Source: Bacteroidota bacterium (lineage in GTDB: Bacteria > Bacteroidota > Bacteroidia > B-17B0 > Aurantibacillaceae). Taken from it: a stretch of DNA of 64,000 nt. The position numbers and the translations under genes were made by a program. The number at the start of each line of letters is the position of its first letter. Positions within the stretch are counted from its first letter, which is position 1. Below the pieces are notes generated by a model. It was not told the DNA's origin. It ran no database searches and saw only the letters and a list, made by a program, of their open reading frames with translations. Positions 1 through 64,000 of the stretch are shown here, one piece after another. The DNA is taken from contig JAJNDK010000004.1 in the NCBI GenBank assembly GCA_021156365.1, positions 255,137 through 319,136 of the forward strand, read 5' to 3'.

Positions 1-12
1 ATTTCGCAGGTA

Positions 13-852
13 TTAATTTTTTACATTAGCCGTGAACCTGCTTTGTTTCTTCTCAAGCGGATTAGCCGGAGCTGCTTTTACAAACACCGTGATCATATCC
101 GAATTCTTACAACCGTTTACATCCGTGCCCGTCACGATATATGTTTCTGTTGTGGAAGGAACGAATGCTTTTGCATTCTCCACATTTCCCGACCAGGTAT
201 AAACATCCGCACCGCTTCCCGAAAGTAATACGGAAGCGCCGCTTTCCACCACATTTTCAGTTGTATGCGCAACAACATCCGGGAGCTTATGCACATGGAC
301 CCGGATCACATCCGTATCCCTGCATCCCTTTGCATTTGTTCCCGTTACGGTATAGGTGGCAGTAGCTGTTGGATTAAAAGAAGTGGCATTCACTACACCC
401 CCGGTCCATTTATAGGAAACAGCGCCGCTTCCCCAAAGACTGAAGGATGAAGCGTTGCAGACCGAAGGTGCAGTGCCGTGGGCAATAACAAAGGGCAGCT
501 CATTTACGGTCACAACCGTTTCGCCGGACAAAACAGTTGGATCATATGGAGTATTCCTGACAGCTAATACATAATAATACGTGCCTGCATCAAGCGGCTG
601 AGAAGTATAGGAAACGCTGTTTGCCCCCTTGCCTCCTGTTACATCCAGGTAAGGTCCACCGGAAACACGGGCTACTTTCCATTGGAACAATGCACCGGGA
701 TGGAAGGACCCGGAGGCGGAGACAGAAAGCGGCTGCCCGGCACAAATGGTTTGGGTGGAGGGTACAAATATCACCTGTGCCGGGAGATCCGCTGTCATAA
801 AGAATAAAAAAAGAGCGGAGATCTTTTTCAATAAGCTGTAAGGGAGTTTCAT
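13..852 (-). CDS. secreted Ig-like/PKD-like repeat protein
   Basis: N-terminal signal peptide (MKLPYSLLKKISALFLFFMTA) followed by repeated Thr/Gly/Val-rich beta-sandwich-like segments; complete 279-aa ORF. Confidence 0.5.
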   Translation of the reverse strand: MKLPYSLLKKISALFLFFMTADLPAQVIFVPSTQTICAGQPLSVSASGSFHPGALFQWKVARVSGGPYLDVTGGKGANSVSYTSQPLDAGTYYYVLAVRNTPYDPTVLSGETVVTVNELPFVIAHGTAPSVCNASSFSLWGSGAVSYKWTGGVVNATSFNPTATATYTVTGTNAKGCRDTDVIRVHVHKLPDVVAHTTENVVESGASVLLSGSGADVYTWSGNVENAKAFVPSTTETYIVTGTDVNGCKNSDMITVFVKAAPANPLEKKQSRFTANVKN

Positions 853-1459
853 ATGTTTAAAAATGAAAAGGGTTAATACTGATCTGATGTTTCTGTATCA
901 AAAATAGTCCGGCAACAGGAGCAATAGAACCTGGTTTTCGCTTGTCCACTACATATGTAAGAAAACAAAGGATTATGTTCTTTCCGGAGAGTGTTTACAT
1001 TATTCTACACATCACACACATCTGCGGTGTAAAATCCCGATTTCCGCGGGAAAAATGCAGGCATAAAGTTTACACTACTGTTGCATCTGATCTTCTTTAG
1101 GTTTGTTCATCGGAGGGTTTATCCCTTCAACGAACGTATAATCTACAGATCATCAACGAAACGAAAAGGCCTTCCGTCAAAAGAAGGCCTTTAGTTTTTT
1201 ATGGCCATTTGATGCCGCATAAATACCAGACACAGATTCCGCAGATTGCACGGATTTATTTGCCGACGAACAATCAATAGAAATTACACAAAAGTATCTG
1301 TGCCATCGGCGATCCCGTCGCGAAGCCTCGCGAGCTATCGGGACCGTGTCTGGCCAGCTAAAGCGGAGTTCTTTTAAAAAAGAAACCCGCAGGAAATATC
1401 CCGCGGGTTTGTTGTTGGGTACGGGACGCCACCTGTTAGTAGGCTCCATCCCTCACCAA

Positions 1460-1615
1460 TTATTTTTTCGGTTTTTTCGCTCCGCTGTCTTTTTGGTTTT
1501 CAGGACTTTTTTCTTTCGTATGCCTGCTGTCCATATCATCGCGGATCTCCGGGCGTGGCTTTTTCGACATGCCTTGTTTGCTCTGTTTGTTGGTGGTGCT
1601 TCTTGACGTTTTCAT
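1460..1615 (-). CDS. small basic hypothetical protein (51 aa, MKTSRSTTNKQSKQG...KKPKK)
   Basis: short Lys-rich ORF not in the >=60 aa track; a hairpin plus T-run terminator follows on the minus strand at ~1368-1400. Confidence 0.2.
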   Translation of the reverse strand: MKTSRSTTNKQSKQGMSKKPRPEIRDDMDSRHTKEKSPENQKDSGAKKPKK

Positions 1616-1679
1616 AAAATAAGTTTTAAACTGTTATACTGAACACGGGAATCCGATGCCAGTAACAGCGAGGCAAGGA

Positions 1680-2042
1680 TCAAACCTTCTCCAGGATCTT
1701 TTTCCGGTGATCTACGCCCCACTTGTGCATAGCTTCCAGCACCGTGTTTGCCGATTTCCCGTAAGGAGTGATCGTATACTCCACGGTAGGCGGAACGGTA
1801 TCGTACACCGCCCTGACCACCACCTTGTTCATCTCGAGGTCGCGCAGTTCTTTCGAAAGCATCCGGGGCGTGATCTTCGGGATCATCCGCTCCAGCTCAT
1901 TGAAGCGCCGGCTGCCATGCATCAGCGCCCCTAAGATCGGAAGCTTCCACTTGCCGTTAAAAAAATCAATGGTATCACGAATGGCCCTTGTGAACTCTTC
2001 GGGATTGTCGGGGCAGGCTGCTATTGCTTTGTTTGGTTTCAT
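1680..2042 (-). CDS. HxlR-family winged-helix transcriptional regulator
   Basis: HxlR signature region (FNGKWKLPILGALMHGSRRFNELERMIP...MLSKELRDLE); divergent from the DoxX gene. Confidence 0.8.
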   Translation of the reverse strand: MKPNKAIAACPDNPEEFTRAIRDTIDFFNGKWKLPILGALMHGSRRFNELERMIPKITPRMLSKELRDLEMNKVVVRAVYDTVPPTVEYTITPYGKSANTVLEAMHKWGVDHRKKILEKV

Positions 2043-2146
2043 GGATGATTCTTTTAACTATACCGGAGTATAGTACTATCCTTTGGTATAGTACTTACTT
2101 TAGTATAGCAAAGCTACTTACTTTTGCTCCCACAAAAAAATAAAAC

Positions 2147-2524
2147 ATGAAAAAAGATAAAATTATTTACTGGATAGCGACTAGTATTGTCGGATTGATG
2201 GGAGCGATGGCAGGCATTATGTATTTTGCCAACCCAATGGTAGCGGAAGGATTTAAACTATTAGGATTTCCTGACTATTTCCGGGTAGAGTTAGGTATTG
2301 CAAAGCTGATCGGCGTGCTGGTGCTGCTGATCCCTGCGATCGCTTTGCGTTTTAAGGAATGGGCTTATGCCGGCTTTGGTATTGTATTCATTTCGGCAGC
2401 CATTGCACATGGTGTAGTGGAAGGACCTGCAAATGCAGTGAGTCCCCTGGTGTCGCTTTTGTTCCTGGTGGTTTCTTATGTTTATTTCACGAAAGTGAAT
2501 AAGTATAAGGAAGTAAGGGTTTAA
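2147..2524 (+). CDS. DoxX-family membrane protein
   Basis: 125 aa with 3-4 transmembrane segments and DoxX-like composition; classic HxlR-DoxX divergent pair. Confidence 0.75.
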   Translation: MKKDKIIYWIATSIVGLMGAMAGIMYFANPMVAEGFKLLGFPDYFRVELGIAKLIGVLVLLIPAIALRFKEWAYAGFGIVFISAAIAHGVVEGPANAVSPLVSLLFLVVSYVYFTKVNKYKEVRV

Positions 2525-2739
2525 TGCGCAGAAACAAAAGTATCCTCCTGGATAGCTGACCAGACACAGATTTCACAGATTCCGCAGAGAATTAGTTGTG
2601 AATTAAATTGGCGGATAACTGCTTGCCAGCATGGTAAGTACTATATCTTATCTGCGCTAATTTCTAACCACAATTATGATCTGTACGAAATTAAATCCGT
2701 GCAATCTGCGTAATCTGTGTCTGCATTTTAAACTGATAG

Positions 2740-3342
2740 TTACCGCAATAAATGAACACACTTGTACTTCCTTAATATACGCTTGAATTGTTTCATCCCA
2801 CCGGAAGTCATAAACCATTGCTCACTGAGCATAGCTTCCGTGTATTTGTTCAGGATGTCTGCTATACATGATTCCCGCAGGAGCCGGAGCTCGAATTTGA
2901 GCTCATAGGGAATATTCAGAAAACCAAGCGGCGAATGCAAAAAACGGTATTGCGCGGATTCGTAGCGGATCACACCATGTTCTTCTAACAGGCGCTCCGT
3001 AAGCCATTTCCGGAACAGGTGCTGATTCCGGTGCAGGCGCGAAACACTCAGCTGCATGATGAACTCAATGGTAGGCAGTGAAAGTTTTAGCTCCGTATGG
3101 GACACATCATGTGTGCCATGCTGCAGGTAATTCTGAAGAATGAGGATTTCGGACGGGCTCAGAAAGGAAGCGCCGCTGCCGGTCCATTCTCTCCAGTGCG
3201 GTGCATAGGGTTCGATAACAGCAATGAGCTCTTTTACTTTTTTGATCGCATCGGGCGGGTGGTGAAATTCCATGAGGTATTGGCTTATGAAAAATAGTGC
3301 ATCGCACAACACAAAAATACAAAAAACATCTAATAATGACAA
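2740..3342 (-). CDS. hypothetical protein
   Basis: 200-aa ORF with coding-like composition and no recognisable motif. Confidence 0.35.
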   Translation of the reverse strand: MSLLDVFCIFVLCDALFFISQYLMEFHHPPDAIKKVKELIAVIEPYAPHWREWTGSGASFLSPSEILILQNYLQHGTHDVSHTELKLSLPTIEFIMQLSVSRLHRNQHLFRKWLTERLLEEHGVIRYESAQYRFLHSPLGFLNIPYELKFELRLLRESCIADILNKYTEAMLSEQWFMTSGGMKQFKRILRKYKCVHLLR

Positions 3343-3356
3343 ATAAATAGCATTTA

Positions 3357-3764
3357 TTGATTATTAATTTAGGTTTGTGCTGTGGAAATTTGGGTGTGAG
3401 CAAAAAAGTAGGAGATAGGATCCGGAAATACCGCCAACTGGCAGGTCTGAACCAGGAATACGTAGCGGAGGAGATCGGGATGAGCGGGGGCAACTTTGGT
3501 AAGATCGAACGAGGGGAGATCGATATCAATACAGATTACCTGTACAAATTATCCAAATTATTTAAAATACCTGTGAGCGAGTTTTTCGAAGAGAAACCTG
3601 TGAGCATTGTACATGATAAAAATGTCCCTTATGGGTATGCAACCAAAGCTGACCTGGAAACGCTTACAGATATTGTAAAAAAACTGGCTACTGAAGTAGA
3701 GAAACTGCGGGAAGCTATTCCGAAAAGAAAAACAACAAAGACTGCAGGCAGAAAGAAAAATTGA
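3357..3764 (+). CDS. XRE-family helix-turn-helix regulator (start uncertain, possibly GTG near 3396)
   Basis: HTH_XRE motif (YRQLAGLNQEYVAEEIGMSGGNFGKIERGEIDINTDYLYKLSKLF). Confidence 0.6.
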   Translation: MIINLGLCCGNLGVSKKVGDRIRKYRQLAGLNQEYVAEEIGMSGGNFGKIERGEIDINTDYLYKLSKLFKIPVSEFFEEKPVSIVHDKNVPYGYATKADLETLTDIVKKLATEVEKLREAIPKRKTTKTAGRKKN

Positions 3765-3791
3765 TGCGTTCCTGTATCAGATAACAATAAA

Positions 3792-5702
3792 ATGAAAAAG
3801 ACATTGTTTTTTTTAGGGATCCTTTTTTCGGGAATTCTCTGTTCCCAGGATAAAGTGATCGATAGCCTGCAGGCATTGCTGAAGGTTGCTCCGAAAGATA
3901 CTTCGAAAGTAAATTTACTGAACCAGCTTAGCAACCGATACACAGATGCGACAAATTACGATCAGGCAGTGAGCTCCGCGCAACAAGCTCTTGATCTTTC
4001 CTCCAAACTACCTTTCCGCCCGGGAATGGCTCGTTCGAATGTTATGCTTGGCAGGGCATTCTGGAAGAAGGGAAATATAGATGCGGGGCTTCCTTATTAT
4101 TTTAAAGCTGAGAAGCTGTATGCAGATATGGCCGATAAACCCGGCCTGGCAAAAACGGATGCCGCGATCGGGCTTATATATGCGTATCACGACAGGTTCC
4201 CGCAATCCCTGCAATACCTGTATAAAGCATTACGCATGTATGAAGTACTCGGGGATTCGGAAGGTATTGCAAAGATCCACCTGAACCTGGGCTTTAGCTA
4301 TCTCGGCCAGCAGAATGGCCCAAAAGCTAAAAAATATTTACTTCTTGCAAGTAAAGAATTAAAAAAAGCGGGCAACATTGGCGGGCAGGCCACCGCACTC
4401 ATAAACCTGGGTAATCTGTACCTGGGAAGGGTTCCTAAAAGTTTGCCTGATAGTGCCATGTTTATGTATCAGCAGGGACTTAAACTGGCTTCAGCCATCG
4501 GGGATATCAAGAACCAGGGGATAGCGCTGGTGAATATGGGGATCATCTATCGGGATTGGGGTGATACAACAAAAGCCCTTGAAACTTTTTTTAAATCGAT
4601 GGAGATCCATAAGAAGCTGAATGATAAAGGAGGAGTGGCAGCGGTCCTGATGGATATTGGTATTATATACAAGCTTCAGTACAAAAACAAAAAAGCCATT
4701 GTTTATTTTGAGGATGCGGCGGCTCTTGCAAAAGAAGTGAATTCCTGGGAATATACCTTTTATTCCCAAAATCACCTGAGTGAATTGTATGCACGCCAGC
4801 ACGACTATAAAAAGGCATTTGCTGCACATGTACTGAGATCCAATGCATATGACAGCCTCTTCAATGAAAAGAACACCAAAAAGATCGTGCAGGCCGAAAT
4901 GGATTTTAATTTCGAAAAAAAAGAGCTTGCCTTTAAGGCAGAGGCTGAAAAGCGGGAGGCTGTATATAAAGAAGAGAACAGGCGACAGAAGACTATTATC
5001 ATTGCTGCGATTGCTGTTTTGGGATTGATGATCTGTATTACGTTCCTGATCATCCGCCAGATAAAATTCAGGAACGAACAGCGCGAAATCCAATTAGAGC
5101 ATCAGCTGTTGCGTACACAAATGAACCCGCATTTTATATTCAATTCATTGCAGGCCATCCAAAATTACATATTAACGAACAAGACCATGGATGCCGCAAA
5201 ATATCTGAGCTCCTTTGCGAGGATCACCCGCTCAGTACTGGAGGGCTCCAGGATGGAACTGATCTCCGTGGAAAAAGAAGTGGAGCTGCTGAACAATTAC
5301 CTGCAATTGCAGAAGCTGCGTTTCGGTGATCGTTTCGATTACAGGATCGATGTGCAACCCGGGCTGGATACGAATATGCTCATACCACCCATGCTTTCAC
5401 AGCCTTTTATCGAGAATGCACTGGAACATGGCATGCGGGATATTGAGAGCGGCGGACTTATTCTTGTGAATATGGCTGTTAAAGAAGATCGTTTGGTGCT
5501 TGAAATAAAAGACAACGGGCAAGGACTTTCACAAACCCCGGAACCGAAAAGGATCCACCAATCATTAGCAACAGCGATTACCCGGGAGCGCATTAAACTG
5601 ATGAACCGTAAACAATCTGCAAAGATCATTTTCACGATCGAAGATGCCTACCCGGACCAGGTACACAAAGGAGTGAAAGTGAGCTTTTCTATCCCTATAT
5701 GA
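3792..5702 (+). CDS. TPR-repeat sensor histidine kinase, LytS/YehU type
   Basis: signal peptide, multiple TPR-like repeats, one transmembrane helix, His-kinase LytS motif (NPHFIFNSLQAIQNYIL), HATPase_c (IENALEHG...DNGQG). Confidence 0.8.
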   Translation: MKKTLFFLGILFSGILCSQDKVIDSLQALLKVAPKDTSKVNLLNQLSNRYTDATNYDQAVSSAQQALDLSSKLPFRPGMARSNVMLGRAFWKKGNIDAGLPYYFKAEKLYADMADKPGLAKTDAAIGLIYAYHDRFPQSLQYLYKALRMYEVLGDSEGIAKIHLNLGFSYLGQQNGPKAKKYLLLASKELKKAGNIGGQATALINLGNLYLGRVPKSLPDSAMFMYQQGLKLASAIGDIKNQGIALVNMGIIYRDWGDTTKALETFFKSMEIHKKLNDKGGVAAVLMDIGIIYKLQYKNKKAIVYFEDAAALAKEVNSWEYTFYSQNHLSELYARQHDYKKAFAAHVLRSNAYDSLFNEKNTKKIVQAEMDFNFEKKELAFKAEAEKREAVYKEENRRQKTIIIAAIAVLGLMICITFLIIRQIKFRNEQREIQLEHQLLRTQMNPHFIFNSLQAIQNYILTNKTMDAAKYLSSFARITRSVLEGSRMELISVEKEVELLNNYLQLQKLRFGDRFDYRIDVQPGLDTNMLIPPMLSQPFIENALEHGMRDIESGGLILVNMAVKEDRLVLEIKDNGQGLSQTPEPKRIHQSLATAITRERIKLMNRKQSAKIIFTIEDAYPDQVHKGVKVSFSIPI

Positions 5703-5946
5703 GCTGAAAACGAAGCGATATCAACACTTTATTAACCGTTTAGTTTTTCTAAGTACCTAAAAAACAGTGTTTTCAAAAACAAACCAGGTTTGTTCCAAAT
5801 ATATGACGTATATTTGGACTCTTCATTAGAAGATTGTATCACAATCTGTTTGTAGTGCCTCCCAATACAATTCGGTAAATTTTACACTCTTCTTGATGAA
5901 GGGCAGCACATGTTGTGCAAGGCCAAATAGTATATAAAAACAGTTA

Positions 5947-7218
5947 ATGACATTTAAGGATTTAAAATTAATACAGCCACTTTTAACGGCGTTGGATAAA
6001 ATAGGTTACACAGAGCCCACTCCCATTCAAAAGCAATCGATCCCACCTTTATTAGAAGGGAGAGATATTTTCGGTTGCGCACAAACAGGTACCGGTAAAA
6101 CGGCCGCTTTTGCGCTTCCTATCTTACAATTGCTCGATTCGAAAAAAGGCCAGCAACCCGGACGCAGGACCATCAAAACATTGGTACTGGCACCAACACG
6201 TGAGCTTGCTTTGCAGATAGCAGAGAATTTCAAGGAATACAGCCTTCACCTCGATATTAGTTTTACTACTATTTTCGGTGGTGTATCGCAGGTAAACCAG
6301 GTAAAAGACCTTCAGCGGGGTGTGGATATCCTCATCGCTACACCAGGGCGTTTGCTCGACCTGATGCAGCAGGGCTACATCAAACTGAACGATATAAAGA
6401 TCTTTGTATTGGACGAAGCGGATCGTATGCTGGATATGGGTTTTATCCACGATATCAAAAAGGTGATCGCCAAGCTTCCTGCACAGCGCCAAACGATGTT
6501 CTTCTCTGCCACGGCAGCTCCGGACATTATGAAGCTGGCAAATACCCTTCTGAAAGATCCGGTTCGCGTAGCAGTTACGCCCGTATCTACAACAGCTGAG
6601 CTGGTAGGACAAAAAGTATATTACGTTTCCAAGAACAATAAAAAACACCTGTTGAAACAAGTGTTGGAGACTGAAAAGATCGACCACGTACTGGTATTTA
6701 CACGTACCAAGCACGGTGCTGATAAGGTAGCGAAAGACCTGAGCAAAGCCGGGATCAAAGCAGAAGCTATTCACGGGAACAAATCACAGGGCGCAAGAGA
6801 GCGTGCACTGAAAGGATTCAAGGATCGCACGATACATGTGCTGGTAGCTACGGATATTGCTTCGCGCGGTATCGATGTAGACAAATTATCACACGTGATC
6901 AATTTTGAGATCCCGGAAGTAGCCGAAACTTATGTTCACCGCATTGGTCGTACAGGAAGAGCCGGTAGCACAGGGATTGCCATTTCCTTTTGCATGGAAG
7001 AAGAGCTTCCATACTGGAAAGGTATTCTGAAGCTGACGCAACAGGATATCGAAGTAGTAAAAGATCATGCATATGCGGAAAATATTTCTGCAGACCGGCC
7101 GATGGCAAGCGCCCCTAAAAACGGGGAAGCAAAAAAATCGCAGGGAAAAAGTAACAACGGCTGGAGGGGCGGCAGAAAGTCCTTCCACAAACCAAAAAGT
7201 TTTCAAAGTAAAGCCTGA
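5947..7218 (+). CDS. rhlE: DEAD-box ATP-dependent RNA helicase (RhlE-like)
   Basis: Q motif, Walker A AQTGTGKT, DEAD box VLDEADRMLDMGF, SAT, HRIGRTGRAG; basic C-terminal tail. Confidence 0.9.
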   Translation: MTFKDLKLIQPLLTALDKIGYTEPTPIQKQSIPPLLEGRDIFGCAQTGTGKTAAFALPILQLLDSKKGQQPGRRTIKTLVLAPTRELALQIAENFKEYSLHLDISFTTIFGGVSQVNQVKDLQRGVDILIATPGRLLDLMQQGYIKLNDIKIFVLDEADRMLDMGFIHDIKKVIAKLPAQRQTMFFSATAAPDIMKLANTLLKDPVRVAVTPVSTTAELVGQKVYYVSKNNKKHLLKQVLETEKIDHVLVFTRTKHGADKVAKDLSKAGIKAEAIHGNKSQGARERALKGFKDRTIHVLVATDIASRGIDVDKLSHVINFEIPEVAETYVHRIGRTGRAGSTGIAISFCMEEELPYWKGILKLTQQDIEVVKDHAYAENISADRPMASAPKNGEAKKSQGKSNNGWRGGRKSFHKPKSFQSKA

Positions 7219-7296
7219 GAAACAGGGCTGAAACCAGAAATAGAGTGAGAGTAATAATAACCGTTCGCCTATAAGCGGACACAAAACAACAACAAA

Positions 7297-7488
7297 ATGA
7301 AAAAAGGAACAGTAAAATTCTTCAACGAAACCAAAGGCTTTGGATTTATTAAAGAAGACGGCGGAGAAGAAGTATTTGTACACGTATCGGGATTGAAAGA
7401 TGAGATCCGCGAAAACGATGTAGTAGTATTCGAATTACAACAAGGTAAAAAAGGCCTTAATGCTGTGAACGTAAGTTTAGCAGAATAA
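7297..7488 (+). CDS. cspA: cold-shock protein (CspA family)
   Basis: GTVKFFNETKGFGFI RNP1 motif; 63 aa; terminator hairpin at ~7500-7540. Confidence 0.9.
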   Translation: MKKGTVKFFNETKGFGFIKEDGGEEVFVHVSGLKDEIRENDVVVFELQQGKKGLNAVNVSLAE

Positions 7489-7672
7489 TCTGAAAAACAA
7501 TGAAGAGCAAGCCCACACCGGCTTGCTCTTTGTTTTTTTAAACAACCGGTGTAGGGGATCTATGGATCGATCGTACATCTCCGCAAATTTCGAAAAGTAC
7601 CCGAATCAAAACGATTCCCGCGGAAACCAGGAATGTGTCACGCGTGAATGAGTTTAAGCTAAAATCATCACC

Positions 7673-8788
7673 ATGAGCAATCCATCCATTCGTTTCATTG
7701 AGAAAGACAAAAACAGGGCACAGTTTTTTGCCATACTACGTCAACGGGTCGATAATCATTTCAAAGAAAACAAGATCTCCAAGCACGGCAACAGGAAAAT
7801 GGTGGTAAAAACCATTGTGATGCTGGGCGCATATATTATCCCTTTTTGCATATTACTGATCTTCCAGCCCGGAACCTTTGTTGGCTACGGCCTCTGGCTC
7901 CTGATGGGAATTGCATTATCGGGTGTGGGCATGAGCGTGATGCACGATGCCAACCACGGGGCTTACTCCTCGAACGGAAAAGTAAATTTCTGGGCAGGAC
8001 ATACATTGAATCTAACAGGCGGTTCCGTTTTCAACTGGAAACTGCAGCACAATATGTTACATCACACGTATACCAACGTAGTGCATGTGGACGATGATAT
8101 CGACGATAAACTGGTTATGCGTTTTTCTCCGCACACCGATGTAAAATGGTATCACCGCTTCCAGTTCATCTACGCGTTTTTCTTTTACGGGATCCTCACA
8201 CTTTATTGGGCGGTATTAAAAGATTTTATACAATTCGGTAACTACACTAAAGAAGGTGTGAATAAAGAAAGTAAAGAAAAGAACAGGATCACGCTCGCTA
8301 AGATCATCGCGATCAAGATCGTTTATTTTTCCGTGTTCATGTTCATTCCGATCTTTGTATTAGGCATTCCGGCCGGCCCTCATATCCTTGGTTACCTGCT
8401 CATGCAGTTCGTTTCGGGTATTATCCTTACAGTGATCTTTCAATTGGCACACACCGTGGAAGAAACCAGCCATCCTATCCCGGATGCGGATGGGACTATC
8501 GAGAACAACTGGGCCATTCACCAGCTCAACACGACAGTTAATTTTTCGAGAAAAAACAAATGGATCTCCTGGTATGTAGGCGGATTGAATTTCCAGGTGG
8601 AGCATCATTTGTTCCCTACGATCTGTCATGTGCATTATCCGCATATTGCACCTATCGTAAAAGCAACGGCAGAAGAATTCGGTGTTCCGTATCTTGAAAA
8701 CGAAACCTTCGGACTGGCACTTCGCTCACACATACGTACACTGAAACGTTTCGGAAGTCTGCCTTCTCTTAACGAAGCGATCGCGTAG
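7673..8788 (+). CDS. membrane fatty acid desaturase
   Basis: three His boxes (HDANHG, HNMLHHTYTN, QVEHHLFP) and multiple transmembrane segments. Confidence 0.85.
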   Translation: MSNPSIRFIEKDKNRAQFFAILRQRVDNHFKENKISKHGNRKMVVKTIVMLGAYIIPFCILLIFQPGTFVGYGLWLLMGIALSGVGMSVMHDANHGAYSSNGKVNFWAGHTLNLTGGSVFNWKLQHNMLHHTYTNVVHVDDDIDDKLVMRFSPHTDVKWYHRFQFIYAFFFYGILTLYWAVLKDFIQFGNYTKEGVNKESKEKNRITLAKIIAIKIVYFSVFMFIPIFVLGIPAGPHILGYLLMQFVSGIILTVIFQLAHTVEETSHPIPDADGTIENNWAIHQLNTTVNFSRKNKWISWYVGGLNFQVEHHLFPTICHVHYPHIAPIVKATAEEFGVPYLENETFGLALRSHIRTLKRFGSLPSLNEAIA

Positions 8789-8803
8789 CTTTCTTTTTAC
8801 AAG

Positions 8804-9760
8804 TCAATAGAACAAACTGGCATCCGAATACAGATTGAGGAACAGTCTTGGCTTTCGTATCTTTTGATTCTCACCATATAAATAAGGCTGATCATTTGAA
8901 TCGAGCATAGGAATATGACAGTTCTTTGCCTTGTTCCATTTTTTCGGAATGAACCGCAGATCGTGTATGAATTTATTCTGAACCGCATTACGCACCTGCT
9001 CTGCATCGATGCCGGCATTGAGCTGGAGATTCTGACAATACCCGATGTTGTATTTGATCTGCGCACTCAGCAAACCGTGTGAAGTATTGGCATATACGCC
9101 TCCGGTAGTATCCATATAACATTCGTAATGAAACTCCGGGCGCCTGATCTCCCGTCGCTGTCCCATGCTGCCCGTCCACATACTGCAGCTGACAGCCGCC
9201 TGTAGTATATCTTTATATTGATATTGGAGCAGGCAGGCAGCTGTCCGGAAGCGGTCAAGCAGCGGCCGTGCAAAAATATCGTTTTCGGTGATAAGGCTGA
9301 AATCACCGGCCTGAAAAGCGATCACACCTGTTTGCTGTGTGGTTCTTTGTTTATTGAACCAGGCATTGTAGGAATAAGCGACGCAGTTCCTATAACCCGT
9401 TTGATTGGATACGGATGATAAGAAGGGATTAAAAAGATCCTGCTGTTTACCAAAACCAAACGTGAGGCCCTGCGCTAAAAGCAATTCCGGGTAGCTGCGT
9501 TTCGGCCCTAAACTTTTTAAATTATAGTAAGCACGCAGTTCGGAATTGAGCTGAAAAAAATCGCGGGTATAATAGAAATGAAGATTTATTCCGAATCGCT
9601 GGAAGTGTGTACCCACAGCAAAGTTAACCCCGACGTTAAAGCCCATTCCTGAATTGTGTACAAGCAGTTCCTGTGCAGAGACCGGATAGGAAAGAAAAAG
9701 AAAGACCGGAATGATCTTAACCAGCATTTTTCTCAGGGAAGTCACTTGTCTTTTCTTCAT
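8804..9760 (-). CDS. hypothetical secreted protein (start taken at MKKRQV)
   Basis: signal peptide then beta-rich sequence; the ORF upstream extension would overlap hrpB, so the internal Met is taken as the start. Confidence 0.4.
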   Translation of the reverse strand: MKKRQVTSLRKMLVKIIPVFLFLSYPVSAQELLVHNSGMGFNVGVNFAVGTHFQRFGINLHFYYTRDFFQLNSELRAYYNLKSLGPKRSYPELLLAQGLTFGFGKQQDLFNPFLSSVSNQTGYRNCVAYSYNAWFNKQRTTQQTGVIAFQAGDFSLITENDIFARPLLDRFRTAACLLQYQYKDILQAAVSCSMWTGSMGQRREIRRPEFHYECYMDTTGGVYANTSHGLLSAQIKYNIGYCQNLQLNAGIDAEQVRNAVQNKFIHDLRFIPKKWNKAKNCHIPMLDSNDQPYLYGENQKIRKPRLFLNLYSDASLFY

Positions 9761-9779
9761 TGTATCATCGAAAGGCGAT

Positions 9780-12263
9780 TTACTTCCAGCTCTTACCTTT
9801 AGCCACAGCTTCCGCCGTCCAGGGGTCATCGGGCCAGGCATGTTTGGGATAACGACGCTGCAATTCTTTTTTCACTTCGTGGTAGAGGTTGTTCCAGAAA
9901 CTTTTCAGATCGGTGGTTACCTGCACAGGTTTGTACCCCGGAGAGAGCAAATGCATCACTACTTTTATTTTTCCATTATTGACGGTGGGTGTATCACTTA
10001 ACCCGAACACTTCCTGCAACCTTACCGAAAGTACAGGGGTAGCACCGTTTGCAAAATAAGTGATCGGGATCTTCGAACCGCTTGGTACTTCCAGTTTTGC
10101 CGGCGCCAGTGTATTCAACTGATTTTGTTTTTCCCAGTCGAGCGAATGGAACAAGGCTTCTCCGAGATCAATACGTTTCAGGTCATCTGCTTTTTTTACC
10201 GTACGCAGATAAGGTCCCAGCCAGTCACGGGTGTTTTTCATCAGGCTCTCCGTGCTCACATCCGGCCAGTTTTCATCACTGTTCCATGCCCGCAGACTTA
10301 AGATCCGGTATTGCAATTGTTTTACCTTGTCATCAAAATCCAGCAGATTTTCTCCTTCTTTCTCCAGGGCTTTGCAAATAGCCTGGATCACTAACTCTTC
10401 ATCGGGTGTGGCCAGTGGCTTCGATTGCAGAACGATACTGCCGATCTTCAATTCTTTGCTTGCGATCAAACCTCCTTTTCGTGTATCCCATAGAATAACC
10501 GATTGCTCTTTCACCATAGAGATGAGGTCTGTAGGATTTAAAGGAGCCGCAAGGAATATTTTTCCGAGCCCTTCTCTCAGGTCCATATTGGCAACTGCCA
10601 GCCAGGCTTCGTGTGCAAGGTCATCTTTGTGGCCGGCTGCTACGATCTTTCCGTTGGCTAACTGGAACTGTGCATTATTCCCCGGTTTGGCAGAAGCAAT
10701 TCGCTCCGGATAGGCATAGGCCAGCAGTAGTCCTGTACTGTATGCATCATAAGCGCTGTTGTCTGCTTCGAGGTCCAGCAACCTGCGATAGGATGCTGCA
10801 TTTTTTTCGATGCGTGAAAATTTGTTACCGGTACTTTTATTTCCTCTCGATCTCCGTAAGGCTTCAATGCGCAGGTTGATATCGATACCAGTGTCGCGCG
10901 GCAGAGGGTCTCTTTCTTCGAGCACAGCTGCAATGTCGGTGGCGAGCTGCTTCATTTTCACATCTTCTGCCATCAGCAGCATGTGTGCAATACGCGGATG
11001 ACAGGCCAGCTGATGGATCTGTTTTCCGTGTTCGCTGATGCGCCCATTCTCCAGTGCATTGATCTGGTGAAGGGTTTCGGAAGCCTGGCTTAGTGAATTG
11101 GCAGGAGGTGGAGTAAGCCAGGTGAGCTGCGAAATATCACTCACACCCCATTTGGCCATATCCAGCATCAGGGAGGAAAGGTCCGCTTCCATAATTTCGG
11201 GAATGCGGTGTTCGGCCAAACGTCCATGTGTTGCCAGTGTCCAGATGCGGTAACAAACACCTTTGCTCAATCGCCCTGCACGCCCGGCCCGTTGATCGGC
11301 TGCATCTTTGGAGATCCGCTGGGTTTCCAGTTTCGACAAACCGGATTTAATATCGAATTTAGAGCTACGGCCAAAACCACAATCTACAACGATCTTCACA
11401 CCTTCTATTGTTAAGCTGGTTTCGGCAATGGAAGTGGCTAGTACAATTTTTCGCTTACCAAATTTATTCGGAACAATAGCAAGAAATTGTTCATGCTGCG
11501 GGAGCATACCATACAAAGGATGAATGCAAAAATCCGGGAGGGCTCCGCTCAGGATGTCTTCACATTTTTTTATTTCCGCTTCACCGGGCAGGAACACCAA
11601 TACATCACCGGGATTTTCTACAACTGCTTTGCAAACAACACGTGCGGTTAATTCTGGCAGGAGCGTTTCATCCGCTTCGCCGCTGTATATTATTTCAACA
11701 GGATATTGCCTGCCCTTGCTTTCAATGACAGGAGCATTCAATAAAGATTTGAGCTGCGGCATATTTAAAGTGGCCGACATGATCAGGATCCGCAGGTCCG
11801 GTCTCAGTACCTGCTGGGCTTCCCTGCAAAGAGCCAGTGCGAGGTCGGCATGTAGGCTGCGTTCGTGGAATTCATCAAAGATAACGAGCGCTACATTTTC
11901 CAGTGCATTGTCCTGGTGAAGCATGCGGGTGAGGATCCCTTCGGTAACGACTTCTATCTTTGTGTTAGTGCTTATACGGCTTTCGAAACGGATCCGGTAA
12001 CCGATCGTTTGTCCTACTGCTTCGCCAAGCAGATCTGCCATCCGCGCTGCAATTGTTTTGGCAGCGAGGCGGCGCGGTTCCAGCATGATGATCTTTTTGC
12101 CTTTCAACCAGTTCTCTTCAAATAAAGCAAGCGGGAGCAAGGTACTCTTCCCTGCACCCGGTGGGGCATTCACAATAAGCGTGTTGGATGCAGCAAGCTG
12201 TTCCCGTACTTCCGGAATGATCTCGGTAACCGGTAATTCTATTTGAAAAGGATCGAAACGCAC
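9780..12263 (-). CDS. hrpB: ATP-dependent RNA helicase HrpB (DEAH box)
   Basis: Walker A GAGKST, DEFHER (DEAH) motif, HA2/OB and HrpB C-terminal regions; 827 aa. Confidence 0.9.
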   Translation of the reverse strand: MRFDPFQIELPVTEIIPEVREQLAASNTLIVNAPPGAGKSTLLPLALFEENWLKGKKIIMLEPRRLAAKTIAARMADLLGEAVGQTIGYRIRFESRISTNTKIEVVTEGILTRMLHQDNALENVALVIFDEFHERSLHADLALALCREAQQVLRPDLRILIMSATLNMPQLKSLLNAPVIESKGRQYPVEIIYSGEADETLLPELTARVVCKAVVENPGDVLVFLPGEAEIKKCEDILSGALPDFCIHPLYGMLPQHEQFLAIVPNKFGKRKIVLATSIAETSLTIEGVKIVVDCGFGRSSKFDIKSGLSKLETQRISKDAADQRAGRAGRLSKGVCYRIWTLATHGRLAEHRIPEIMEADLSSLMLDMAKWGVSDISQLTWLTPPPANSLSQASETLHQINALENGRISEHGKQIHQLACHPRIAHMLLMAEDVKMKQLATDIAAVLEERDPLPRDTGIDINLRIEALRRSRGNKSTGNKFSRIEKNAASYRRLLDLEADNSAYDAYSTGLLLAYAYPERIASAKPGNNAQFQLANGKIVAAGHKDDLAHEAWLAVANMDLREGLGKIFLAAPLNPTDLISMVKEQSVILWDTRKGGLIASKELKIGSIVLQSKPLATPDEELVIQAICKALEKEGENLLDFDDKVKQLQYRILSLRAWNSDENWPDVSTESLMKNTRDWLGPYLRTVKKADDLKRIDLGEALFHSLDWEKQNQLNTLAPAKLEVPSGSKIPITYFANGATPVLSVRLQEVFGLSDTPTVNNGKIKVVMHLLSPGYKPVQVTTDLKSFWNNLYHEVKKELQRRYPKHAWPDDPWTAEAVAKGKSWK

Positions 12264-12296
12264 TGGTGAAAATTAGTTCCCCAAAGGTACCAAAAC

Positions 12297-12851
12297 TTAT
12301 TTCAATGCATAGGTCAGCAATACGTTTCCGGATGTAAAAGTCCGTGTACTTTTCAGTTCCATGCCTGTGCGGTCACTGATCCCTTCGAATAAGGTGTGTC
12401 CGGAGCCAAGGAATACAGGACTGACAATGACCCGGTACTCATCGATCAGCCGGTGTTCCATGCAGGTAAGCGCCAGATTGGGGCTTCCGAAGATCACCAT
12501 GTATTCGCCCCGTTCTTCTTTCAGCTTCAGGATCTCAGCGGCGGCATTTTCTTTAATGAGCTGTGTATGGTGCCAGTCCGCGTGTTTCATTGTTCGCGAA
12601 AAAACGAATTTTTGCAGAGAATTCATTTTTCCGGCTACAATCGGATCATTTTTCAAAGCTTCTGCTGTGGGCCACCATGCCACCATAACCTCATATGTTT
12701 TCCGTCCGAACAAAAGTATGTCGCTGTTGTTGAGCAGATCGACAGCATAGTCATTGAACTCTTCATCTACAGTGTGCCAGTCGATCTGCCCGGATGGACC
12801 TTCGAAATATCCATCCAGGCTGATCATTATCTGGAAAATAAGTTTTCTCAT
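12297..12851 (-). CDS. dihydrofolate reductase-like (RibD C-terminal domain) protein
   Basis: MISLDGYFEGP...LLFGRKTYE pattern typical of the RibD_C/DHFR-like family. Confidence 0.7.
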   Translation of the reverse strand: MRKLIFQIMISLDGYFEGPSGQIDWHTVDEEFNDYAVDLLNNSDILLFGRKTYEVMVAWWPTAEALKNDPIVAGKMNSLQKFVFSRTMKHADWHHTQLIKENAAAEILKLKEERGEYMVIFGSPNLALTCMEHRLIDEYRVIVSPVFLGSGHTLFEGISDRTGMELKSTRTFTSGNVLLTYALK

Positions 12852-12855
12852 ACAC

Positions 12856-13335
12856 TTAATTTGTTACAGAGGGCAGCACGGTTTTTTCTAACAGGTCGAA
12901 CATGAGCAGCCAGCTTTGATAAGCTCCGGTACGTTTGGCCACTTCCACATCGGCAGTCTGGTGCAAATGCATGGTGGTTTTTCCATCCTTCCCGGTAAAG
13001 GTGATGCTGACAGTTGTTTCCATTGGCCATTCAGGATCTTTGCCTACAGGAGAATCGGCCACTGCATTCCCAGTCTCGTCGGAAAAGCCAATTGTAAAAA
13101 CGATCTTTTGGTTCACAACGATCTCCTTGTAGACACCTTTGCACCAGCAATCGCCCATAGGTGTGGAAACACAGTGATGGAATGCGCCGCCTTCACGAAA
13201 GTCGACGGTGCAGAAAGAAAGATCGCAACCAGGTGGCGCATACCACTGTTTCAACATATCGGCCTTGCTCCAAGCTGCAAATACGAGTTCAGGCGGAGCG
13301 TTGAGTATGCGGGTTATATTTATTTCGTTGTTCAT
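12856..13335 (-). CDS. SRPBCC (AHSA1/Aha1-like) domain protein
   Basis: N-terminal motif ITRILNAPPELVFAAWSKADMLKQWYAP; paralog of the next three genes. Confidence 0.75.
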   Translation of the reverse strand: MNNEINITRILNAPPELVFAAWSKADMLKQWYAPPGCDLSFCTVDFREGGAFHHCVSTPMGDCWCKGVYKEIVVNQKIVFTIGFSDETGNAVADSPVGKDPEWPMETTVSITFTGKDGKTTMHLHQTADVEVAKRTGAYQSWLLMFDLLEKTVLPSVTN

Positions 13336-13356
13336 ACTTTGACGAATAGTTGTGTT

Positions 13357-13851
13357 TTATTTTCCTGCTAATACTTCATCCAGATTGTTGTGCGCCATCG
13401 CAAATCCTTCTTTGAAGCCCATCTCTACAATGGTTTCCAGGTCTTTCACCGACTCAAAAGTAAGTTTAATTTCCAGCTTCGTACCTTTGTCAGTAGAAAT
13501 GAACTGTGTAACCCAGTGCATGTTCGGGAGCTCTTTGCTTTTAGTTCCCTGCGCGTCTGTAAAGAAGTCGCGACCTTCAATCGTTTTGTCTTTGTCGATA
13601 CGAACGAATTCAAAACCTGCCCAGTGTTTTTCTCCATTCGGTCCCACCATGGCATAGGCCCATGCTCCGCCTTCACGGAAATCCATTGTTTTGGTCTCCG
13701 CTTTCCAGGGTTTCGGAGCCCACCATTTTTCCAGCACAGCTGCTGTTGTCCAGGCGTTCCACACATCGCTCACCGGCGCGTTGAATTCTCTTGTAACGTT
13801 AATGGTTTTGTTTTCCTTATCAACTACGTAATTTGTTTTTTCAAGTGTCAT
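13357..13851 (-). CDS. SRPBCC (AHSA1-like) domain protein
   Basis: REFNAPVSDVWNAWTTAAVLEKWWAPKPW; tandem paralog. Confidence 0.75.
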   Translation of the reverse strand: MTLEKTNYVVDKENKTINVTREFNAPVSDVWNAWTTAAVLEKWWAPKPWKAETKTMDFREGGAWAYAMVGPNGEKHWAGFEFVRIDKDKTIEGRDFFTDAQGTKSKELPNMHWVTQFISTDKGTKLEIKLTFESVKDLETIVEMGFKEGFAMAHNNLDEVLAGK

Positions 13852-13915
13852 GATTTTATGTTTTTATTGGTTTATAAAATGGATCATCCGATTGATCCGG
13901 ATTTATTATTTATAC

Positions 13916-14428
13916 TTATGTGTTCTTTAAATCAGGTGCGGAAGCTATGAGCTCATCCAGGTTGTCATAGGCCATAGCAGTTCCTTCGGCGAATCCAAGC
14001 TCAATGATCTTTTCGAGGTCAGCTTCCGAATCGAACTCCACCCGGACTTCAACCCTGGTGCCGGTTGCAGTGGGAATAAAATTCGTTGTCCAGTTCATAT
14101 TCGGGAATTCGGCATGACGATTCCCGTTCTCATCACAGAAATAATCACGGGCAGTAAAGCGTTTATTTGGGTCGATATTTTTATAATCGAAGCCTACCCA
14201 GCTCTTTTCTCCCTCGGGGCCCACCATGCAATACAGCCAGCAGCCTCCCTCACGGAAATCCATTTTTTCGGTCTGAGCCTTCCAGGGTTTGGGCGCCCAC
14301 CATTGTTCCAGAGCATCGCTGGTAGTCCACGCTTTCCATACCTCTTCTACAGGAGCTTTGAACTCGCGGATAATGTTGATCGCTTTTTTGTCTTTATTGA
14401 CTTCGTAATTTGTTTTACCTACCATCAT
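13916..14428 (-). CDS. SRPBCC (AHSA1-like) domain protein
   Basis: REFKAPVEEVWKAWTTSDALEQWWAPKPW; about 60 percent identical to the previous gene (tandem duplication). Confidence 0.75.
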   Translation of the reverse strand: MMVGKTNYEVNKDKKAINIIREFKAPVEEVWKAWTTSDALEQWWAPKPWKAQTEKMDFREGGCWLYCMVGPEGEKSWVGFDYKNIDPNKRFTARDYFCDENGNRHAEFPNMNWTTNFIPTATGTRVEVRVEFDSEADLEKIIELGFAEGTAMAYDNLDELIASAPDLKNT

Positions 14429-14439
14429 GTTATATCTGT

Positions 14440-15360
14440 TTAGTTTTTTGTATAATTGATCATCCAGTTGATCCCGAATTTATCCGTAAAAGATCCGAAG
14501 TAAGCGCCCCAGAACATATCCTGCAAAGGCATGGTCACATTTCCGCCCGCACTCAGTTCATCAAAAAGTCGTTTGGTTTCTTCTTTGCTTTCCGGCTCCA
14601 GGTTGATGTGCATATTGTTTCCGTGTTGCATTTGAAAACCCATGCTTTCCGGAGAATCCGTTGCCATCAGTACGTGGCCGCCCAAAATAGTGAGCTCGGC
14701 ATGGATGATAAGCTTTTTGGTGGCTTCATCGAGCGGCGGCATTTCGGCTGGCATTTCAATATCACCAAATCTCCTCAGGCCTACACCGGTAAATTCACCT
14801 TTAAAAACAGCTCTGTAAAAATTAAATGCCTCTTCGGTTTTTCCCGGAAAATTCAGGTAGCTTGTTACTCTTGCCATAGTGCATGTTTTATTTTGTTTGT
14901 ATAATCCGATCCGTGTTTTAAGATAAACATCCAGCTTCTCGATGTTCTGTTTGAGTCCTTCATCTGCTTTGAATGTTTTCACTACCTGGATGAATTGTTC
15001 TTTGGATTCGAACAACATATGCCAGTTCAGCAGCGTTTGATCTCCTTGTTTTTCAAAAAGAATGGTTGCGAGATATTTTGGGGAGATATGTTCGTAAACG
15101 ATTTTTTTGTGCAGGACTACTTCTTTGAATACGCTTTTATTCTTGTAGTCAGTTCCATCAGGCCCGTGCATCACCAGGTCCCATTCGCCTTCGGGTTTCA
15201 CATCCATTTTACTGATCGTGTTTGAAAAACCTGTCGGGCCCCACCAGTTTTTGATGTGTTCCGGATCTGTCCATACTTCCCATACCAATTCGATCGGCGC
15301 ATTGAACAGCCGGTTTAGTTTTAGTTCCCTGTCGGCTGTACTATTTTTTGTGAGTTCCAT
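14440..15360 (-). CDS. SRPBCC domain fused to a VOC/glyoxalase (PhnB-like) domain
   Basis: N-terminal SRPBCC motif (LFNAPIELVWEVWTDPEHIKNWWGP) plus C-terminal VOC-like region (TSYLNFPGKTEEAFNFYRAVF...HAELTILGGHVLMATD...PLQDMFWGAYFGSFTDKFGINW). Confidence 0.7.
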   Translation of the reverse strand: MELTKNSTADRELKLNRLFNAPIELVWEVWTDPEHIKNWWGPTGFSNTISKMDVKPEGEWDLVMHGPDGTDYKNKSVFKEVVLHKKIVYEHISPKYLATILFEKQGDQTLLNWHMLFESKEQFIQVVKTFKADEGLKQNIEKLDVYLKTRIGLYKQNKTCTMARVTSYLNFPGKTEEAFNFYRAVFKGEFTGVGLRRFGDIEMPAEMPPLDEATKKLIIHAELTILGGHVLMATDSPESMGFQMQHGNNMHINLEPESKEETKRLFDELSAGGNVTMPLQDMFWGAYFGSFTDKFGINWMINYTKN

Positions 15361-15685
15361 TTTTTTTGTCTTTTTGAATTTTGGCTAAATATTCTTCCAG
15401 GGCATCCAGCTTGCTCTCCCAGAACCGGCGGTATTGTTCTACCCATTCGGAGACTTCATTCAGCTTGTCCAGCTTTGCTTCGCAATAGCGTTCCCTGCCT
15501 TGCTGATTGATCTCGATGAGTCCGCATTCCGTCAACACTTTTACATGTTTGGATACAGCAGGCCGGCTGATATTAAAATTTTCTGCCACTGCATTCAGTG
15601 TTAAGCTTTGTATAGCGAGCAAACCAAGTATGGCCCGACGGGTAGGATCGGCAATGGCCTGAAATACATCTCTTCTTGTTTCCAT
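15341..15685 (-). CDS. ArsR/SmtB-family transcriptional regulator
   Basis: METRRDVFQAIADPTRRAILGLL...ISRPAVSKHVKVLTECGLI HTH; first gene of the ArsR-SRPBCC operon. Confidence 0.8.
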   Translation of the reverse strand: METRRDVFQAIADPTRRAILGLLAIQSLTLNAVAENFNISRPAVSKHVKVLTECGLIEINQQGRERYCEAKLDKLNEVSEWVEQYRRFWESKLDALEEYLAKIQKDKKNGTHKK

Positions 15686-15832
15686 AATGTGTAACTTAAT
15701 GGTTACAAATATATGTGTAACAATTTGGTTACGCAAAATTTAATTTATTTCAGTCACATAAATAACTGGTAATCAATCAATAAAAAAACATGTTACCGGA
15801 TTTTGTTAGTATAGGAAAGAAACGATCCGGAA

Positions 15833-16774
15833 TTGATGTCTATGCAAATGCGATACCTGTTTATGCTCCTGTACTGTTTACTGATGTTGATTCGATCGAA
15901 TGCACAGGTGTACAATTATGATCCGATCCGGTATACAAATTTTGAGACCAACCCCTCTTATCTTTCATCGGATAAATACAGAAGAACAGCAACATATCTC
16001 CATCAGGGGCACCTTGTTTCTTCCGGAAAATTCTCCTGCGATGAGCTGAAGATCTCCGCATACAGCAGAAGGCTTTTTACCGGGGCGGGCCTTGTGCTGA
16101 ATCATACGGTTGTGAATGACAGTACACAGTATAGCTACATCGGTGCAGGCCTGGCATACCGCACTACTTTATTCGATAAAATAAGAGCAAGAGCCGGGAT
16201 CTTTTATAAGCTCAATAGTATCCGTTCCTCTGCCGGAAGCTTTGAGTATTATGGATTCAGATCTTCTGCCGAAGGAATAAGCAGCGGAAATAAATTACAG
16301 AATGCAAATCTTTCTCTTTCTTTTTCCAGTCCGCGCGACCGGTATTTTTTATCGCTGGCCATGCTGAATGTTTTTTTAGTTAAACAAGCTGTAGCAGACA
16401 AAATCCTTTTCCCTGCTTATTATACCATCAGTATAGGCGACCTCGCGAAAGTATTCGACCGCCAAAACGCAGAGCTGTATTATACCGGTTTTGCAACGCA
16501 GTATGCAGGCCGGAAAAAGATGCTCTTTTCGCATTATATAAACGTGCTTAATGTACTCAACTTTACGCGATACAGTTCAGTACGATACGGTCTTCGCGCA
16601 GGATATGCAGAGGAGAGCTATGCTCATTGCACCCCGGTGCTTTCGTATTATATGCGGACGGAAAAGAAAAACTTCTGGAATTATCAATTGCTATACGACT
16701 TTGCGATCCCTTTGAAAAACAAGCAACGCATATTTAAGCCGAGTTTACAAATAAGTTTAACCTGTATGTTTTAA
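15833..16774 (+). CDS. possible PorP/SprF-family type IX secretion membrane protein
   Basis: signal peptide, then AQVYNYDPIRYTNFETNPSYL resembling the QQDPQFSQY...NPA PorP/SprF N-terminus; about 300 aa beta-rich. Confidence 0.4.
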   Translation: MMSMQMRYLFMLLYCLLMLIRSNAQVYNYDPIRYTNFETNPSYLSSDKYRRTATYLHQGHLVSSGKFSCDELKISAYSRRLFTGAGLVLNHTVVNDSTQYSYIGAGLAYRTTLFDKIRARAGIFYKLNSIRSSAGSFEYYGFRSSAEGISSGNKLQNANLSLSFSSPRDRYFLSLAMLNVFLVKQAVADKILFPAYYTISIGDLAKVFDRQNAELYYTGFATQYAGRKKMLFSHYINVLNVLNFTRYSSVRYGLRAGYAEESYAHCTPVLSYYMRTEKKNFWNYQLLYDFAIPLKNKQRIFKPSLQISLTCMF

Positions 16775-16778
16775 GTAT

Positions 16779-18335
16779 ATGAAAATAATAAATCTGTTGG
16801 TACTGGCACTGCCGGTGTTAGCCTTCGCACAAAAAAAGGAAACGGAAGTTACCGCAAAGATCAAAGAGGTGCTTGTGTATACTTCTTCTGCGGAAGTGTA
16901 TTATGAAAAAAAAATCCTGGTACCGAAAGGGCAAAGTGTGGTCATGTTTACGGAGCTCACCCCGTATATTGCGGAGAACACCGTAAATGTATCGTTGTCC
17001 GATCCCGGTGTAAACATCGTGACCGTAACGGAATTGATCAATTACACAAAGGAAAAAAGAAATTCAAGTGACCAGGTCATTTCGCTGCAGGACAGTATCC
17101 GCCGTATCCGGAAAGAGAGCGGGCTGATCGCTTGCAAGCGGGAGGCAGTGGAGAAGGAAAAGGAATTGCTCTTCAAGGGTGAAGCGATAGGAGGCTTGTC
17201 TACACAAGGTGTCCTGGTAGCAGAGATAGAAAAGGCATCTTCTTTTTTCAGCAAACGGTATTACGAGCTGACGAAAGAACTCTATGAACTGAAAGACAGA
17301 GGGGCAGAGTTGGACGAACGTGAAAAGCGATATCAAAACCAGATCAAAGAACTAACGACCGTGACACAGCAAACCACTTCAGAGATCAAAATCCTGGTAA
17401 AATCTCCTGCTGAGAAGGAAGTAACATTCAATCTGAAATTCCTCACGACAAGGGCAGGCTGGGCCCCCATGTATGATTTTAAATACGAGGGACCGACCGC
17501 GCCTATCGGTTTTGTTTTCAGGGCCAATGTGTTCAATGCAAGCGGCACGAATTGGGAAGATGTGAAGATCCGGCTTTCGACAGCCGATCCGGGTAAAGGA
17601 TTTAAGCTGCCCAGCCTGAATGATAAAGGCGCAGCTGCTGCTTCCGTTTCGGGAGTTGCTTTTAAGCAGGTAGAGATCATCAACGCGATCACCGAATACA
17701 ACATTCAGCATCAGTATACGATCCCGTCGGATGCCAAGCCTTATCTCGTGGAAGTGGATGCCTATGATATGCCGGCCAGCTTTAATTACCTGCTCATTCC
17801 GAAGCTGGATCCTTTCGGGTTCCTGATGGCGAAAGTGCCGGGCTGGAACAGGTACAACCTGATCCCAGGTACCGCCAATATCTATAATTCCGGAATGTAC
17901 ATGGGAAAAACCTTCCTGGATACCTACGCGCAAAACGACACCCTGAGCCTGTTCTTAGGTAAAGACAAACGGATCCAATCGAACAGGAAGGAGAATTCCA
18001 CTATCCGGAAAAATTTCATTGCGGGCAATTATTCTGTGGAGGAAACAGAGATCGAAATGACTGTGAAGAACACGTCAGCTGATATGCTACCGGTAGATAT
18101 CATCGACCAGGTCCCTTATTTTGATAAGGAAGATGATGAAAAAATAAGTATGTATGGATTGACCGGCGCTTTGTACGACAAAACAGATGGTATGATCAGG
18201 TGGAGCTTTAAGATAAAACCCGAAGAAACCATAAGCCTGAAATATAAATACGAGATAAAATCTCCTAAGAACATCGGAGACGGGTACAGAGCTAAAAAGC
18301 GAAAATTCAGAACTATTGCTTGTCCATCGTTTTAA
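16779..18335 (+). CDS. DUF4139/DUF4140-like (MuiA-like) secreted protein
   Basis: signal peptide, N-terminal beta region, central coiled coil, C-terminal beta domain typical of the TIGR02231 family. Confidence 0.4.
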   Translation: MKIINLLVLALPVLAFAQKKETEVTAKIKEVLVYTSSAEVYYEKKILVPKGQSVVMFTELTPYIAENTVNVSLSDPGVNIVTVTELINYTKEKRNSSDQVISLQDSIRRIRKESGLIACKREAVEKEKELLFKGEAIGGLSTQGVLVAEIEKASSFFSKRYYELTKELYELKDRGAELDEREKRYQNQIKELTTVTQQTTSEIKILVKSPAEKEVTFNLKFLTTRAGWAPMYDFKYEGPTAPIGFVFRANVFNASGTNWEDVKIRLSTADPGKGFKLPSLNDKGAAAASVSGVAFKQVEIINAITEYNIQHQYTIPSDAKPYLVEVDAYDMPASFNYLLIPKLDPFGFLMAKVPGWNRYNLIPGTANIYNSGMYMGKTFLDTYAQNDTLSLFLGKDKRIQSNRKENSTIRKNFIAGNYSVEETEIEMTVKNTSADMLPVDIIDQVPYFDKEDDEKISMYGLTGALYDKTDGMIRWSFKIKPEETISLKYKYEIKSPKNIGDGYRAKKRKFRTIACPSF

Positions 18336-18382
18336 GAATGAAAAAAGATTATGTGTATATTTAAAAAGGCATCCGCCTTCCT

Positions 18383-18946
18383 ATGACAACGCTTTTAAAA
18401 GAAATACGAAAAAAGGACAAGAAAGCACTGCAGCTCATTTACGACTGTTATGGGAAAAAACTGTACGGGTATGCCGTGAGCAAATGGAAGCTGGAGGAAG
18501 ACGAAGCCTGGGACGTCATCTACCAAACCCTGTACCGGACGATCGATGTGATCGACAAATATACTTTTGCGGACGAAAAAAAATTTGCTGGATTTATTTT
18601 CACGGTTTTCACCAACAACCTGCGGAACCATTACAACAAGAAAAAGAACACCAATACCCAAACGGTGGAACTATTGGATGGTCATGGCAGTATTGCGCAG
18701 GATCCACCCGCAACGGAAACGGAGACTGACAAGGAATCCATTCATATGCACTGCCTGCAGAAAGGACTGGCAGATATGGACGACTGGAAGCGTATTGTAC
18801 TGTTGATGCGCGCACAGGACCATTCCTATGAGGAAATAGCGAACTACGTAAAAAAACCGGTGGAACAATTGAAAGTATATTACATGCGCCTGAAAAAAAT
18901 ACTGACGGAGAAGATAAATGAATGCCTTAGCAAGAACAGCGAATGA
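18383..18946 (+). CDS. ECF-type RNA polymerase sigma-70 factor
   Basis: region 2 (LQLIYDCYGKKLYGYA) and region 4 HTH (HSYEEIANYVKKPVEQLKVYYMRLKK); 4-nt overlap with the downstream gene. Confidence 0.8.
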   Translation: MTTLLKEIRKKDKKALQLIYDCYGKKLYGYAVSKWKLEEDEAWDVIYQTLYRTIDVIDKYTFADEKKFAGFIFTVFTNNLRNHYNKKKNTNTQTVELLDGHGSIAQDPPATETETDKESIHMHCLQKGLADMDDWKRIVLLMRAQDHSYEEIANYVKKPVEQLKVYYMRLKKILTEKINECLSKNSE

Positions 18947-20376
18947 GAGATAAAGATCCTATAGACGAAAACAAGCTCGACGAATTATTGCGGGCCCATT
19001 CGCTGGACAAAGGTGCGGATGAGTCGCTGGCAGAGGCAGTGCTGTCGCAGGAATACAATGTGCCTGTGAACGCTGCAAAAGAAACGGCCATGCTGAACAA
19101 GCTTGACCAAAACATAAACCGTGGAAATAAGAACTGGCCTTTTATATATGGTGGAATCGTCGTGATCATTGTGGCAGCGCTGGCCATTTATGCCGCCACT
19201 TCCAAACGAATGAAGCCGAACGAAAGTTATGCAATTGCCGAACCGGATAAAGTGACGCAGACTTCAGATAAAAGGGAAGAAGTACAGACGAATACAAACG
19301 ATCAGCAGAAACCTGCAGTAAAAACCGACACATTCGAAAAGACTGTGCGCTTGTATCCTGTGGTATACAAAGATTCTACTCAGCCGGCTGCTCAATCTGT
19401 TATCACACGTACTGTCGTGCCAAAACCAGGCGTGTTGCCTTATTTTAAGCTATCGGATAACTACCTCTATACAAAAATAAAACAGCAGATGCTGGAAAAA
19501 TTATACAATGCCGACAAAGGTTTGTATACGCATGTGGCGGCCAATAAAATGGAGTATGCAGGAAAACCAGCAGTAATAGATGGGTTTACGATCCGCAACG
19601 TAGCGGTAACCAACTTAGAATATAAGACCTTCATGGCTGATCTGCTTGCACGGAACAGGGCAGCAGACTATTTCAAAGTGGAGGTACTTGCCTTGAAATG
19701 GAAGCAAGACGGCTACAGCAAAATGTCCGATATGTATTTCCAGGATCATGCCTACAACGATTTCCCGGTAGTGAATATCAGTGCAGAAGGAGCGCGTCTT
19801 TTTTGCAAATGGATAGAGGAGGAATTGAAACTATATATTCAGACGAACAAATTGAAAAGTAAAAACATAACGATCCGCCTTCCCACCGATAGGGAATGGA
19901 TCCTGGCAGCGCGCGATGGTATAGCAAAGATCTCCTTCGAAACCGGCTACAATACGATCTATGAGCCTCGTGAAGGCTTAGTGGATTTTTCGTTTGTGAA
20001 ACGTATGCACCAGATCCGTAAAAAATCGATGGCTAAAGATACACTGTATCCTTTGTATATAAGCAACCGGTATGGCTGGGAAGAAGAAAGACTGATCGGC
20101 TTCCTGGTGAAGGGCTTTAATGTATACAATGATGCACCAATGGACACGATCTACCCGGATCGGATGAAAGTACGTGGAAAAATAGGACACGTATCTGAAA
20201 TGGTACCGCAGTTTGGTGCTTCACGTGTGTGGCTGAGCGGGCTTACCTGGAAATCGAAAGAGGAATACGATGCTTTTGAATCTGCCTTCAAAACATCCGG
20301 GGTTTCTCCTTTTGTTACGTTCCGTTTTGTGATGATCGATGCGGAAGAACCGGCGTACAAAGCTCCGTTCTGGTAA
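18943..20376 (+). CDS. anti-sigma factor with C-terminal FGE-sulfatase (SUMF1-like) domain
   Basis: translationally coupled to the sigma factor; single transmembrane helix (IYGGIVVIIVAALAIYAA); C-terminal FGE core motifs (FPVVNISAEGARLFCKW...RLPTDREWILAARDG). Confidence 0.6.
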   Translation: MRDKDPIDENKLDELLRAHSLDKGADESLAEAVLSQEYNVPVNAAKETAMLNKLDQNINRGNKNWPFIYGGIVVIIVAALAIYAATSKRMKPNESYAIAEPDKVTQTSDKREEVQTNTNDQQKPAVKTDTFEKTVRLYPVVYKDSTQPAAQSVITRTVVPKPGVLPYFKLSDNYLYTKIKQQMLEKLYNADKGLYTHVAANKMEYAGKPAVIDGFTIRNVAVTNLEYKTFMADLLARNRAADYFKVEVLALKWKQDGYSKMSDMYFQDHAYNDFPVVNISAEGARLFCKWIEEELKLYIQTNKLKSKNITIRLPTDREWILAARDGIAKISFETGYNTIYEPREGLVDFSFVKRMHQIRKKSMAKDTLYPLYISNRYGWEEERLIGFLVKGFNVYNDAPMDTIYPDRMKVRGKIGHVSEMVPQFGASRVWLSGLTWKSKEEYDAFESAFKTSGVSPFVTFRFVMIDAEEPAYKAPFW

Positions 20377-20429
20377 AACAAAAACAGCCCTTACGATCGG
20401 TAAGGACTGTTTTTCGGGTTTTCAGTTGT

Positions 20430-21674
20430 TTAGTATTTTGCTTTTCCTTTCAGGTTCACTTTCTTTTTAGCGGCTTGTTTTTTTACATTTTCGTATACCT
20501 GGTTCTCAAAAGAAGTTTCCACTTCCGCTTTGCTCTTTTTACTCAGCTCTTTGTCAATATAGGATTTGCGTTTTTCCACCAGCACTTTCATTTCTTTGTT
20601 GATGCTGTCGCGGCGTACCACCATTTTATCCAGGTATATTTTTTTCTGTTTCTCATCCATTTTGGCTACTTCCGCGGGGAGCTGTGCCGGCTTTATATCA
20701 GCGATCTTTACTTTACCTGCTTTGTAATCGTTTACCAGCTCATTTGTTCCGTAATAGGCCGTATTCCCGGAAGTGGTGGTGATGTTGTATTCAGCACGGC
20801 GTGCGGCAGTGGAAACGGATGTGCCTCCTTTCAGCTTGGTGCTTTGAACCTGCTTGCTCACGTTTTTTTGCGTGTATTCTGCTGTTCCGTAATACATCCG
20901 CGTTTGGTCCATTTGGTCGGATAGCTTTGCAATACTGTCATCATAGGGAGTAGCCACCACAAGGTTGTTGGCATTCATATTCACCTGCATAAATTCTCCC
21001 TGCGAGCAGTTAGCTATTTCGTGCCAGACCTTTTTGGCTACTAAATCATTTCCCATCAAAATGGTATTAAGCACGATGTCCTTTCCTTTTGCGATCTCGC
21101 AGGTTTTCGGATATTTTACATCATCCTGGTAATCCATGTGCGGAGGACAATCACCTACTAGGAAAACAGTTTTATAGGTAGTGGTGTCGTTGTTCCAGCC
21201 CATTTTGGTAACGGCTTCATACAATCCCTGGTTCACACTTTCCGGCGAATCACCCCCGCCGTCTGCCGTGATGCTCATCAGATGTTCATATACATTATCC
21301 ATGTCGTTCGATAGCTGTACCTGTTTTGTAATGAATTTGTCGCCTTTGTCGCGGTAAAAGATCAGTCCCATTTCTACGATGGTATTAGTATCGGACTGGG
21401 TGAAGCTGCTGGCAATGGACCAGATCTTTTCTTTGGCGGTGCCGATCAACCCGCTCATGCTTCCGGTGGCATCGAGTGCAAAAACCACCTGTACTTTTTT
21501 CTCCGGTGCAAGGGTAGCAGTGCCACTACCGAGCGTGTCGGGCCCGGCATTCAGACTGGGTTTTTTCATCCCGGGTTCGGGCAGGGCCGGATTGGTTGCA
21601 TACATTCCGGCAAGTGTGAAGCCGGCAAATAGAATGGCCGCGAACACGGCATGTTTTGGCTGGATTTGCATGGT
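20430..21674 (-). CDS. von Willebrand factor type A domain protein with C-terminal coiled coil
   Basis: signal/transmembrane segment, vWA MIDAS motif VVFALDATGSMSG, Lys-rich coiled-coil tail. Confidence 0.65.
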   Translation of the reverse strand, partial: TMQIQPKHAVFAAILFAGFTLAGMYATNPALPEPGMKKPSLNAGPDTLGSGTATLAPEKKVQVVFALDATGSMSGLIGTAKEKIWSIASSFTQSDTNTIVEMGLIFYRDKGDKFITKQVQLSNDMDNVYEHLMSITADGGGDSPESVNQGLYEAVTKMGWNNDTTTYKTVFLVGDCPPHMDYQDDVKYPKTCEIAKGKDIVLNTILMGNDLVAKKVWHEIANCSQGEFMQVNMNANNLVVATPYDDSIAKLSDQMDQTRMYYGTAEYTQKNVSKQVQSTKLKGGTSVSTAARRAEYNITTTSGNTAYYGTNELVNDYKAGKVKIADIKPAQLPAEVAKMDEKQKKIYLDKMVVRRDSINKEMKVLVEKRKSYIDKELSKKSKAEVETSFENQVYENVKKQAAKKKVNLKGKAKY

Positions 21675-22046
21675 GGTTATTTTGGAACAAGTATAGAGCT
21701 CCGAACTCCTTTTTAGAACCTGCACTTAGCCAAACAGCGTTTTGACTTAGTGAAAGAGATGAATGGGTTGTGTATCAGTTTGAGCTAAAGAGTTTAGACA
21801 CAGATTGCACGGATGGCTCAGATATTAGTTATGAGTGTAATTTTCACGGATTATCTGTTTTAATTTTAACAATTGCATATCTGTCTGTGCAATCAGCGAA
21901 ATCTGTGTCTGTATTCAAACTGATACACTACCGATAAACGGAAAGGTTTTCAAATATTGATCCCATTGCGTACCTTTATATAAAATGGAGAGCTACCCTC
22001 CTGGAACGAAATTTTCAGGGGGCTTTTTTATGCAGTACATTGAAAT

Positions 22047-23888
22047 ATGAGCAGAAGAAGAAAGAGTGTTGTAATGTGTTTGTTTTTCTGTTTCCTGTGT
22101 TTTTTTTCGCAGGCACAGGAACCTGCTGATTCTTTGGCCAATTGTACGGTAAAGGATTCGCTGCAGATGTACAAAAAGATCAAGTCCTTTATGTATAAAC
22201 GGAAATTTACACGCCTCGTGTATGATGCCGTATTCAGGGATCCGGAACCCAAAGAATATCCGAAAGCCCCGGAGACTGCTGAAAAAAACGTAAACCCTTA
22301 CCTTGTGTATAATGGATTTGTGATCCAGAAGATCCAGATCACTGTTTACGATCCTTTCGGGTTTTCACTTACCGATACCTCGCAAAAAGATATAAAGCGA
22401 ATAGAACGCTGGGGAAACAAAACGCATATCCGCACCCGCAAATGGGTGATCAACAACAAACTCCTGTTCAAGGAAAGTGATACCATCAATGCCCTTGTGA
22501 TAAGTGAGACCGAACGTTTGTTACGTGCAGCTCCCTATGTGAATGATGCAAAGATCACCATGTTTGAGCAGGGCTGCGACAGTGTGATCGTGAATGTGGT
22601 GGTGCACGATAAATGGGCCATCACGATCCCTGCTGAGCTAACGGATGTAACGGCGAACGCCCGTTTCAGGAATTACAATATGATGGGACTGGGGCAGCAG
22701 TTCGAGCAATATGCCCGTTTCAAAAGACCGGACGACTGGTATTTCAGCGGATTCTATACGATCGCCAATCTCGACAATACCTATATTTCTTCTACGCTGG
22801 CCTATAGCAGGGGCAGGGATGGAACGGCCGTGAGCCTGAATTTCGACCGGCCTTTCTTTTCTCCACTGGCAAAGTGGGCAGGAGGCCTGACCGTTGGAAA
22901 AAACTGGAACTATTATTTTTATACGGATCCGGCTACTTCGGAAGAAAAAAAGACACCTGCCGACAATGCCTATTATGATGCATGGTTAGGAAAGAGCTTT
23001 AAGCTGAGTAAGGAACGGACTTTATTTAATCAGAGTACGAATATCATTGCCTCGGTCCGGTATTATAACTCCCTGTTCCAGCGGGTACCGGATGTGAGCG
23101 TTGCCCCGGCCTATTCGTACCGCAACAGCTGGGGTGTTCTGGCAAATGTAGGCCTGGCCGTGCAGCAGTATTACAAGGATCAGTATGTTTATCGCTTCGG
23201 TTCGAATGAAGATGTTCCCGAAGGCTTTATCGGGCAATTGGTATACGGCATCCAGGAAGTGGAACCATTAAGGCTCCGGCATTACATTGGTTTTGAAATA
23301 GCGAGGGCCAAACATTTTAATTTCGGATATCTTACCGGGACCTATGCGCAGGGTGTATTCTTCAACAGGAATATCTCCAACGATGCCACCTACAATGCGA
23401 AGCTGTATTATTTCAGCAACCTGCTCCGGAGCGGCAGATGGTATTTCAGGCAGTTTGTGAATTACAATTTCCTGCACGGGGAGAATAAGCAGTTCGGCGC
23501 AAAGATCACTTTGTCAGGGGATGAGCTGTATGGTTTTACCAGTGGCTCACTTAACGGGAATACAAAAATGCTCATGAACCTGGAAACGATCGCCTATGCA
23601 CCTTACAAATTAATAGGATTCAAATTTGCACCGGCCTTTCTTGCCGGTTATGGAATTATGGGTGATCCGCAAAACAAACTGACCAAGAGCAGGCTGTACC
23701 AGGGTTATTCCATTGCACTGATGATACGGAATGAAAATCTGTTGAACAGCACCTTCCAGGTTTCGGTGGGTTTGTATCCGTTTCTGCCCGATCACAAAGA
23801 TCCGGTACTCAAATACAATCCCGTGACGAGCTTTACTTTGCGTGTGCGTCCTTTTGTAATGGGGAGGCCGGAGTTTGTGGGGTATTGA
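22047..23888 (+). CDS. outer-membrane beta-barrel protein (Omp85/BamA-like?)
   Basis: signal peptide, POTRA-like N-terminal region, alternating-hydrophobic beta strands, C-terminal aromatic residue (..FVGY). Confidence 0.45.
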   Translation: MSRRRKSVVMCLFFCFLCFFSQAQEPADSLANCTVKDSLQMYKKIKSFMYKRKFTRLVYDAVFRDPEPKEYPKAPETAEKNVNPYLVYNGFVIQKIQITVYDPFGFSLTDTSQKDIKRIERWGNKTHIRTRKWVINNKLLFKESDTINALVISETERLLRAAPYVNDAKITMFEQGCDSVIVNVVVHDKWAITIPAELTDVTANARFRNYNMMGLGQQFEQYARFKRPDDWYFSGFYTIANLDNTYISSTLAYSRGRDGTAVSLNFDRPFFSPLAKWAGGLTVGKNWNYYFYTDPATSEEKKTPADNAYYDAWLGKSFKLSKERTLFNQSTNIIASVRYYNSLFQRVPDVSVAPAYSYRNSWGVLANVGLAVQQYYKDQYVYRFGSNEDVPEGFIGQLVYGIQEVEPLRLRHYIGFEIARAKHFNFGYLTGTYAQGVFFNRNISNDATYNAKLYYFSNLLRSGRWYFRQFVNYNFLHGENKQFGAKITLSGDELYGFTSGSLNGNTKMLMNLETIAYAPYKLIGFKFAPAFLAGYGIMGDPQNKLTKSRLYQGYSIALMIRNENLLNSTFQVSVGLYPFLPDHKDPVLKYNPVTSFTLRVRPFVMGRPEFVGY

Positions 23889-24009
23889 TTTAAAAATACA
23901 CTGTCACGTCGAGTGCCCTCCCGATAGCTCGCGAGGCTTCGCGACGGGACCGCGGTGTTCGCGAAGCCTCGCGAGAGACGCTTACGAGTTTATTTTAGAG
24001 TGTAAAAAA

Positions 24010-25074
24010 TTATATAGAATAAAATTCCTCTCTCAATTCTATCAATAACTCTTCCGCTACTTTCACATCGGGCTCTTCCGGCAGTGAGCTTTTTTCATAG
24101 AGCGCATCTATGTTATATACTTTCTCATTGGCCAGTGCTACCAGCTCTTCGTATTGAAAAGCACCGGAGCGGATCTTCAGCAGGAATTCACGATCAGTAC
24201 GCCGTACGTTGATAGTATTTTCCTTTGCGATCTCTTCGGCCATATTCAGCAGGCGGAAGGTATGCATCATGTTTTTGGCATCGTAATTTTTTCCGTGATC
24301 CACTGTGTTCTCGTAACGCGCTTCGTTCCGTTTGTCTACCCATTCCCAGTAAGACTTGTAATCTTTGCAGTATTTGGAATAACCGTCTTTGTTGAAGCTC
24401 ATCGTAGCAAGCGAATCCACGTTTTTCGGAACGGAGCTCAGGGAAATATCATTCGCTTCCGGCCCGGAAGAAATACCTTTCAGGTATCCTTCTTCTATCT
24501 GTGAATTGTGGAAGACTGTATATACATCGTGCATATGCGGCACGTTCACCAATCCGCAATCCTCCTGTTTGAATCCGTTTTTTCGCAGCCAGGAAGAAAG
24601 AATTATAGCGCCCTGCCCGGAAACCACGTAACAAAAATCAAGAATGGATTTGCGTTCCTTCTCCACCGGGTTAACGATCTTTTTATTGAGGCCTTTCGCT
24701 TTTTTGATCTGCGATTGTGCATAACCGGCAAAGGTTTGTTTGCAGAGCTTCGACAGGAACAATTCCGGTTTGATCCGTTCCATCAGTTTATGTTTGTGAA
24801 GCACACAGTCTGCCGGTGTTGCCAGCAATTCCAGGATATTCGGATTGTTTTTCGTCAACAGATCGATAAAACGTTTCAGCTCATAATATACAATGTCGTT
24901 GCTTTCGTTGTTTACCTGTTCAGTATATTCTAAACCATAGAAGGTTCGTTTCGGAAGTACGAACACTCCTTTAATATCTGTATCGGAAGTGGGCGTGGCA
25001 AGTCCGTATGCCCGGCTGCCGCTGATGCATTTCAGGAGAAGGGAATTGTTGGTGTCTATATCTTTAAGGTTCAT
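24010..25074 (-). CDS. Pol-beta superfamily nucleotidyltransferase (RNA 3'-end repair or CD-NTase-like; start taken at MNLKDID)
   Basis: GS...D.D catalytic motif (CISGSRAYGLATPTSDTDIKGVFV); last gene of the Rnl1-Pnkp operon. Confidence 0.55.
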   Translation of the reverse strand: MNLKDIDTNNSLLLKCISGSRAYGLATPTSDTDIKGVFVLPKRTFYGLEYTEQVNNESNDIVYYELKRFIDLLTKNNPNILELLATPADCVLHKHKLMERIKPELFLSKLCKQTFAGYAQSQIKKAKGLNKKIVNPVEKERKSILDFCYVVSGQGAIILSSWLRKNGFKQEDCGLVNVPHMHDVYTVFHNSQIEEGYLKGISSGPEANDISLSSVPKNVDSLATMSFNKDGYSKYCKDYKSYWEWVDKRNEARYENTVDHGKNYDAKNMMHTFRLLNMAEEIAKENTINVRRTDREFLLKIRSGAFQYEELVALANEKVYNIDALYEKSSLPEEPDVKVAEELLIELREEFYSI

Positions 25075-25124
25075 ACTACTAAATGTATAGAAATAAGTCC
25101 GGAAAATATCCGGGCTTATTTCTT

Positions 25125-26000
25125 TTAAAAATCTCCATAAAACACCTGGAAACATGGCAGACCAAGGTCGTTACGCCACATATCCACTACCTGGTTACGG
25201 TCGTCCAGGCAGAACTCGATGAAGTACTTGTTCGCGATCTCCTTATCGAAGATCTCGCGTTTGATGATGGAATCCTTACGCATGTCCTTAAAACGACGCA
25301 TCAGGAGCAGATCGAATTCCACCTCGTGGTTCTTCAGCCAGTTCAGTGTCTGCGGTTTATGCACATCCTGGCGTCCCGATAAAAGGATGATCGTATATCC
25401 TAACTTTTTATAGTTCTTCAATACATTCAACACCGGGTTGTTCGGCAGATCTTTCTCACAGGTAGCGGCATCGAATGGATTTCGTCCGTTCATGATACAG
25501 AGGGTTCCGTCAAGGTCGCAGAGGATCGCTTTCGGTAAAGATGCATCCTGCTCTGCATATTTCAGCTCTTTACGATAAAATTGTTTTTCCATATTCTTAA
25601 TTACTTTTTCACCTACCGGTTTCGAACGAGCAGCATCGCGCTTTATACACTCTTCCACCGTCGTGTCCATTTCTTTTACTTCCACTTCTATTTGTTCATC
25701 ATTGTTGTTTTTGCTGAACTCACGCACTAACTGGCGGATGCGTGTTTCATTCGTGGAACTCAGGTTGGTATCGTCCACGATCACGCTTTTTCCTTCTTCA
25801 AGGGCTTTCATGATCAGGAGGTCGCGTACTTTTTTTACAAACTTTTCATTTTTGTCAGATGTAAAGCCGTTGTCGAACATCATACGCAGGTCGTCGCGGT
25901 TGATGCGTTTGTACATTTCAGGATTATCCGCTACCAGTTTTTTCGCATAAGTGGATTTACCGCTTCCGGGCAAACCACGCATTAATATCACTTTTTTCAT
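25125..26000 (-). CDS. pnkp: polynucleotide 5'-kinase/3'-phosphatase (T4 Pnkp-like)
   Basis: N-terminal P-loop kinase MKKVILMRGLPGSGKST (near-identical to the T4 Pnkp N-terminus), C-terminal HAD/DxDGT phosphatase motif ILCDLDGTL. Confidence 0.8.
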   Translation of the reverse strand: MKKVILMRGLPGSGKSTYAKKLVADNPEMYKRINRDDLRMMFDNGFTSDKNEKFVKKVRDLLIMKALEEGKSVIVDDTNLSSTNETRIRQLVREFSKNNNDEQIEVEVKEMDTTVEECIKRDAARSKPVGEKVIKNMEKQFYRKELKYAEQDASLPKAILCDLDGTLCIMNGRNPFDAATCEKDLPNNPVLNVLKNYKKLGYTIILLSGRQDVHKPQTLNWLKNHEVEFDLLLMRRFKDMRKDSIIKREIFDKEIANKYFIEFCLDDRNQVVDMWRNDLGLPCFQVFYGDF

Positions 26001-26022
26001 ATTCAAATTCTTTATTTCTTTT

Positions 26023-27045
26023 TTAATTTTCTTCCGCATTGTTCTGGAACGGGCGCTCATACTCTGGTTTCAGCATTTTCCAGATCACACGTGAATGGTC
26101 TTTTTTATCTAACATCGCAAACAATACCTGTGGGTATTTGCAGGTTTGGAAGTATATGGCAGTTTCTTTACGGTCTTCCAGCTCTTTGTACTCTGCTTTT
26201 GCCACTGCTTCAATTTCTGCAAAGTTCGCATGCATACGGTCCACTGTTTCACGCACCCAGTTAAAGAATTCATCCGGCACACGTTCCAGCACTTCGTTCA
26301 ATGGCTTGTTCTCTTTCAGGTATTCCCAGATGTTGAGGGAAGAAACCTGTGTAACAACACGGTGGATACGTACATAATCATCAAATTTCACTTTGTAACG
26401 GATACCACCTTCGAATTTGATCACAAAACCTTCCTTGTTCTCTTCTTCCAGCTCTTTTAAGGCCTGCAGGCTGTTGATCCCGTCATAACGCTTCACCAAA
26501 GTGAACCCGATATCCGAAAGCGGAACATCCTTGCCTGTTGCATTGTCGGTGATCGCCAGTAATACCAGGTCTTCCTGTTCGCCGTAGTTTACCACGATAC
26601 GGTTCTCCGGATAAATGATCTCGAACAGGTAGGTTTTGGTTTTATCCAGCAATGAAAAGGTATGCGCATATTTTTCATGCAGCATTTCTGTTGCCTTTAC
26701 CGATTGTTTGCTGGTGAAGGAACCACGGGTTGCAATGGCAGGTTTATCATCGTTCCAGTACAGGATACCTAATGAACCATCCATTTTCTCATAGACCTCG
26801 AATTTTTCGTTCGGGATCTCCTGGTTCTCGTGCTCACCCAGGTTGAAGAATTTGGTAAAAGGGCGGGCTACTACTGAAAAATTTTCATCCATGATCAGGC
26901 CACGGCACTGCAAAGTAACTTCATTCCATACACGCTCGAACTGTGCCGATTGTGTATAATTGTAAATGAAGAGTTTTTCGTTCGGGTGCTTTTGTGTTAC
27001 CACGTACCCTTCGGCCATCATTTTGTTCAGTAGTTCTGTGTTCAT
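26023..27045 (-). CDS. ATP-dependent RNA ligase, T4 Rnl1-like
   Basis: nucleotidyltransferase motif I KxDG (YEKMDGSLGILY), similar length to T4 Rnl1; start taken at MNTELLNK. Confidence 0.75.
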   Translation of the reverse strand: MNTELLNKMMAEGYVVTQKHPNEKLFIYNYTQSAQFERVWNEVTLQCRGLIMDENFSVVARPFTKFFNLGEHENQEIPNEKFEVYEKMDGSLGILYWNDDKPAIATRGSFTSKQSVKATEMLHEKYAHTFSLLDKTKTYLFEIIYPENRIVVNYGEQEDLVLLAITDNATGKDVPLSDIGFTLVKRYDGINSLQALKELEEENKEGFVIKFEGGIRYKVKFDDYVRIHRVVTQVSSLNIWEYLKENKPLNEVLERVPDEFFNWVRETVDRMHANFAEIEAVAKAEYKELEDRKETAIYFQTCKYPQVLFAMLDKKDHSRVIWKMLKPEYERPFQNNAEEN

Positions 27046-27099
27046 TTTCGTAGTTTTAAATATACTTGTTATTTCCAACGATACAAAGGTGAAATGGAA

Positions 27100-27120
27100 C
27101 TGCGCAATCGAACTGCGTAG
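27100..27120. promoter_or_regulatory. palindromic operator CTGCGCAA-N5-(C)TGCGTAG upstream of the Rnl1-Pnkp-NTase operon
   Basis: ctgcgcaatcgaactgcgtag, 55-75 bp upstream of the Rnl1 start; same motif at 33156, 33257, 37392 and 37504. Confidence 0.6.
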
Positions 27121-27274
27121 ATAAAAATAATTTGTTAAAAAAATCACGAATCACTCAAAAAAGCCTGTTTCTGAGTAATTTAAACAGCAGGCCCGGATCG
27201 GAATTAAGAATTAATTTTTGTATTTTTATGTATATACCACCGTTATAGCATCAAAACACAGCAATTCAAAACCT

Positions 27275-30200
27275 ATGAACAAAAATCTATCCTCCTTGTT
27301 ATTGCTGGCTGGTGTCGCTGCAATGACCTATGCACTCTTTTCCAAAAGTGACCCAGCGTCCGAGACTGACCTGGTGAGCGAAACACCGGATACAACAATG
27401 GTATTGCCTGCCGATCCTTCTACTTTTCCGGCTTTACTGGTCCACCGGATTGAAGGAGACAGTACTTCTGTGCCACTGCACATGAGCGGCCTGAAGCTGG
27501 ATGTAAAAGTAGTAGGGAATATTGCGCTTAGCACGATGGAGATGACTTTTTACAATGATCTCGATCGCGTGCTGGAAGGGGACCTGTGTTTTCCCTTAGG
27601 TGAGGGGCAGACCGTATCCGGATTCGGGATGGAAACGGATGGAGTAATGCGGGATGGCGTAGTGGTGGAAAAGGCAAAAGCACGGCAGGTTTTTGAATCT
27701 GTTGTGAGAAGAAGGATCGACCCGGGATTACTGGAATGGACGAAAGGGAATAATTTCAAAACACGTGTGTACCCTATTCCTGCACATGGAAGCAAACGTG
27801 TTCGCATCAGCTTCGAGCAGGAGCTGATCTCTACGGTCAGTGGTTTTGTTTACCTGCAACCGATGCTGTTTAAAGACAAGATCGAGAAATTCGATCTTCG
27901 CGCAGAGGTGATTCAGCAATCGGTAAAACCAAGGTCTTCGAAAAATGCAGTGTCCATAGAATTCGACGAGTGGAACAACTCTTGGGTGGCAGAAAAGCGC
28001 CTGGAGAATTTCACAGGTAATAAAGCCCTTTCATTTGAGATACCAAAGGCAGAAGATATGCAACGTATTTTTGTAGAGAACACCGGCTATTTTTATCTCA
28101 CACTTGATCCGGTTAAATACATCCGCCCTAAAAAACTGCCTTCTTCTGTGTGCCTGCTTTGGGATGTTTCGGGATCAGGGCTGAACCGCGACATTCAAAA
28201 GGAGGAAGCCTTGCTGGACGTTTATTTCAAGAAGCTACAAAATGCAGGTATTCATCTGGTGACCTTTAGTAATACTATTCATACGGAATCGGATTTTATT
28301 CTCAGCAAAGGAAACTGGCAGGCACTGAAGGAAGAGCTGGACAGACAGGTGTTTGATGGAGGCACACAGTTAGGTGCGATCGATCTGAAAAAATACAAAG
28401 CTGAGGAGATTCTCCTGTGCTCGGACGGGCTCAGCACTTTCGGCGATGCAGACATGAAGCTCTCAAAAATCCCGGTTAATGCTATTTGTTCCTCGCAGTC
28501 GGCCGATCATTCCATGTTGAAATACATTACGCAGGCAACGGGCGGACATTATATAAATGCGCTTTCTACTACAAACGAAGAAGCGATGAAGCTCATCGGT
28601 ACAGAATCGTATCGGTTCTTAGGAGCAAGCCCGGGTGTGGGAAGGGTTTCCCAATTGTATCCTTCCATTCCTACGGATTTCAACAGAACAATTGCTGTAG
28701 CAGGAAAGATAGAAAGCTCTTCAGCGGAAGTCACATTGAATTTCGGTTTCGGGGATGAGATCGTCTATTCGAAAAAAGTGCTTGTACATGCTGCAACGCA
28801 GATCAAAGACGGTTTTGTGAAAAAGCTGTGGGCGCAAAAAAAGATCAGCGAACTCGATATGCGCTACGAAAAAAACAAGAAGGAAATAACTGCATTGGGA
28901 AAAGAATGCTCGATCGTTACACGCAACACTTCTTTGCTGGTGCTCGACAGGCTGGAAGACTATATTCAGCATCATGTAGTTCCTCCACAAAAAGAATGGC
29001 AGGAACAATATTATACAGCTATAAATGAACAGGTCGAAAATGTTGCTGCCGACAAGAACGCTCATCTCGAAGAAGTGGTGCAGGCCTTTCAGCAACGGAT
29101 CGATTGGTGGAACACCAGCTTTAAGTACAGGAATTATAAGAAGGAGCAGAAACCAAAGGTTGCACCAACGGTGCGTTTTTCTAATCCTGTTGTAACAGAT
29201 GATGCAACGGAGACTGAAACGGCAGCTTCTGACACATTCCGGGCTTTCAGAGGAAATGGGTTTGCGACTGCAGACTCCGTTTCATTTACACCAGGACGTG
29301 TCAATGAAACTTCGAATAATCTTGTTAACGCCGAAACCCAGAACTCACCCGTTACCGGCTGGTCATACAATGATCCGCAGAACGGAGGATTTGACCATGT
29401 TCCTTACGAAGAACAGGAAACAACTGCCGGAACAGCTTACACCTGGAGCTTTAATGGAACATCGGACGGGACAGTCGCGAATCAGTCGGGAGCATATGCC
29501 ACAACGTTAAATACCACCAGTTATAATGTAACAGTAACGGATGCCAATGGAGCTACAATGGCTACAAGGTCGGCCAACTTTCGCATGGAAGCCGGAGTAG
29601 TATCGAAGATCAACCTGAAGGCCTGGGATCCGAAAACACCTTATATGGAAAAGCTCAAAAAAGCAAAAGAACAAAACAGGTATGCGACTTATCTGGATTT
29701 ACGGAAAACCTATAAGGATCAGCCCGCTTTCTTTCTCGATGCCGGAAACTACTTTATCGAAAAGGGAGATAAGACAAATGGTCTTCGGGTACTTTCCAAT
29801 CTTGCCGAGTTTAATACAGAAGATCATAAGGCACTTCGTGTGTTGGCACATAAGCTGCAACAGGCGGGTTTCACCGATCTTGCTATTGCAATGTTTAAAG
29901 AAGTATTGAAGATCCGGGAAGAAGAACCACAGTCTTATCGCGACCTTGGTCTTGCACTGGCTGATAAAAAAGAGTACCAGGGCGCAGTGGATATGCTCTG
30001 CAAAGTCGCGAATAAACGATGGGACAGCCGTTTTCCCGGGATCGAAGTACTTGCAGCCAATGAGATCAATTCCCTGATCGCCAGCAGCGGAGCGAAAGTA
30101 AAATTAGATTCTCTCGATAAACGCCTGATCAAACCAATGCCGGTGGATGTGCGGATCGTGATCAACTGGGAGTCGGACAATTGTGATATGGATCTATGGG

Positions 30201-30511
30201 TGACGGATCCTGTAGGAGAGCAATGCATGTACAACCACAATGAAACACAGAACGGCGGCAGGATCTCGCAGGATTTTACAGGAGGTTACGGTCCGGAGGA
30301 ATTCATTGTAAAAAAAGCGCTGAACGGAAAATACCTCGTTCAGGTCAATTATTACGGCACGCGCGAGCAAACACTTTTAGGACCAACAACAGTTCAGGCG
30401 GAGCTATATACCAATTACGGAAAACCGAATCAGAAAAAACAGGAAGTCACACTCCGGCTGAAAGAGGATAAGGAAGTAATTGATATCGGCGCATTGGCTT
30501 TTGGGAAATAG
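27275..30511 (+). CDS. VIT-vWA-TPR-DUF2135 large protein (YfaP-like C-terminus)
   Basis: transmembrane/signal segment, VIT domain (LKLDVKVVGNIALSTMEMTF...RVYPIPAHGSKRVRISFEQ), vWA (LLWDVSGSG), TPR-like helices, C-terminal DUF2135-like beta domain (VRIVINWESDNCDMDLWVTDP...YGPEEF). Confidence 0.7.
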   Translation: MNKNLSSLLLLAGVAAMTYALFSKSDPASETDLVSETPDTTMVLPADPSTFPALLVHRIEGDSTSVPLHMSGLKLDVKVVGNIALSTMEMTFYNDLDRVLEGDLCFPLGEGQTVSGFGMETDGVMRDGVVVEKAKARQVFESVVRRRIDPGLLEWTKGNNFKTRVYPIPAHGSKRVRISFEQELISTVSGFVYLQPMLFKDKIEKFDLRAEVIQQSVKPRSSKNAVSIEFDEWNNSWVAEKRLENFTGNKALSFEIPKAEDMQRIFVENTGYFYLTLDPVKYIRPKKLPSSVCLLWDVSGSGLNRDIQKEEALLDVYFKKLQNAGIHLVTFSNTIHTESDFILSKGNWQALKEELDRQVFDGGTQLGAIDLKKYKAEEILLCSDGLSTFGDADMKLSKIPVNAICSSQSADHSMLKYITQATGGHYINALSTTNEEAMKLIGTESYRFLGASPGVGRVSQLYPSIPTDFNRTIAVAGKIESSSAEVTLNFGFGDEIVYSKKVLVHAATQIKDGFVKKLWAQKKISELDMRYEKNKKEITALGKECSIVTRNTSLLVLDRLEDYIQHHVVPPQKEWQEQYYTAINEQVENVAADKNAHLEEVVQAFQQRIDWWNTSFKYRNYKKEQKPKVAPTVRFSNPVVTDDATETETAASDTFRAFRGNGFATADSVSFTPGRVNETSNNLVNAETQNSPVTGWSYNDPQNGGFDHVPYEEQETTAGTAYTWSFNGTSDGTVANQSGAYATTLNTTSYNVTVTDANGATMATRSANFRMEAGVVSKINLKAWDPKTPYMEKLKKAKEQNRYATYLDLRKTYKDQPAFFLDAGNYFIEKGDKTNGLRVLSNLAEFNTEDHKALRVLAHKLQQAGFTDLAIAMFKEVLKIREEEPQSYRDLGLALADKKEYQGAVDMLCKVANKRWDSRFPGIEVLAANEINSLIASSGAKVKLDSLDKRLIKPMPVDVRIVINWESDNCDMDLWVTDPVGEQCMYNHNETQNGGRISQDFTGGYGPEEFIVKKALNGKYLVQVNYYGTREQTLLGPTTVQAELYTNYGKPNQKKQEVTLRLKEDKEVIDIGALAFGK

Positions 30512-30519
30512 TCCGGGGC

Positions 30520-31065
30520 TTATTTCCGGACCGTATCCCATTTCCCAAAATGCTGCAGGAAGATCTTCGCAATATTCCGTGCATCATCGATCCCGCGGTG
30601 GTGTGTGCCCTCAAGTTCGATCTTTTCCATCCACAGTGCGCCTGCCATTCCGGTATGTTTTTTCAGGCCTTTGATCCCGGTGTACTGATGTTTGAGACTG
30701 ATATGCTTTTCGAGCCAGGAGGTTTCCAGTTCGTGGAGCTCGCAATCGTTCTTCAGCTGCACGCGGTCATAATGGCCCCAGCTGCAGAGCAGGTAATCTT
30801 CTGTACCAATCCAGTTTCTGAATTTTTTCAGCACTTCCGGGAATGTTTCCGCAGCATCTACCTGCTCCTGGGTGATAGTTGTGAGTTTGATGCAGAAAGG
30901 CGAAAGCTGTGTATCCAGTTTGGGTTTCACAAATGCACAGAATTCGCTTTCAATAATTTTGTTTTCGTTGATGCAAAGCGCACCGATCTCAATGATCTCG
31001 TTTTTCTTTGATGGATCCCTCGGCTCCCAACAGGAGGCTTCGAGATCGAGTATAATGTATTTCAT
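30520..31065 (-). CDS. DEDDh 3'-5' exonuclease (ERI-1/KapD-like)
   Basis: Exo I DLEAS, Exo II, Exo III H-x4-D (HHRGIDDARN); 181 aa. Confidence 0.75.
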   Translation of the reverse strand: MKYIILDLEASCWEPRDPSKKNEIIEIGALCINENKIIESEFCAFVKPKLDTQLSPFCIKLTTITQEQVDAAETFPEVLKKFRNWIGTEDYLLCSWGHYDRVQLKNDCELHELETSWLEKHISLKHQYTGIKGLKKHTGMAGALWMEKIELEGTHHRGIDDARNIAKIFLQHFGKWDTVRK

Positions 31066-31080
31066 AATTTTCTTTTTTTG

Positions 31081-31398
31081 TTATAATTCTTTTTCTTCTT
31101 GTTTGTATTCACAGCGAATAGCTTTGCCATAAATGATCTTCGTCCAGCCATTCTCGAATCCATGATTGTTGGCGATCAGGAAGCCTTTATTCGTGTCTGT
31201 TTGAACGATCTTATGTGCATCTATGAAACGTCCTCTCACCTTGCAAAATACAATATCACCAATTTCATAGTGTTCAGCCTTTGTAAAGGTAAGCAGCGAA
31301 CCGCTTTTTAAAATGGGTAACATAGAATTGCCGAAGCATTTCATGGAACCTGTTCCTGTATTTTCTAATTCTTCTTTTAATCGTAAATATTTATTCAT
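31081..31398 (-). CDS. stand-alone S24-family (LexA/UmuD-like) peptidase domain protein
   Basis: GNSMLP Ser motif plus downstream Lys; 105 aa. Confidence 0.5.
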   Translation of the reverse strand: MNKYLRLKEELENTGTGSMKCFGNSMLPILKSGSLLTFTKAEHYEIGDIVFCKVRGRFIDAHKIVQTDTNKGFLIANNHGFENGWTKIIYGKAIRCEYKQEEKEL

Positions 31399-31453
31399 TT
31401 GTTTTTTTAATTGTAAAAAGCCCTGCTTCTATGGAAGCAGGGTCGGGTTTTAG

Positions 31454-32548
31454 TTATGGGCCGAACAGCGTTCGCAGCTGCGATGAAACGGGGCTCTCAC
31501 CGGAGATCGTAATACCATTGATCTTCGCTGTGATCTTTTCCACAAACTCCATCTCTTTGAGCTTGAACAGCATTGCATTGTCCTCCATCAGCTTCGCAGT
31601 GTTCAGAAGGCTACGTGTAGCTGCTGTTTCCTCACGACGCATGATGGTGTTGGCCTGTGCTTTTTTCTCCGCAATCAGTACCTGGTTCAGGATCTCTTTC
31701 ATATCACCTGGCAGGATGATGTCGCGGATACCACCACCGCGCAGTGCTACACCCAGTTCTTTGATACGTTCGGCAGCAGCTTCCAGGATGAAAGCGGAAA
31801 TGCTTTCTTTTTTATCCAGCAGTTCATCCAGGCTCAGCGCACCCACATACTCGCGCAGGACCAGCTGCATGATCACATAGAGTTGTTTTTCGTACTCTTT
31901 GTTATTCACCACTGCTTTCACAATGTCTTCAATGTGATACTGCACATAGAAATTGATACGCAGGCCCGCTTTGTCTTTGCTCAGGATCTCCTGGCCCGCG
32001 ATCTCCAGCTGCATCGTACGCATATCGGCACGCGTGATCACAATAGATGTGTTATTTTTCCAGAAGTAATACGAACCCGGTTCCATGATCTTCACGTATT
32101 TACCATCCATGTACATCACGGCTTTTTCACACGGCTCTACTGTATAAAAACGGATGTACTGGATCAGCTCTTTACGCATGTACAGGGATGGATCGATATC
32201 CGCACCGATCTCCGTTTTATTCAGATCCACGATTTTGAATTCCTGTATGATCAGACCTTTCCAGTATATATAAGTGCCGGGACCCAGCACTTCCATGAAC
32301 AGACCTTTTTCGTAACGCAGGGCAATCTCGTTATTTTTCACTTCAACGATATCGATAGCAGCTATGAAAGCCGGATCACGCATCAGGATATTGATGTTGC
32401 GGGGCGCAATGAATGGTTTCGCCATATCATATTCCACCAGCTCATCGAAGTAGGAAATACGATGTGCGCCTTCGGTCAGCACTGTTTTGTATTCGCCATC
32501 GGAAAATACCATGCCGATCTTACCGGCCTTTATTTTTATCTTTTTCAT
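31454..32548 (-). CDS. SPFH/band-7 (stomatin/flotillin-like) domain protein
   Basis: C-terminal SPFH core (LSLDELLDKKESIS...IKELGVALRGGGIRDIILPGDMKEILNQVLIAEKKAQA); start taken at MKKIKIKAGK. Confidence 0.65.
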   Translation of the reverse strand: MKKIKIKAGKIGMVFSDGEYKTVLTEGAHRISYFDELVEYDMAKPFIAPRNINILMRDPAFIAAIDIVEVKNNEIALRYEKGLFMEVLGPGTYIYWKGLIIQEFKIVDLNKTEIGADIDPSLYMRKELIQYIRFYTVEPCEKAVMYMDGKYVKIMEPGSYYFWKNNTSIVITRADMRTMQLEIAGQEILSKDKAGLRINFYVQYHIEDIVKAVVNNKEYEKQLYVIMQLVLREYVGALSLDELLDKKESISAFILEAAAERIKELGVALRGGGIRDIILPGDMKEILNQVLIAEKKAQANTIMRREETAATRSLLNTAKLMEDNAMLFKLKEMEFVEKITAKINGITISGESPVSSQLRTLFGP

Positions 32549-32872
32549 ATGTTTGTTTTTTCTTGTTTTTAAATTTAAAAGAAGGAATTGTTTCATTCAC
32601 CCGTGAATAGCGGAATCCTGTTTCAGTAAGCCGCTTTCGAATGGTTTTTATACAATTACAAGAAAGTCCATTGTATAAAAAGCAAAAGCTGTTGGCATAA
32701 CGGTATCCACATTCATCTGGCTTTCCACCGGTTGTTCCGTACCGCTTCCGGCGCGGAGCTGAATCAAACCATTCCTTTCTTTTTGAGCGCCATTTTTATA
32801 GAAGTCGGCATCTTCTCTTTTGAGGATCTGGAATCCTTTGCGTTTACCAGTTTCGCCACCCTGATTGCAACA

Positions 32873-32996
32873 TCAGGGGCAGGATTCGAACCTGCATGTT
32901 TGGTGTCACACTCTAACCACTGAGTTACCTGCATTGCTGCAGAACCGGATTCGAACCGGTGACCTTGACGTCATTCGTTCGTTAATCAACCGCAGC
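32873..32996 (-). pseudogene. two tandem degenerate tRNA-like fragments (D-arm plus T-arm, no anticodon arm)
   Basis: GTAACTCAGTGGTTAGAGT D-arm and GCAGGTTCGAATCCTGC / ACCGGTTCGAATCCGGT T-arms on the minus strand with incomplete acceptor stems. Confidence 0.3.
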
Positions 32997-33155
32997 ATAT
33001 AAATAACCAGTGGCCATTTACACTATGGGGCCTTTTGAAACCCTCATCACGGGCGTATTGCTAACGAAACGCTCTTTATCCTGCTTTCGCAGAAAATGAT
33101 TTTATATATTCAAAGAACTATTTTACTCTATCAACACTGCAAAGGTGAAACGCGA

Positions 33156-33176
33156 CTACGTAACCGAATTGCGCAG
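33156..33176. promoter_or_regulatory. palindromic operator copy (CTACGTAA-N5-TTGCGCAG)
   Basis: ctacgtaaccgaattgcgcag, preceded by caaaggtgaaa as at 27086. Confidence 0.5.
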
Positions 33177-33256
33177 GAACTATTTTTACTTCCTTTTTTT
33201 CTAAGCAACTGGAACAGAGCCGGAATACTTTTTTATCCCTTCCTGTTTTTGCTCAT

Positions 33257-33277
33257 CCGCGCAAATAGATTGCGTAG
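33257..33277. promoter_or_regulatory. palindromic operator copy (CCGCGCAA-N5-TTGCGTAG)
   Basis: ccgcgcaaatagattgcgtag. Confidence 0.5.
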
Positions 33278-33284
33278 ATCACTG

Positions 33285-33355
33285 TTCTCTTAACCGGAAT
33301 CGAACCAATATCTTATCCTTAGAAGGGATGTGTTTTTCCTTTAAACTATAAGAGA
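33285..33355 (-). tRNA. tRNA-Arg(UCU), AT-rich non-canonical
   Basis: hand fold: acceptor TCTCTTA/TAAGAGA, D-stem GTTT/AAAC, anticodon loop CTTCTAA, T-arm ATTGG-TTCGATT-CCGGT. Confidence 0.55.
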
Positions 33356-33358
33356 ATG

Positions 33359-33441
33359 TTCCTCCGAACCCCGATAGTTATCGGGGCGAACTTTTGTTTC
33401 GCGGTTAAAAGCCGCGAGCTCTGCCACTGAGCTACGAAGGA
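33359..33441 (-). ncRNA. tRNA-Lys(UUU)-like gene with T-arm replaced by palindromic hairpin CCCCGATAACTATCGGGG
   Basis: acceptor TCCTTCG/CGGAGGA, D-arm GCTC-AGTGGCA-GAGC, anticodon arm CGCGG-CTTTTAA-CCGCG; the T-arm position holds GTTCG[CCCCGATAACTATCGGGG]TTCGG. Confidence 0.45.
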
Positions 33442-33455
33442 ATTTATATTTTTAC

Positions 33456-33529
33456 TGGTAGCTCCTGATTGAATCGAACAATCACTTTATGGATGTAAGC
33501 CATACATTCTGCCTTTAAATTAAGGAGCT
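33456..33529 (-). tRNA. tRNA-Val(UAC), CCA encoded
   Basis: acceptor AGCTCCT/AGGAGCT, anticodon arm TATGG-CTTACAT-CCATA, T-arm GATTG-TTCGATT-CAATC, 3' ACCA encoded. Confidence 0.6.
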
Positions 33530-33535
33530 GTTTTG

Positions 33536-33607
33536 TTGCCTTAGAAAGAATCGAACCTTCACCCTCCGGTTTATGAGACCGGTGCTCCACCCTTGAGCTA
33601 TAAGGCA
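33536..33607 (-). tRNA. tRNA-Met/Ile2(CAU)
   Basis: acceptor TGCCTTA/TAAGGCA, D-arm GCTC-AAGGGTG-GAGC, anticodon arm CCGGT-CTCATAA-ACCGG, T-arm GAAGG-TTCGATT-CTTTC. Confidence 0.65.
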
Positions 33608-33613
33608 TTTTTG

Positions 33614-33685
33614 TTGTCTTAACAGGATTTGAACCTGTAGCCTCCGACGTATCAGGTCGTTGCTCCACCTGTTGAGCTATAAGAC
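33614..33685 (-). tRNA. tRNA-Ile(GAU)
   Basis: acceptor TGTCTTA/TAAGACA, D-arm GCTC..GAGC, anticodon loop CTGATAC, T-arm ACAGG-TTCAAAT-CCTGT. Confidence 0.6.
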
Positions 33686-33691
33686 AATGTG

Positions 33692-33762
33692 AGCAGAATA
33701 TCGGATTCGAACCGCGTCCCCTGGGTGGAAACCAGGTGCTTTACCACTAAGCTATATTCTGC
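33692..33762 (-). tRNA. tRNA-Gly(UCC)
   Basis: acceptor GCAGAAT/ATTCTGC (extendable to 9 bp), anticodon arm CCTGG-TTTCCAC-CCAGG, T-loop TTCGAAT with a weak 3-bp T-stem. Confidence 0.5.
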
Positions 33763-33906
33763 ATAGTATTCCCACGGTCCCGATAGCTATCGCGAGAACC
33801 CGTGTCTGGTCATTGAAAGTGACCGATCCTAACCATTAGAAGATGGGAACATAGTTCCTCTTCTTCATTCCTTTTGTTCTTCATTTTATTAATTATTAAT
33901 CGTTTG

Positions 33907-33975
33907 CACATTCACAGGGAATCGAACCTTGTCCTGCAGTTTTGGAGGCTGCGTGGCTACCATAGCCTTGAATGT
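33907..33975 (-). ncRNA. tRNA-like gene with 9-nt anticodon loop
   Basis: acceptor ACATTCA/TGAATGT, D-like hairpin GGCTA-TGG-TAGCC, stem GCAG-CCTCCAAAA-CTGC, T-arm ACAAGG-TTCGATT-CCCTGT. Confidence 0.35.
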
Positions 33976-33981
33976 AGTGGC

Positions 33982-34018
33982 GGTTCATAAGGGTCCCGAT
34001 AGCTGTCGGGACGGACCC
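33982..34018. repeat. extended palindromic element GGGTCCCGATAGCTGTCGGGACGGACCC
   Basis: member of the CCCGATAGCTATCGGG palindrome family (copies near 33369, 33779, 34265, 34974, 35372, 41201). Confidence 0.6.
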
Positions 34019-34232
34019 TTGTCTTCCGAGCGACAGTCGGAGATAATGGCCTTTATACCAATGAACCTGGTGCTTCGATAGATGCCGATGTGATGTACAA
34101 GGCTTTTGCAAACTTCGCCTTCATTGTCATCGGGCCGCGGACTTTAACCGCTCCTTGTACACTGCGCTTTGACAAGAGCACAGCTACATTTTTCGCATCT
34201 ATCCGGCGCGCCTTTGCATGGCTTACCGTTTG

Positions 34233-34318
34233 CGGACAAAGCAGGATTCGAACCTACTGCCTGATGCCCCGATAGCTATCGGGGCAGTCAACTGCTCATC
34301 CATATGAGCTTTTTGTCC
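34233..34318 (-). ncRNA. tRNA-like gene with anticodon arm replaced by a 22-bp perfect palindrome TGCCCCGATAGCTATCGGGGCA
   Basis: acceptor GGACAAA/TTTGTCC, D-arm GCTC-ATATGGAT-GAGC, T-arm GTAGG-TTCGAAT-CCTGC; the region between D- and T-arms is the palindromic hairpin with short flanks and no anticodon stem. Confidence 0.45.
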
Positions 34319-34328
34319 AATTTTTTTG

Positions 34329-34401
34329 AGCCAGTAGCAAGCCTCGAACTTGCGACCTTCTGCTTACAAGGCAGTTGCTCTTCCCGCTGAGCTATACCGG
34401 C
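34329..34401 (-). tRNA. tRNA-Thr(UGU), GC-rich canonical-looking
   Basis: acceptor GCCGGTA/TACTGGC, D-arm GCTC-AGCGGGAA-GAGC, anticodon arm ACTGC-CTTGTAA-GCAGA, T-arm GCAAG-TTCGAGG-CTTGC. Confidence 0.65.
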
Positions 34402-34462
34402 ATTTGAAGGTGAAAACGCAGTAAGCCAGGTTTTTCCTGATAGCTACACTCAATCACCTTTG

Positions 34463-34605
34463 TTGACCCGGATGGATTCGAACCATCGCAACCCGTGTTA
34501 ATCACTGACGAAAAATCTTAATCGATTTTTATCAGAATTAACCTTGATAAAACTTGTTTCGTCAAGGTTACAAGCACGGTACTCTACTTGCTGAGCTACA
34601 GATCA
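34463..34605 (-). ncRNA. tRNA-Thr(UGU)-like gene with ~70-nt structured insertion in the anticodon loop
   Basis: acceptor TGATCTG/CGGGTCA (2 GU pairs), D-arm GCTC-AGCAAGTA-GAGT, 5' anticodon stem CCGTG plus loop CTTGTAA, then insertion 34497-34566 with internal inverted repeats (CCTTGA..TCAAGG; AAAAATC..GATTTTT), then 3' stem CACGG, T-arm GATGG-TTCGAAT-CCATC. Confidence 0.4.
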
Positions 34606-34626
34606 ATAATTCAAGGAATACAATTT

Positions 34627-34772
34627 TTTAAAAGGGCAATGAACGAACATAGTTTTGGGTTTTCGTTAACAGCGAAGTAACTATGTTCTACGGCACCTTA
34701 TTTTAAAAGGCAATAAACGGGTATAGTTTTATTTTGCGTGACAGGCGAAGTAACTATACTCTACGGCACTTT
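34627..34772. repeat. two tandem ~73-nt paralogous hairpin units (candidate small structured RNAs)
   Basis: unit 1 has inverted repeat GAACATAGTT...AACTATGTTC; unit 2 has GTATAGTT...AACTATAC; the units share aaaggcaat..catagtttt..cgaagtaactat..ctacggcac. Confidence 0.45.
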
Positions 34773-34774
34773 TG

Positions 34775-34847
34775 TCGATCTACCTGGATTCGAACCAGGG
34801 ACTTCAGTCTTAAAAGGACTGAGCTCTGCCAACTGAGCTATAGACCG
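34775..34847 (-). tRNA. tRNA-Lys(UUU)
   Basis: acceptor CGGTCTA/TAGATCG, D-arm GCTC-AGTTGGC-AGAGC, anticodon arm CAGTC-CTTTTAA-GACTG, T-arm CCTGG-TTCGAAT-CCAGG. Confidence 0.65.
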
Positions 34848-34849
34848 AA

Positions 34850-35400
34850 ATTTGAATGGGTAAAAATCGAAAGAGAACGTTTTGGCGCTCTATCCGCTGA
34901 GCTATAAGGCAATGAAATGAATATTGGTTGCCTCAATGGGATTCGAACCCATGACCTCCCGATTAAGAGTCGATCCCGATAGCTATCGGGACTTTTCTAC
35001 GACACCATTCAATGGTTTTGATGAGGAAAAAAACGTTCAGTGCTTTTGTTAACTGAGCTACTCTTCATTGCTGAAAGATTGGACTTGAACCAATGGCCTT
35101 CCCGACATTTATCGTCGGGGCGCTCTACCGAAGTATCACTTTACTACGTCACTCATCAATGTTTTTAAACAGGTAAAAAGCTGTAAAAGTTTTTTGTCTT
35201 GTGCTCTAACCAACTGAGCTATCTGCCTTTCGACAAAACCGGACTCGAACCGGTGCCCCCAAGGTTAACGATGTATCTCTTACATACGACACTGTTTAAT
35301 TTTGAAGAAAGAGCGATGGTTGCGGGAGCGTGTCTTAGAGGATTCGAACCTCTGACCTTTCGGCCTCACCATCCCGATAGCTATCGGGAGAAGTATCTCT
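34850..35400 (-). pseudogene. run of degenerate or rearranged tRNA-like fragments with palindrome insertions
   Basis: 5' half TGCCTTATAGCTCAGCGGATAGAGC (34850-34913); 3' half ..ATGGGTTCGAATCCCATTGAGGCAACCA with palindrome (34925-35012); Leu(UAA)-like anticodon hairpin CCCGAC-GATAAAT-GTCGGG plus T-arm ATTGG-TTCAAGT-CCAAT (~35060-35110); 5' half GGCAGATAGCTCAGTTGGTTAGAGCAC (~35200); T-arm ACCGG-TTCGAGT-CCGGT (~35235); element 35320-35400 with palindrome, GAAA-tetraloop hairpin and T-arm AGAGG-TTCGAAT-CCTCT. None folds into a complete cloverleaf by hand. Confidence 0.3.
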
Positions 35401-35447
35401 CCGCGAACGGCATCTTTCAATAGGTTTGTCAGGAGCAATTGCGATCC

Positions 35448-35520
35448 GCAGTGATGGAGACCTGCCGGCGGGGATTTGCACCCCGTTCCGTTTCTGCACC
35501 GGAACCCTCTCTCCTATGGA
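35448..35520 (-). ncRNA. D-armless tRNA-like hairpin RNA with TGCAAAT T-loop (candidate Y-RNA-like)
   Basis: GGAGAGA..TCTCC closing stem, stem GTTCCG/CGGAAC, T-like arm GGGG-TGCAAAT-CCCC; located ~290 bp downstream of the rsr stop. Confidence 0.35.
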
Positions 35521-35589
35521 TGGTATGCTCACCGCGATCTACGGCAACCTGACAATGTGTTTAATTATATGCTGTCAAAAGCGAAATGC

Positions 35590-35660
35590 GATGAGGGCAG
35601 GGGATACGCAATGAGGATTTGCACCTCTTCCTGATTGTAATGTCAGGACCCTTCCCCTTC
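35590..35660 (-). ncRNA. D-armless tRNA-like RNA with TGCAAAT T-loop (candidate Y-RNA-like)
   Basis: closing stem GGGGAAG/..TATCCCC, anticodon-like arm TCCTGA-CATTACAA-TCAGGA, T-like arm GAGG-TGCAAAT-CCTC; paralog of 35448-35520; ~150 bp downstream of rsr. Confidence 0.35.
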
Positions 35661-35744
35661 AATGGCGCGAAGTAGCCCTTTTCTGCGGCATTCTGGCAGC
35701 AATGTTTTTTTGTCTTTGAATAATATGTCAATGAACGAATTTCT

Positions 35745-35797
35745 TTTAAAACCTCCCTGTCTCCTTCGACAAGCTCAGGATGACGGGGGAGGAGTTT
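35745..35797 (-). terminator. rho-independent terminator of rsr
   Basis: minus strand CCTCCCCCGTCATCCTGAGCTTGTCGAAGGAGACAGGGAGG followed by TTTT; loop sequence resembles the terminator at 63065-63110. Confidence 0.6.
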
Positions 35798-35803
35798 TTT
35801 ATT

Positions 35804-37321
35804 TTATAATTCAATTTGTTTGATTTTTTCTACTGCACCCACACCATTTTCGATAGCGTGCAATACATCAAACACTTTGTCCGACCAACCTGCGATCAGG
35901 TGTACATCGTTTTTCTGAACGTTCAGCGGCGTGTTTCCATGGCCCGCAAGATCGAACAGGTACAATTTTGCTTTTGGCGCGATCGCTTTGTAGGCATTCC
36001 AGGATTTCTCCAGGGAAGAACCCGCATGACGGCTATCCCACAGCTGGCAGTCGGTGAACAGCATCACTTTATCCATCACCACGTTTCGTGCGATCAGGTC
36101 ATCGATCACTTTGTAACCATTGGTCGAGTAACCCACTTCACCTTCACGTTTGTAGTATTGGTCCACATTGGCCAGTACTCCGCGGTTTGGCAGGTTGATC
36201 ACTTTCCAGGTATCACCGAACATACCTGATACCACACGCTTACATTTCGACTGCATCAGCATACCCAGCATCAGGCCGATGTCGTAAAACATCACTTTGC
36301 TTTTAGCCGATACGGCTTGCTGCATCGAACCGGATACGTCACATGCTACCAGCACGGCAGTGTTCTCGTCGAAACCTTTCAGGTTCTTAACGCTTGCCAC
36401 CACTGCATCTTCCAGCGCATTCAATACCATGGTCACGAACTCCGAGTTCATCACTTTGATCTCACGGTGCGCTGCGAGGAAACGGAATGGCAACTGTTTC
36501 GAGTTTGCCACCGCAGTCTCATTCGACAGGTAAGCGCATACTTTTTTCACATGCGAAGCAGATACTTTTGCTTCCAGTATGTTACGCAGGTTACGCATCA
36601 AAGCCATATAACCAACTTTACCGCTGTCGATCAGTTCTTCCCATTTAGCACGGAAAGCTGCAGCCTTTTCTTTATCGTTGGCATATTTTGTCTGACCCAA
36701 TGCCGACAGCTCAGTTTCCCAGGTGTATGGAACAGCCAGTTCGTTCGCAGCTATTTTATTGAACACCACTTGCTGGTTCTCGTCTTTCGCTTTTGGATGC
36801 ACTATGAACAGGGCGTCACGCAATTTCACTTCCGCATCCCGATTGTATTTTGCGAACTGGTATTCATCGAAACGGTTGAAAGATACTGCCAGCCCTTTCT
36901 GGATCTGCTTCGACAGCTTATTCAGCTTTTTAGTACCGTTACGTTTGTTGGCCAGCTGGTAATATGCCAGGAGCTCGGTGATCTCATCGGCACGTTTTAC
37001 CACGCCCGATACGGTTTTACCTACCACCGCATCACCGGAGTTCAGTTTGGCCAGTTCTACCGCCAGTACCATTGGGATCGAACGCATATACATTTCGTTA
37101 CGTGCATACACTGCCAGTTTCGCTACGTATTGTGCATCGTTTTTCAACATCAGCTCACGGATACGTGTCAAACGGGTATCTGCTTTCTCATAGAAGCTGT
37201 CGTTTAGGCCCGCAGTTACTACCGCTGAGTATAGCTCCAGCTCAGGAGTCAGTTGGAATGCTTTTGCACCTTCATAGTTTGTAACTACGTTTTCTGTTTT
37301 TTTGAAGATGTTGAATTTCAT
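35804..37321 (-). CDS. rsr: Ro60-like (TROVE domain plus vWA/MIDAS) ribonucleoprotein Rsr
   Basis: 505 aa; N-terminal TROVE-like helical repeats (NYEGAKAFQLTPELELYSAVVTAGL...MRSIPMVLAVELA); C-terminal vWA MIDAS (VLVACDVSGSMQ). Confidence 0.8.
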   Translation of the reverse strand: MKFNIFKKTENVVTNYEGAKAFQLTPELELYSAVVTAGLNDSFYEKADTRLTRIRELMLKNDAQYVAKLAVYARNEMYMRSIPMVLAVELAKLNSGDAVVGKTVSGVVKRADEITELLAYYQLANKRNGTKKLNKLSKQIQKGLAVSFNRFDEYQFAKYNRDAEVKLRDALFIVHPKAKDENQQVVFNKIAANELAVPYTWETELSALGQTKYANDKEKAAAFRAKWEELIDSGKVGYMALMRNLRNILEAKVSASHVKKVCAYLSNETAVANSKQLPFRFLAAHREIKVMNSEFVTMVLNALEDAVVASVKNLKGFDENTAVLVACDVSGSMQQAVSAKSKVMFYDIGLMLGMLMQSKCKRVVSGMFGDTWKVINLPNRGVLANVDQYYKREGEVGYSTNGYKVIDDLIARNVVMDKVMLFTDCQLWDSRHAGSSLEKSWNAYKAIAPKAKLYLFDLAGHGNTPLNVQKNDVHLIAGWSDKVFDVLHAIENGVGAVEKIKQIEL

Positions 37322-37391
37322 TTTGTTTAGTTTTTAAATTTCTTGTTTATCAATTGTTGTTCTTAATCAGCACTGCAAAGATTCTATACTC

Positions 37392-37412
37392 CTGCGCAAC
37401 AGAATTGCGCAG
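37392..37412. promoter_or_regulatory. perfect palindromic operator CTGCGCAA-cagaa-TTGCGCAG upstream of rsr
   Basis: 71-91 bp upstream of the rsr start; 8-bp arms are exact reverse complements. Confidence 0.65.
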
Positions 37413-37503
37413 TAAAAAAATAATTCGCGGAACGATCAAATAAATCTGTAATGTGTTGATTTTCATTTGAGATAATTTCAAAAGAAAATTCATCTCTTTC
37501 CTA

Positions 37504-37524
37504 TTGCGCAAATAGATTGCGCAG
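37504..37524. promoter_or_regulatory. palindromic operator TTGCGCAA-ataga-TTGCGCAG upstream of the WYL regulator gene
   Basis: 51-71 bp upstream of the WYL gene start; likely autoregulatory site. Confidence 0.65.
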
Positions 37525-37574
37525 ATAAATGAAATGTTTATCTTTGATACAACCTGTTTTTAAATAAAAACGTT

Positions 37575-38588
37575 ATGCCCATTAATAAATTAGCCCTTGT
37601 TCGCTACAAAACCATCGACAATTGTTTACAGAACCGTTTTCGCAAATGGACGCTGGACGACCTGATGGAGGCGGTTTCCGAAGCTTTGTATGAATACGAA
37701 GGTATCACCAAAGGCATCAGCCGGAGAACCATACAGCTTGATCTGCAAAACATGCGCAGTGAGAAACTTGGTTACAATGCACCGATCGTAGTAACGGATA
37801 AAAAGTTCTACAGTTACGAAGACAAGCAGTACAGCATCACCAGTATTCCTTTAACAGAACAGGATATGGGCACGTTGAACGAAGTGTTGGGTGTTCTGAA
37901 ACAATTCAAAGGCTTTGGTTATTTCCAGGAACTTACCGGGATGGTAACCAAGCTCGAGGACAAGCTTTATAAGCAACAGCATAAAGGCAAATCATATATC
38001 GATTTTGAAAAAAACGAATTGCTCAAAGGTTTAGAGTTTATTGATCCTTTGCACAAAGCGATCATCAATCGTAAAACGATCGAGATCACTTATCAATCCT
38101 TTAAAGCGAATCAATCACAGCAGATCGTTTTTTATCCTTATCTACTGAAAGAATACCGCAATCGCTGGTTCCTCTTCGGTATGAACAGAAAAGGCAGCTC
38201 AGCGATGATCCTTGCACTGGACCGCATTGAGAAGTTCAAAGAGCTCTCCGAAAAATATGTGAAAGCACCTTTCGATGCGCACATGTTTTTCGATGATGTG
38301 ATCGGTGTAAGTAAAGCGCCCGGACAAAAACCATCAACCATTGTGATGAAGATCGACAAAGAAAATGCACCTTATGTGATCACCAAGCCGATCCATCCTT
38401 CGCAAAAGATCCTGAAGGAAGAACCCGACGGGATCTTATTCAGCATTGATGTTGTCTGGAACTTTGAGCTGGAACGTGAATTGCTTGGCTTCGGTGAGAA
38501 GCTGCACATACTTTCTCCGCGTAGGCTTGCCGGAAAAATACAATCGCGTTTGAAACACACATTACAAAAATATCAAAGAACGGAATAA
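37575..38588 (+). CDS. HTH-WYL-WCX domain transcriptional regulator
   Basis: N-terminal wHTH (LALVRYKTIDNCLQ), WYL signature (IVFYPYLLKEYRNRWFLFGMN), C-terminal WCX-like region. Confidence 0.8.
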   Translation: MPINKLALVRYKTIDNCLQNRFRKWTLDDLMEAVSEALYEYEGITKGISRRTIQLDLQNMRSEKLGYNAPIVVTDKKFYSYEDKQYSITSIPLTEQDMGTLNEVLGVLKQFKGFGYFQELTGMVTKLEDKLYKQQHKGKSYIDFEKNELLKGLEFIDPLHKAIINRKTIEITYQSFKANQSQQIVFYPYLLKEYRNRWFLFGMNRKGSSAMILALDRIEKFKELSEKYVKAPFDAHMFFDDVIGVSKAPGQKPSTIVMKIDKENAPYVITKPIHPSQKILKEEPDGILFSIDVVWNFELERELLGFGEKLHILSPRRLAGKIQSRLKHTLQKYQRTE

Positions 38589-38594
38589 TACGTG

Positions 38595-38670
38595 TCGGGA
38601 AAGCAGGATTTGAACCTGCGAACTCTCGCTTCCAGGGCGAGCGGGGACGGCCTGACTCCCCCATTTCCCG
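38595..38670 (-). tRNA. tRNA-Pro(UGG)-like, C at position 33
   Basis: acceptor CGGGAAA/TTTCCCG (C1:G72 as in bacterial tRNA-Pro), D-arm GGGG-AGTCAGGCCGT-CCCC (11-nt loop), anticodon arm CTCGC-CCTGGAA-GCGAG, T-arm GCAGG-TTCAAAT-CCTGC. Confidence 0.5.
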
Positions 38671-38681
38671 TTTTATCTTTG

Positions 38682-38755
38682 TCGATCAATGAGGACTCGA
38701 ACCTCAAACCTTCTGATTCGTAATCAGGTGCTCTATCCAATTGAGCTATTGATCG
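38682..38755 (-). tRNA. tRNA-Arg(ACG)
   Basis: acceptor CGATCAA/TTGATCG all Watson-Crick, D-arm GCTC..GAGC, anticodon loop TTACGAA, T-arm TGAGG-TTCGAGT-CCTCA. Confidence 0.7.
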
Positions 38756-38756
38756 G

Positions 38757-38832
38757 TGGTGGACAAGGGTGGGATCGAACCACCTTCTCCGGATTTTCAG
38801 TCCGGCGCATAGACCAACTCTGCTACTTGTCC
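38757..38832 (-). tRNA. tRNA-Phe(GAA), CCA encoded
   Basis: acceptor GGACAAG/CTTGTCC, anticodon arm CCGGA-CTGAAAA-TCCGG, T-arm GGTGG-TTCGATC-CCACC, ACCA 3' end; only 1 nt from the preceding gene. Confidence 0.6.
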
Positions 38833-38956
38833 ATTTCATCAACACTTTATGCAAGCCACCTTCCGGATTTTAAAGTGGCTGCTTTTGCCACTTTGAGGTC
38901 GCTATTCGCTCGGTTCAATCCGCTGCATTGACCATCTTTGCTACATTTCCATTTTG

Positions 38957-39029
38957 GGTGAGATAGGGGAATTGAACCCGTATCTGCGGCATCACAAGCC
39001 GATGTGTTGACCATTACACCAATCTCACC
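38957..39029 (-). tRNA. tRNA-His(GUG) with encoded G-1 and C73
   Basis: G-1 plus acceptor GTGAGAT/ATCTCAC, D-arm GTGT-AATGGTCA-ACAC, anticodon arm TCGGC-TTGTGAT-GCCGC, T-loop TTCAATT. Confidence 0.55.
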
Positions 39030-39067
39030 ATGTTTCAATTGTAGCAAAACGTTCGCTGCAATTGTAG

Positions 39068-39143
39068 TCGGGAAGGCTGGATTCGAACCAGCGAACTCCT
39101 GCGTCCAAGGCAGGCGGGGACGACCTGACTCCCCTACTTCCCG
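39068..39143 (-). tRNA. tRNA-Pro(UGG), paralog of 38595-38670
   Basis: acceptor CGGGAAG/CTTCCCG, D-arm GGGG-AGTCAGGTCGT-CCCC, anticodon arm CCTGC-CTTGGAC-GCAGG, T-arm GCTGG-TTCGAAT-CCAGC. Confidence 0.55.
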
Positions 39144-39172
39144 TAGTTTTTTTATCGGTCTACAAACCGAAG

Positions 39173-39267
39173 TGGGAAAGACAGTCACGCTATAGCGTGA
39201 GAACCTGCTAAGCCTTGCGGCGACGGAGTTACAGTCCGTCTCAACTCACCATCGTTGACGCTTTCCC
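39173..39267 (-). ncRNA. tRNA-Tyr(GUA)-like gene with T-arm replaced by a 6-bp/TATA-tetraloop palindromic hairpin
   Basis: acceptor GGGAAAG/CTTTCCC, class-II D-arm TCAA-CGATGGTGAG-TTGA, anticodon arm ACGGA-CTGTAAC-TCCGT, variable arm GCC-GCAA-GGC, then TCACGC-TATA-GCGTGA where the T-arm should be. Confidence 0.4.
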
Positions 39268-39274
39268 ATTTTTG

Positions 39275-39348
39275 TACCCTCTACAGGATTCGAACCTGCA
39301 CTCTCTTGTTTCTAAGACAAGCGCCTTTGCCTGTTTGGCTAAGAGGGC
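39275..39348 (-). tRNA. tRNA-Leu(UAG)-like lacking the long variable arm
   Basis: acceptor GCCCTCT/AGAGGGT, 3-bp D-stem with long D-loop GCC-AAACAGGCAAA-GGC, anticodon arm CTTGT-CTTAGAA-ACAAG, 5-nt variable AGAGT, T-arm GCAGG-TTCGAAT-CCTGT. Confidence 0.45.
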
Positions 39349-39356
39349 ATATTTTG

Positions 39357-39439
39357 CGGAAGGTATAGGAATCGAACCCTGCCCTTGTGGACCGCCCAAG
39401 ATTTCAAGTCTTGTTGTACACCATTGTACGCTACCTTCC
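39357..39439 (-). tRNA. tRNA-Ser(UGA)-like (class II length)
   Basis: acceptor GGAAGGT/ACCTTCC, D-stem GTAC/GTAC, anticodon arm CAAGA-CTTGAAA-TCTTG, long variable region, weak T-stem around TTCGATT. Confidence 0.45.
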
Positions 39440-39440
39440 G

Positions 39441-39535
39441 TTGCGGAGAATTGAGTTCCCGACACTCATCCCGACGATACTGTCAGGACACCATGCTTAG
39501 CAGGCAGGTCCGGGCCCCGCCCGGTTAATTCTCCA
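39441..39535 (-). ncRNA. structured RNA with tRNA-like closing stem (GGAGAAT/ATTCTCC) and no T-loop
   Basis: internal hairpins CCGGGC-GGGG-CCCGG and direct repeat TCGGGA..TCGGGA. Confidence 0.2.
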
Positions 39536-39542
39536 TATGTTG

Positions 39543-39615
39543 TACCCCCTGCAGGATTCGAACCTGCATGCTCTTGTGTCTGAGACAAGCGCCTTTACCG
39601 TTTGGCCAAGAGGGC
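39543..39615 (-). tRNA. tRNA-Leu(CAG)-like lacking the long variable arm (paralog of 39275-39348)
   Basis: acceptor GCCCTCT/AGGGGGT, D-arm GCC-AAACGGTAAA-GGC, anticodon arm CTTGT-CTCAGAC-ACAAG, T-arm GCAGG-TTCGAAT-CCTGC. Confidence 0.45.
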
Positions 39616-39616
39616 G

Positions 39617-39725
39617 TTGGTGGGAGGCAGGATCTTTAACTGTCAGGCGACAGAGTATCCTGCAGACAGACGGTTCTTCCACGCCCATCCGGATCTCCCA
39701 AGTGTTTCGGAAGATCTGCTCCCCG
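39617..39725 (-). ncRNA. ~105-nt structured RNA closed by a 12-bp stem (GGGGAGCAGATC/GATCCTGCCTCCC)
   Basis: internal hairpin CTGTC-AGGC-GACAG; no tRNA motifs. Confidence 0.2.
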
Positions 39726-39735
39726 TATTTTTTTG

Positions 39736-39807
39736 TTGTCAGGGATGGATTCGAACCACCGCTTTCAGAGCCAAATTCTGACGTCCTGCCAATTAGACGA
39801 CCTGACA
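39736..39807 (-). tRNA. tRNA-Gln(UUG)
   Basis: acceptor TGTCAGG/CCTGACA, D-arm GTCT-AATTGGCA-GGAC, anticodon arm TCAGA-ATTTGGC-TCTGA, T-arm GGTGG-TTCGAAT-CCATC. Confidence 0.6.
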
Positions 39808-39817
39808 GTATTTCTTT

Positions 39818-39852
39818 AAAACAAAAAGGCCCGATCTTTTTTAAGGATCGGG
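39818..39852 (-). terminator. rho-independent terminator downstream of the Rnl5-type ligase gene
   Basis: GGCCCGATC..GATCGGGCC 9-bp stem followed by TTTTTGTTTT on the minus strand. Confidence 0.6.
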
Positions 39853-39958
39853 CCTGCGCATATTTATGCACACCAATCCTGGTCAATCATCGTATAGTGA
39901 TTGAAAACTAAACCGAATACTATACGGTCGTTGTCCTGTTTTTATATTTCCGTCTTTT

Positions 39959-40960
39959 TTATTCATCGTATTTGATCAAAAAATCCGGATTGATCGCTTT
40001 GAAGGATACACGACCCTGCAAACTGTATTTGTCTGTCATTTCCTCAACAGGCCTGATAACAATACCTTCGGCGATAGTATCTGCGTGAAGCACCGATCTC
40101 ATTTTGGATTTAGCGATTAGTTTTTCGATATCGCTTTCCAGCATGTAACCTTCCTCCAATACAGGAACCATTTTCAGCTCTAGGTCGTTCAGCAGTTGCT
40201 TTGCTTCCTTCAGTGACAAATAGCTGTAGCTATCGATCGCAAACACGTTGAAGAAATGCACATGCTGACCTTTCAGTTTGTATTTATTCTTCTGAATGCC
40301 TTCACCTATGATCTCGCCCTGCAATGCAATGTTCGAACCCAGTTGTTTCAGCTTTTCTTCCAGCTTATTTTCTACTGCAAACTTCCACATGGAATTGCTT
40401 TCGTCAAACAGCAGATCCAGGTTCCTGGAGCAAACACCGAACTCACCATCTTTGAAGTAGAAAGTAGCTGAACTACCATCTAATTTTTCGGTTACGTAGC
40501 ATGCGATCCCTTCATATTTGTCCAATACCTTCTGCAATACCTGCACCCTGGTCTCATCTGTTTTAGGGATGAAAGAAGGGAACATACCTTTTACCTCGCC
40601 TGCTAAATTCGCAGGAATTGGCGGCTCGAACTTCGTTACGCCTAAGATGTCGGTTACGTCCAGGTCTTCTTCCACCTGTATTCCTTCCGGAAGTACATTT
40701 AATGGAAAGCAGATACCCTGTGAGATCTGGCCACGCAGCCTGATGGTTTTGATCCTGTTGCTTTTTGCACGAACAAATTCAAACTCCGGCTTATCAGGCA
40801 TCACGCTATCGATCTCGCAATACACACAGAGATCATCGATGGCAAAATCACCTTTACGGATCACTAACTGCCAACCCAACACGCTTGCTTTTTCAATGGC
40901 ATCGGCGCCTTCTATCGGCTCTATATTTTTTATCCTTTGTATGGATGCTAATTTTCTCAT
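39959..40960 (-). CDS. ATP-dependent RNA ligase, Rnl5/DraRnl (DRB0094) type: N-terminal OB fold plus nucleotidyltransferase
   Basis: N-terminal OB-like region (MRKLASIQRIKNIEPIEGADAIEKASVLGWQLVIRKGDF), motif I KxDG (TEKLDGSSATFYF); start taken at MRKLAS. Confidence 0.7.
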   Translation of the reverse strand: MRKLASIQRIKNIEPIEGADAIEKASVLGWQLVIRKGDFAIDDLCVYCEIDSVMPDKPEFEFVRAKSNRIKTIRLRGQISQGICFPLNVLPEGIQVEEDLDVTDILGVTKFEPPIPANLAGEVKGMFPSFIPKTDETRVQVLQKVLDKYEGIACYVTEKLDGSSATFYFKDGEFGVCSRNLDLLFDESNSMWKFAVENKLEEKLKQLGSNIALQGEIIGEGIQKNKYKLKGQHVHFFNVFAIDSYSYLSLKEAKQLLNDLELKMVPVLEEGYMLESDIEKLIAKSKMRSVLHADTIAEGIVIRPVEEMTDKYSLQGRVSFKAINPDFLIKYDE

Positions 40961-41097
40961 ATTTACCTCCCTTGTCCTGACATTATCGTCAGGGTTTACC
41001 CCGACACTTGTCGTCGTTAATTTTGTTTTAATTTTCTTTCGCACGGGCTGCACCACCTCTCCCTCTACAGTGCAGCCCCGATCAGCTTTCGATGATA

Positions 41098-41859
41098 CTA
41101 ATTGTTATTTAAGATCCTGTGGCTCAGGAAAGCTCTGTCCTTTGTGAAGATGGGAACTTCTTTACTTACCCATCTGCTCCGGATCGCACCTTCTCTTTCG
41201 TCCCGATAGCTATCGGGATCTTTTTCGATGATCCTCCCTCTTTTGTATTTCGGTGCATAGTCGTTCCAGTTAATACCTTTCTGAAAGATCAGCTCCTGTT
41301 GCTCGTCACTGCTTTTGCCACTCAACTCTTTGTGGCTATACAGAGACTGTGCTACGGAAGCGATACTGTTCCGGGTGGTATCCTGTTGTCTCCAGATGAA
41401 GTAGTTTTCTACTTCTGCTTTGGACGGGATCTGGAACACCCTGCTGTCGAACAATGCTACCTTCTCCGGTCGCAGTTGATTGAACCTTACAGTTGCAAGG
41501 CTTGCAGACACGCTGCAGATCTTCTGGATATTTCCTTCGAACCATGCACTGGTATTGATGTCGTCAAAGTCAGTCAAAAGGATAGAGATCTCATCGGACT
41601 GTACGAAGGCAAACTTTGCACCCTGGATATTCTGGCAGAGATAAGCGGCAGTTTCATCCATGTCGTTTATCAGCTTATCATCGAAGGGTTTTTCCAAACC
41701 CCTGGTATACGTGTGAAAGGCTTTACCATCTACCCGGATCAATGTGTATGTTCTCCGCGGAATGAAGTACCGTGTCCGGTCTTCATAAAACGCTTTCATC
41801 CTGTCACCTAATGTATCTTTCATTTCTTTTTTGTTAACTGTTAGTATTTTCTGAGCCAT
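41098..41859 (-). CDS. Thg1-like protein (tRNA 3'-5' nucleotidyl polymerase)
   Basis: Thg1 catalytic region LIRVDGKAFHTYTRGL...FVQSDEISILL; start uncertain (MAQKIL or MKDTLG); contains an in-frame copy of the palindrome TCCCGATAGCTATCGGGA encoding DPDSYRD. Confidence 0.75.
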   Translation of the reverse strand: MAQKILTVNKKEMKDTLGDRMKAFYEDRTRYFIPRRTYTLIRVDGKAFHTYTRGLEKPFDDKLINDMDETAAYLCQNIQGAKFAFVQSDEISILLTDFDDINTSAWFEGNIQKICSVSASLATVRFNQLRPEKVALFDSRVFQIPSKAEVENYFIWRQQDTTRNSIASVAQSLYSHKELSGKSSDEQQELIFQKGINWNDYAPKYKRGRIIEKDPDSYRDEREGAIRSRWVSKEVPIFTKDRAFLSHRILNNN

Positions 41860-41861
41860 AA

Positions 41862-41895
41862 AAAAACCCGGGCATTTTGCGTGCCCGGGTTTTTC
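41862..41895 (-). terminator. hairpin terminator (CCCGGGCA..TGCCCGGG plus T-run) immediately upstream of the Thg1-like start
   Basis: seen in sequence. Confidence 0.5.
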
Positions 41896-42521
41896 TTGTT
41901 CAAGTGTGTTCACTTAAACCGGGACGCGATGATGCGCAAATAGTCTACTCCCGTTGGCGGGCACTGTTCCGATCTTGTCTGCCTGCCGGCAGATGGATAT
42001 CGAAAGAATGGATCGTGTATATCGTTTTTCGTTCATTTTGTTGTAAAATAAAAAAGGTCCCGAAAATTTTCGGGACCTTTCTGTAATTATTCTGTATTTA
42101 ATAATTACTCCCCGAGCGTGTACAACATGCCTGAAAACCCTTTCGGATCTAGACTGTTATGGCGGTATGTAATTACTAAATTTTGCATTTCTATTGTTTT
42201 GATGATGCAAATATAAACACAAAAAATTACTGAATGCAAATTATTTTGAAAATATTTTTTCCAAATCAAAAAATAAAACAAAGTGCTACCTCCGGATCCA
42301 TTGATAATAAAGGGAAGCATCGTCTTGTTTAAAATGAGTATAAATTTCTGACACTACCGGATTAAATTTTAAGCAAATCCATTTCAGTGATTTGATTTTT
42401 AATGATCGAATCAAAGTGAAAATAATTTCCTTTTTTCATGAAGGTATCGGGTAAAAGGATTAAGAATAGCCTGTAATCAGAAGGCTCCACACACCTGAAT
42501 ATTTTTCAGTACCTTTGAAAT

Positions 42522-42776
42522 ATGGAATTAAAACGCCCCAACAAAAAACTGGAAACGCAAATAAAGCTTGTAGTGAAAGACATGTATTGTCCTGTTCATT
42601 CCAAACAGGCTGTGATAAAAATGGAAAATGAGGAAGAGCCTGTTTCGGTGGAAGCCTGTTGTCCTTTTTTCAAAAAGGATGTGGAGCTTGTTGGCGAGCG
42701 TCTCCGAAAAGATTTTCTTTATAAGGCTGAAAAAACAAGAGAACGATTGGAGCGGGAAAGAAAGCGTGATCTATAA
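42522..42776 (+). CDS. small Cys-containing hypothetical protein
   Basis: 84-aa ORF with CPVH...CCPF; convergent with the retron RT. Confidence 0.25.
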   Translation: MELKRPNKKLETQIKLVVKDMYCPVHSKQAVIKMENEEEPVSVEACCPFFKKDVELVGERLRKDFLYKAEKTRERLERERKRDL

Positions 42777-42784
42777 GACAGTGC

Positions 42785-44296
42785 TTACCAGATTTTCCAC
42801 CAGGGTTTTTTTGTATCTGAGGTGGTTTTCGTTGAAGCACCGATTCCCGCCTGCTTTTTCGGAGCCTCTTTTTCTTTCTGCGCTTTTGATTTGTGAACGA
42901 TTATATGTTTGAAGGCGTTCGCAACAAGGATCTTATTCACACGCTCCAGCATGGGTTTTCCTTTCACCGGATCTACCTGGTAAATAAAGCTTGCGTATCC
43001 TTTGATGGATGCGAGAAGAGTGGTAGAACCATTCCAGTGTTTTCCTGCGATCCCGTCTTTTTCTATCTGGAACAGCAAAGCCCGGAATTTTTTCACCTTA
43101 TCCGATGATACGGATAATTTCTGGTTGACCACAATTCCTGTCACTTCACGTCTTGCTCCTTTTCTCAACACTTTGAATTTGTCCGGGTGCAGCGTGAAAT
43201 TTTCCGCCTTGATGGTCTTTTTCACAAAGCCAATGAATTTCTTGAATTCTTCTTTCTTTTCTTCCGGCGCCGAAAAACTCAGATCATCCGCATAACGTGT
43301 ATATACGAAACCGTATTTTTTGGCAAGACCTGCAAAACGTGCATCCAGTCTCCGGCACAGCAGGTTTGTTATAGCAGGACTTGTAGGCGCACCCTGCGGT
43401 AAAGAGCGATCGCCGCTTTTTACGTAGTATGTTTTTTTATCGAGCTCGATCTCATCTACTTCGGATTCCGTGCAGATCAATGCAAAAATAGTCGCCACCT
43501 GTTCACTGTAACCGATCGCTTTGAAAAAACCTTTTACGCGCGGGTAGTGAATAGATGGAAAAAAATCTTTCAGATCGATATTGATCAGCAGGTTGTTCTG
43601 TAAATGTTCTTTCGCATTACTTACGATCGATCTTTTGGTTACAAAACCGTGAGCAGCAGCATGTACCGGTAGTTTATTTAATATTTCCTGCAGGATCCAG
43701 TGCTGGGCGCTTTTTAGCCTCGGTAACGGAGCGGAGATAGTACGGAAGCCTCCTGTTTTTTTCGGGAGTTGGAATTTTTTGTAATGTGTGATCTCGCTCA
43801 CGACCCTGTTGTAGGCAACGAAACGTAATTCGGAGATACTGATCTGCATGAGTGCAGCCAGTTTTTCTGCACTTTCAATAAGAGGCAGTCCGGATTTTTG
43901 GAGTTTTTCGGTATTAGCTTCGGCGTTGTTTAATCCTGTGGAAACAGCTTCGCCGAGATAGGTAATGTCTTTTTGTTTTTTCTCTTTCCAGGCGGCTGCT
44001 TTTTTCTCGGCTTTTTCTTTGCGCAGGAGTTTGTTCTCCGCCTGTTTTTTTCGTGAGGCTTCCATGCGCGCGGCACGCATGTCTTTCAGTGCAAGGTCCC
44101 TGTTCTGGTAATTGCGCTGTTTCTGCAAAAGCTCATTCAGATCCTTGCGTAAGGAAGCTTCCCGCAGAATGAGTTGTTCCGGCACGGACGCAGCTGCCCC
44201 GTCTTCTTTCCAGAAGCCCAGCTTTTTCATCTCTTCCAGGATCACAGCATCCTTGGTCGAGTTTTTTATCCGGTCGTATATTTCTTGTCTGGTCAC
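42785..44296 (-). CDS. retron-type reverse transcriptase with 170-aa coiled-coil N-terminal extension (GTG start)
   Basis: RT motifs KKTGGFRTISAP, NAKEH (NAxxH), PQGAPTSP, YADD, thumb REVTGIVVN (VTG); Lys/Glu-rich N-terminal coiled coil. Confidence 0.75.
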   Translation of the reverse strand: MTRQEIYDRIKNSTKDAVILEEMKKLGFWKEDGAAASVPEQLILREASLRKDLNELLQKQRNYQNRDLALKDMRAARMEASRKKQAENKLLRKEKAEKKAAAWKEKKQKDITYLGEAVSTGLNNAEANTEKLQKSGLPLIESAEKLAALMQISISELRFVAYNRVVSEITHYKKFQLPKKTGGFRTISAPLPRLKSAQHWILQEILNKLPVHAAAHGFVTKRSIVSNAKEHLQNNLLINIDLKDFFPSIHYPRVKGFFKAIGYSEQVATIFALICTESEVDEIELDKKTYYVKSGDRSLPQGAPTSPAITNLLCRRLDARFAGLAKKYGFVYTRYADDLSFSAPEEKKEEFKKFIGFVKKTIKAENFTLHPDKFKVLRKGARREVTGIVVNQKLSVSSDKVKKFRALLFQIEKDGIAGKHWNGSTTLLASIKGYASFIYQVDPVKGKPMLERVNKILVANAFKHIIVHKSKAQKEKEAPKKQAGIGASTKTTSDTKKPWWKIW

Positions 44297-44304
44297 GTTT
44301 TTTT

Positions 44305-44535
44305 AAAAAATTGGAAGGGCAGGGCTTTCTTCGTTCACTTTGAGGACTGGGTTGGTCAACTCAAGCGGTACGCATCCAGTACGCTATTTCACTTCCGGGA
44401 AGTCTCACCGGAAATGGCGTACTGGATGCAGTACCGCACAGTAAAGAACAGACCAGTGATGCATTACTAATCTGTTGGCATGAACAGCGATCCACTGTTC
44501 GGGTTGCAAGATGTTTGCCTGCGCCTTCCAAAATG
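44305..44535 (-). ncRNA. candidate retron msr/msd non-coding RNA
   Basis: inverted repeats a1 TTGGAAGGCGCAGGCAAAC (44512-44530) and a2 GAAAGCCCTGCCCTTCCAATT (44308-44328) flank a long hairpin GCGGTACTGCATCCAGTACGC...GCGTACTGGATGCGTACCGC (44364-44436); immediately 5' of the RT on the same strand. Confidence 0.5.
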
Positions 44536-44554
44536 TTTTTGTTTTGTAAGTATA

Positions 44555-46228
44555 CTAAATAATTAAATCTAAAATTCCTTTTTTTATTGTTTGTTTTTCC
44601 CGGTACGTAATGTTCAATGCCACGATATGCTCGCAGGGGCCTTTGAACAATTTATTCTGCATATAATAATTGCATTCGCATCGTGCAGACACCACTGTTT
44701 CATCCCTGCTCAATACGATCTCCGGCTTGTATGTTTTTCCTTTGTCGGTAACACTGCCTGCCACTCTCAGCCCGCCTTTATCAGCTTCGGTAATGGCGTT
44801 GAGCTTCACAGCATCCGTATCGCTGAAGATCCGCGCAGCTTCTTCCCGCGCATTGGCAAAACGTAATTTTTTTCCATCGATCGGATCGCGGCTCAGTTCG
44901 CGGATACGATACACTCTTTTATTGATATCATAGATCGCACGTCCCGATTGGGCAAAAGCAAGCAGTGAGCTCATGACAGTTGTTTTATCCAGCTGTACTT
45001 TGGAAGCAAGAGCATCTGTTTTACTGAACCAGGTTTCCCGAAGTGCGGTGTAAATTTTTTGCATCGCCATTACGTCCGTTTCCCGGCGCGGAGCCAGCAG
45101 GTCGAAATTTCCTTGTCCTGACCAGTCATTGGCAGTCCAGCCCGAAAGACCAAGCGTGAAGCTCATATCGCCCATGTCGGCAATAAAGAACGAAGGAAGC
45201 CCCGTTCCCATTAACACGACATTAAATTTTTTGGTAACGGGGATCAGGCGTTCCAGTAACAACAATCTTCTTCTGCCCCAGATGCGGATCTCTGTTTCTG
45301 CTGAACCTTTGTACAAGGAGCGTGGGCAGTCCAGCACAAAACCCCAGGGTTCGAACAGGATCTTCACTGGTTCACCCGGTTTCAATATAAAACGTAAAGA
45401 GCGTGGACCTTCTTTTTCTTTTTTCCGTTTCAGGTGGAAACAAATATTGTACACATCCATCGGATGCAATTCTATTTCCGCTCCACCCAATGTCATGGCA
45501 GAATTCACCTGCAGAAAGCCCCGTACCCAACTATCAGGCACGTCGATCTTGGTTTCTTTAAAACTTTCCTGCTCGCCGGTTGTTACTTCAAAGCCTGAAG
45601 GATCGATGACGAATTTGGTTTCTTTGTAATCCCGGATCTTCTGGAATTCATCGTACAGCGCCGAAGAATAATCGATGTTGGTCGTGCCGCATTTGAAGTC
45701 GTTGATCTTTGTGAATACCTCGTAGCTGCAGCTCAGTCTTCCATACGAAGATTCGTCTTTGCTGAAACATTCGAAAAACAACTCATCCGGATGCACGGTG
45801 ATCACGGGATCGAGTACGATCCACATATCACGGTCGGAAGTATAGATGTAATTGAAATATTTTGATTTGGCCGTATTGAAGGGACCAAGTATTTTATTTT
45901 TTTGATCGTAAATATCCGAAAGCTCTTTCCGTAGCAGTCCTGCTTTTTGTGTGAGCTCTTCGGAGGTTTTCATGAATTCTGCCAGCCATATCGACTCCTG
46001 TTCTGCTGCCCAGGCTTTGTAATCACTTTTATCTTTGGGCTTGAAACGGAAATCGGAAACCACAATATCATGCAGGGCAGAGATCGCTTCGCGGAAGGGC
46101 AAATGTTTGTTCAGTATCCCGTTGAAGAAAGTAGGATCACGCATTACATCAGGCGAAAACGACATCTCCGTGGAAGAGCCGCTATTCGTCACTTTTGTAT
46201 CTCCGTTGAATTTATAATTGAACTGCAT
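44555..46228 (-). CDS. SWIM zinc-finger domain protein
   Basis: C-terminal SWIM CxCxnCxH (CECNYYMQNKLFKGPCEH); 557 aa; stop is 20 nt from the retron a1 repeat. Confidence 0.7.
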   Translation of the reverse strand: MQFNYKFNGDTKVTNSGSSTEMSFSPDVMRDPTFFNGILNKHLPFREAISALHDIVVSDFRFKPKDKSDYKAWAAEQESIWLAEFMKTSEELTQKAGLLRKELSDIYDQKNKILGPFNTAKSKYFNYIYTSDRDMWIVLDPVITVHPDELFFECFSKDESSYGRLSCSYEVFTKINDFKCGTTNIDYSSALYDEFQKIRDYKETKFVIDPSGFEVTTGEQESFKETKIDVPDSWVRGFLQVNSAMTLGGAEIELHPMDVYNICFHLKRKKEKEGPRSLRFILKPGEPVKILFEPWGFVLDCPRSLYKGSAETEIRIWGRRRLLLLERLIPVTKKFNVVLMGTGLPSFFIADMGDMSFTLGLSGWTANDWSGQGNFDLLAPRRETDVMAMQKIYTALRETWFSKTDALASKVQLDKTTVMSSLLAFAQSGRAIYDINKRVYRIRELSRDPIDGKKLRFANAREEAARIFSDTDAVKLNAITEADKGGLRVAGSVTDKGKTYKPEIVLSRDETVVSARCECNYYMQNKLFKGPCEHIVALNITYREKQTIKKGILDLII

Positions 46229-49200
46229 GTGCTTTTTCTTTTTGATAGACCGGCGTATCTTTAATATGAAGTACGGCGTCTACCGAAGGATATTTTTTAC
46301 GGATGTCTGTAAGCGCTTTTATATACAATGCTTTGTCAGTGATGGCAGCCGAGGCCGACATGCGATTGAATATACTTACGATCAGCAAGGCATTCTTTTC
46401 GTTTTCCAGGGCTTCGGTATGCAGAAGGTTAATGGCCCGCACTTTTGCCGTATGTCCTTTATTTATCTGAGATAACAAGGTTACAAAGAAGCCGCCCAGT
46501 TTTTCCAGCATTTCATAATTGCTTTTTGCATAGTTGTCGAGGAACCCGGAAGCAAAGAGCTGCATACGGCTATCCGGGTGCTGGCTCAACTTCATCAGGT
46601 ATTCGAATCCGTTATCTTTTTCGAACCATTTGCTGATCATTTCTCTCCCGAAAGCTTGTACATCTTCCTTGATACTGTCGCAAAGCGAAACAAACATATT
46701 TACATCCCATTCGTTGGCCGTAAAATTATTCCGGAACAGGTCGAAAGCAAATCTCCGTGTATCTTCCCAGGTAGCGTCTGCCAGCAGTATGGCATTTTTC
46801 CGGTCATTTTTGATCAGGGCAATATTTCCTGTGTAATGAGCGCGGATGAGCTCTCTTAGTTTCAACAGTGGCGAATCAGCGAGGGTATTCAGTTCGCTAA
46901 CAGACAATCCACTTAAAGGAACATATTTTTGGAGCAGAAGCAAACCTAATTCCTGTGCGGCTGAATAACGGGATGCGCAAAGTGAGAGTGTTTTCTTTTT
47001 TTCGATGTACTGTAAAAAGGCTTCCAGCTTCTGAGTGAGCAGGTTGAAAATGTCCTTGTGTAATTCCTCGTGTTTCTCTTTTACCGTGAGCACCGGCAGG
47101 AAGAGGTGAACCAGTTCCGCTCCGGAAGAAGGCTCGGCTTGTAACAAGCGTTCGATCAGCTTTTGAGCGGATTGACGCAGATCAGCAAGCGGGGATAAAC
47201 ACAAGCTCAGGATCAGGTTTTTCTTTTCCAGTAATTGTGCGCTTCCTAAATTATTCAACAGATCGACAGCTGCGGCCCTTGCTATTATACTTTCGGACTG
47301 GAGCAGGGTAAATATTATTTTCTCCGGAACCTGTTCGGCCGGAAGTTTTTTAAGAGCAAGCAGTTTTCCGCCCAGTCCCTGGATCAATATATTCGGGTGC
47401 AGGAGCAGATCAAAAACCATTTCATTGCTAAGCAGTCCTATTGCCGGATTGTAAAAATCCGTAATAAAGGAGCTGATAGCCTGTATGTATGCCTCATCGA
47501 GCTTGTAATCCTTTACACAAATAACATCCAGTATTTTCTGAATGACCTCTGCACCGGTGGATGCTTTTGGTAAATGACTTTTAAGGAAGTTCTCCAACCA
47601 ATCGTGCAGTTCTTTGTCCATCGACAGGATCAGCATGGTCTGGAACACTGCATCATCGGCAAAGGCAGCCGGATTGGAACGAATGAATTGTTGTCCTAAC
47701 TCACGTGCTTCTTTTATTGTGCTCATAAAAAGAGCTACGATGATCTCCGCGTCAGGTATTGTATTCGCAAATTTTTCTTTCACTACATCAAGCCCCAATT
47801 GCTGCACTTTCACGGATTTGTTACGTAAGAGGTCAGCAAGGTGATGGGTTTGAATATAATCTGAAAAGGAAGCATTATTTCTAAATACGGTCAATGCAAA
47901 ATCGGTGACACGCTCGCAATTGCTTTTGGTAAGCAGGCGGACAATGTCTTCCGGCGCTTTATTCCAGAGGCGGGCAAATGCTTCTTCACGGCTCGGCTCA
48001 AACACTTTACCAGGTTCGTATGGAGCCACACATTCCCAAACCTGTTTTGCCTTGTTGAAGCGATAGCGTGTGCTATTGGCATACAGGATATAGTACATGG
48101 AAATATACGAGGAATGCGTATCGAACCAGTTGTTGATCACTTCCGTGGAATAAGTACGTGTGGCGCTGTTGTAGTTGTAATTGATCTTCGATTCTTTCGC
48201 CGGTTTTTCTCCGTCGCCTTCATCATCATAACGAAGCAAAATAGAGGTAGCGAATTTTGTATAGGAAAGTGATTCATCTTCTCCGAGCTTACGCAAGGTC
48301 CGCAAAGTCCTTCTGCCGAAATATTGTTTTGTTTTTTTGGAAAATGCCTTGGTACTGTTTTCTTTTTGCAGCTCATTCCGTATCGGCCCCCAGTTTTTGT
48401 CAATGTATTCGTAGGAGTCGGCGCTGCTGAATGTGCCCTGTGCTTTCTCGATCTTTTTTACGAATACTGCGTAGGTGTCCGCATCGTCCAGCATTTCTGC
48501 GATTTTATACAATTGCCGGATAGCCCTGAAATAACCGGCTTTTACCGGGATCACATCCAGTGCTTTGGTGAAAGCCGTTTTTAGCTGCTCGTTGGAACGG
48601 GATAATAAATAGAGCGGAACGGCAAATTCATTTACACCGGTTCCGAAACGGCTGAAAACGTCCTTGAGGTATACTTCCGGAATTCCATTTTCCAGTGTGA
48701 ATACCATATTGATGCTTTCCGGGAGCTTTCCACGCAGCTCTTTTAAAAAGGCTTCCTGTTCCTTTCCTTCCAGGATGTTGGAAAGCGCAGCCAAAGCCAG
48801 ATTTCGGATATAAGAAGGAAAATTACCCGCCGCTATTTCCTGTAAAAAAGTCGTGGATTTCTGGTCGCCGATCCTGCCGATCGTGCGAATACAGGAATAG
48901 AGCAGGAGCAGGTCTGTTTTGTCAATGAGCTTTAGAACAAGTGGCGCAGCTTCTTTTAAATTCAGCTCTCCTGCTCTCCAAACAATTCTTGACAAAGGCC
49001 AGGTTTCGTTCTCCTCTTCGTTAATGGCTGCTTTCAGGTCTTTGATAACAGCTTTATCTCTTTTATTGCCGGTAGTTTTAGGTGCGGCAATTTCCGCTTG
49101 AAATGCTGGGTTTTCTCCTGTGGCCGCATAGCCTTTTTTTCTTTTCTCGTCTTCCAGTACGGCAAAGATCTTTTCGGCTTCGGTTTTACTTACGGGGAAA

Positions 49201-49256
49201 ACGGTTTTACTTCCTTCCTTCAGTGCCGCACCTCTCCGGCCATAGCGGAAATTCAC
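46212..49256 (-). CDS. large alpha-helical HEAT/ARM-repeat-like protein (DUF4132/MolR-like?)
   Basis: 1014 aa, all-helical repeat composition (ALAALSNI, AAAVDLLNNLG); 17-nt overlap with the SWIM gene. Confidence 0.5.
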   Translation of the reverse strand: MNFRYGRRGAALKEGSKTVFPVSKTEAEKIFAVLEDEKRKKGYAATGENPAFQAEIAAPKTTGNKRDKAVIKDLKAAINEEENETWPLSRIVWRAGELNLKEAAPLVLKLIDKTDLLLLYSCIRTIGRIGDQKSTTFLQEIAAGNFPSYIRNLALAALSNILEGKEQEAFLKELRGKLPESINMVFTLENGIPEVYLKDVFSRFGTGVNEFAVPLYLLSRSNEQLKTAFTKALDVIPVKAGYFRAIRQLYKIAEMLDDADTYAVFVKKIEKAQGTFSSADSYEYIDKNWGPIRNELQKENSTKAFSKKTKQYFGRRTLRTLRKLGEDESLSYTKFATSILLRYDDEGDGEKPAKESKINYNYNSATRTYSTEVINNWFDTHSSYISMYYILYANSTRYRFNKAKQVWECVAPYEPGKVFEPSREEAFARLWNKAPEDIVRLLTKSNCERVTDFALTVFRNNASFSDYIQTHHLADLLRNKSVKVQQLGLDVVKEKFANTIPDAEIIVALFMSTIKEARELGQQFIRSNPAAFADDAVFQTMLILSMDKELHDWLENFLKSHLPKASTGAEVIQKILDVICVKDYKLDEAYIQAISSFITDFYNPAIGLLSNEMVFDLLLHPNILIQGLGGKLLALKKLPAEQVPEKIIFTLLQSESIIARAAAVDLLNNLGSAQLLEKKNLILSLCLSPLADLRQSAQKLIERLLQAEPSSGAELVHLFLPVLTVKEKHEELHKDIFNLLTQKLEAFLQYIEKKKTLSLCASRYSAAQELGLLLLQKYVPLSGLSVSELNTLADSPLLKLRELIRAHYTGNIALIKNDRKNAILLADATWEDTRRFAFDLFRNNFTANEWDVNMFVSLCDSIKEDVQAFGREMISKWFEKDNGFEYLMKLSQHPDSRMQLFASGFLDNYAKSNYEMLEKLGGFFVTLLSQINKGHTAKVRAINLLHTEALENEKNALLIVSIFNRMSASAAITDKALYIKALTDIRKKYPSVDAVLHIKDTPVYQKEKAHAVQL

Positions 49257-49444
49257 TACAAAAGCATCATCACCCGATTCGAGCAGGTCGATCTCATATA
49301 CTTTATCGGAATTTCCTTCCTGGAAAAAAAGCTGTATGGATTTGATGAGTTTCAGAGTAGCTACAAATAGGTTTGTACGAAAATACTAATAAAACTATAT
49401 GCGATACTGCTTGTTAATAAAATGTAGAATAATGAGAAAGATCT

Positions 49445-50092
49445 TTAGGCGTGATCTACGATATCAACGTCGTCGCTGAAATAAACAGGATGTTCATTGT
49501 CGCGCCTGATCAGTAATACCCGTTCGCAGGGAAGATCCATGCGTACCTCTTTTCTGTGTACCCATTCGGCTTTGCCCACTACAGCAATCACTTCGCCCTC
49601 TTCCAATATCCCTTCTTTATAATCAAGCGTTTTATTAAGACCAAGCCAGTCTTCACTTTTTTCCCCGTGTTTTTGCAGGTATTTCTCCAGCCGGGGAGTA
49701 GCGTTGTTTAAGAAACCTGAATTGTATGATTTGTCCGGGTGGATATATGTTTTGACAATATCCGTAGTAATTATGGCAAAGTGTTTCCCGTTTTGAATGA
49801 TCACATCACCCGCCTTTTCTTCATTTATCCATTCATGCCGGTTTTTTCCCTGGCCATGTGTTATGATGACATGATAATAAGCACATTTTCTTCCGGAAAG
49901 CGGTGCAATAAGCGTTTTGCCTCTGAAGACAACGCTTCCTTTGATTTTTACAACTTCTCCTTCCTGTACTTCCCCGATATTCTTCCCTTCTGTTTTCCGG
50001 ATCTTTCTTTTTATAATACTTTTTCTATCGGTATAAATAGTATAGAGAATGGCAAGAGTGAAAATGATCGCAACTGGAAGAATAAAATCCAT
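49445..50092 (-). CDS. membrane-anchored hypothetical protein
   Basis: N-terminal transmembrane helix, 215 aa. Confidence 0.4.
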   Translation of the reverse strand: MDFILPVAIIFTLAILYTIYTDRKSIIKRKIRKTEGKNIGEVQEGEVVKIKGSVVFRGKTLIAPLSGRKCAYYHVIITHGQGKNRHEWINEEKAGDVIIQNGKHFAIITTDIVKTYIHPDKSYNSGFLNNATPRLEKYLQKHGEKSEDWLGLNKTLDYKEGILEEGEVIAVVGKAEWVHRKEVRMDLPCERVLLIRRDNEHPVYFSDDVDIVDHA

Positions 50093-50208
50093 GTAGTATT
50101 AATTAATGGATAAATATAATTAATTCATGGCAAATAAAAGAATTCCTCTTTGCCGGATGCACCCGGAAACATCCAGCTTCACAGGCTTTTATTCTCAGAA
50201 ATATGGGT

Positions 50209-51000
50209 TCAATTTTTAATCTCGAATGTAGCTTCGATCTCATACCGCAGTTTGATGGAACGGAAATCACTTTCACTATTAGCTCCTCCTCCGCTGGCAA
50301 CGTAACTGGAACTATTGCTCAGCATATTCGACTGGTTGGAATACCATGAAGAATAATACCTGTTGTTTTCTCCAAGCTCGCGGATGGCGATCACCTCTCC
50401 TGTTTTTTTTCCGATCCCGTCCAGCAGATAACCGGCTTTTTCTTTTGCTGCTTTCAGCGCATCTGTTTTAACAGTCTTGCGGTATTCCAGGATCTTTTTG
50501 CTGGATAATTCACCAACGTTCATATACTCCACACCTTTAACGGCAAGCTCTGCCACGATCTTATCAATAAGGGAAAAATCCTGGACCTTAAATTTAAGCT
50601 GCTTGCTCATCTGGATATTCCGGCCTTCGTATCTCCAGTAACCGCCTACACATTCGGTAGTGATATCTTCTTTGGCAACTCCCAGCGCGGTCAGTTTTGA
50701 ACGGACTTCCTGTTCTATTTTATCCAGCTTTATCTTTGTTTTGTACTCCAGGTAGCTTTTGCTTGTAAATTCTTCTGCATAGTACTCGCGCATGCCGATG
50801 ACAAATTCTATATCGTCGGGTTTGATGCACATTTCGCTGCTACCGGTTACTTCTATGCTTCTTTCGGAAAACGGTACTTCGGGATGTTGTGTACGCGAAG
50901 TGTATGCAGAGAATACAACCAGCGTAAGAACAATAAAGCCAGTTCCTATCACAATTTTATTTTTGAGTAAAGACTCCAATTCATTAAAAAGATTTTTCAT
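50209..51000 (-). CDS. SIMPL/DUF541-like periplasmic protein
   Basis: signal/transmembrane segment; size and composition fit the SIMPL family. Confidence 0.4.
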   Translation of the reverse strand: MKNLFNELESLLKNKIVIGTGFIVLTLVVFSAYTSRTQHPEVPFSERSIEVTGSSEMCIKPDDIEFVIGMREYYAEEFTSKSYLEYKTKIKLDKIEQEVRSKLTALGVAKEDITTECVGGYWRYEGRNIQMSKQLKFKVQDFSLIDKIVAELAVKGVEYMNVGELSSKKILEYRKTVKTDALKAAKEKAGYLLDGIGKKTGEVIAIRELGENNRYYSSWYSNQSNMLSNSSSYVASGGGANSESDFRSIKLRYEIEATFEIKN

Positions 51001-51020
51001 GCCATTTTATTTTACACCGT

Positions 51021-51611
51021 TTATTTGCCTTTACGTACAGAAGTTCCTTCGAACTCTATCCTCGGATCGAATACACTGATCAGCTCCGACAGCTCATATA
51101 CGTTTTTATAACCATAACCATACAGGTTGATATAAGTAGGGATATTGAGGGCGAGAGTTAATTCTTTTTGCCCGGCTTTAGGCTTTGCAGGAATATACGC
51201 CTTGCTGGCAAAATTGAGATCATCGTTATCGAAGTTATTATTGCAATAGATCAGGATGCGGTAATCGGAGGAAGGAATGATCTTTGCCAGGTTACTTTGT
51301 GTAAAATCAGAAAAATTTAAATGGATCGCTCCTTTTACGTGTTTGCTTTTGTACATCGCATCGGAGCGTGTATCCAGGATGATCGTTTTGGCTTCTCCGC
51401 TCATTTTGAAAAACTCTTCAAGACCGACCAGTCTTGTTTTACGATGGGCCTTTACTTCCGACACCAGTTTTTCGTAGGCATCAAAATCCACTTTTGCAAT
51501 AAGAGAAACACGAGCTGCTGCAGATTTGGTTTGAGCTTTTGCAATGGAGAAGGAAAAGAGGCCGATCAGCAGGAATGCGGCGATTGTGAACTTGTTTCCG
51601 GAGGTTTTCAT
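51021..51611 (-). CDS. rhodanese-like domain protein
   Basis: signal peptide; rhodanese-homology segment (IILDTRSDAMYKSKHVKGAIHLNF...YCNNN). Confidence 0.5.
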   Translation of the reverse strand: MKTSGNKFTIAAFLLIGLFSFSIAKAQTKSAAARVSLIAKVDFDAYEKLVSEVKAHRKTRLVGLEEFFKMSGEAKTIILDTRSDAMYKSKHVKGAIHLNFSDFTQSNLAKIIPSSDYRILIYCNNNFDNDDLNFASKAYIPAKPKAGQKELTLALNIPTYINLYGYGYKNVYELSELISVFDPRIEFEGTSVRKGK

Positions 51612-51755
51612 GATTTCTTTTTTTAAATGATTTTATGTAAAACTACGCCCTGAAAACCGGCTATTTAAGTGCTACTTAGTGAAACGGATGCCTGACTTGG
51701 TGAAACGGCAGCAAGGGATGGTAAAAAAGCCAAAAAGCCTGTAAACACTGATGTT

Positions 51756-53990
51756 TTGGCGAAAATAAAGTTTTTTAATTGCAAATTCCTTGCTAAGTTT
51801 ACATCGGAAATGAGAAAACCCGGATCCATACAGAACCTGCTACATACTTCTGCCTGCCTGCTTGTGTGGATGGGTCCGCCTGTTTTTTTGCAGGGCCAGG
51901 TGAGCCAGCAGAACTCTGTTCCCCCTATACAAAAGGAATATCAGCAAAATTCCACCAAACAGCAAAACTCAGTCTACCAGCCAAAAACAGTGCAAAACGG
52001 CAAAGGAGGTTTTTTTCAAACGACCTCTTTATTGGACGCGTATCTCGATTCGGCCCGTTATCTTTCCAACCGCTCACCAATGAAGGCCGTGGATTTTATC
52101 AATAAAGCCATCGAAGAAAGCATCAATACCAATAACAGGGAAAAGGAAGCGCAGGCATTCCTTATTCTTGGAGATATTCAACAGCACCTGGGACAACATG
52201 ACCTTGCAGTCGAAAACTACAAAAAAAGTATAGGTGCGCTCGACATTCAAAAAAAGAAAAAGATCAATTACAGTTCCGTAGCAAATCAGGTGACCCTGTT
52301 CAATGCGTATAAACAGATGGCCGTTTCGCTTACCGAACTTTCCGGGTATGATAAGGCATTGGAGACGATCAATTTCAGCCTGAGCAAATACGCATATGCT
52401 GTACCTGTAAAAGATCAGATGGAGGCGCAGCGCATTCTGGCGGATGTGTACCTGAAACAGGGAAAAACTCAATCCGCGCGAGAAGTGTTGACCGGGGTAC
52501 TTGAAAAAGAACAGGCTTCCAAAAATACAACAGGGGAGATCCAGACGCTTTTGGCTATCGGGAAAACCTGGCAGAAAGACGGGAACGAGAACACGGCTCT
52601 TGAGTATTATACAAAGGCTAAAGACCTGTCGGAAAAAACAAAGCAGTCTGCGCTGACCATACAGGCGAACGGATCAATGGCAAGTGTGTATCGTGCACAA
52701 AAAAATGTGGACAAAGAAGTACAGGCGCGAAACGATAACATTGCCCTGAACAACAGTACCAATAATCAGATCGCCAATACCAAGGAGAATGTTGAAATAG
52801 GAAATGCTTACCTGAATGTGAACCAGGTGAATCAGGCAGCGAACTATTATAACATCAGCACCCAGCAACAGTCAGTAAATACAGCAAATATGACAAGCAC
52901 GGGTGCAATCCAGGTGTTTTCTTTTCAGCCACAAAAAAAGGAACTGTTCAGTGTAAGTAATGACTTAGGAGAAAGTGCGGATGCATATAAAACACTGGGA
53001 GAGAAATACGCAAAACAAAATCAATTTGAAGAGGCGGCTCTTTATTTCGGGAAGTATGCACAGCTGCAGGACTCCATAAAAAAGATCAGGGACAAAGAGC
53101 TGGACGATGCCATCGCGATCAGTACCAATATAGGGAAGAACCAGCAGCGCATCGACCTCCTGGAAAAAGAAAGGGAGCTGAACGGAAAATCCATCGACAT
53201 CCTGAAGCAGGATAAAGTGCTGAAAGATGAACAGCTTGGTTTGAAGAACGGGATCATCATATCATTATCCGTGATCATGGCACTAATGCTCCTCGCCGTG
53301 TTTTTTATTATCCGGAGCTCGCGCGAGAAGAAAAAGATCCATCAGTTGCTGGCCCTGAAATCACTGAGAGGACAGATGAACCCGCATTTTATATTTAACG
53401 CACTCAACTCAGTGAATCATTATGTATCGCAGAATGATGAGCGCCAGGCAAACCGCTATCTGTCCGACTTTTCGCGGCTTATGCGTTTGGTGATGGACAG
53501 CTCCAAATATGATTTTATTGCCCTGAACGAAGAGCTGGAGATGCTACGCCTGTATCTGCAGCTGGAGCATGCACGATTCAAAGATAAATTTGAATACGAG
53601 ATCCGGGTGAGCGAACAGGTGGAAGATGCGGAATGGGAATTGCCACCGATGCTGGTCCAGCCGTATCTCGAAAATGCTGTCTGGCATGGCCTGCGCTATA
53701 TCGATGGCAAGGGCACACTGAAGCTGGAGCTGGAACAGGTCGGAGCTGAATTGCAGGTAACGATTACGGATAGCGGGATCGGAAGGAACCGTTCGCTTGA
53801 ATTAAAAACACAAAATCAAAAGAAACAAACCTCACTGGGAATGCAAAACATAAGTAACCGTGTGCAGATCATGAATGAGATCTTCCATACCAATATCCGC
53901 GTAGAGATCGGGGAGGCTTTTCCCGGGCAGGCGGATTGCGGCACACGTGTGAAACTAACGATCCCTAAAAAACCGAATACAAATGCTTAA
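51756..53990 (+). CDS. TPR-repeat sensor histidine kinase, LytS/YehU type (paralog of 3792-5702)
   Basis: TPR-like repeats, coiled coil, transmembrane helix, MNPHFIFNALNSVNHYV, HATPase_c; 8-nt overlap with the response regulator. Confidence 0.8.
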   Translation: MAKIKFFNCKFLAKFTSEMRKPGSIQNLLHTSACLLVWMGPPVFLQGQVSQQNSVPPIQKEYQQNSTKQQNSVYQPKTVQNGKGGFFQTTSLLDAYLDSARYLSNRSPMKAVDFINKAIEESINTNNREKEAQAFLILGDIQQHLGQHDLAVENYKKSIGALDIQKKKKINYSSVANQVTLFNAYKQMAVSLTELSGYDKALETINFSLSKYAYAVPVKDQMEAQRILADVYLKQGKTQSAREVLTGVLEKEQASKNTTGEIQTLLAIGKTWQKDGNENTALEYYTKAKDLSEKTKQSALTIQANGSMASVYRAQKNVDKEVQARNDNIALNNSTNNQIANTKENVEIGNAYLNVNQVNQAANYYNISTQQQSVNTANMTSTGAIQVFSFQPQKKELFSVSNDLGESADAYKTLGEKYAKQNQFEEAALYFGKYAQLQDSIKKIRDKELDDAIAISTNIGKNQQRIDLLEKERELNGKSIDILKQDKVLKDEQLGLKNGIIISLSVIMALMLLAVFFIIRSSREKKKIHQLLALKSLRGQMNPHFIFNALNSVNHYVSQNDERQANRYLSDFSRLMRLVMDSSKYDFIALNEELEMLRLYLQLEHARFKDKFEYEIRVSEQVEDAEWELPPMLVQPYLENAVWHGLRYIDGKGTLKLELEQVGAELQVTITDSGIGRNRSLELKTQNQKKQTSLGMQNISNRVQIMNEIFHTNIRVEIGEAFPGQADCGTRVKLTIPKKPNTNA

Positions 53991-54735
53991 AGCCATTATT
54001 GTAGACGACGAAAAGATCAGCCGGGAGATACTGAACGACTACCTGAACAAGTATTGTACGGATGTATCCGTGCTTGCACTGGCCGAATCTGCTGCGCAAG
54101 GCATAGAGTTCATAAAAAAATACAAACCGGACGTGGTGTTCCTGGATGTGGAAATGCCGAAAGGTAACGGCTTTGATTTGCTCGAACAATTGGATGAGAT
54201 CAATTTCGAAACGGTATTTGTGACGGCTTTCGACAATTATGCAATACAGGCACTTAACTATAGCGCGGCTTATTATATACTGAAACCGGTGAGTATCGAT
54301 GAGCTTATTGCAGCAGTAGAAAAAATAAAAACCCAGCGGCAGAAGAACCTGCCTGCATTACAAACGCGCATCCTGCTGGAAAACATCCATGCTTCGGGTG
54401 CTCAGCAGCAAAAGATCGTACTGCCCCTGCAGGATGGTTTTGAAGTGGTGAGCATTGCGGACATTGTACACTGCGAGGCACACGACAATTTCACGGATTT
54501 TTATTTTGTGTCCAAGCAAAAGATGATGATCTGCCGTACACTTAAATTCTACGAAGAGCTGCTGAAAGACTCGGGCTTCCTGCGTGTGCACAAATCGCAC
54601 CTCGTGAATCTGAACCATGTGGTGAAATACACACGTGGAAAGGGTGGACAGCTTACCATGTCGAACAACGCGGTAATTGATGTGTCTCCGAATAAGAAGG
54701 ATGACCTGATGGAGAAATTCGAGAGAGGAAAATAG
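53983..54735 (+). CDS. LytTR-family response regulator
   Basis: receiver domain (IIVDDE...VVFLDVEMP) plus C-terminal LytTR DNA-binding domain. Confidence 0.85.
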   Translation: MLKAIIVDDEKISREILNDYLNKYCTDVSVLALAESAAQGIEFIKKYKPDVVFLDVEMPKGNGFDLLEQLDEINFETVFVTAFDNYAIQALNYSAAYYILKPVSIDELIAAVEKIKTQRQKNLPALQTRILLENIHASGAQQQKIVLPLQDGFEVVSIADIVHCEAHDNFTDFYFVSKQKMMICRTLKFYEELLKDSGFLRVHKSHLVNLNHVVKYTRGKGGQLTMSNNAVIDVSPNKKDDLMEKFERGK

Positions 54736-54794
54736 AGATCATAAAAAAGCCCCCACAGATCTGCGGAGGTTTTTTTAATTTTTAACCGAAAGAA

Positions 54795-55277
54795 TTATTT
54801 CGCTTCAAATGTCCAGGTCTCTCCTGCAGGAGTAGTAAGAACCAGCGCTTTTTCTGTTGCTGAAGTAACAGTATATGCCTGCTCTTTTCCATCGAGGGTT
54901 ACTTTAAGATCTTTGTTATCCGGGCTGATGGTGAAAGTACCATTTTGTGTACCGAATAAAATAGACACTTCCACTTTTCCGTTGTCTTTGAACTCATATG
55001 TAGATCCTTTCAGGAAAGCGTTTGCCATTGCAGATCCAACATCTGTCATTGCATTGGCCATTGTTTCCATACCTTTGGTCATTTCTTTCATTGCTGTATC
55101 TACGCCTGTTACACCAGCCGAGTCGATATTAGTGTTCATTTCCGATGAAATGTCAACTTTCGGAAGACCGATATCCACCAGTTTCCATTTACCGATCACC
55201 GGGCTTGACATTTTGTCTCCGCAAGAGCTTAAGAAAACTACTGTTGCGATCGTAAGGGCATACATTACTTTTTTCAT
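54795..55277 (-). CDS. lipocalin-like lipoprotein
   Basis: lipobox LSSC, 160 aa beta-rich. Confidence 0.5.
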   Translation of the reverse strand: MKKVMYALTIATVVFLSSCGDKMSSPVIGKWKLVDIGLPKVDISSEMNTNIDSAGVTGVDTAMKEMTKGMETMANAMTDVGSAMANAFLKGSTYEFKDNGKVEVSILFGTQNGTFTISPDNKDLKVTLDGKEQAYTVTSATEKALVLTTPAGETWTFEAK

Positions 55278-55332
55278 TGTTTTTTGTTTTTAGGGTTGTT
55301 TTTAAATTGGATCGAAATTAAGAAAAAATTAT

Positions 55333-56043
55333 TTATTGGTTTACTGATTTACTCACATTATCCGAAACAGAGCCCAGCACATTCCAATCAAAGGGCGTCC
55401 AGAATCCTACACATATATCACTATTCTTCAGACATTGTCCTGTCCATACATTGCAGGTCTTCAAGAAGCTGTAAGTGCCTTCCGCCTCATAAAAATTATC
55501 GTTATCACCATATCCCGGAAGGGCAATGAGCTGTATCTTACTATCCGCACGCTTGAAAGAGGAAGAGATCTCTGTACACAATTTCTTATAGATTTCTTCG
55601 CTGATGAGCAGTTGCACACAATCCTCGTTTAGTTGGGGTTCTTTTTTTCTGTAGGTTACGTGCATGGCGGTATTGCTCATAAAGAACAGTGCTTTGAATG
55701 CGGTGGAAGCTTTCAGGTCGTCCCAGGTAGGAGTATCCAGGTAAAAACCTTTGTCGCCCCAGCCGAAGGAAAGGTATTGGAATGTACTGTCCACCTTTTC
55801 GAAAGTATTTACCGCAAAAGTGTCACGCCAGTTAACTATTGAATTGGTAGCGGGTACAACAATGTCGGTGTGCACACCATTACTTTTAATATAGATCGGA
55901 ATAGTGTTCTCTGCGCTTACATTTTGCGTGTTTACTTTTATTGCTGATAAACCCTGGGCACACAAAAAGTATACAATGATGAAGGCAACAAAGCCGAGCA
56001 GCAATTTCAACACAAATTTAAGTGACCGAAAAAGAAACGGCAT
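55333..56043 (-). CDS. hypothetical membrane-anchored protein
   Basis: N-terminal transmembrane helix; 236 aa. Confidence 0.4.
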   Translation of the reverse strand: MPFLFRSLKFVLKLLLGFVAFIIVYFLCAQGLSAIKVNTQNVSAENTIPIYIKSNGVHTDIVVPATNSIVNWRDTFAVNTFEKVDSTFQYLSFGWGDKGFYLDTPTWDDLKASTAFKALFFMSNTAMHVTYRKKEPQLNEDCVQLLISEEIYKKLCTEISSSFKRADSKIQLIALPGYGDNDNFYEAEGTYSFLKTCNVWTGQCLKNSDICVGFWTPFDWNVLGSVSDNVSKSVNQ

Positions 56044-56227
56044 TGCTTTGTTTTCCTTTAATGCAGGTTTTCGGAAAAAGTAACCCTTCGGTTAACCGGA
56101 GTGGTATTGATGTATTCCATTCAATCGGATGGGAAAGAATCGACAAAAGGAAGGTATTTTATTGATTTACAGAAGTGTAAACAAAAATGTCAAAAATACT
56201 TGACCAATCCGTTCTTTTCTTCGAATT

Positions 56228-56680
56228 ATGCAGATACACATGGGAGAAATACTGGAGAAGGCTATCCGGAAGAACAGGACGAACATAACTGCCCTGGCCA
56301 AACGTGTCAATTGTTCACGGCAGCACATCTATGATCTTTTTGAGGAAGACTATATCCCTGACCTTCAGCTGATCGAAAAGATCGGCAAGGTCATCAAACA
56401 CGATTTTTCGGAAGAGATTGCCGAGCTGAAAAATCCCTTGCACACCGCAGTAGAACCCAAAGAAGGATATGAGAACCTGACGGAAAAAGAACAGATCGTT
56501 CTGCTGGAACAGAAATATAAATTGCTGGAACAGAGATATGCCGGATTAATGGAACGATACCGTCTGCTGCAGGAAAAAACAGAAGCCGTGGAAGAAAATA
56601 ATCATCTGTTGAGAACAACGATCAAACTGATGAAGAAGCAACAACGGAAAAAATCGACAGAGAAGAAGAAACCCACCTAA
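56228..56680 (+). CDS. HTH plus coiled-coil protein
   Basis: N-terminal HTH-like (ITALAKRVNCSRQHIYDLF), C-terminal coiled coil; start may be the internal Met at 56240. Confidence 0.4.
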   Translation: MQIHMGEILEKAIRKNRTNITALAKRVNCSRQHIYDLFEEDYIPDLQLIEKIGKVIKHDFSEEIAELKNPLHTAVEPKEGYENLTEKEQIVLLEQKYKLLEQRYAGLMERYRLLQEKTEAVEENNHLLRTTIKLMKKQQRKKSTEKKKPT

Positions 56681-56777
56681 TACCGGAAAATAAGCAGAGA
56701 TATTTCACGCAGAGACGCTAAGAGCGCAAAGATCTTAATTGGTTTCTCTGCGGCCTTTGCGTCTCTGCGCGACCTGT

Positions 56778-59700
56778 TTATTTCATCACTTTCACCCGGA
56801 TACCTTCGCTGTGGCTGGTAAACTCTGGTGCATACATACACTGGATAGTTGTAATGCCATTGCTGAAATTCCCAAAATGCGTTACCACCACCGTGTATTC
56901 AAACACATAACTTCCTTTGCGGAGACTGGAGAAGAAGAAATTAGTGGAGGCATCTTTTGTGCTTTCATAATAACCCAATCCATCCTGCCATTTATACTGG
57001 CTGAATACATTCAAGGGCTCGAAACAGGAAGCGCGCATATCTTTCATATGCACATACTGCATATCCCTGTCCACTTTTAATTCGATACGAACCTTCACTT
57101 TGTCTCCGGGCTTCAAGGCAGTTTGATCGCTGATCGGAGTGATCACAGGTCCGCTCTTCGTGTTCTGCTGCAGGAATAATTTTTTTGTCAGCTTCAAGGG
57201 TGTTGCATGCGGTGTGATCTTATCCAGCTGCTCGAAATATTGCCAGTAGATAGCTCCCCAGCTCACGCCTTCGTCTTTCTTCGAAACCTTGACATTTCCC
57301 ATTTCCGGTTTGATCTCACTTCCGCTCCAGGTTTTTTTGAAATAGCCTGTGCCGGCTTCGGCTTTCAGTGTGGGATCGTTTTTCGGATCCAGTTTTTCGG
57401 ATCCAACGGTGATCTCTACATTCGGCTCCGTGCTCAACCAGTCGGTTCCGCGAAGCAGTAATGCATACACTGCTTCTGTGGTAGCTTTTGTAGTTCCCCA
57501 GTTCTGTGTCTGCTTGCTTTTCAATAACCATGTTTTTAATTCATCCACCGATTTCTGATCTCCATTGATCTCGTCAAATGCTTCAATTAACAGAGCCTGG
57601 CTTTCGATCGGTGCTTCGTACCAATAGAAGCCTTCGTAATTCTCTTTCCAGTACATACCCATTTCCTCGCTGTACAGTGCATTTTCTTTGAGCGATTTCA
57701 AAATGTCTTTCGGCGTTTTCAGATCTTTGTTACGGTGCAAAGCCAGAGCGATCATTCCCTGCATGTAGCGTGAGTTTTTCAGCCAGTGTTTTTTTGCTTG
57801 TGCTGTAAAGTAATCAACCGCTTTCTGGTTTCGTTTGCTCACTTTCACATCCGTGAAATAGCTTCGTGCATAGAGGTAATCGATCGCCATATAGCTCAGG
57901 TGATCGTTCTTCTCGAAATCCTTGTCGTATTTTTTGATCTCTTCGTATTCTTCACGGATCCTGTCATCACAATAAGCAGCAGCACGTTGTACCATGCTCC
58001 AGGTTTTGTAATCGCTGCGAACGCTTGTTACGCCTAATTTATCCAGGTGGCCCATACCCGACACAATGTGCTGGGTAATGTACCAGTCGTCCGGTCCGCC
58101 CTCGAACCACGGCCAGCCGCCATTGCTTACCTGCATTTTCTGCAGCTTGTTCATTGCCCGTGTCAGTTCGTTGCTCATGGTATTTAGGTCGAACAGGAGC
58201 GCAACACGTTTTTTGTTCTCGCTTTCACTTTTCGCCTGCAATACCCACGGCGTTTCTTCCAGCATCAGCGATTTTAGCTCCTGGTTTTTTTGCAGGTTGG
58301 AGAAGAATGCCTCCGGGCTGCTTTGTTTCCAGGATTCGAATATCTGTTTGATCTTCGGTTTTGAATTTACGATATGTGATGCGAGACTGTTTGCATAATA
58401 GCGGGAGAAGGTTTGCTCCGAGCACTCATATGGATATTCGATCAGGTAAGGAAGGGATTGAACCGCATACCAGGCAGGATTAGCAGTAAATTCCAATGTT
58501 ACTTTATGATTGCGCAGCGTGGTCGAATTGTTATTTTGACTGATCAGTTTCTGGAACGTGAAATCTTTTGTTTGTTTGCTGCGGATCGGCAAAGGCATGC
58601 TTTCCGTTACCAGCATACTGTTGGTAAGAACCGGCAAAGCCATTTCTTCTCCATCGGTAAAATTCCCTGCTTTCGCTACCACTTTGTATTTGATGGCACC
58701 AATACCTTCCGGTATACTGATGTTCCATTCGAGCAATGCACTCTGGCCTTTTTTTGAAGAGAAGGTACGCTCACCGATAGTTGAGAATTTACCATGCATA
58801 GCCTCGATCATTCTGGAGCTGATCTCTTTATCGGTAAGTGCATCATAGAACAGCAGATCGGCAGTTCCGCTCAGTTCTTTATCCGAGAGGTTCACTACTT
58901 TGGCAGTAAAGGTCATTTTATCATTCTCGCGCAGGAACCGGGGAGCATTAGGCTGCACCATCAGGTCTTTTTGTGTTTGCACTTCTTTTTCGATTTGACC
59001 GTATTTCAGATCTTTGGTATGTGCAAAGCCTTTGAACTTCCATTTGGTGAGGGATTCCGGAACCGTAAATTTCACTACGTATTCGCCTTTTTCATTGATC
59101 TGGACCTGCGGAAAGAAGAAAGCGGTTTCGCTGAAATTGGAACGTGCTTTTACTTCGCCACCAATTCCGTCTTTGCCGGTCCGATCGTCCATTTCCGAAT
59201 TTTTTGTTTTCGGTGAGGTAACCCCTGCCAATGCAGATGTTACAGGCATTGCTGTAGTCTCATCTCCGGCAAAGGCATCGCTTTTCGAATTTTCTTCGCG
59301 CTTAGCACCTTTTTTTGAAGGTTTGTTTTCAGTAACGGTCTGCGTGGCCACATTTCCTTCTTCGGTAGGTGGGGCTTCAGCCATATCCATTTCCGCATAT
59401 TCATAGTCGGGATTCAAATCATGGGAATAGCGATAGGAGTAGTAATACATTCCGAAATTGTTGAGGTGATCATAATTCCTGTATGGAACAGCATGATACA
59501 CGACAAGATCTTTAGAACATTCCCTGCTGGTTGTTGTAAGTCCGGCTTCTGAGCTCAGCGGCAATGTAGAATAGTAATAATCATAAATATTCATGTACCA
59601 GCTGGAGCTTCTGAATTCATCGAGGGAAGCATCGTACATAGCCGCCAGCAATTCGGCCGTTTCTTTTTCGCCTTTTTTATTCTTGATGATCATTTTCCAT

Positions 59701-62700
59701 TCCTCTTCCTGCCCCGGCAATAATTTATTCCGGAAGGTCTCGAAGCTGATGTCGAGCTCTTTGTTGGTATAGGGAACAGTCACCACCTGTGTATGTGAGT
59801 AGAACCGATTGTTTTTCAGGAAACTGATATAATACACAAAATTACCGCGGTATCCTTCTTCGATCGTTATCTCTACCGGTTTCATGGAAGCTTTCTGTGT
59901 GAGGGATGCAACAATCACTTCCCCATGTTCGATCTCAAGTTTGTAATTGAGGTCTTTTAAAGCGGATGCAAGTATATAGGATGCTTTTTCTCCGGGTTCT
60001 CCCTTGTCCTTCAAAACTTTGAGCCAATCGATCTCTTTTTCCGGAATGCTCTCGTTCCCGGTAGAGTAAAGTGTTACATAACGCACATCTTTTACTTCTT
60101 CCCCGAATTTGTCCTTACAAATAGCTTCCAGCACATACACGCCGGGTTTCATTTCTTTCAGCCGGCTTGCCCAGTCGATCTCTTTTTGCGTTTTGGTGTC
60201 GAAAGAAAATTCCGCTACCTGTTTTTCTTTCGTCCATTTATATTTATTGGTTTCGTCTTCGTATTTATCATATGGGAACAGCTTATAATATTCTTCTTTC
60301 GGAATGATCTTTTTGTCGGGTTCCTGCCACAAACGTTCTCTGAATGCCCGGTCGGGCTGATTAAGCGCATACATGGTGATCTTTCCCTGTGCAGCTTCAT
60401 CCACGCCATTCAGGTTGGTAGTAGATACACGCAGTTTTTCTGCATTGGCAATATCTGTCTCTTCCGGAATGCTGAGGCTCAGGTTGAGAGATTTGTAACC
60501 CACATTTATCCAGGTTTGTGCACTGTGCGTTTCGCCGTTGAGATCGGTTACATCTGCATAAACGGTATAGTTATAGGTCGGCTGTTCTTTTTTGCTTACG
60601 GATGGATCCGGGAATGCTTTGAACTTTATTTCAAAAGCGCCGGTATCATTACTTTTCATTACACCGTTCATTATTTCAACGGGCTCCGTGTTCCCATAGT
60701 AACCGCGGTACCAATACCACCAGCCCGGGTAACTTACATTTCGCACCACGCGGTAACTCACGTCTGCACCATCTATATTGTATCCTGCAAACGCTTTGGC
60801 TGTTCCGGTCACGGTCACTTCTTCATTCAGCTTGTAGCTTCCTTTTACCGGTTCAAATGTTGCCTCGAATTTCGGGCGCTTGTATTCTTCTACGGAAAAA
60901 TAAGTGCTTCCGTAATTGTCCATGATATTCATATTCCCGTTCAGTAAGCCCTGCGGGATAACAAAGCTTCCGCTCACCGTTCCATATTCATTGGTGGTTA
61001 GCGTTTGTGTGGTCACGGTTTGATAGTTCACATCACGTAACTGAATATACACTTGTGTATTCGGAAGTAATTTATTGCTGGTTCCATCACCGGATAAATG
61101 AATGGCTTTGAAATGAACGGTTTGACCCGGACGATAAATACCCCTGTCAGTAAAGAAGAAGGTCTTCGTACGGTTTTTATCATACTCATACGGCTTATAG
61201 GCATAAAAGGCCCTGTCGGAATAATAGTAGTCTTTGTCGCTGTTAAATTCAAGGTAAAAATTGCTGGAGTAATTATTGTCGCTGATAAATGGGATATTCA
61301 AAGAACCATTCTTGTCGGAAGTGTAAGATCCTTTGTTCTCCATTTTGTATTTGCGGTCCTTGTAGTCATAACGCTCCATCCACACGGTGGTTTTTACATT
61401 GGCCAGCGCTTCTCCGGTCTGGCGGTGAAGTATGCTGATGTCGAAGCTGGCATCTTTGTTTTTACGACTGGTGTAGGCAATATCGCTGTACCACAGATCG
61501 GTGTAGGTAACAATGTTCTTGTCGCAGGAAAAGGTTGGAGAAGTGGATGCAAGCAAAGTATAAAAGCCAACCGGCAGTTCAGGGATCTTTGCCTCTACGG
61601 TGTGTGAGTTGTAGTCTTTATCATCCGGCACATCATATTCGAATGAGGCTACCGGCTTCTCATCCGTGTATTTTTTTATCAGCTTGTCTCCATACACGTC
61701 GCGGGTGAGCTCCCTGTTCTTTTTGTAATCGGATTTTATGACGCGGAAATATACTTTGCTAACATTGTTGTAACGCAGGAGTGTGCGTGCAGGTTTACCC
61801 GGTTCGTTCACATCTTCGGCAGTAAGACTGAGGGCTTTCCGTTTGATGTTTTCGAGCATTGGTGCTGCGAGCTTTGCGCCATAACTTTCAGGGAACAGGG
61901 TTATGGCTTTTTCTCCATAAGCGATCGCTGTTTTATTGAACCATTTGTATTCGTCTCCCTTCAATGGGCTGTATTTTCCGGAGTTAGAAGCATACCATTG
62001 TCCGATCTTTACAAGCGCTTCGGCTGAGGAAGGGCTGCCCTTGTGTTTTTCAGCGATGTAATGAAGTGCCCGCAGGTAAAGTGAGTCTTTGCGCTCGTTT
62101 TTCGATTGACTGTTTATAAAGCTCAGCCTGTTCAGGTCTGCATCGATAAGTGCTTCTGGTTTCGCATCATTCAGGTGAAAAGCAAGCAGGTCCTGGTACA
62201 ATCGGAGTGCATAATATTTCAAATTGAGCGTGTCATCCGGATTTTTTACTTCAAGCGTACTGAATTCCTTTGCAGGCAGGTAATACACCGAGTCATTCAT
62301 GCTGAACCGGTTAGCCGGGCGCGATACATCCGCTTCACTGCTTTCGTAGAAATCGAGCGCACGGTTGGCAAGGAAATCATAAAGTGTAGGACGGAAGTCC
62401 CGTGCATCTGTTGTTCCTTTATTGAGTATTTCGTCGTAGATGTTTATTGGTGTCCTTTTTAAGCTGTCGGCGCTTTCAAGCGAAGCCCTGTAGTTCTTGA
62501 TGGTTTCCGAGAGCAATTGATTCAATGTCCAAGTGCTTACGTCATCGTTCTTAAAATTAACGGTAGTGGAGCGATTCAGGAATTTCCAGCGGTTATTCTG
62601 GTAATAGCTCCAGTAGGCATCAGCAAGGATGCTTTGAATAACAGGTTTCACCGGAAATTTACTGCCGGCGATCTCAGTGTTGAGTTTGTAGATCGATTTT

Positions 62701-63017
62701 TCCAGCGAAAATTCTTCCATTTGCGATTCCAGCTTCATTTTCTTCATGATGGCTTTTACAAACTGGGGCGCGTTGTTCTCTTTTTTTGCGAGGGTATAGA
62801 TGCCATTCACCACTTCGAGGGCAGATTTAGTAAGTCCTTTGTTGGTAAGGGAGTCCACCCGTTTCCATAATTTGGAATAATCGCTGCCTTTTTCAAAAAC
62901 CAGTGTTTGCATCGGTTTTGGTTTTGTGTACGCATTGCTCAGGAATCCAACCGAAATGAGGAGCGAGGAAACACAGATAAACAGGACTGAAAGGATCTTT
63001 TTAATAGTCATAAACAA
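56778..63017 (-). CDS. alpha-2-macroglobulin family protein (thioester region CSEQ variant)
   Basis: 2079 aa, signal peptide, MG-domain repeats, thioester-region motif YPYECSEQTFS. Confidence 0.8.
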   Translation of the reverse strand: MFMTIKKILSVLFICVSSLLISVGFLSNAYTKPKPMQTLVFEKGSDYSKLWKRVDSLTNKGLTKSALEVVNGIYTLAKKENNAPQFVKAIMKKMKLESQMEEFSLEKSIYKLNTEIAGSKFPVKPVIQSILADAYWSYYQNNRWKFLNRSTTVNFKNDDVSTWTLNQLLSETIKNYRASLESADSLKRTPINIYDEILNKGTTDARDFRPTLYDFLANRALDFYESSEADVSRPANRFSMNDSVYYLPAKEFSTLEVKNPDDTLNLKYYALRLYQDLLAFHLNDAKPEALIDADLNRLSFINSQSKNERKDSLYLRALHYIAEKHKGSPSSAEALVKIGQWYASNSGKYSPLKGDEYKWFNKTAIAYGEKAITLFPESYGAKLAAPMLENIKRKALSLTAEDVNEPGKPARTLLRYNNVSKVYFRVIKSDYKKNRELTRDVYGDKLIKKYTDEKPVASFEYDVPDDKDYNSHTVEAKIPELPVGFYTLLASTSPTFSCDKNIVTYTDLWYSDIAYTSRKNKDASFDISILHRQTGEALANVKTTVWMERYDYKDRKYKMENKGSYTSDKNGSLNIPFISDNNYSSNFYLEFNSDKDYYYSDRAFYAYKPYEYDKNRTKTFFFTDRGIYRPGQTVHFKAIHLSGDGTSNKLLPNTQVYIQLRDVNYQTVTTQTLTTNEYGTVSGSFVIPQGLLNGNMNIMDNYGSTYFSVEEYKRPKFEATFEPVKGSYKLNEEVTVTGTAKAFAGYNIDGADVSYRVVRNVSYPGWWYWYRGYYGNTEPVEIMNGVMKSNDTGAFEIKFKAFPDPSVSKKEQPTYNYTVYADVTDLNGETHSAQTWINVGYKSLNLSLSIPEETDIANAEKLRVSTTNLNGVDEAAQGKITMYALNQPDRAFRERLWQEPDKKIIPKEEYYKLFPYDKYEDETNKYKWTKEKQVAEFSFDTKTQKEIDWASRLKEMKPGVYVLEAICKDKFGEEVKDVRYVTLYSTGNESIPEKEIDWLKVLKDKGEPGEKASYILASALKDLNYKLEIEHGEVIVASLTQKASMKPVEITIEEGYRGNFVYYISFLKNNRFYSHTQVVTVPYTNKELDISFETFRNKLLPGQEEEWKMIIKNKKGEKETAELLAAMYDASLDEFRSSSWYMNIYDYYYSTLPLSSEAGLTTTSRECSKDLVVYHAVPYRNYDHLNNFGMYYYSYRYSHDLNPDYEYAEMDMAEAPPTEEGNVATQTVTENKPSKKGAKREENSKSDAFAGDETTAMPVTSALAGVTSPKTKNSEMDDRTGKDGIGGEVKARSNFSETAFFFPQVQINEKGEYVVKFTVPESLTKWKFKGFAHTKDLKYGQIEKEVQTQKDLMVQPNAPRFLRENDKMTFTAKVVNLSDKELSGTADLLFYDALTDKEISSRMIEAMHGKFSTIGERTFSSKKGQSALLEWNISIPEGIGAIKYKVVAKAGNFTDGEEMALPVLTNSMLVTESMPLPIRSKQTKDFTFQKLISQNNNSTTLRNHKVTLEFTANPAWYAVQSLPYLIEYPYECSEQTFSRYYANSLASHIVNSKPKIKQIFESWKQSSPEAFFSNLQKNQELKSLMLEETPWVLQAKSESENKKRVALLFDLNTMSNELTRAMNKLQKMQVSNGGWPWFEGGPDDWYITQHIVSGMGHLDKLGVTSVRSDYKTWSMVQRAAAYCDDRIREEYEEIKKYDKDFEKNDHLSYMAIDYLYARSYFTDVKVSKRNQKAVDYFTAQAKKHWLKNSRYMQGMIALALHRNKDLKTPKDILKSLKENALYSEEMGMYWKENYEGFYWYEAPIESQALLIEAFDEINGDQKSVDELKTWLLKSKQTQNWGTTKATTEAVYALLLRGTDWLSTEPNVEITVGSEKLDPKNDPTLKAEAGTGYFKKTWSGSEIKPEMGNVKVSKKDEGVSWGAIYWQYFEQLDKITPHATPLKLTKKLFLQQNTKSGPVITPISDQTALKPGDKVKVRIELKVDRDMQYVHMKDMRASCFEPLNVFSQYKWQDGLGYYESTKDASTNFFFSSLRKGSYVFEYTVVVTHFGNFSNGITTIQCMYAPEFTSHSEGIRVKVMK

Positions 63018-63064
63018 ATGTTTAATTATCAGATGAAATTAGGGCAAAAATTCCATAAAAGAAA

Positions 63065-63110
63065 AGGCTGCCCCCTTTTCGTCAAGCTCAGAATGACGAG
63101 GGGCAGCCTT
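63065..63110 (-). terminator. rho-independent terminator
   Basis: GGCTGCCCC..GGGGCAGCC hairpin followed by a T-run on the minus strand; loop TCGTCAAGCTCAGAATGACG resembles the 35745-35797 terminator. Confidence 0.55.
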
Positions 63111-63132
63111 TCGGATAAAGTGTATTGTTTTT

Positions 63133-63759
63133 CTATAAAGCGTCCAGGATCCGCAGTATAGCGATCACGATAGCTGCCAGACCTAACAGACCGAAAGGCC
63201 CGAGGAAAAACCAGCTAAAAAGGAGTAAGAACAGGATAAGATCCACAATGAACCATACATCCGTTTGTTTATCCCATAAATACATAGCCAAAGGTGGAAT
63301 AAACAAAGCGAGGATAATGCACAGGATCATTTTTACATCGCTGTCTCCGCCGCCTGTTGATTGTGATTCCTTTTGCTGAACGCGTGTTCCCTGTTTCAGC
63401 TGCTTGTTTTTAATAGTGGTTTGTTCAACATCGTTTTTTTCTGTTGCCGGTAAGCTTACTGTTGTTTTACTTGTTTTCTTCGTAAATCCGTTCAGGGACG
63501 TGTTTTCCTGTATGCCACCTTTGATCTGCGGGGCTGTTGCCTGGGACGCAGGCAGGGATTGAGCTACAGGCTCCATATCGGAAATTGGTTCTTTGGTGCT
63601 TTGTTTTGCCACACCTTCCTGCGGCGTTAAAGGGGATTTGTGCTTATCGAAATGATAACCTTTTGTATACCTGCGCTTGGTCACGTCCATGGTGTTTTTG
63701 CAGGAAGATACAAGGAACACAAGTCCCAGTGCTGCTAAAAGTAAATATGTTTTTTTCAT
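63133..63759 (-). CDS. lipoprotein with C-terminal YqaE/Pmp3-like membrane domain
   Basis: lipobox VSSC; C-terminal two-transmembrane Pmp3-like segment (ILCIILALFIPPLAMYLW...). Confidence 0.5.
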   Translation of the reverse strand: MKKTYLLLAALGLVFLVSSCKNTMDVTKRRYTKGYHFDKHKSPLTPQEGVAKQSTKEPISDMEPVAQSLPASQATAPQIKGGIQENTSLNGFTKKTSKTTVSLPATEKNDVEQTTIKNKQLKQGTRVQQKESQSTGGGDSDVKMILCIILALFIPPLAMYLWDKQTDVWFIVDLILFLLLFSWFFLGPFGLLGLAAIVIAILRILDAL

Positions 63760-64000
63760 ACGAATTGGGTTACTGGTTTATTCGTCTAAAGTATGGATTT
63801 GTTTGCCTGCCCTGAAAGAAATTTTACGTTTTTTATGAATAGCCGGCGGTTGGAAAAAATTCATTGTGCCGATAATAGTTATATTTGCAAACTATTTTGG
63901 AATTCAACTAATTTATGCAAGCTACCAAAACCGAACCGGATATTCCTGTAGGAACGCGGACACTCATCCTGTCCAAGCTGTATTACGGAGTATTATCGAA

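Follow-up and report, generated by a model that had tools for sequence, protein, structure and literature searches.

Several lines of evidence suggest that nucleotides 24010-41913 of a Bacteroidota bacterium chromosome segment (the window, the whole 64,000-nt stretch of DNA analyzed) form a chromosomal regulon under WYL control whose products mend, dispose of or substitute for damaged RNA, a reading that we hold with modest confidence. Rsr and the WYL factor are a conserved core, accompanied by tRNA arrays and repair enzymes as cargo that varies. The locus is a new variant among the RNA-repair operons already known, not a new type of system.

Gene Content and Composition

The protein-coding genes of the span are as follows.

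24010..25155, minus: RlaP-family Pol-beta nucleotidyltransferase (Pfam PF10127, 96 bits)
25125..26060, minus: Pnkp, polynucleotide 5'-kinase/3'-phosphatase (Pfam AAA_33 and HAD_PNKP, the latter 175 bits)
26023..27045, minus: Rnl1-family ATP-dependent RNA ligase (Pfam RNA_lig_T4_1, 69 bits)
27218..30511, plus: VIT/vWA/TPR/DUF2135 protein, 1097 aa (Pfam, NCBIfam)
30520..31065, minus: ERI1-like DEDDh 3'-5' exoribonuclease (Pfam RNase_T)
31081..31398, minus: S24 (LexA/UmuD-type) peptidase-like protein, 105 aa (Pfam S24, 26 bits)
31454..32596, minus: SPFH/Band-7 (slipin-like) protein (Pfam Band_7, 103 bits)
35804..37321, minus: Rsr, Ro60 ortholog with TROVE and vWA domains (Pfam TROVE, 101 bits)
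37575..38588, plus: WYL+WCX transcription factor (Pfam WYL, WCX; PADLOC WYL models)
39959..41056, minus: Rnl5-family (DraRnl/NgrRnl) RNA ligase, N-terminal OB fold (Pfam PHA02142 and RNA_ligase)
41098..41859, minus: bacterial Thg1-like protein, a 3'-5' polymerase (Pfam Thg1, Thg1C)

Profile (Pfam, NCBIfam) and PDB searches found the proteins named in the initial annotation where it had placed them, all on the minus strand except the WYL factor, and HMM searches upheld its Rnl1, Pnkp, Thg1, TROVE, WYL and DEDDh assignments. It had passed over the VIT/vWA/TPR/DUF2135 protein, the SPFH/Band-7 protein, the 105-aa S24-like protein and the adjoining retron. Its description of the island as AT-rich does not hold: GC content is 44.8% within the island and 44.3% in the remainder of the window, well within the 43.5-45.2% range of 18-kb sliding windows, and GC3 is 0.52 for the RNA genes versus 0.51 for flanking genes. 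As it had stated, no integrase or transposase was seen within the island, and none of the scanned window ORFs encodes a phage structural, integrase or replication protein.

The kinase-phosphatase is indeed paired with an Rnl1-type ligase, encoded by the adjacent gene, and the RlaP gene is the 3'-most of this operon. Pnkp has the T4 Pnkp/Pnkp1 architecture, matching Pnkp1 of PDB 4xrp at 1.5e-70 and T4 Pnk (1ltq) over its full length at 3.9e-43. The ligase scores under the NCBIfam equivalog cutoff; its nucleotidyltransferase domain, with motif I KMDGSL, matches T4 Rnl1 (2c5u) at 1.9e-18, and the sequence and gene call indicate that translation likely starts at the ATG near 27045 rather than at the GTG at 27147. 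The Pfam match of RlaP spans only residues 36-153 of 381, and a PDB search with this protein gave no match.

In the SPFH block, the S24 and ERI1-like exonuclease genes come after the SPFH gene, downstream of which is a terminator-like hairpin (31442-31421). The nearest solved structure to the exonuclease is ERI1 (1w0h, 1.5e-26), with much weaker matches to DnaQ and PolC. The S24-like protein carries a GNSM motif and gave no match in a PDB search. Inserted on the opposite strand, the VIT/vWA/TPR/DUF2135 protein is probably an unrelated passenger of surface or exosortase type; its gene lies beside the DEDDh gene, with an exosortase, in the relative L083 and is missing from the other loci.

At the other end of the island, the Rnl5-family ligase exceeds the TIGR02306 cutoff (211 bits; cutoff 151) and matches NgrRnl (5cot) at 1.6e-66, and a terminator-like hairpin stands between its gene and tRNA array 2. 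The Thg1-like protein matches BtTLP (4kgk) at 8.5e-66, and its gene contains an in-frame palindrome insertion (41200-41219) that adds four residues relative to L083 and L085. Directly past it is a complete type XIII retron, whose presence looks incidental.

Y RNAs and tRNA Arrays

The RNA features, all on the minus strand, are as follows.

32871..32981, minus: YrlA-like/tRNA-like RNA, 5' of the SPFH gene (Rfam YrlA 35.9 bits, tRNA 31.7 bits)
33284..34847, minus: tRNA array 1 (ARAGORN, Rfam), with eight intact tRNAs (Lys-UUU, Thr-UGU, Trp, Gly-UCC, Ile-GAU, Met, Val-UAC, Arg-UCU)
33455-33356, minus: disrupted Lys-UUU-like gene, array 1
33850-33766, minus: disrupted Glu, array 1
34067-33978, minus: disrupted Asp, array 1
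34318-34234, minus: disrupted Asn, array 1
34605-34462, minus: disrupted Lys-CUU, array 1
34773-34610, minus: two minimal Y-RNA units
34861..35700, minus: Y-RNA array, 3' of rsr (sub-threshold Rfam YrlA matches)
34976-34861 and 35283-35180, minus: YrlA-like RNAs, Y-RNA array
35700-35575, minus: element X, Y-RNA array
38594..39807, minus: tRNA array 2 (ARAGORN, Rfam), with nine intact tRNAs (Gln-UUG, Leu-CAG, Ser-UGA, Leu-UAG, two Pro-UGG, His, Phe, Arg-ACG)
39267-39172, minus: disrupted tRNA-Tyr, array 2
39541-39440, minus: non-canonical, conserved Ser-GCU-like tRNA, array 2

Rsr matches a solved TROVE protein end to end (PDB 9l5y/9kop), and homologs of at least 65% identity occur in at least 583 Bacteroidota species genomes. 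The Y-RNA array holds units additional to those listed, each opening with a CGUA-N9-UACUUC-type module, and 85 of 86 loci have this 5' module in repeated copies. The array elements are conserved in 13-28 loci. Both sides have changed in 14 of the 27 pairs of element X (97% of cells paired) and in 19 of the 26 pairs of the YrlA-like RNA (93% paired), values attained for neither RNA in any of 500 shuffles.

ARAGORN identifies 17 intact tRNAs in the two arrays; Rfam at gathering score recovers 15 of them, missing Trp and Ser, and adds three weaker tRNA matches. Array 2 also has other structured spacers. Aligned with their intact L083 orthologs, the disrupted array 1 genes are seen to be interrupted, in the T loop or the anticodon loop, by inserted palindromes or inverted repeats, and the short palindromic repeat that breaks tRNA genes is common in metagenomes. 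The arrays are partly decayed in this genome, with six tRNA genes broken by such insertions, a sign that selection on the "replace" arm is weak here. The expected number of about 30 tRNA and tRNA-like genes is reached once all classes are summed (17 tRNAs, about six disrupted tRNA genes, about eight Y-RNA-like units and at least one non-canonical tRNA). The "arm-substituted tRNA-like genes" of the initial annotation, in turn, are no designed class and resolve into Y RNAs supported by covariation and tRNA genes into which a generic palindromic repeat has inserted.

The WYL Factor and a Candidate Operator

The candidate operator is a 19-bp palindrome, TGCGCAA-N5-TTGCGCA, with these copies in the window (strand not assigned).

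27101..27119: operator-like palindrome, two mismatches (palindrome scan)
33157-33175 and 33258-33276: two operator-like palindromes, two mismatches each, inside array 1
37393-37411 and 37505-37523: two perfect operators, rsr/WYL divergent intergenic region

Scanning the window at up to two mismatches returned these five sites against 0.28 expected, and all five are within the island at intergenic or promoter positions. The weak copies, with two mismatches, precede the Rnl1-Pnkp-RlaP operon and the SPFH block; counting rsr, three blocks in the window have a preceding operator. The Thg1-Rnl5-array 2 block has no full operator 5' of it, only a half-site at 41933. The copy 5' of Rnl1 lies about 55 nt from the ATG and 13 nt 5' of a TTTG; the palindrome at 33157-33175 likewise has TTTG at +13, as do 75 of 103 sites at +13/14. 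Placement of the operator 5' of a promoter element fits an activator like DriD or PafBC, both of which are ssDNA-sensing activators.

Sites with at most one mismatch occur in 57 of 80 rsr loci, 63 of them upstream of rsr and 19 directly past its stop codon. Independent sites lie about 50 nt 5' of Rnl1 in L034, L035 and L038, the last from the cultivable Flavobacterium pectinovorum, and one precedes the exonuclease gene in L083. In L025 a site separates the WYL gene from a tRNA array, with much the same placement upstream of rsr in L011 and L015; L030 and L077, which weigh against the reading that we favor, retain the operator at rsr without an adjacent WYL gene. The WYL gene is near rsr in 60 loci and divergent, at most 600 bp upstream, in 34. 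A profile of 21 WYL orthologs matches DriD structures best (4e-7), then PafBC, BrxR and CapW. Based on its position, the WYL factor is presumed to be an operator-binding sensor.

Conservation among Relatives

We compared the neighborhoods of 80 rsr loci from a genome collection and of two close metagenomic relatives, L083 and L085. Both relatives keep the order Thg1-Rnl5-tRNAs-WYL-Rsr, followed by Y RNAs, tRNAs and SPFH/S24/DEDDh genes. L083 adds RtcB-PrfH at the edge, in the place held here by the retron, and in L085 an insertion of six unrelated genes separates array 2 from the WYL gene. Across the 80 loci, at least 10 tRNAs are near rsr in eight, Rnl1 and/or Pnkp in eight, RlaP homologs in about 17 and Rnl5 in only one; DEDDh, S24 or SPFH genes occur in many, the DEDDh exonuclease gene itself among them. 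The Thg1-like gene is in none of the 80 and was found only in the two metagenomic relatives. The SPFH gene recurs in L024, L056, L077, L078 and L083, and the S24 gene is a conserved partner of the exonuclease gene in L008, L009, L024, L041, L056 and L085. RNA-repair genes and tRNAs within 10 kb of rsr are much above chance frequency and nearly all on the rsr strand. The arrays are accessory, being present, shortened or absent among close relatives, and their tRNA order recurs across families. The view of one conserved island stands in part: the order is mostly kept in two close relatives, but only Rsr and WYL are near-constant and the remainder varies.

Proposed Function and Alternatives

We propose a constant core of rsr, tandem Y RNAs and a divergent DriD-like WYL factor, with cargo that differs by genome. 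The WYL factor would bind the palindrome, sense single-stranded nucleic-acid fragments from RNA or DNA damage and, once triggered, turn the gene blocks on. Pnkp would convert 2',3'-cyclic-phosphate/5'-OH breaks to 3'-OH/5'-phosphate ends, RlaP would put back nucleotides missing at 3' ends, the Thg1-like enzyme would refill acceptor stems truncated at the 5' end and the ERI1-like exonuclease would trim 3' ends; sealing would fall to Rnl1 for breaks in loops and to Rnl5 for nicked RNA duplexes. Rsr and the Y RNAs, perhaps with the SPFH protein as a putative scaffold, may bind misfolded or unrepairable RNAs and pass them to a nuclease, and the two co-oriented arrays may supply replacement tRNAs. 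The earlier proposal of a tRNA-damage "repair and replace" module is in keeping with an enzyme set like those published, its recurrence around rsr and the operator at three blocks; the module is not one fixed unit, however, and its Thg1-Rnl5-array 2 part has no full operator.

Genomes differ so strongly in cargo that this complete set of genes may have built up by accretion and not been selected as a unit. Taken further, only rsr, the Y RNAs and WYL would be functional, at a variable hot spot in a region resembling a defense or stress island, where horizontally spreading long arrays landed and are decaying and the ligase, Thg1 and retron blocks are independent neighbors. The mosaic content of the 80 loci, including the rarity of Thg1-like and Rnl5 genes, suits such a history, as do the VIT/vWA gene in mid-island, the retron at the edge, its replacement in L083 and the insertion in L085, the six broken tRNA genes and the lack of a full operator at the Thg1-Rnl5-array 2 block. 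We nevertheless consider this possible but rather unlikely, given that the operator precedes Rnl1-Pnkp in four independent genomes and also SPFH or exonuclease blocks, that repair genes and tRNAs cluster, co-oriented, around rsr above chance, that tRNA order is shared across families and that composition is fully ameliorated.

Since DriD and PafBC, the nearest solved relatives of the regulator, sense ssDNA, the trigger may be DNA rather than RNA damage. A DNA-damage response in place of an RNA-damage or anti-ribotoxin one, in which the S24 and DEDDh (DnaQ-like) proteins act on DNA and Rsr aids recovery from irradiation or oxidative damage as in Deinococcus, seems improbable to us. It gains from the pairing of S24-like protein and exonuclease in many loci and from the induction of the Salmonella rsr-rtcBA operon by DNA-damaging agents (PMC7790460, PMC9879122), but the exonuclease is closest to ERI1 exoribonucleases, every other enzyme acts on RNA ends and in Salmonella tRNA cleavage remains the signal even downstream of DNA damage (PMC7790460). 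The alternative bears on trigger more than on function. We give very little credence to the captured phage counter-defense cassette of the initial annotation, or to a prophage remnant. Jumbo phages do carry tRNAs, Rnl1/Rnl2/RtcB, Pnkp, RlaP, Thg1 and TROVE (PMC7824862), TROVE homologs occur in 101 phage records and the array anticodons are mostly U34, like phage tRNA sets. Phage Ro60 homologs, however, reach no more than 35% identity, and the only stretches of array DNA that match phage DNA are single tRNAs; there is no compositional deviation, the scanned window ORFs include no phage structural, integrase or replication gene, and hundreds of Bacteroidota species carry the rsr-WYL core on the chromosome.

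Comparison with Known Systems

The suggestion that the combination had not been described was overstated. A ligase, Pnkp, RlaP, Ro/Y RNA and SPFH set is attributed to Burroughs and Aravind (2016) as cited in PMC7824862. Thg1 together with kinase and ligase (PMC2904730), long tRNA arrays flanked by RNA-processing genes (PMC8421152), a repressor regulon uniting a tRNA array, rtcB and slipin (PMC10272220) and RlaP biochemistry, including its presence in T4 (PMC12776372), have likewise been reported. Our literature search found no paper joining tRNA arrays, Ro60 and a WYL regulator in Bacteroidota.

The Salmonella rsr-yrlBA-rtcBA/RtcR system (PMC7790460, PMC4201824) similarly unites Ro60 and tRNA-like Y RNAs with RNA-end-modifying or ligating enzymes and a divergent neighboring ligand-sensing regulator, and serves to answer damaged tRNA, with tRNA fragments inducing the operon (PMC7790460). 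Its regulator, however, is a CARF/sigma-54 enhancer-binding protein rather than WYL/WCX with a palindromic operator, and it uses RtcB/RtcA where the present locus has 5'-phosphate ATP-dependent ligases (Rnl1, Rnl5) with Pnkp, RlaP and a Thg1-like protein. The many Y RNAs and embedded tRNA arrays are also unlike the Salmonella operon, although RtcB appears in L083. T4 Pnkp with Rnl1 and Capnocytophaga Pnkp1-Rnl-Hen1 (PDB 4xrp) share a kinase-phosphatase of the same architecture beside a separate ligase. Here, in contrast, there is no Hen1 methyltransferase, the ligase does not match the 4xrp ligase chain and matches T4 Rnl1 over the nucleotidyltransferase domain only, and the genes are chromosomal and, as their operator-like sites suggest, operator-controlled.

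Long tRNA arrays (L-arrays) and the Anabaena TrcR regulon are alike in their accessory arrays of about 10-26 tRNAs with RNA-processing neighbors (PMC8421152, PMC10272220). In Anabaena one factor co-controls array, RNA ligase and slipin/SPFH, with a proposed role in translational-stress recovery. TrcR, however, is a ribbon-helix-helix repressor from a different phylum, and the parts are here clustered physically around rsr and Y RNAs; an operator positioned for direct control of an array is seen in L025, and in the window such control is only putative. DriD, PafBC, BrxR and CapW share the HTH-WYL-WCX order, a gene divergent from its target, likely autoregulation and a palindromic operator, placed, much as in the activators, 5' of the promoter element; the similarity is weak (best E 4e-7, profile only) and the targets here are RNA-repair genes and rsr. 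Finally, jumbo phages (PMC7824862) follow the same "repair and replace" logic with Rnl1, Pnkp, RlaP, Thg1, TROVE and tRNAs, but their genes are scattered in the viral genome and directed against host defense, whereas those described here form a cluster on the chromosome, are passed on widely within a single phylum and are apparently under a host regulator.

Organization of the Locus

According to gene calls and Pfam, the island at 24.0-41.9 kb of the window comprises three minus-strand gene blocks with two plus-strand genes between them.

Features of the island and of the adjoining retron

Block A, minus strand: Rnl1-family ligase, then Pnkp, then RlaP; overlapping genes
After block A, plus strand: VIT/vWA/TPR/DUF2135 gene, 1097 aa (Pfam, NCBIfam)
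Block B, minus strand, in transcription order: Rsr, ~950 nt of structured RNA, tRNA array 1, SPFH, S24-like protein, DEDDh exonuclease
35804-37321, minus strand: rsr, encoding the Ro60 orthologue (block B)
35700-35575, minus strand: element X, directly after the rsr stop codon (alignment A2, ~28 loci)
35283-35180, 34976-34861 and 32981-32884, minus strand: sub-threshold YrlA matches (Rfam)
33284-34847, minus strand: tRNA array 1
3' of array 1, minus strand: SPFH/Band-7 protein (block B; Pfam)
Minus strand: S24-like protein, 105 aa (block B; Pfam)
37575-38588, plus strand: WYL regulator gene
Block C, minus strand: bacterial Thg1-like protein, Rnl5 ligase, tRNA array 2
38594-39807, minus strand: tRNA array 2
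39541-39440, minus strand: non-canonical tRNA-like gene (alignment A6; five loci, 13 covarying pairs)
42785-49256, minus strand: type XIII retron directly beyond the Thg1-like gene, with RT_XIII, SWIM_XIII and WGR/HEAT_XIII in a row

The genes of block A overlap and therefore form an operon, and the gene for the regulator, which carries WYL and WCX domains, is divergent from rsr. The finding reported in the initial annotation is real, yet only partly as it was described there. The repair proteins that it named are upheld by profile searches (Pfam, NCBIfam) and PDB searches; it passed over the SPFH, S24 and VIT/vWA genes and the type XIII retron, all of which are present. Its description of the island as AT-rich does not hold, and a foreign composition was likewise rejected: GC is 44.8% in the island versus 44.3% in the rest of the window, and a composition and codon check gave a GC3 of 0.52 for the RNA genes versus 0.51 for the flanking genes.

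The VIT/vWA protein was considered as a Ro-like partner and rejected, as it resembles an exosortase-type surface protein (NCBIfam, and its context in L083, a close metagenomic relative of this locus). The retron is complete by its protein genes (PADLOC: RT_XIII 610, SWIM_XIII 762 and WGR_XIII 931 bits) and is specific to this genome. We do not count it as part of the system, given that its homologs are absent from all 80 compared loci of the genome collection and that L083 has RtcB-PrfH in that position. The stretch at 41914-42784 has a low GC content of 36%; it contains two small ORFs and, at 42082-42051, a strong terminator. Elsewhere in the window, the gene at 8804-9841 (minus strand), which lies directly downstream of the HrpB helicase gene and overlaps it, encodes a protein with an Ntox23 bacterial toxin domain.

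RNA-End Repair Enzymes

The Rnl1-family ligase matches Pfam RNA_lig_T4_1 above threshold and aligns in the PDB search to the nucleotidyltransferase domain of T4 Rnl1, including the motif I lysine (KMDGSL versus KEDGSL in T4). It scores below equivalog level (TIGR02308, 84 bits versus a cutoff of 242); the PDB alignment ends at T4 residue 255, and the C-terminal tRNA-specificity domain was not found. Pnkp joins an N-terminal P-loop 5'-kinase and a C-terminal HAD 3'-phosphatase in a single polypeptide of the ~300 aa type (Pfam). The alignment to T4 Pnk (1ltq) spans its full length; among solved structures, Pnkp1 (4xrp) of the Capnocytophaga Pnkp1-Rnl-Hen1 complex is nearest (1.5e-70). RlaP matches PF10127 at 96 bits, a partial match covering only profile positions 17-140 of 249; its gene overlaps that of Pnkp in the same operon as Rnl1 and is thus linked to a ligase. 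Single-sequence PDB searches with RlaP and with the S24-like protein gave no match.

The Rnl5 ligase of block C has an N-terminal PHA02142 OB fold and an RNA_ligase nucleotidyltransferase domain, without a C-terminal domain; it exceeds the TIGR02306 cutoff (211 versus 151 bits) and aligns to NgrRnl over residues 32-363 (1.6e-66). The Thg1-like protein has the Thg1 catalytic and C-terminal domains (Pfam) and is nearest to BtTLP (4kgk, 8.5e-66), the next-best PDB chains being at 2e-17 or weaker. By these matches it is a bacterial TLP rather than a eukaryotic Thg1, with putative 3'-5' polymerase activity. The closest solved relatives of the DEDDh exonuclease are ERI1 exoribonucleases (PDB search).

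Rsr and Its Associated RNAs

Rsr is of the full-length ~500 aa type, with a Pfam TROVE match of 101 bits and a weak vWA_Ro60 match, and it aligns over residues 13-495 with the solved TROVE proteins 9l5y/9kop. Structured RNAs with covariation lie directly downstream of rsr, as cognate Y RNAs would, and they are putative ligands of Rsr. At gathering threshold, Rfam reports only tRNAs in the window. The three YrlA-like RNAs reach 38.4, 35.9 and 31.5 bits at best, under the RF02553 gathering score of 69 bits. The one at 35283-35180 is conserved in ~24 related loci, within 4 kb of rsr, and consists of a long closing stem around a T arm, a short hairpin and a D arm. In alignment A4 (19 loci), 19 of its 26 pairs are changed on both sides with pairing kept; 93% of cells are paired versus 35-49% when the partners are slid, and none of 500 shuffles reaches the observed values.

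Element X combines a closing stem with a T-loop-like hairpin, GAGGUGCAAAUCCUC, and lies under the threshold of every Rfam family. Both partners vary in 14 of its 27 pairs, with pairing in 97% of cells. The GGTGCAAATCC motif is partly repeated at ~35480. Two covariation-supported RNA families are thereby gained, both under every Rfam family threshold. The Y-RNA units each start with a CGUA-N9-UACUUC-type module. In 85 of 86 loci this module occurs just downstream of rsr, mostly as two to eight tandem copies, so that Y-RNA arrays characterize this rsr family in general.

tRNA Arrays and a Palindromic Repeat

The 17 tRNAs that ARAGORN identifies all lie on the minus strand, and 15 of them are also called by Rfam (Trp and Ser are missed), together with weaker Rfam tRNA matches. 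They form long tRNA arrays (L-arrays), in two co-oriented runs of 8 and 9 intact genes. The order of tRNAs recurs across families, and the rsr loci of relatives hold 22, 10 or 0-5 tRNAs, which marks the arrays as accessory. U34 anticodons prevail in the arrays. The mixture of tRNA and tRNA-like genes first reported thus resolves into these intact tRNAs and a tRNA-like remainder of Y RNAs, broken tRNAs and one conserved non-canonical tRNA.

The non-canonical gene (39541-39440) has counterparts in L083, L056, L085 and L008 that occupy the equivalent place in the array. Its acceptor, D and T stems measure 8, 6 and 4 bp, its variable arm is long and its anticodon is GCU. Given its odd stem lengths and long variable arm, it resembles the shapes of tRNA-Sec or allo-tRNAs. 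The adjoining tRNA-Ser(UGA) at 39439-39356 obtains its top score with the Rfam tRNA-Sec model. Two spacers of array 2 (39734-39616 and 38955-38833, minus strand) are strongly folded and cloverleaf-like without canonical T loops, the former being weakly conserved in L083. Related arrays also contain a tRNA-Ile whose UAU anticodon is unusual among bacteria.

tRNA-Ile(UAU) genes in related arrays

L085, 2200-2273
L008, 8161-8234
L056, 2537-2610
L019, 4349-4422
L021, 9759-9832
L025, 9775-9848

Array 1 contains six copies of the hairpin CCCGATAGCTATCGGG. Aligned with the intact tRNAs of L083, the closest relative, six tRNA genes of the window carry an insertion, in the T loop of the Tyr, Asp, Glu and Lys-UUU-like genes and in the anticodon loop of the Asn and Lys-CUU genes. 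The insertion is a palindrome, except in Lys-CUU, which has an inverted repeat of ~70 nt instead; this gene (34605-34462, minus strand) is still called by Rfam as a 143-nt tRNA at 42 bits. The 18-nt palindrome TCCCGATAGCTATCGGGA, found in T, D or anticodon loops of tRNA genes, is present seven times within the 18 kb of the island and absent from the remaining 46 kb of the window.

Copies of the palindrome in the island

33372, 33781, 33997, 34270, 34977, 35375 and 41204: TCCCGATAGCTATCGGGA
39185-39200: variant

The palindrome is also present in frame in the window's Thg1-like gene, where it adds four residues (DPDSYRDE versus E----NFE in relatives), and within ordinary intergenic repeats of Flavobacterium. 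A metagenome scan returned 132 copies, 91 of which have no nearby tRNA and lie outside long ORFs, while ~26 are inside long ORFs. The in-frame copy, the Flavobacterium repeats and the metagenome spread mark it as a short palindromic repeat of generic kind rather than a designed tRNA arm; it can insert in tRNA loops and, in frame, in a protein gene. The arm-substituted tRNA-like genes of the initial annotation are thus Y RNAs and tRNA genes interrupted by this repeat, the latter with intact orthologs in L083. The same intact orthologs, as well as the in-frame Thg1 copy, the Flavobacterium repeats and the metagenome copies, led us to reject, as the main reading, that CCCGATAGCTATCGGG is a functional RNA module or decoy arm particular to the island. 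The metagenome scan likewise gave no support to the palindromes as reverse-transcribed "RNA repair scars" tied to the neighboring retron.

WYL Regulator and Predicted Operator

A profile built from 21 orthologs of the WYL regulator matches DriD, followed by PafBC, BrxR and CapW. Pfam gave no HTH match in this protein, and a single-sequence PDB search gave no match. In the intergenic region between rsr and the WYL gene there are two perfect copies of a palindrome, TGCGCAA-N5-TTGCGCA, with a spacer of 5 nt. We infer from this conserved palindrome adjoining its gene that the WYL factor binds it as an operator. At up to two mismatches the window contains five copies versus 0.28 expected, all inside the island.

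Operator copies in the island

Between rsr and the WYL gene: two perfect copies
In array 1: two copies, upstream of the YrlA-like RNA and of the SPFH gene
~55 nt upstream of the real Rnl1 start: one copy

Block C differs in having upstream only a half-site (41933), and a terminator-like hairpin lies between Rnl5 and array 2. At up to one mismatch, at least one site is found in 57 of the 80 genome-collection loci; 63 such sites lie upstream of rsr, and 19 immediately follow its stop codon. An operator ~50 nt upstream of Rnl1 recurs in three further loci (L034, L038 and L035), one site precedes the exonuclease gene in L083, and another lies between the WYL gene and a tRNA array in L025; the sites of L011 and L015 are similarly placed upstream of rsr. 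TTTG follows the operator at +13 or +14 in 75 of 103 sites (loci L003-L085), usually as part of a conserved TTTGyAyCGTyA stretch, and the three promoter-proximal operators of the window (37393, 33157 and 27101) share this spacing. Most of the 103 sites lack the -7 element (TAnnTTTG) that would be expected in Bacteroidota. The fixed upstream position of the operator suggests activation rather than occlusion.

Conservation of the Locus

Rsr homologs of at least 65% identity are encoded in at least 583 Bacteroidota species genomes, and in 80 of these we took a census of the neighborhood within 10 kb of rsr. The WYL gene was detected in 60 of the 80 loci and ten or more tRNAs in 8; RlaP is near rsr in ~17, Rnl1 and/or Pnkp in 8 and Rnl5 in 1, and DEDDh, S24 or SPFH genes are found in many. 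Thg1, VIT/vWA and retron genes were found within 10 kb of rsr in none of the 80. Most of the gene order is kept in two closer metagenomic relatives, L083 and L085, whose Rsr proteins are 90% and 83% identical to that of the window. L083 has the order RtcB-PrfH-M41 peptidase, Thg1-Rnl5, 11 tRNAs, WYL, Rsr, Y RNAs, 11 tRNAs and SPFH, with the exonuclease and VIT/vWA genes further on. L085 has Thg1-Rnl5, 9 tRNAs, six unrelated genes, WYL, Rsr, tRNA-Lys, S24 and the exonuclease. Thus, the locus combines a conserved core and modular cargo: synteny holds over short evolutionary distances and gives way to a mosaic over long ones. The proposal of one conserved island stands for the gene order of close relatives and fails as a fixed unit across Bacteroidota.

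Two inserts in these relatives deserve mention. In L083 (724-4860), RtcB, PrfH (RF-1 family) and the M41 peptidase lie beside Thg1, in the position held by the retron in the window, as a further RNA-repair and ribosome-rescue module joining the same island. The six genes between array 2 and WYL in L085 (3007-8712) include an ATP-grasp protein, an HAD hydrolase, a sulfatase-like protein and two radical SAM proteins, and may be a peptide- or nucleotide-modification cassette.

Proposed Function and Alternatives

The reading best supported by the enzyme identities, the operator and where it lies, the structures of the Y RNAs and the comparison of loci is a regulon for damaged RNA under WYL control. 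The WYL factor would bind the palindrome and respond to single-stranded nucleic-acid fragments. Pnkp would heal broken RNA ends, RlaP would rebuild missing 3' nucleotides and the Thg1-like enzyme missing 5' nucleotides, and Rnl1 and Rnl5 would seal the breaks; RNA beyond mending would be cleared by Rsr, Y RNAs and the ERI1-like nuclease, and the arrays would supply replacement tRNAs. A stronger form, which we put forward only tentatively, is that a WYL activator senses damaged-RNA fragments and governs a single Bacteroidota-wide regulon for tRNA repair, disposal and spare arrays, with Pnkp, RlaP, the Thg1-like enzyme, Rnl1 and Rnl5 acting in repair and Ro60, Y RNAs, the ERI1-like nuclease and SPFH in disposal.

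The main rival holds that independent modules accreted at a variable site and that the arrays are decaying; the long-distance mosaic and the interrupted tRNA genes are compatible with it, and the recurrent operator placement and short-distance synteny are compatible with the regulon for damaged RNA. Another alternative concerns the trigger, which could be DNA damage, and the locus opens the question of which signal the WYL domain reads in an RNA-repair context. A phage origin, also raised initially, is unlikely: a comparison of Ro60 and the array DNA with phages led us to reject a recent one.

Were the stronger form of the reading confirmed, it would be the first case of tRNA repair and tRNA replacement wired to one sensor, and it would give a physiological role to bacterial Ro60/Y RNAs and to long tRNA arrays. 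The roles of these RNAs and of long accessory tRNA arrays are poorly understood, and here both occur together with five RNA-end-repair activities. Whether cells choose among tRNA repair, degradation and replacement, and whether the array tRNAs are actually used, are further questions that the locus opens. The predicted operator is easily testable and is present in cultivable Flavobacterium, Chryseobacterium and Pedobacter species. Among such carriers, F. pectinovorum (L038) has Rnl1-Pnkp together with the operator and a Chryseobacterium (L081) has an array; complete genomes with the locus include those of Flavobacterium sp. RS13.1 (NZ_CP182487) and a Chryseobacterium (NZ_CP180265). The interest of the locus lies in this testable operator and regulator and in the link of Ro60/Y RNAs to accessory tRNA arrays.

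Comparison with Known Systems

In the limited collection of literature searched, we found no publication joining tRNA arrays, Ro60 and a WYL regulator, no WYL regulator and operator at rsr, and no long tRNA arrays physically embedded in such a locus; nor did we find there a locus that unites two 5'-phosphate ligases, a Thg1-like enzyme, RlaP and an ERI1-like nuclease. The biochemistry of RlaP (PMC12776372) and the contexts of Thg1 (PMC2904730) have been described. The logic of the locus agrees with the published generalization that some RNA-repair pathways are under the control of WYL and CARF factors (PMC9503650). It also matches the general syntax by which RNA-repair systems incorporate Ro/Y RNA and SPFH scaffolds (Burroughs and Aravind 2016, as cited in PMC7824862), and the Anabaena TrcR regulon, in which a single repressor controls a long tRNA array, rtcB and slipin (PMC8421152, PMC10272220). 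A further match in logic is the Salmonella RtcR/rsr-yrlBA-rtcBA operon (PMC7790460, PMC4201824), and under the stronger, tentative reading, in which it senses damaged-RNA fragments, the WYL activator would be a functional counterpart of the CARF regulator RtcR.

Follow-up and report, generated by a model that had tools for sequence, protein, structure and literature searches.

A conserved palindromic box predicted to place RNA-repair genes of Bacteroidota under a WYL-domain regulator

The window analysed here, a whole stretch of 64 kb from a Bacteroidota genome, carries genes for an Rnl1-type RNA ligase, Pnkp, RlaP, a Ro60/TROVE protein and a WYL+WCX protein, all identities being confirmed by Pfam, and it raises the question of whether these genes answer to a common regulator and, if they do, in which direction. 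A preliminary description had pointed to a shared palindrome in front of several of them. We find that the adjacent wHTH-WYL-WCX regulator most likely binds these palindromes as its DNA boxes, as predicted from sequence, and that the same boxes across Bacteroidota most likely tie Ro60, RNA ligases and tRNA-like RNAs, and elsewhere RtcB and recA, into a damage-response regulon. Activation by the WYL protein is the favoured direction of control, with repression a serious rival. The literature searched contained no earlier account of this operator.

Five palindromic boxes in an RNA-repair island

A pattern search for CTRCGCAA-N5-TTGCGYAG at up to three mismatches returned exactly five 21-bp matches in the window (Table 1), the same five that had been reported, against a chance expectation of 0.34 and with none of 100 shuffles reaching five. 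Boxes 1, 2 and 3 have two mismatches each and box 5 has one; box 4, upstream of rsr, has none, and its arms are exact reverse complements, as had been noticed. Scored with a weight matrix derived from related loci, the five boxes reach 24.6–29.4 bits; no other position in the 64 kb exceeds 4.5 bits.

Three boxes lie, as first described, 50–90 bp 5′ of start codons: 55 nt from the rnl1 ATG at 27045, 71 nt from the rsr ATG at 37321 and, counted from the end of the box, 51 nt from the WYL ATG at 37575. For rnl1, a GTG-started frame in the list of open reading frames (26023..27147) overruns box 1; the ATG at 27045, which gives a 340-aa ligase, is the likely start. The other two boxes had been placed inside the tRNA-like array and are real, but they sit at its edge: the final tRNA of the array (tRNA-Arg, 33284-33355, minus strand) lies on one side of them and the tRNA-like RNAs ahead of the SPFH gene on the other.

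Box 2 is not merely a copy within an array but the predicted promoter box for the tRNA-like RNAs and the SPFH-S24-exonuclease operon. The two tandem tRNA-like RNAs would be transcribed from this promoter, upstream of SPFH, and a comparable RNA stands between box and SPFH in three related loci (L014, L016 and L042). The trio of SPFH, S24-like and RNase T-type exonuclease genes recurs next to WYL orthologues; the only Pfam match of the S24-like protein is the S24 peptidase domain. The array itself lies downstream of rsr on the same strand and is probably co-transcribed from the rsr promoter.

Table 1. Boxes, promoter elements, genes and RNAs of the island, in window coordinates
Feature	Position	Strand	Description and basis
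Presumed operon rnl1-pnkp-rlaP	24013..27045	-	Pfam matches
RlaP nucleotidyltransferase	24013-25155	-	Pfam
Pnkp kinase-phosphatase	25128-26060	-	Pfam
Rnl1-type RNA ligase	26026-27045	-	Pfam
TTTG of rnl1 -7 element	27084..27087	-	CAAA on + strand; 12-nt spacing from box 1
Box 1	27100..27120	-	Target-type (class B) operator of rnl1-pnkp-rlaP promoter; 2 mismatches; 29.4 bits; box-12 nt-TTTG
SPFH-S24-exonuclease operon	30523..32596	-	Pfam
RNase T-type exonuclease	30523-31065	-	Pfam
S24-like 105-aa protein	31084-31398	-	Pfam
SPFH/Band-7	31457-32596	-	Pfam
Two tandem tRNA-like / YrlA-like RNAs	32871..33032	-	Rfam tRNA 31.7 bits, YrlA 35.9 bits (YrlA below gathering)
TTTG of -7 element downstream of box 2	33140..33143	-	Sequence
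Box 2	33156..33176	-	Target-type operator, promoter of tRNA-like RNAs and SPFH operon; 24.6 bits; box-12 nt-TTTG
Box 3	33257..33277	.	Orphan partner box; 26.1 bits
Array of 8 tRNAs and tRNA-like / YrlA-like units	33284..35400	-	Downstream of rsr, same strand; ARAGORN, Rfam
rsr (Ro60/TROVE)	35807..37321	-	Pfam TROVE 9.4e-29
TTTG of rsr -7 element	37376..37379	-	CAAA on + strand; sequence
Box 4	37392..37412	-	Target-type operator of rsr promoter; perfect match; 29.4 bits; box-12 nt-TTTG
Box 5	37504..37524	+	Operator in the regulator's own promoter (class A); 1 mismatch; 28.6 bits
Consensus Bacteroidetes -7 element of WYL promoter, TATCTTTG	37539..37546	+	Sequence
Gene for wHTH-linker-WYL-WCX regulator, 337 aa	37575..38588	+	Pfam WYL 1.4e-12, WCX 1.3e-11; AF2 model

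Two promoter layouts and a partner box

Boxes 1, 2 and 4 share one target layout, in which an A/T-rich tract is followed by the box, 12 nt and the TTTG of the Bacteroidetes −7 element (consensus TAnnTTTG; PMC7366714), with the box at about −43 to −23 and its promoter-proximal half centred near −26. The upstream extension caaaggtgaaa that had been seen at 27086 and 33142 is indeed common to both copies and reads ...tttcaccTTTG on the minus strand, its TTTG being the −7 element exactly 12 nt past the box; the rsr copy keeps the same 12-nt spacing. The −33 position of these promoters falls on the box centre and reads A-T-T-n rather than TTTG, the −33 motif being weak in Bacteroidetes generally (PMC7366714), and their −7 element is fair, with A at position 2 in 71% and TTTG. 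In related loci, TTTG follows the box after 12 nt at 64 and after 13 nt at 14 of the 100 non-proximal sites (78 in total), in at least eight gene families.

At the WYL promoter the box lies 6 bp further upstream than in the target layout, and the TTG of the right half of box 5 occupies the −33 position, 19 nt before a consensus TAnnTTTG. This overlap makes the suggested autoregulation of the WYL gene plausible. TAnnTTT[GA] occurs 14–15 nt past the WYL-proximal box in 27 of 64 loci.

Box 3 has the spacer type (AAATAGA) of the regulator's own promoter and lies 7 nt from the 3′ end of tRNA-Arg. No TAnnTTTG or other −7 element stands behind it and it has no promoter of its own: it is a promoter-less partner box at a conserved 101-bp distance from box 2. 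Orphan boxes abutting a tRNA 3′ end are also present in four related loci (L035, L044, L046 and L047).

The box and the WYL gene are conserved together

The comparison set comprised 80 loci with WYL orthologues (54–81% identity) from several Bacteroidota orders, 1.26 Mb in all. A box stands 51–73 nt (mostly 57–72) before the WYL ATG in 64 of the 80, and a second box lies 100–102 or 109–114 bp further upstream, before a divergent gene that can be Rsr, RtcB, Rnl1-Pnkp, S24/exonuclease, tRNA-like RNA with SPFH, or others. Sites of at least 15 bits number 164 in the 1.26 Mb versus 0–2 in shuffles, and 152 of them fall in the WYL intergenic region or upstream of Rsr, RtcB, c4 or c5. The gene most often found behind a target-type box is Rsr (31 loci), and the Rnl1-Pnkp pair is found behind a box in one further locus (L056) and in a metagenome locus (L195). 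Of the genes next to the box, only the WYL gene stays constant across the 80 loci while the divergent gene varies, and for this reason we take the WYL protein to be the cognate regulator; no other DNA-binding protein recurs in these loci.

A motif-first scan of metagenomes recovered, downstream of the box, Rsr (13), RtcB (10), SPFH (7) and WYL paralogues (4), together with Rnl1, c4, c5 and recA. All nine distinct Chitinophagales recA promoters have the box in the 12-nt target geometry; these copies show a degenerate proximal half-site, several of the promoters have a weak −7 core (ATTG or CTTG), and a CTAA-N5-TTAG box is also present at five of the nine. The recA link comes from other genomes than the source genome, and neither recA nor RtcB lies in the 64-kb window. 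The earlier proposal of a single regulon coupling Ro60, ligase/kinase and tRNA-like transcripts gains support from box conservation, in that the boxes do mark a putative regulon of this island, but one that is wider than proposed, with RtcB and, in Chitinophagales, recA added. We hold it very probable that the boxes are the predicted operators of the WYL protein and define a conserved regulon.

The regulator and comparable known systems

The WYL domain (PF13280, residues 155-221) is also matched by the PADLOC WYL models, which are generic ones only, and is followed by a C-terminal WCX dimerisation domain (PF25583, residues 255-329; pLDDT 75-93 in the model). The N-terminal DNA-binding part has no Pfam HTH match and is poorly modelled, with three helices in residues 5-64 at a pLDDT of only 50-60 in the AF2 model and values below 50 for residues 61-125. 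The best Foldseek matches are DriD (1.6e-11) and PafBC (1.5e-10), versus 1.5e-6 for BrxR and 7e-6 for CapW; superposition of the C-terminal half on the C-domain of DriD gives 2.6-2.9 Å, and full-length alignments to DriD span about 356 columns. The RWHVR motif of WYL repressors is absent, the sequence being Y-R-N-R-W-F-L-F-G, and R195 and R197, beside W198, are invariant in the family alignment, which is at most an indirect sign of the ssDNA binding by which the WYL domain of damage-response activators is switched on. Neither Pfam nor PADLOC links the locus to an anti-phage defence operon, its neighbours being RNA-repair genes.

DriD, the homodimeric wHTH-3HB-WYL-WCX protein that activates an SOS-independent response to damaged DNA in Caulobacter crescentus, has the same domain order and a similar size (327 versus 337 aa). 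Its 21-bp pseudo-palindromic box has the same 7-N7-7 design (ATACGAC-N7-GTCGTAT versus CTRCGCA-N7-TGCGYAG, with a common T-A/G-C-G core), lies at one fixed distance from a −10 element, over the −35 region, in promoters without a good −35 element, as the boxes here lie at a fixed distance from the −7 element and overlap the −33 region, and serves a regulator gene that is likewise divergent from its target operon (PMC13004042). The two proteins share only 15-18% identity, however; DriD uses one box and is not autoregulated, whereas here there are two phased boxes, one of them on the regulator's own promoter, and the cargo is mainly RNA repair.

DdaA, a WYL protein that activates DNA-damage and anti-phage genes in Moraxellaceae, reads a 5-N5-5 box (CGWCA-N5-TGWCG versus CGCAA-N5-TTGCG here) and targets recA, which in some lineages is co-controlled by a LexA-type repressor (PMC12392091); the recA promoters with both a WYL box and a CTAA-N5-TTAG box are the counterpart here. 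DdaA belongs to another phylum, and RNA-repair genes are not reported in its regulon, the terms 'RtcB' and 'RNA repair' being absent from that paper (PMC12392091). In Actinobacteria, PafBC activates by sigma adaptation, its −26 motif replacing the −35 element (PMC11804915), which recalls the proximal half-site centred near −26 here; PafBC is, however, a heterodimer or fusion with an asymmetric site bound by one HTH, as opposed to a symmetric site and a single gene.

The CapW/BrxR repressors of defence systems, which have a conserved RWHVR motif and are de-repressed by ssDNA, share the wHTH-WYL-WCX architecture and a palindromic operator, set in a bidirectional promoter from which their own gene is also read (PMC11662680); they differ in that motif, in their weaker structural match and in a cargo of defence rather than repair. 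RtcR, the CARF-sigma54 activator of rsr-yrlBA-rtcBA in Salmonella, is a single regulator that senses damage by reading fragments of nucleic acid and controls the same cargo of Ro60, Y-like RNAs and RtcB (PMC7790460). The likeness is one of analogy only, RtcR being an unrelated CARF and AAA+ protein with another DNA site and sigma-54 promoters, whereas we find WYL and WCX domains only and −7 TTTG promoters in place of −24/−12 ones. The non-canonical Bacteroidetes LexA (S24 peptidase with CI-type HTH) controls a damage regulon including recA in the same phylum, in a paper that does not mention WYL (PMC8565304); it belongs to another protein family and its boxes are CTAA-N5-TTAG or GGA-N5-TCC, and the only S24 protein at this locus is the 105-aa one, whose sole Pfam match is the peptidase domain.

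Direction of control and alternative explanations

In the full mechanism that we favour, with modest confidence, the WYL protein activates its targets when bound to a ligand and represses its own promoter. The regulator would sit on the box as a dimer, presumably with one half-site per subunit; damage to nucleic acid would deliver a single-stranded ligand (ssDNA or damaged RNA) to the WYL domain, and the ligand-bound dimer would recruit RNA polymerase at the target promoters, as DriD, DdaA and PafBC do. The targets would be rnl1-pnkp-rlaP, the tRNA-like RNAs with the SPFH-S24-exonuclease operon, and rsr, probably with the Y-like/tRNA array behind it. On its own promoter the dimer would limit its synthesis by contesting the −33 region with sigma, and paired boxes, whose spacing differs between genomes by one helical turn-class (about 101 or about 113 bp), may be occupied cooperatively. 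Activation is favoured because the 12-nt register between box and TTTG is fixed across gene families and orders. Caution is due because a box at −43 to −23 is also a repressor position, and because the A/T-rich tract and fair −7 element might let the targets be active unaided. Phased operator pairs are commoner for repressors, which we count against activation.

A serious rival, and a quite possible one, is a CapW/BrxR-type repressor acting through the same boxes, its ligand-free dimer blocking RNA polymerase at all four promoters, possibly with looping between the paired boxes, until a ligand binds the WYL domain. The overlap of the boxes with the core promoter (−43 to −23 and −49 to −29), the UP-like tract with a usable −7 element at the targets and the box pairs at about 101 or about 113 bp would all suit repression. 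So would a regulator gene whose promoter, with its own box, lies in a bidirectional intergenic region, as for CapW (PMC11662680), and the prediction that WYL transcription factors beside conflict or repair operons are negative regulators (PMC9503650). Yet operators of repressors need no fixed register to the −7 element; the recA copies, with their degenerate half-site and ATTG or CTTG core, would leave a feeble promoter to repress; RNRWFLFG replaces RWHVR; and the BrxR and CapW structural matches are about five orders of magnitude weaker than those of DriD and PafBC.

An unlinked transcription factor that binds the boxes and has the WYL gene as just another target is improbable. The lack of a Pfam HTH match in the N-terminal domain would allow it, but across the 80 loci no neighbour of the box other than the WYL gene is constant, box layout and length equal those of DriD and DdaA (PMC13004042, PMC12392091), and no second DNA-binding protein recurs, the 105-aa S24-like protein matching only the S24 peptidase domain in Pfam.

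Least probable of all is that the palindrome works as a hairpin in nucleic acid (terminator, site of RNA processing, or mobile or REP-like repeat), as its 8-bp inverted arms around a 5-nt loop and the place of box 3 directly past a tRNA 3′ end might suggest: this is largely refuted by a covariation test, arm positions 3 and 19 varying independently (p = 0.39) while the arm sequence itself is conserved, and it is further opposed by the missing trailing T-run, by the location of most copies 5′ of a −7 element and so outside that promoter's transcript, by the non-homologous sequence between and around copies, and by viral contigs, where the pattern occurs as single copies only, none of 109 stretches encodes an RNA-repair gene and the copies inspected (about 90 of the 109) are mostly GC-rich, lacking the A/T-rich tract and TTTG.

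Implications for damage responses in Bacteroidota

Read as operators of the WYL protein, the boxes offer a testable cis-element and promoter grammar for the induction of RNA repair in a phylum without RtcR-type control, covering Ro60 with Y-like RNAs, RtcB, Rnl1-Pnkp-RlaP, and SPFH with tRNA-like RNA. They allow the regulon to be predicted in any Bacteroidota genome, and they reduce the search for the inducing signal of bacterial Ro60 and RNA ligases to a binding assay with one protein. They also point to a second damage response in Bacteroidota, one based on a WYL protein, next to that of the non-canonical LexA described recently. The recA gene would answer to both, in parallel with its dual control by LexA and PafBC in mycobacteria and by LexA and DdaA in Moraxellaceae.

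A more speculative version, which we consider rather unlikely, is that the WYL domain senses damaged RNA (tRNA halves, 2′,3′-cyclic-phosphate ends) rather than ssDNA and switches on Ro60/Y-like RNAs, RtcB, Rnl1-Pnkp, SPFH with tRNA-like RNA, recA and the embedded arrays of spare tRNAs. That would make the regulator the counterpart of RtcR in Bacteroidota and the first WYL transcription factor to sense RNA damage, and the spare tRNAs, which are rich in classic anticodon-nuclease targets, would replace cleaved tRNAs.

Palindromic boxes in the RNA-repair island

The preliminary description had listed five copies of a 21-bp inverted repeat, and a pattern search with CTGCGCAA-N5-TTGCGCAG, allowing up to three mismatches, recovered exactly five, at the positions it reported (see table), against a chance expectation of 0.34; none of 100 shuffles reached five. 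Scored with a weight matrix built from related loci, the five boxes reach 24.6–29.4 bits and the runner-up 21-mer in the 64 kb reaches 4.5 bits, with no box found upstream of the Thg1-like enzyme, the RNA ligase or the second tRNA array (39.8–42.1 kb). The caaaggtgaaa extension noted beside two copies is also genuine; read on the minus strand, it is a stretch whose last letters, TTTG, come exactly 12 nt past the box.

Boxes, genes and RNAs of the island, with box mismatches to the search pattern
Feature	Position	Strand	Basis or remark
Box 1, rnl1–pnkp–rlaP promoter	27100		2 mismatches
Box 2, tRNA-like RNA and SPFH promoter	33156		2 mismatches
Box 3, orphan	33257		2 mismatches
Box 4, rsr promoter	37392		0 mismatches
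Box 5, WYL gene promoter	37504		1 mismatch
RlaP	24013–25155	-	Pfam
Pnkp	25128–26060	-	Pfam
Rnl1-type ligase	26026–27045	-	Pfam
RNase T-type exonuclease	30523–31065	-	Pfam
S24-like protein, 105 aa	31084–31398	-	Pfam
SPFH/Band-7	31457–32596	-	Pfam
Two tRNA-like/YrlA-like RNAs	32871–33032	-	
Array of 8 tRNAs and tRNA-like units	33284–35400	-	
Ro60/Rsr	35807–37321	-	Pfam
WYL+WCX protein, 337 aa	37575–38588	+	Pfam
Second array, 9 tRNAs	38594–39807		without WYL box
Thg1-like tRNA 5'-end repair enzyme and RNA ligase (PHA02142-type OB fold)	39962–41913		without WYL box
Palindrome (C)CCGATAGCTATCGG(G)	33371, 33780, 33996, 34269, 34976, 35374, 41203		

The box across WYL orthologue loci

More than 7,500 homologues of the regulator were found, and every taxonomically labelled one belongs to Bacteroidota. 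For comparison we used 80 genomic loci around WYL orthologues of 54–81% identity (1.26 Mb), labelled in their MAG records as Chitinophagales, Flavobacteriales, Saprospiraceae and Cytophagales. Matrix sites of at least 15 bits number 164 in this set, against 0–2 in shuffles: 64 lie within 110 nt of a WYL start codon, 58 stand 111–300 nt upstream of it in the same intergenic region, and 30 are elsewhere, upstream of RtcB, Rsr or the uncharacterised families c4 (743 aa) and c5 (170 aa). The remaining 12 are unassigned; five of them show the target promoter layout described below. No homologue of RtcB, c4 or c5 is present in the window.

The gene divergent from the WYL gene varies (Rsr, SPFH, S24/exonuclease, RtcB, Rnl1–Pnkp and others), which leaves the WYL gene as the sole constant partner of the box. 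This constant partnership is the main argument that it probably encodes the cognate factor. Paired boxes are spaced by 100–102 bp (26 cases) or 109–114 bp (25 cases), with few other values and with the two classes interspersed among lineages, which may reflect a constraint on helical phase, perhaps with cooperative binding.

Promoter grammar

Read on the gene strand, target promoters have an A/T-rich tract (83% A+T) followed by the box and, after 12 nt, by TTTG; of 100 non-proximal sites, 64 show a 12-nt gap and 14 a 13-nt gap, and the layout is seen in every target family. Within TAnnTTTG, the -7 element of Bacteroidetes, TTTG is the part that does not vary (PMC7366714); with a 12-nt gap the box would extend from about -43 to about -23, and the centre of its proximal half would fall near -26. 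The regulator's own promoter has a full TAnnTTT[GA] 14–15 nt past the box (TATCTTTG at 37539–37546 in the window), and its right half-site TTG lies 19 nt from this element, in the place of a -33 TTG. The spacers differ likewise, with AATTnnn at targets versus AAATAGA at the own promoter. The boxes, their specificity and conservation, their two fixed registers relative to the -7 element and the families of the genes that follow them can be read from the sequences themselves. A hairpin or RNA-element reading of the box was rejected for want of covariation in its arms: positions 3 and 19 vary independently (p = 0.39), as predicted for two protein half-sites and not for a hairpin.

Box 2 follows the target layout and is directed at two tRNA-like RNAs and then the SPFH–S24–exonuclease genes; a tRNA-like/YrlA-like RNA occupies the same place, between box and SPFH, in three related loci (L014, L016 and L042). 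Box 3 has a spacer of the own-promoter type and lacks a -7 element; 101 bp separate it from box 2, and 7 nt from the 3' end of a tRNA-Arg. Loci L035, L044, L046 and L047 repeat this arrangement, each with an orphan box directly next to the 3' end of a tRNA and an Rsr target box about 100 bp away. Recent duplication of the rsr–WYL intergenic region was rejected as the source of the box 2/3 pair, since the DNA between the boxes is unrelated and nothing aligns but the boxes themselves and some 15 nt around the presumed transcription start. Across that start, the rsr and SPFH-RNA promoters (37366–37380 and 33130–33144) share an identical TTTGCAGTG(C/T)TGAT, an identity exceeding what the -7 element needs.

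At box 1, a large VIT-vWA-DUF2135 protein (27218–30511) is divergent from rnl1 and 155 nt from the box, and no promoter layout fits on its strand; VIT-type proteins are likewise divergent from boxes in locus L011.

Motif-first scans and recA

In a metagenome scan, the target-promoter pattern turned up 66 times, in 62 loci. Immediately downstream are genes for Rsr (13), RtcB (10), SPFH (7) and WYL paralogues (4, along with three WYL proteins of 370 aa), and others for Rnl1–Pnkp, c4, c5, one RecA, an NT5C nucleotidase and a protein with a weak HEPN-like match. A target-type box also precedes more distant WYL paralogues (370 aa, or 53% identical) in L196, L233 and L243 from the metagenomes and in L194, L204, L211 and L236; related regulators might thus have this box in common or cross-talk by way of it. 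In viral contigs, a degenerate form of the box gave 109 matches, all single copies, and no RNA-repair gene lay near any of the 109 stretches. About 90 were inspected; they lay in sequence that was for the most part GC-rich, with no promoter context around them, many being one stretch of one related contig family, and we treated the viral matches as chance or unrelated.

The recA lead was extended to nine distinct upstream regions on Chitinophagales-type contigs (loci L252–L270), with RecA 84–96% identical to the metagenome lead. All nine have the box 74–182 nt before the ATG, with a 12-nt gap to TTTG, ATTG or CTTG. Five of these promoters also carry, further downstream at -60 to -82 from the ATG, CTAA-N5-TTAG, the box of the non-canonical Bacteroidetes LexA (PMC8565304), a combination that suggests dual control of recA. 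Because recA carries the box, the regulon is not purely one of RNA repair.

Palindromic boxes and damage regulons are already known for WYL regulators, and the gene association had probably been noted by Burroughs and Aravind in 2016. In the literature searched on WYL control of RtcB, Ro60 and recA in Bacteroidota, we found no account of this box or promoter grammar, nor of a WYL regulon in that phylum uniting Ro60, RtcB, Rnl1–Pnkp, SPFH with tRNA-like RNA, and recA. A link between WYL factors and RNA-repair genes had been predicted (PMC9503650).

The regulator and its proposed mode of action

NCBIfam and PADLOC matched the regulator to generic WYL models only, and a sequence search of the PDB gave weak matches (E 0.03–0.7). 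Its AlphaFold model is confident over the WYL and the WCX domain and poor at the N-terminus; with it, Foldseek placed DriD first in the PDB (1.6e-11) and PafBC next (1.5e-10), followed by BrxR and CapW (1.5e-6 to 1e-5). On the C-domain of DriD, the C-terminal half can be superposed at 2.6–2.9 Å, and RNRWFLFG stands in place of the repressor-family motif RWHVR (PMC11662680).

We propose that the WYL protein binds the boxes, probably as a dimer, and, with less certainty, that it would activate the target promoters and repress its own. Several lines of evidence incline us, at slightly better than even odds, towards activation: the register to the -7 element is invariant over many gene families, the proximal half-site lies near -26, as for PafBC (PMC11804915), the -7 cores at recA are weak, and the structural ranking puts DriD and PafBC above BrxR and CapW. 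For DriD the same register argument has been made: every one of its boxes keeps a single distance to the -10 element, in promoters with a poor -35 (PMC13004042). A further point for activation is that the box itself closely resembles those of DriD (ATACGAC-N7-GTCGTAT) and DdaA (CGWCA-N5-TGWCG; PMC12392091). Repression, a credible reading to which we give about one chance in three, would accord with boxes that overlap the core promoter, with an A/T-rich tract joined to a usable -7 element, and with the phasing of box pairs.

By analogy, single-stranded DNA is the favoured candidate ligand, because it is bound by DriD and PafBC, both characterised activators, and likewise by the repressor CapW (PMC11662680, PMC11804915), and because recA is in the regulon. 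An RNA ligand is possible, given the RNA-repair cargo and earlier predictions that WYL factors may read RNAs whose ends are cyclic (PMC9503650).

tRNA arrays and neighbouring features

The perfect palindrome (C)CCGATAGCTATCGG(G), of 14–16 bp, occurs seven times in the window against 0.08 expected. Six copies are in the region of the tRNA/tRNA-like array, in the gaps between called tRNAs, and at least two of these fall within units scored as tRNA-like by Rfam; the seventh is within the Thg1-like ORF, in its 3' part. The palindrome may form a stable hairpin that has been inserted in an anticodon arm or has taken its place. Between the rsr stop codon and the array (35430–35700) are two related GC-rich segments ('GGATTTGCACC...') that might be Y-RNA-like partners of Ro60; Rfam gave no match there at E ≤ 1, the nearest YrlA match being at 35180–35283 and below gathering. 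Just past the island, 42788–49256 encodes on the minus strand a reverse transcriptase (503 aa), a 557-aa protein without Pfam match and a 1014-aa HEAT-repeat protein, which may form a retron-like or defence-type module.

The second tRNA array, the RNA ligase and the Thg1-like enzyme adjoin the regulator gene, and tRNA arrays beside the WYL/Rsr locus recur in other Bacteroidota (L035, L041 with up to 15 tRNAs, L044, L046 and L047). Their anticodons include classic targets of anticodon nucleases (Lys-UUU, Gln-UUG, Glu-UUC, Asn/Asp/His/Tyr-GUN and Arg-ACG) and an unusual tRNA-Ile(UAU), and the arrays may serve as inducible spare tRNAs.

What the first reader, a model, noticed from the sequence alone, without database searches (positions are those of the whole stretch)
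33285..33762. Six head-to-tail non-canonical tRNA genes with 3-14 nt spacers, AT-rich acceptor stems and encoded CCA
Arg(UCU), Lys(UUU)-like, Val(UAC)+CCA, Met(CAU), Ile(GAU) and Gly(UCC) are separated by only 3, 14, 6, 6 and 6 nt. Acceptor stems such as TGTCTTA and TCTCTTA are unlike typical GC-rich bacterial tRNAs but are reminiscent of phage (T4/T5-like) tRNA clusters. A second array at 38595-39807 is similarly packed, with 1 nt between the Arg(ACG) and Phe(GAA)+CCA genes. Such arrays in phages supply tRNAs resistant to host anticodon nucleases; here one sits on a chromosome next to repair enzymes.
Basis: partly seen in the sequence, partly recalled or inferred. Interest (0 to 1): 0.7.

Follow-up and report, generated by a model that had tools for sequence, protein, structure and literature searches.

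The report
Spare tRNA array in RNA-repair island
The six tightly packed genes belong to an extra, dispensable set of about two dozen tRNA genes that a Bacteroidota bacterium keeps, mixed with tRNA-mimicking Y RNAs, inside a gene island for repairing damaged RNA; one of the six, and five neighbours, have been broken by small insertions, five of them short palindromes.

Summary
Five of the six genes (Arg-UCU, Val-UAC, Met, Ile-GAU, Gly-UCC) are high-scoring tRNA genes on the minus strand, 3-14 nt apart. The 'Lys(UUU)-like' gene fails both tRNA detectors. It is a tRNA-like gene whose T arm is replaced by a variant of the palindrome TCCCGATAGCTATCGGGA.

The cluster is one end of a two-part array of 17 intact and 6 disrupted tRNA genes. 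The array flanks a Ro60 (rsr) gene and a divergent WYL regulator, and is interleaved with about 8 Y-RNA-like tRNA mimics. Around it lie RlaP, PNKP, two RNA ligases, a Thg1-like enzyme, an RNase T-like exonuclease, SPFH and VIT-vWA proteins, and a type XIII retron.

The source is a chromosome-sized (1.43 Mb) Bacteroidota metagenome contig, with no phage genes nearby. The closest relative (Ro60 90% identical) has the same layout with 22 intact tRNAs and no palindrome. Most other Ro60 loci have no array. tRNA-Asn, Asp, Glu and Tyr are disrupted here, so housekeeping copies must exist elsewhere.

I read it as an accessory 'L-array' of spare tRNAs coupled to Ro60/Y-RNA surveillance and RNA repair, partly decayed in this genome. 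The kind is known; the context is new. Why palindromes sit in the tRNA loops is unexplained.

The parts
33284..33355 (-). tRNA-Arg(UCU); acceptor stem UCUCUUA, U1-A72
   Evidence: ARAGORN. Rfam 61 bits. The L004 orthologue differs from it by changes on both sides of an acceptor pair.
33359..33441 (-). 'Lys(UUU)-like' pseudo-tRNA. The acceptor stem, D arm and anticodon arm are intact. The T arm is replaced by the palindrome variant CCCCGATAACTATCGGGG (33369-33386).
   Evidence: Not called by ARAGORN. Rfam 24.8 bits, below the gathering score of 29. Sequence and fold. No counterpart in L083 or L004.
33456..33529 (-). tRNA-Val(UAC) with encoded CCA
33535..33607 (-). tRNA-Met(CAU); elongator-like or Ile2-like, without initiator features
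   Evidence: It has U1-A72 and no GGG/CCC in the anticodon stem (read from the sequence).
33613..33686 (-). tRNA-Ile(GAU); acceptor stem UGUCUUA
33691..33762 (-). tRNA-Gly(UCC)
   Evidence: Close to identical to the L083 orthologue by eye in the alignment.
33767..33850 (-). Disrupted tRNA-Glu(UUC). After GGGTTC the T loop is replaced by TCGCGATAGCTATCGGGA.
   Evidence: Alignment with the intact Glu gene of L083, which ARAGORN calls; an intact Glu gene is also called in L004. Not detected by ARAGORN or Rfam in the window.
33906..33975 (-). tRNA-Trp(CCA); 70 nt, with a short D arm
   Evidence: ARAGORN. No RF00005 hit was listed; a tRNA-Sec-clan match overlaps it at 21.3 bits. Conserved in L083 and L004, with changes on both sides of pairs visible in the alignments.
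33978..34067 (-). Disrupted tRNA-Asp(GUC) with a GCCA 3' end. The T loop is replaced by TCCG + TCCCGACAGCTATCGGGA.
   Evidence: Alignments with the intact Asp genes of L004 and L083.
34072..34200 (-). Conserved structured RNA of about 130 nt, of unknown family, embedded in the array
   Evidence: Five-sequence alignment; 12 of 40 predicted pairs show compensatory changes. No Rfam match.
34233..34318 (-). Disrupted tRNA-Asn. The anticodon loop is replaced by TGCCCCGATAGCTATCGGGGCA, a 22-nt perfect palindrome.
   Evidence: Rfam 37 bits, with no anticodon. Alignment with the intact Asn(GUU) gene of L004. Perfect palindrome confirmed.
34328..34401 (-). tRNA-Thr(UGU)
34463..34605 (-). tRNA-Lys(CUU) orthologue carrying a unique insertion of about 70 nt in the anticodon loop
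   Evidence: Rfam 42 bits over 143 nt. Alignment with Lys(CUU) of L083. The insert has no other copy in the sequences held.
34774..34847 (-). tRNA-Lys(UUU), the first tRNA after the Y-RNA block
   Evidence: The same position is occupied in L083 and L004; Lys(UUU) is also the only, or among the first, tRNAs called downstream of Ro60 in L012, L085 and L086.
34620..35711 (-). About eight Y-RNA-like units, each starting with the motif GNCGUAGA...(A/U)UACUUCG. Three are circularly permuted tRNA mimics of the YrlA type (T arm, acceptor-like hairpin, D arm) at 35308-35170, about 35155-35020 and about 35010-34855. Units at 35372-35389 and 34974-34991 carry the palindrome.
   Evidence: Rfam YrlA hits below threshold, at 38.4 and 31.5 bits. 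In a 12-sequence alignment, 21 of 30 pairs show compensatory changes. The first unit is conserved in 16 loci.
32871..32981 (-). YrlA-like permuted tRNA mimic at the distal end of the array
   Evidence: Rfam YrlA 35.9 bits. Conserved in L083.
35804..37321 (-). Ro60/Rsr (TROVE domain) gene, immediately upstream of the Y-RNA and tRNA block
   Evidence: Pfam TROVE, E = 9e-29. 5455 homologues, with the named ones from Bacteroidota.
37575..38588 (+). WYL-WCX transcription regulator, divergent from rsr and lying between the two sub-arrays
   Evidence: Pfam. The position is conserved in L083, L085 and L086.
38594..39807 (-). Sub-array B. In transcription order: Gln(UUG), Leu(CAG), Ser(UGA), Leu(UAG), [Tyr*], Pro(UGG), His(GUG), Phe(GAA)+CCA, Arg(ACG), Pro(UGG). 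It also contains conserved non-tRNA elements, for example at 39440-39545.
39173..39267 (-). Disrupted tRNA-Tyr(GUA). After GGTTC the T loop is replaced by a different perfect palindrome, TCACGCTATAGCGTGA (39185-39200).
   Evidence: Alignment with the intact Tyr gene of L083. The palindrome is unique to this genome among the sequences held.
39959..41913 (-). DraRnl-type RNA ligase (39959-41056) and Thg1-like 3'-5' polymerase (41098-41913). The Thg1-like gene carries an in-frame copy of the palindrome at 41201-41218.
   Evidence: Pfam and NCBIfam TIGR02306. The protein reads DPDSYRD, a net gain of 4 residues relative to the L083 and L086 homologues.
24010..27147 (-). RlaP nucleotidyltransferase, PNKP kinase-phosphatase and T4 Rnl1-like RNA ligase
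   Evidence: Pfam. NCBIfam.
27218..32596 (.). VIT-vWA protein (+), RNase T-like exonuclease (-), a 105-aa protein (-) and an SPFH/Band-7 protein (-), lying between the repair genes and the array
   Evidence: Pfam. The same genes are present in L083, L085 and L086.

Best explanation
The six genes are the promoter-distal end of an accessory tRNA gene array, of the 'L-array' or tRNA-array-unit type. The array is built into a Ro60 (Rsr)/Y-RNA RNA-surveillance and RNA-repair island on a Bacteroidota chromosome.

Layout on the minus strand: DraRnl-type RNA ligase and Thg1-like enzyme; sub-array B (9 intact tRNAs plus 1 disrupted); the divergent WYL regulator; rsr; about 8 Y-RNA-like tRNA mimics; sub-array A (8 intact tRNAs plus 5 disrupted); one more YrlA-like RNA; then SPFH, the exonuclease, VIT-vWA and the Rnl1-PNKP-RlaP genes.

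Shown:
- The identity of the genes.
- Their conservation and covariation in relatives.
- Their patchy distribution among Ro60 loci.
- That they are supernumerary.

Inferred mechanism: when the cell's tRNA pool is damaged or translation stalls, the WYL regulator switches the island on. Damage could come from anticodon or other tRNA nucleases of competitors, from phage-triggered defences such as the neighbouring retron, or from antibiotics. The array then supplies a near-minimal replacement set of tRNAs, one U34 or G34 tRNA per codon box and originally 18 amino acids. PNKP and the ligases reseal cleaved tRNAs. RlaP and the Thg1-like enzyme rebuild 3' and 5' ends. Ro60 with its Y RNAs triages misfolded or broken RNAs.

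In this particular genome the array is partly decayed. An 18-nt perfect palindrome (TCCCGATAGCTATCGGGA), which is a dispersed repeat of Bacteroidota, or a related palindrome, has replaced 6-7 nt in the T loop of Asp, Glu, Tyr and the 'Lys-like' gene. It has also replaced the anticodon loop of Asn.
For: - tRNA calls.
- Island gene content.
- Source is a 1.43-Mb Bacteroidota metagenome contig.
- The same architecture, with 22 intact tRNAs and no palindrome, in the closest relative L083. Partial synteny in L085, L086 and L004.
- Arrays of 9 or more tRNAs lie next to Ro60 in only 9 of 80 genome loci (L004, L009, L011, L013, L047, L064, L070, L074, L081). They are absent from close relatives L003, L005, L007 and L008.
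- tRNA stems are kept through changes on both sides, for example Val with 12 changed pairs and 0 broken, and Arg-ACG with 8 and 1.
- The Y-RNA unit has 21 of 30 covarying pairs. YrlA-model hits.
- Disruption of Asn, Asp, Glu and Tyr shown by alignment with intact orthologues.
- Literature: L-arrays are supernumerary, spread by horizontal transfer, occur in Bacteroidetes, are linked to rtcB and RNA-processing genes, and are induced by translational stress (PMC8421152). The TrcR regulon couples the trn operon with rtcB and a slipin (PMC10272220). YrlA RNAs lie within 4 kb of Ro60 on the same strand and mimic tRNA (PMC4201824). RlaP adds 1-2 nt to damaged RNA 3' ends and restores tRNA aminoacylation (PMC12776372).
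Against: - There are no expression data. Co-transcription and WYL control are inferred only from gene order, strand and short spacers. The promoter scan was uninformative.
- Six of 23 array genes are inactivated here. That fits weak or absent selection on at least part of the array in this lineage.
- The whole-genome tRNA census could not be made, so the supernumerary status rests on inference.
- Nothing shows that these tRNAs are aminoacylated, or that they resist nucleases.
Confidence: 0.7

Rival explanations
1. The array is a decaying relic of a phage or other mobile element that once carried Ro60 and tRNAs. It is kept only by hitch-hiking and has no present role for the host.
For: - Six of 23 genes are disrupted.
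- The distribution is patchy.
- Ro60 embedded in arrays of 11-42 tRNAs is common on predicted viral contigs.
- A retron defence system lies adjacent, as is typical of variable islands.
Against: - There are no phage structural, integrase or replication genes in 64 kb.
- There is no close phage match.
- The architecture is syntenic across several chromosomal contigs whose Ro60 proteins are 80-90% identical. The tRNAs there are intact and their stems covary.
- The closest relative has all 22 genes intact.
Confidence: 0.15
2. The array RNAs act mainly outside translation. On this view the tRNAs and tRNA-like RNAs, including the palindrome-bearing ones, serve as ligands, decoys or sensors for Ro60, for the repair enzymes or for tRNA-targeting nucleases. 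That would make the array an extension of the Y-RNA (tRNA-mimic) repertoire.
For: - True tRNAs are interleaved with 8-9 Y-RNA-like tRNA mimics in one same-strand block downstream of rsr.
- tRNA-Lys(UUU) follows the Y RNAs even in a locus where it is the only tRNA called (L012); in L085 and L086 it is one of only one or two tRNAs downstream of Ro60.
- The disrupted genes keep their acceptor, D and anticodon or T domains and fold stably.
- Every insertion in the RNA genes lies in a loop or at a hairpin tip, not in a tRNA stem.
Against: - The intact genes have normal anticodon loops. They form a near-complete minimal decoding set, which is the signature of a translational role.
- The palindrome is absent from the closest relatives, so it is not a conserved functional module.
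- Two copies have already acquired stem mismatches.
Confidence: 0.1
3. These are simply the organism's ordinary housekeeping tRNA genes, which happen to be clustered.
For: Rfam scores are normal (54-69 bits). There are few duplicate isoacceptors inside the window.
Against: - tRNA-Asn, Asp, Glu and Tyr are all inactivated here, and no intact gene for those amino acids lies in the array. This would be lethal if they were the only copies.
- Most related Ro60 loci, including those in complete Flavobacterium genomes, have no array at this locus.
- Many genes have unusual first pairs (U1-A72 in Arg, Met and Ile; A1-U72 in Val; C1-G72 in Lys and Arg).
Confidence: 0.03

Closest known systems
[quoted passage not shown] PCC 7120 (Santamaria-Gomez et al. 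2021, PMC8421152; TrcR regulon, PMC10272220)
   Same: - Many same-strand tRNA genes with very short spacers, and not periodic.
- Supernumerary, with a patchy distribution that suggests horizontal transfer.
- Contains pseudogenes.
- Neighbourhood enriched in RNA-repair and RNA-processing genes. In Anabaena these are rtcB and a slipin/SPFH protein; L083 and L085 have RtcB.
   Different: - Here the array is split in two around rsr and a WYL regulator, not an RHH-type regulator like TrcR.
- It is interleaved with Y-RNA-like tRNA mimics and other conserved structured RNAs.
- No HNH homing endonuclease was seen.
- The host phylum is Bacteroidota.
- Induction by stress is untested.
The rsr-yrlBA-rtcBA RNA-repair operon of Salmonella, and YrlA-type bacterial Y RNAs (Chen et al. 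2014, PMC4201824; Hughes et al. 2020, PMC7790460)
   Same: - A Ro60 gene is followed on the same strand, within 4 kb, by tRNA-like Y RNAs (T arm, acceptor-like hairpin, D arm, closing stem).
- The locus is linked to RNA ligase genes.
   Different: - About 8-9 Y-like units instead of 1-4 (four is the maximum as I recall it from the literature, not checked).
- The 5' motif is GNCGUAGA rather than GNCGAA(N)G.
- Rfam YrlA scores (31-38 bits) are below the gathering score of 69.
- The ligases are Rnl1-like and DraRnl-type rather than RtcB.
- The regulator is a WYL protein rather than RtcR/sigma-54.
- Real tRNA genes are part of the block.
Phage tRNA clusters, including Ro60-encoding mycobacteriophages and jumbo phages (Chen 2014; Iyer et al. 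2021, PMC7824862), and the T4 Pnkp/Rnl1 answer to the PrrC anticodon nuclease
   Same: - Densely packed tRNAs forming a near-minimal decoding set.
- Co-occurrence with Ro60, PNKP, an Rnl1-type ligase, RlaP and Thg1.
- Predicted viral contigs show Ro60 inside arrays of 11-42 tRNAs.
   Different: - The setting is chromosomal, with no phage genes.
- Sequence similarity to phage clusters does not go beyond generic tRNA similarity.
- The presumed beneficiary is the cell rather than a virus.
tRNA array units of Acidithiobacillus, Firmicutes and Mycobacterium (Tran et al. 2016, PMC4758250; Morgado and Vicente 2018, PMC5966550), some of which enclose the GOLLD lncRNA
   Same: High tRNA gene density, carriage by mobile or accessory DNA, and structured non-tRNA RNAs embedded in the array.
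   Different: - The window has 17 detector-called tRNAs, below the formal limit of 20. L083 has 22.
- The embedded RNAs here are Y-RNA-like units and an unknown element of about 130 nt, not GOLLD.

Membership tests
Bacterial tRNA (Rfam RF00005), for the six genes of the finding | A cloverleaf scoring at or above the Rfam gathering score, and called by a tRNA finder with an anticodon | tested here: met
   Five of the six meet it, at 56-67 bits against 29 and with ARAGORN calls. The sixth, 'Lys-like', does NOT meet it: 24.8 bits and no ARAGORN call.
L-array (Santamaria-Gomez et al. 2021) | A long run of same-strand tRNA genes close enough to be co-transcribed, and not periodic | tested here: met
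   Sub-array A has 13 genes in 1.56 kb. Sub-array B has 10 genes in 1.2 kb. All are on the minus strand, with spacers from 1 nt to about 130 nt and no repeated order.
L-array (Santamaria-Gomez et al. 2021) | Supernumerary to the housekeeping set | tested here: inconclusive
The status is inferred from the disruption of Asn, Asp, Glu and Tyr and from the absence of the array at most related Ro60 loci.
L-array (Santamaria-Gomez et al. 2021) | Sporadic phylogenetic distribution, indicating horizontal transfer | tested here: met
   Arrays of 9 or more tRNAs occur in 9 of 80 Ro60 loci, scattered over Chryseobacterium, Flavobacterium and uncultured lineages. They are absent from some of the closest relatives.
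L-array (Santamaria-Gomez et al. 2021) | Silent under standard conditions and induced by translational stress | not testable with these tools
   This needs expression data.
tRNA array unit (Tran et al. 2016) | At least 20 tRNA genes at 2 or more per kb | tested here: not met
   The window has 17 detector-called tRNAs in 6.5 kb, or 2.6 per kb. Density is met and number is not, unless the 6 disrupted genes are counted. The relative L083 meets both, with 22 tRNAs in 6.3 kb.
YrlA Y RNA (Rfam RF02553), for the neighbouring tRNA mimics | A score at or above the Rfam gathering score of 69 bits | tested here: not met
   The best hits score 38.4, 35.9 and 31.5 bits.
YrlA Y RNA (Chen et al. 2014 criteria) | Within 4 kb of Ro60 on the same strand; a T-like and a D-like arm separated by an acceptor-like hairpin; a closing stem formed by the two ends | tested here: met
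   Positions are 35308-35170, about 35155-35020 and about 35010-34855, which is 0.5-0.95 kb downstream of rsr. Covariation was found in all helices, in 21 of 30 pairs.
YrlA Y RNA (Chen et al. 2014 criteria) | The motif GNCGAA(N0-1)G near the 5' end, presumed to contact Ro60; Ro60 binding itself | tested here: inconclusive
   A related but different motif, GNCGUAG(A), is invariant at the 5' end of the units. Binding cannot be tested here.
Phage (T4/T5-like) tRNA cluster | Located in a phage or prophage genome | tested here: not met
   No phage genes in the window. The contig is 1.43 Mb. There is no close phage match.
Retron type XIII (the neighbour, not the finding itself) | A clade XIII reverse transcriptase with SWIM and WGR/HEAT accessory genes | tested here: met
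   PADLOC gives RT_XIII at E = 8e-184, SWIM_XIII at 5e-230 and WGR_XIII at 2e-280. The msr/msd RNA was not looked for.

The most novel reading that the evidence does not exclude
The palindromes in the tRNA loops may not be random decay. They could be the trace of a loop-directed process that has not been described.

What supports this reading:
- The same 18-nt perfect palindrome has replaced 6-7 nt in three T loops, one anticodon loop, two Y-RNA hairpin tips and one ORF, all inside this one island.
- It is absent from the other roughly 50 kb of the window.
- It is absent from the 90%-identical relative.
- It occurs independently at the same T-loop site (after GGTTC) in a tRNA-Pro-like gene of Flavobacterium panici.
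- It occurs in the D or variable loops of tRNA-like sequences in unrelated metagenome contigs.
- A different palindrome occupies the same T-loop site in tRNA-Tyr.

Two possibilities follow:
(a) A minimal mobile palindrome that targets single-stranded loops of tRNA-shaped DNA or RNA. One conceivable route is RNA-level ligation by the island's ligases, followed by reverse transcription by the adjacent retron reverse transcriptase.
(b) A selected conversion of spare tRNAs into loop-capped RNAs that resist nucleases and are inert in translation, serving as decoys or Ro60 ligands.
Probability: 0.12. Interest if true: 0.75.

Novelty: new variant of a known kind. Interest (0 to 1): 0.5.

Why it matters
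Accessory tRNA arrays are known, but their function is understood in essentially one cyanobacterium. Bacterial Ro60/Y-RNA systems are understood in two or three species.

This locus and its relatives physically fuse the two. A Ro60 gene, a battery of tRNA-mimicking Y RNAs and a near-complete spare tRNA set lie in one block, next to almost every known class of RNA-end repair enzyme.

This makes a concrete prediction: in Bacteroidota, replacement of tRNAs, repair of tRNAs and Ro60-based quality control form one stress or defence response. Related arrays occur in cultivable strains, such as Chryseobacterium defluvii, C. formosense and Flavobacterium cheonanense, so the prediction can be tested by experiment.

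The palindrome that repeatedly sits in tRNA loops is an unexplained by-product and deserves its own survey.

Tried and rejected
1. First idea: the recurring hairpin CCCGAUAGCUAUCGGG is the Ro60-binding module of the tRNA-like RNAs, because it resembles GGUCCGA and GNCGAA. Rejected as a conserved module. It is absent from the orthologous Y RNAs and tRNAs of L083, L085, L086 and L004. It also occurs in ordinary intergenic repeats of Flavobacterium and in many unrelated metagenome contigs.

2. Idea: the palindrome always lands at the tip of a pre-existing hairpin. Rejected. Only 4 of 86 metagenome copies have 3 or more further complementary flanking bases, and the mean is 2.3 of 8 against 2.0 expected.

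3. Idea: hairpins immediately after GGTTC-type T-loop starts are generally enriched in Ro60 loci. Rejected, with 122 hits against 124 for control motifs. That scan did uncover the independent Flavobacterium panici case.

4. Search for a gene family linked to the palindrome, such as a transposase or RAYT. None was found; the most widespread family is in 4 of 80 loci and looks like an ordinary outer-membrane receptor gene (my reading of the sequence).

5. Phage origin by DNA similarity. Only generic tRNA matches were found.

6. The sigma-70 promoter and terminator scan gave no signal above shuffles. This is expected for Bacteroidota.

7. My positional cloverleaf parser mis-registered about half of the tRNAs. 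Only the well-parsed ones are cited.

8. The hairpin at about 35120, which I first counted as a palindrome copy, is an ordinary variable-arm hairpin that covaries with L083.

9. The literature search for the palindrome sequence found nothing relevant. Burroughs and Aravind 2016 and Sim et al. 2020 are not in the library, so statements about them rest on my own recollection.
Full report
**1. The observation**

ARAGORN finds 17 tRNA genes in the window. All are on the minus strand, in two groups at 33284-34847 and 38594-39807. Rfam's tRNA model confirms 15 of them at 54-69 bits (gathering score 29). It adds three weaker tRNA-like hits at 34463-34605, 34233-34318 and 32871-32934.

The spacers are as reported: 3 and 14 nt on either side of the 'Lys-like' gene, and 4-6 nt elsewhere. 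Val and, in the second array, Phe carry an encoded CCA. One base separates the CCA of Phe from Arg(ACG).

The 'Lys(UUU)-like' gene (33359-33441) is not a detectable tRNA. ARAGORN does not call it, and it scores 24.8 bits in Rfam. It has an acceptor stem, a D arm and the anticodon arm CGCGG-CUUUUAA-CCGCG. After GUUCG, however, the T arm is replaced by the hairpin CCCCGAUAACUAUCGGGG.

Several genes have unusual first pairs: U1-A72 in Arg, Met and Ile, and A1-U72 in Val.

**2. The setting**

The window is part of a 1.43-Mb metagenome contig. An identical Ro60 protein is recorded in NCBI as 'MAG: Bacteroidetes bacterium'. G+C is even at about 0.44. The remaining genes are ordinary chromosomal ones: histidine kinases, helicases, a desaturase and an alpha-2-macroglobulin. 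No phage genes are present.

The tRNA genes lie inside a dense RNA-repair island:
- RlaP (24010-25155)
- PNKP (25125-26060)
- T4 Rnl1-like ligase (26023-27147)
- VIT-vWA protein (27218-30511)
- RNase T-like exonuclease (30520-31065)
- SPFH/Band-7 protein (31454-32596)
- Ro60/TROVE (35804-37321)
- a divergent WYL-WCX regulator (37575-38588)
- DraRnl-type RNA ligase (39959-41056)
- Thg1-like 3'-5' polymerase (41098-41913)

Directly beyond lies a type XIII retron made of a reverse transcriptase, a SWIM protein and a WGR/HEAT protein.

**3. Y RNAs and tRNAs form one block**

About eight units lie between the rsr stop codon and the first tRNA. Each begins with GNCGUAGA...(A/U)UACUUCG. Three of these units, plus one at the far end of the array, are circularly permuted tRNA mimics: a T arm, an acceptor-like hairpin and a D arm, closed by a stem formed from the two ends.

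Rfam's YrlA model hits them below threshold, at 38, 36 and 31.5 bits. Chen et al. warn that adjacent tRNAs can imitate YrlA, and one such false hit was seen at the Ile/Met junction. For the unit at 35308-35170, however, a 12-genome alignment shows compensatory changes in 21 of 30 pairs across all helices. The unit right after rsr is conserved in 16 loci.

So the tRNA array is physically continuous with a battery of Ro60-associated tRNA mimics. Other conserved structured RNAs of unknown family are embedded in the array too. One is an element of about 130 nt at 34072-34200, with 12 covarying pairs in 5 sequences. Another is an element of about 100 nt at 39440-39545.

**4. Comparative evidence**

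I fetched 80 Ro60-centred loci from GTDB species genomes. Arrays of 9 or more tRNAs lie next to Ro60 in only nine of them. These include Chryseobacterium defluvii with 17, C. formosense with 16 and Flavobacterium cheonanense with 11. Most loci, including close relatives, have none.

The closest relative (L083, Ro60 90% identical) has the same architecture: Thg1, ligase, 11 tRNAs, WYL, Ro60, Y RNAs, 11 tRNAs, a YrlA-like RNA and SPFH. All 22 of its tRNAs are intact. L085 and L086 share parts of this layout. L085 also has the retron, RtcB and two RlaP genes.

Where my parsing was reliable, stems differ between orthologues by changes on both sides and are almost never broken. Val has 12 changed pairs and 0 broken. 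Arg-ACG has 8 and 1. Phe has 7 and 1. This points to selection for a working cloverleaf.

The combined anticodon set is a near-minimal decoding set, with one U34 or G34 tRNA per codon box.

Predicted viral contigs also carry Ro60 homologues inside arrays of 11-42 tRNAs. The window's arrays, however, have no specific similarity to any phage record or to those contigs.

**5. Why some genes look non-canonical**

Alignment with L083 and L004 shows that an 18-nt perfect palindrome, TCCCGATAGCTATCGGGA or a near variant, has replaced 6-7 nt at the following sites in this genome:
- the anticodon loop of tRNA-Asn (34233-34318)
- the T loops of tRNA-Asp (33978-34067) and tRNA-Glu (33767-33850)
- the T arm of the 'Lys-like' gene, where the same variant sits but no orthologue is available for comparison
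- two Y-RNA units
- the Thg1-like ORF, in frame, with a net gain of 4 residues

These rest.

tRNA-Tyr (39173-39267) has a different perfect palindrome at the same T-loop position. The Lys(CUU) orthologue (34463-34605) has a unique insertion of about 70 nt in its anticodon loop. No copy of the 18-nt palindrome is present in L083, L085 or L086.

The array here therefore consists of 17 intact and 6 disrupted genes. No intact gene for Asn, Asp, Glu or Tyr lies in the array, so a living cell must have other genes for them. That is an inference; the whole-genome census could not be run.

**6. The palindrome itself**

- It is a dispersed repeat. There are 13 exact 14-nt cores in Flavobacterium Ro60 loci, where about 0.006 would be expected by chance (the expectation is my own estimate for about 1.7 Mb).
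- 88% of copies lie outside long open frames, against 37% for random positions.
- No linked gene family was found.
- About 8 of 88 copies lie in tRNA or tRNA-like loops.
- It is not found in the searchable literature.
- In Flavobacterium panici it sits directly after GGTTC in the T loop of a tRNA-Pro-like gene, inside another tRNA array near Ro60.

Two observations remain unexplained. All seven copies in this 64-kb window lie within the RNA island. Those in the RNA genes lie in loops or hairpin tips and not in tRNA stems.

**7. Interpretation**

The best-supported reading is an accessory tRNA L-array coupled to Ro60/Y-RNA surveillance and RNA repair. The nearest studied analogue is the Anabaena trn operon. 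That operon is silent until translation is impaired. It is co-regulated with rtcB and a slipin, and it improves survival (PMC8421152, PMC10272220). L-arrays have been reported in the phylum Bacteroidetes.

RlaP has recently been shown to add 1-2 nt to damaged RNA 3' ends and to restore tRNA charging after repair (PMC12776372). Thg1-like proteins repair tRNA 5' ends, and PNKP with Rnl1 is the T4 answer to the PrrC anticodon nuclease; both points are established knowledge and are also summarised in PMC7824862.

The proposed mechanism is as follows. tRNA damage or translational stress is sensed. The WYL regulator switches the island on. Spare tRNAs replace the damaged pool, while the ligases and end-repair enzymes mend broken tRNAs and Ro60 with its Y RNAs triages defective RNA. 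This is inferred from gene content and order, not shown.

Three rivals are weighed above: a functionless relic of a mobile element, a mainly non-translational decoy or ligand role, and plain housekeeping genes.

**8. Verdict**

The finding is real but narrower than what is actually there. It is a new example, in a new context fused with Y RNAs, of a known kind of element. It is not a phage cluster. One of the six genes is a pseudo-tRNA. The palindromic loop replacements are the most unusual aspect and remain unexplained.

Noticed in passing
window 33369-33386, 33778-33795, 33994-34011, 34265-34286, 34974-34991, 35372-35389, 41201-41218; also L021-L044, L033 21318-21335, L088-L167: An 18-nt perfect palindrome, TCCCGATAGCTATCGGGA, is a dispersed and mostly intergenic repeat of Bacteroidota-like genomes. 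At least 120 metagenome stretches carry it. In this window all seven copies lie in the RNA island: in tRNA or Y-RNA loops, and in frame in the Thg1-like ORF. The 90%-identical relative has none.
   Followed up: partly
window 39185-39200: A second, unique perfect palindrome, TCACGCTATAGCGTGA, replaces the T loop of tRNA-Tyr directly after GGTTC. This is the same site at which the 18-nt palindrome sits in Glu here and in a Pro-like gene of Flavobacterium panici.
   Followed up: partly
L098 2784, L139 1005, L150 322, L151 5187, L163 4015: In unrelated metagenome contigs the palindrome sits in the D loop of a partial 5' copy of a tRNA (acceptor strand plus D arm). That partial copy lies 50-80 nt upstream of an intact tRNA that begins with the same sequence (Ala, Phe, Leu, Met). 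In L098 it again replaces about 7 nt.
   Followed up: partly
window 42785-49256 (-): A type XIII retron (RT_XIII, SWIM_XIII, WGR/HEAT_XIII) lies directly beside the RNA-repair island. The same trio lies beside the island in L085. The roughly 870-nt gap between the reverse transcriptase and the Thg1-like gene (41914-42784) could hold the retron's non-coding RNA, but I did not examine it.
   Followed up: partly
window 34072-34200 (-): A structured RNA of about 130 nt, of unknown family, lies between the disrupted Asn and Asp genes. It is conserved in L083, L004, L085 and L086 at 75-83% identity by BLAST. Twelve of its pairs covary, and it has no Rfam match. One of its hairpins resembles a T arm (GCGGUUAAAGUCCGC).
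   Followed up: partly
window 39440-39545 (-): A conserved element of about 100 nt lies between Leu(CAG) and Ser in sub-array B. It appears to be closed by GGAGAAUU/AAUUCUCC (read by eye). It is 87% identical in L083 and 80% in L086. It has no Rfam match.
   Followed up: no
window 34620-35711 (-); L004 5630-6350; L014 11740-12520: Bacteroidota Y-RNA-like units share the 5' motif GNCGUAGA...(A/U)UACUUCG, a variant of the published GNCGAA(N)G. They come in several body types: YrlA-like, a type with a GGUGCAAAUCC loop, and short hairpin types. Up to about 8 occur per locus, and all fall below the Rfam YrlA threshold.
   Followed up: partly
window 34463-34605 (-): The orthologue of tRNA-Lys(CUU) carries a unique insertion of about 70 nt in its anticodon loop. 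The insertion forms two hairpins and has no other copy in the window or in any fetched locus.
   Followed up: partly
window 34774-34847; L083 12457, L004 6191, L085 12784, L086 12792, L012 12406: tRNA-Lys(UUU), the classical target of the PrrC anticodon nuclease, lies downstream of Ro60 after the Y RNAs in several loci. In L012 it is the only tRNA called, and in L086 it is the only one downstream of Ro60.
   Followed up: no
window 42053-42080: A 28-nt perfect palindrome, AAAGGTCCCGAAAATTTTCGGGACCTTT, looks like a bidirectional terminator. It shares the TCCCGA/TCGGGA arms of the 18-nt palindrome.
   Followed up: no
window 8804-9841 (-) and 9780-12263 (-): A protein with an Ntox23 toxin domain lies immediately downstream of, and overlaps, an HrpB-type RNA helicase gene.
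   Followed up: no
L208-L249 (IMG/VR contigs): Many predicted viral contigs, some of 175-420 kb, carry a Ro60 homologue embedded in arrays of 25-42 tRNA genes.
   Followed up: partly
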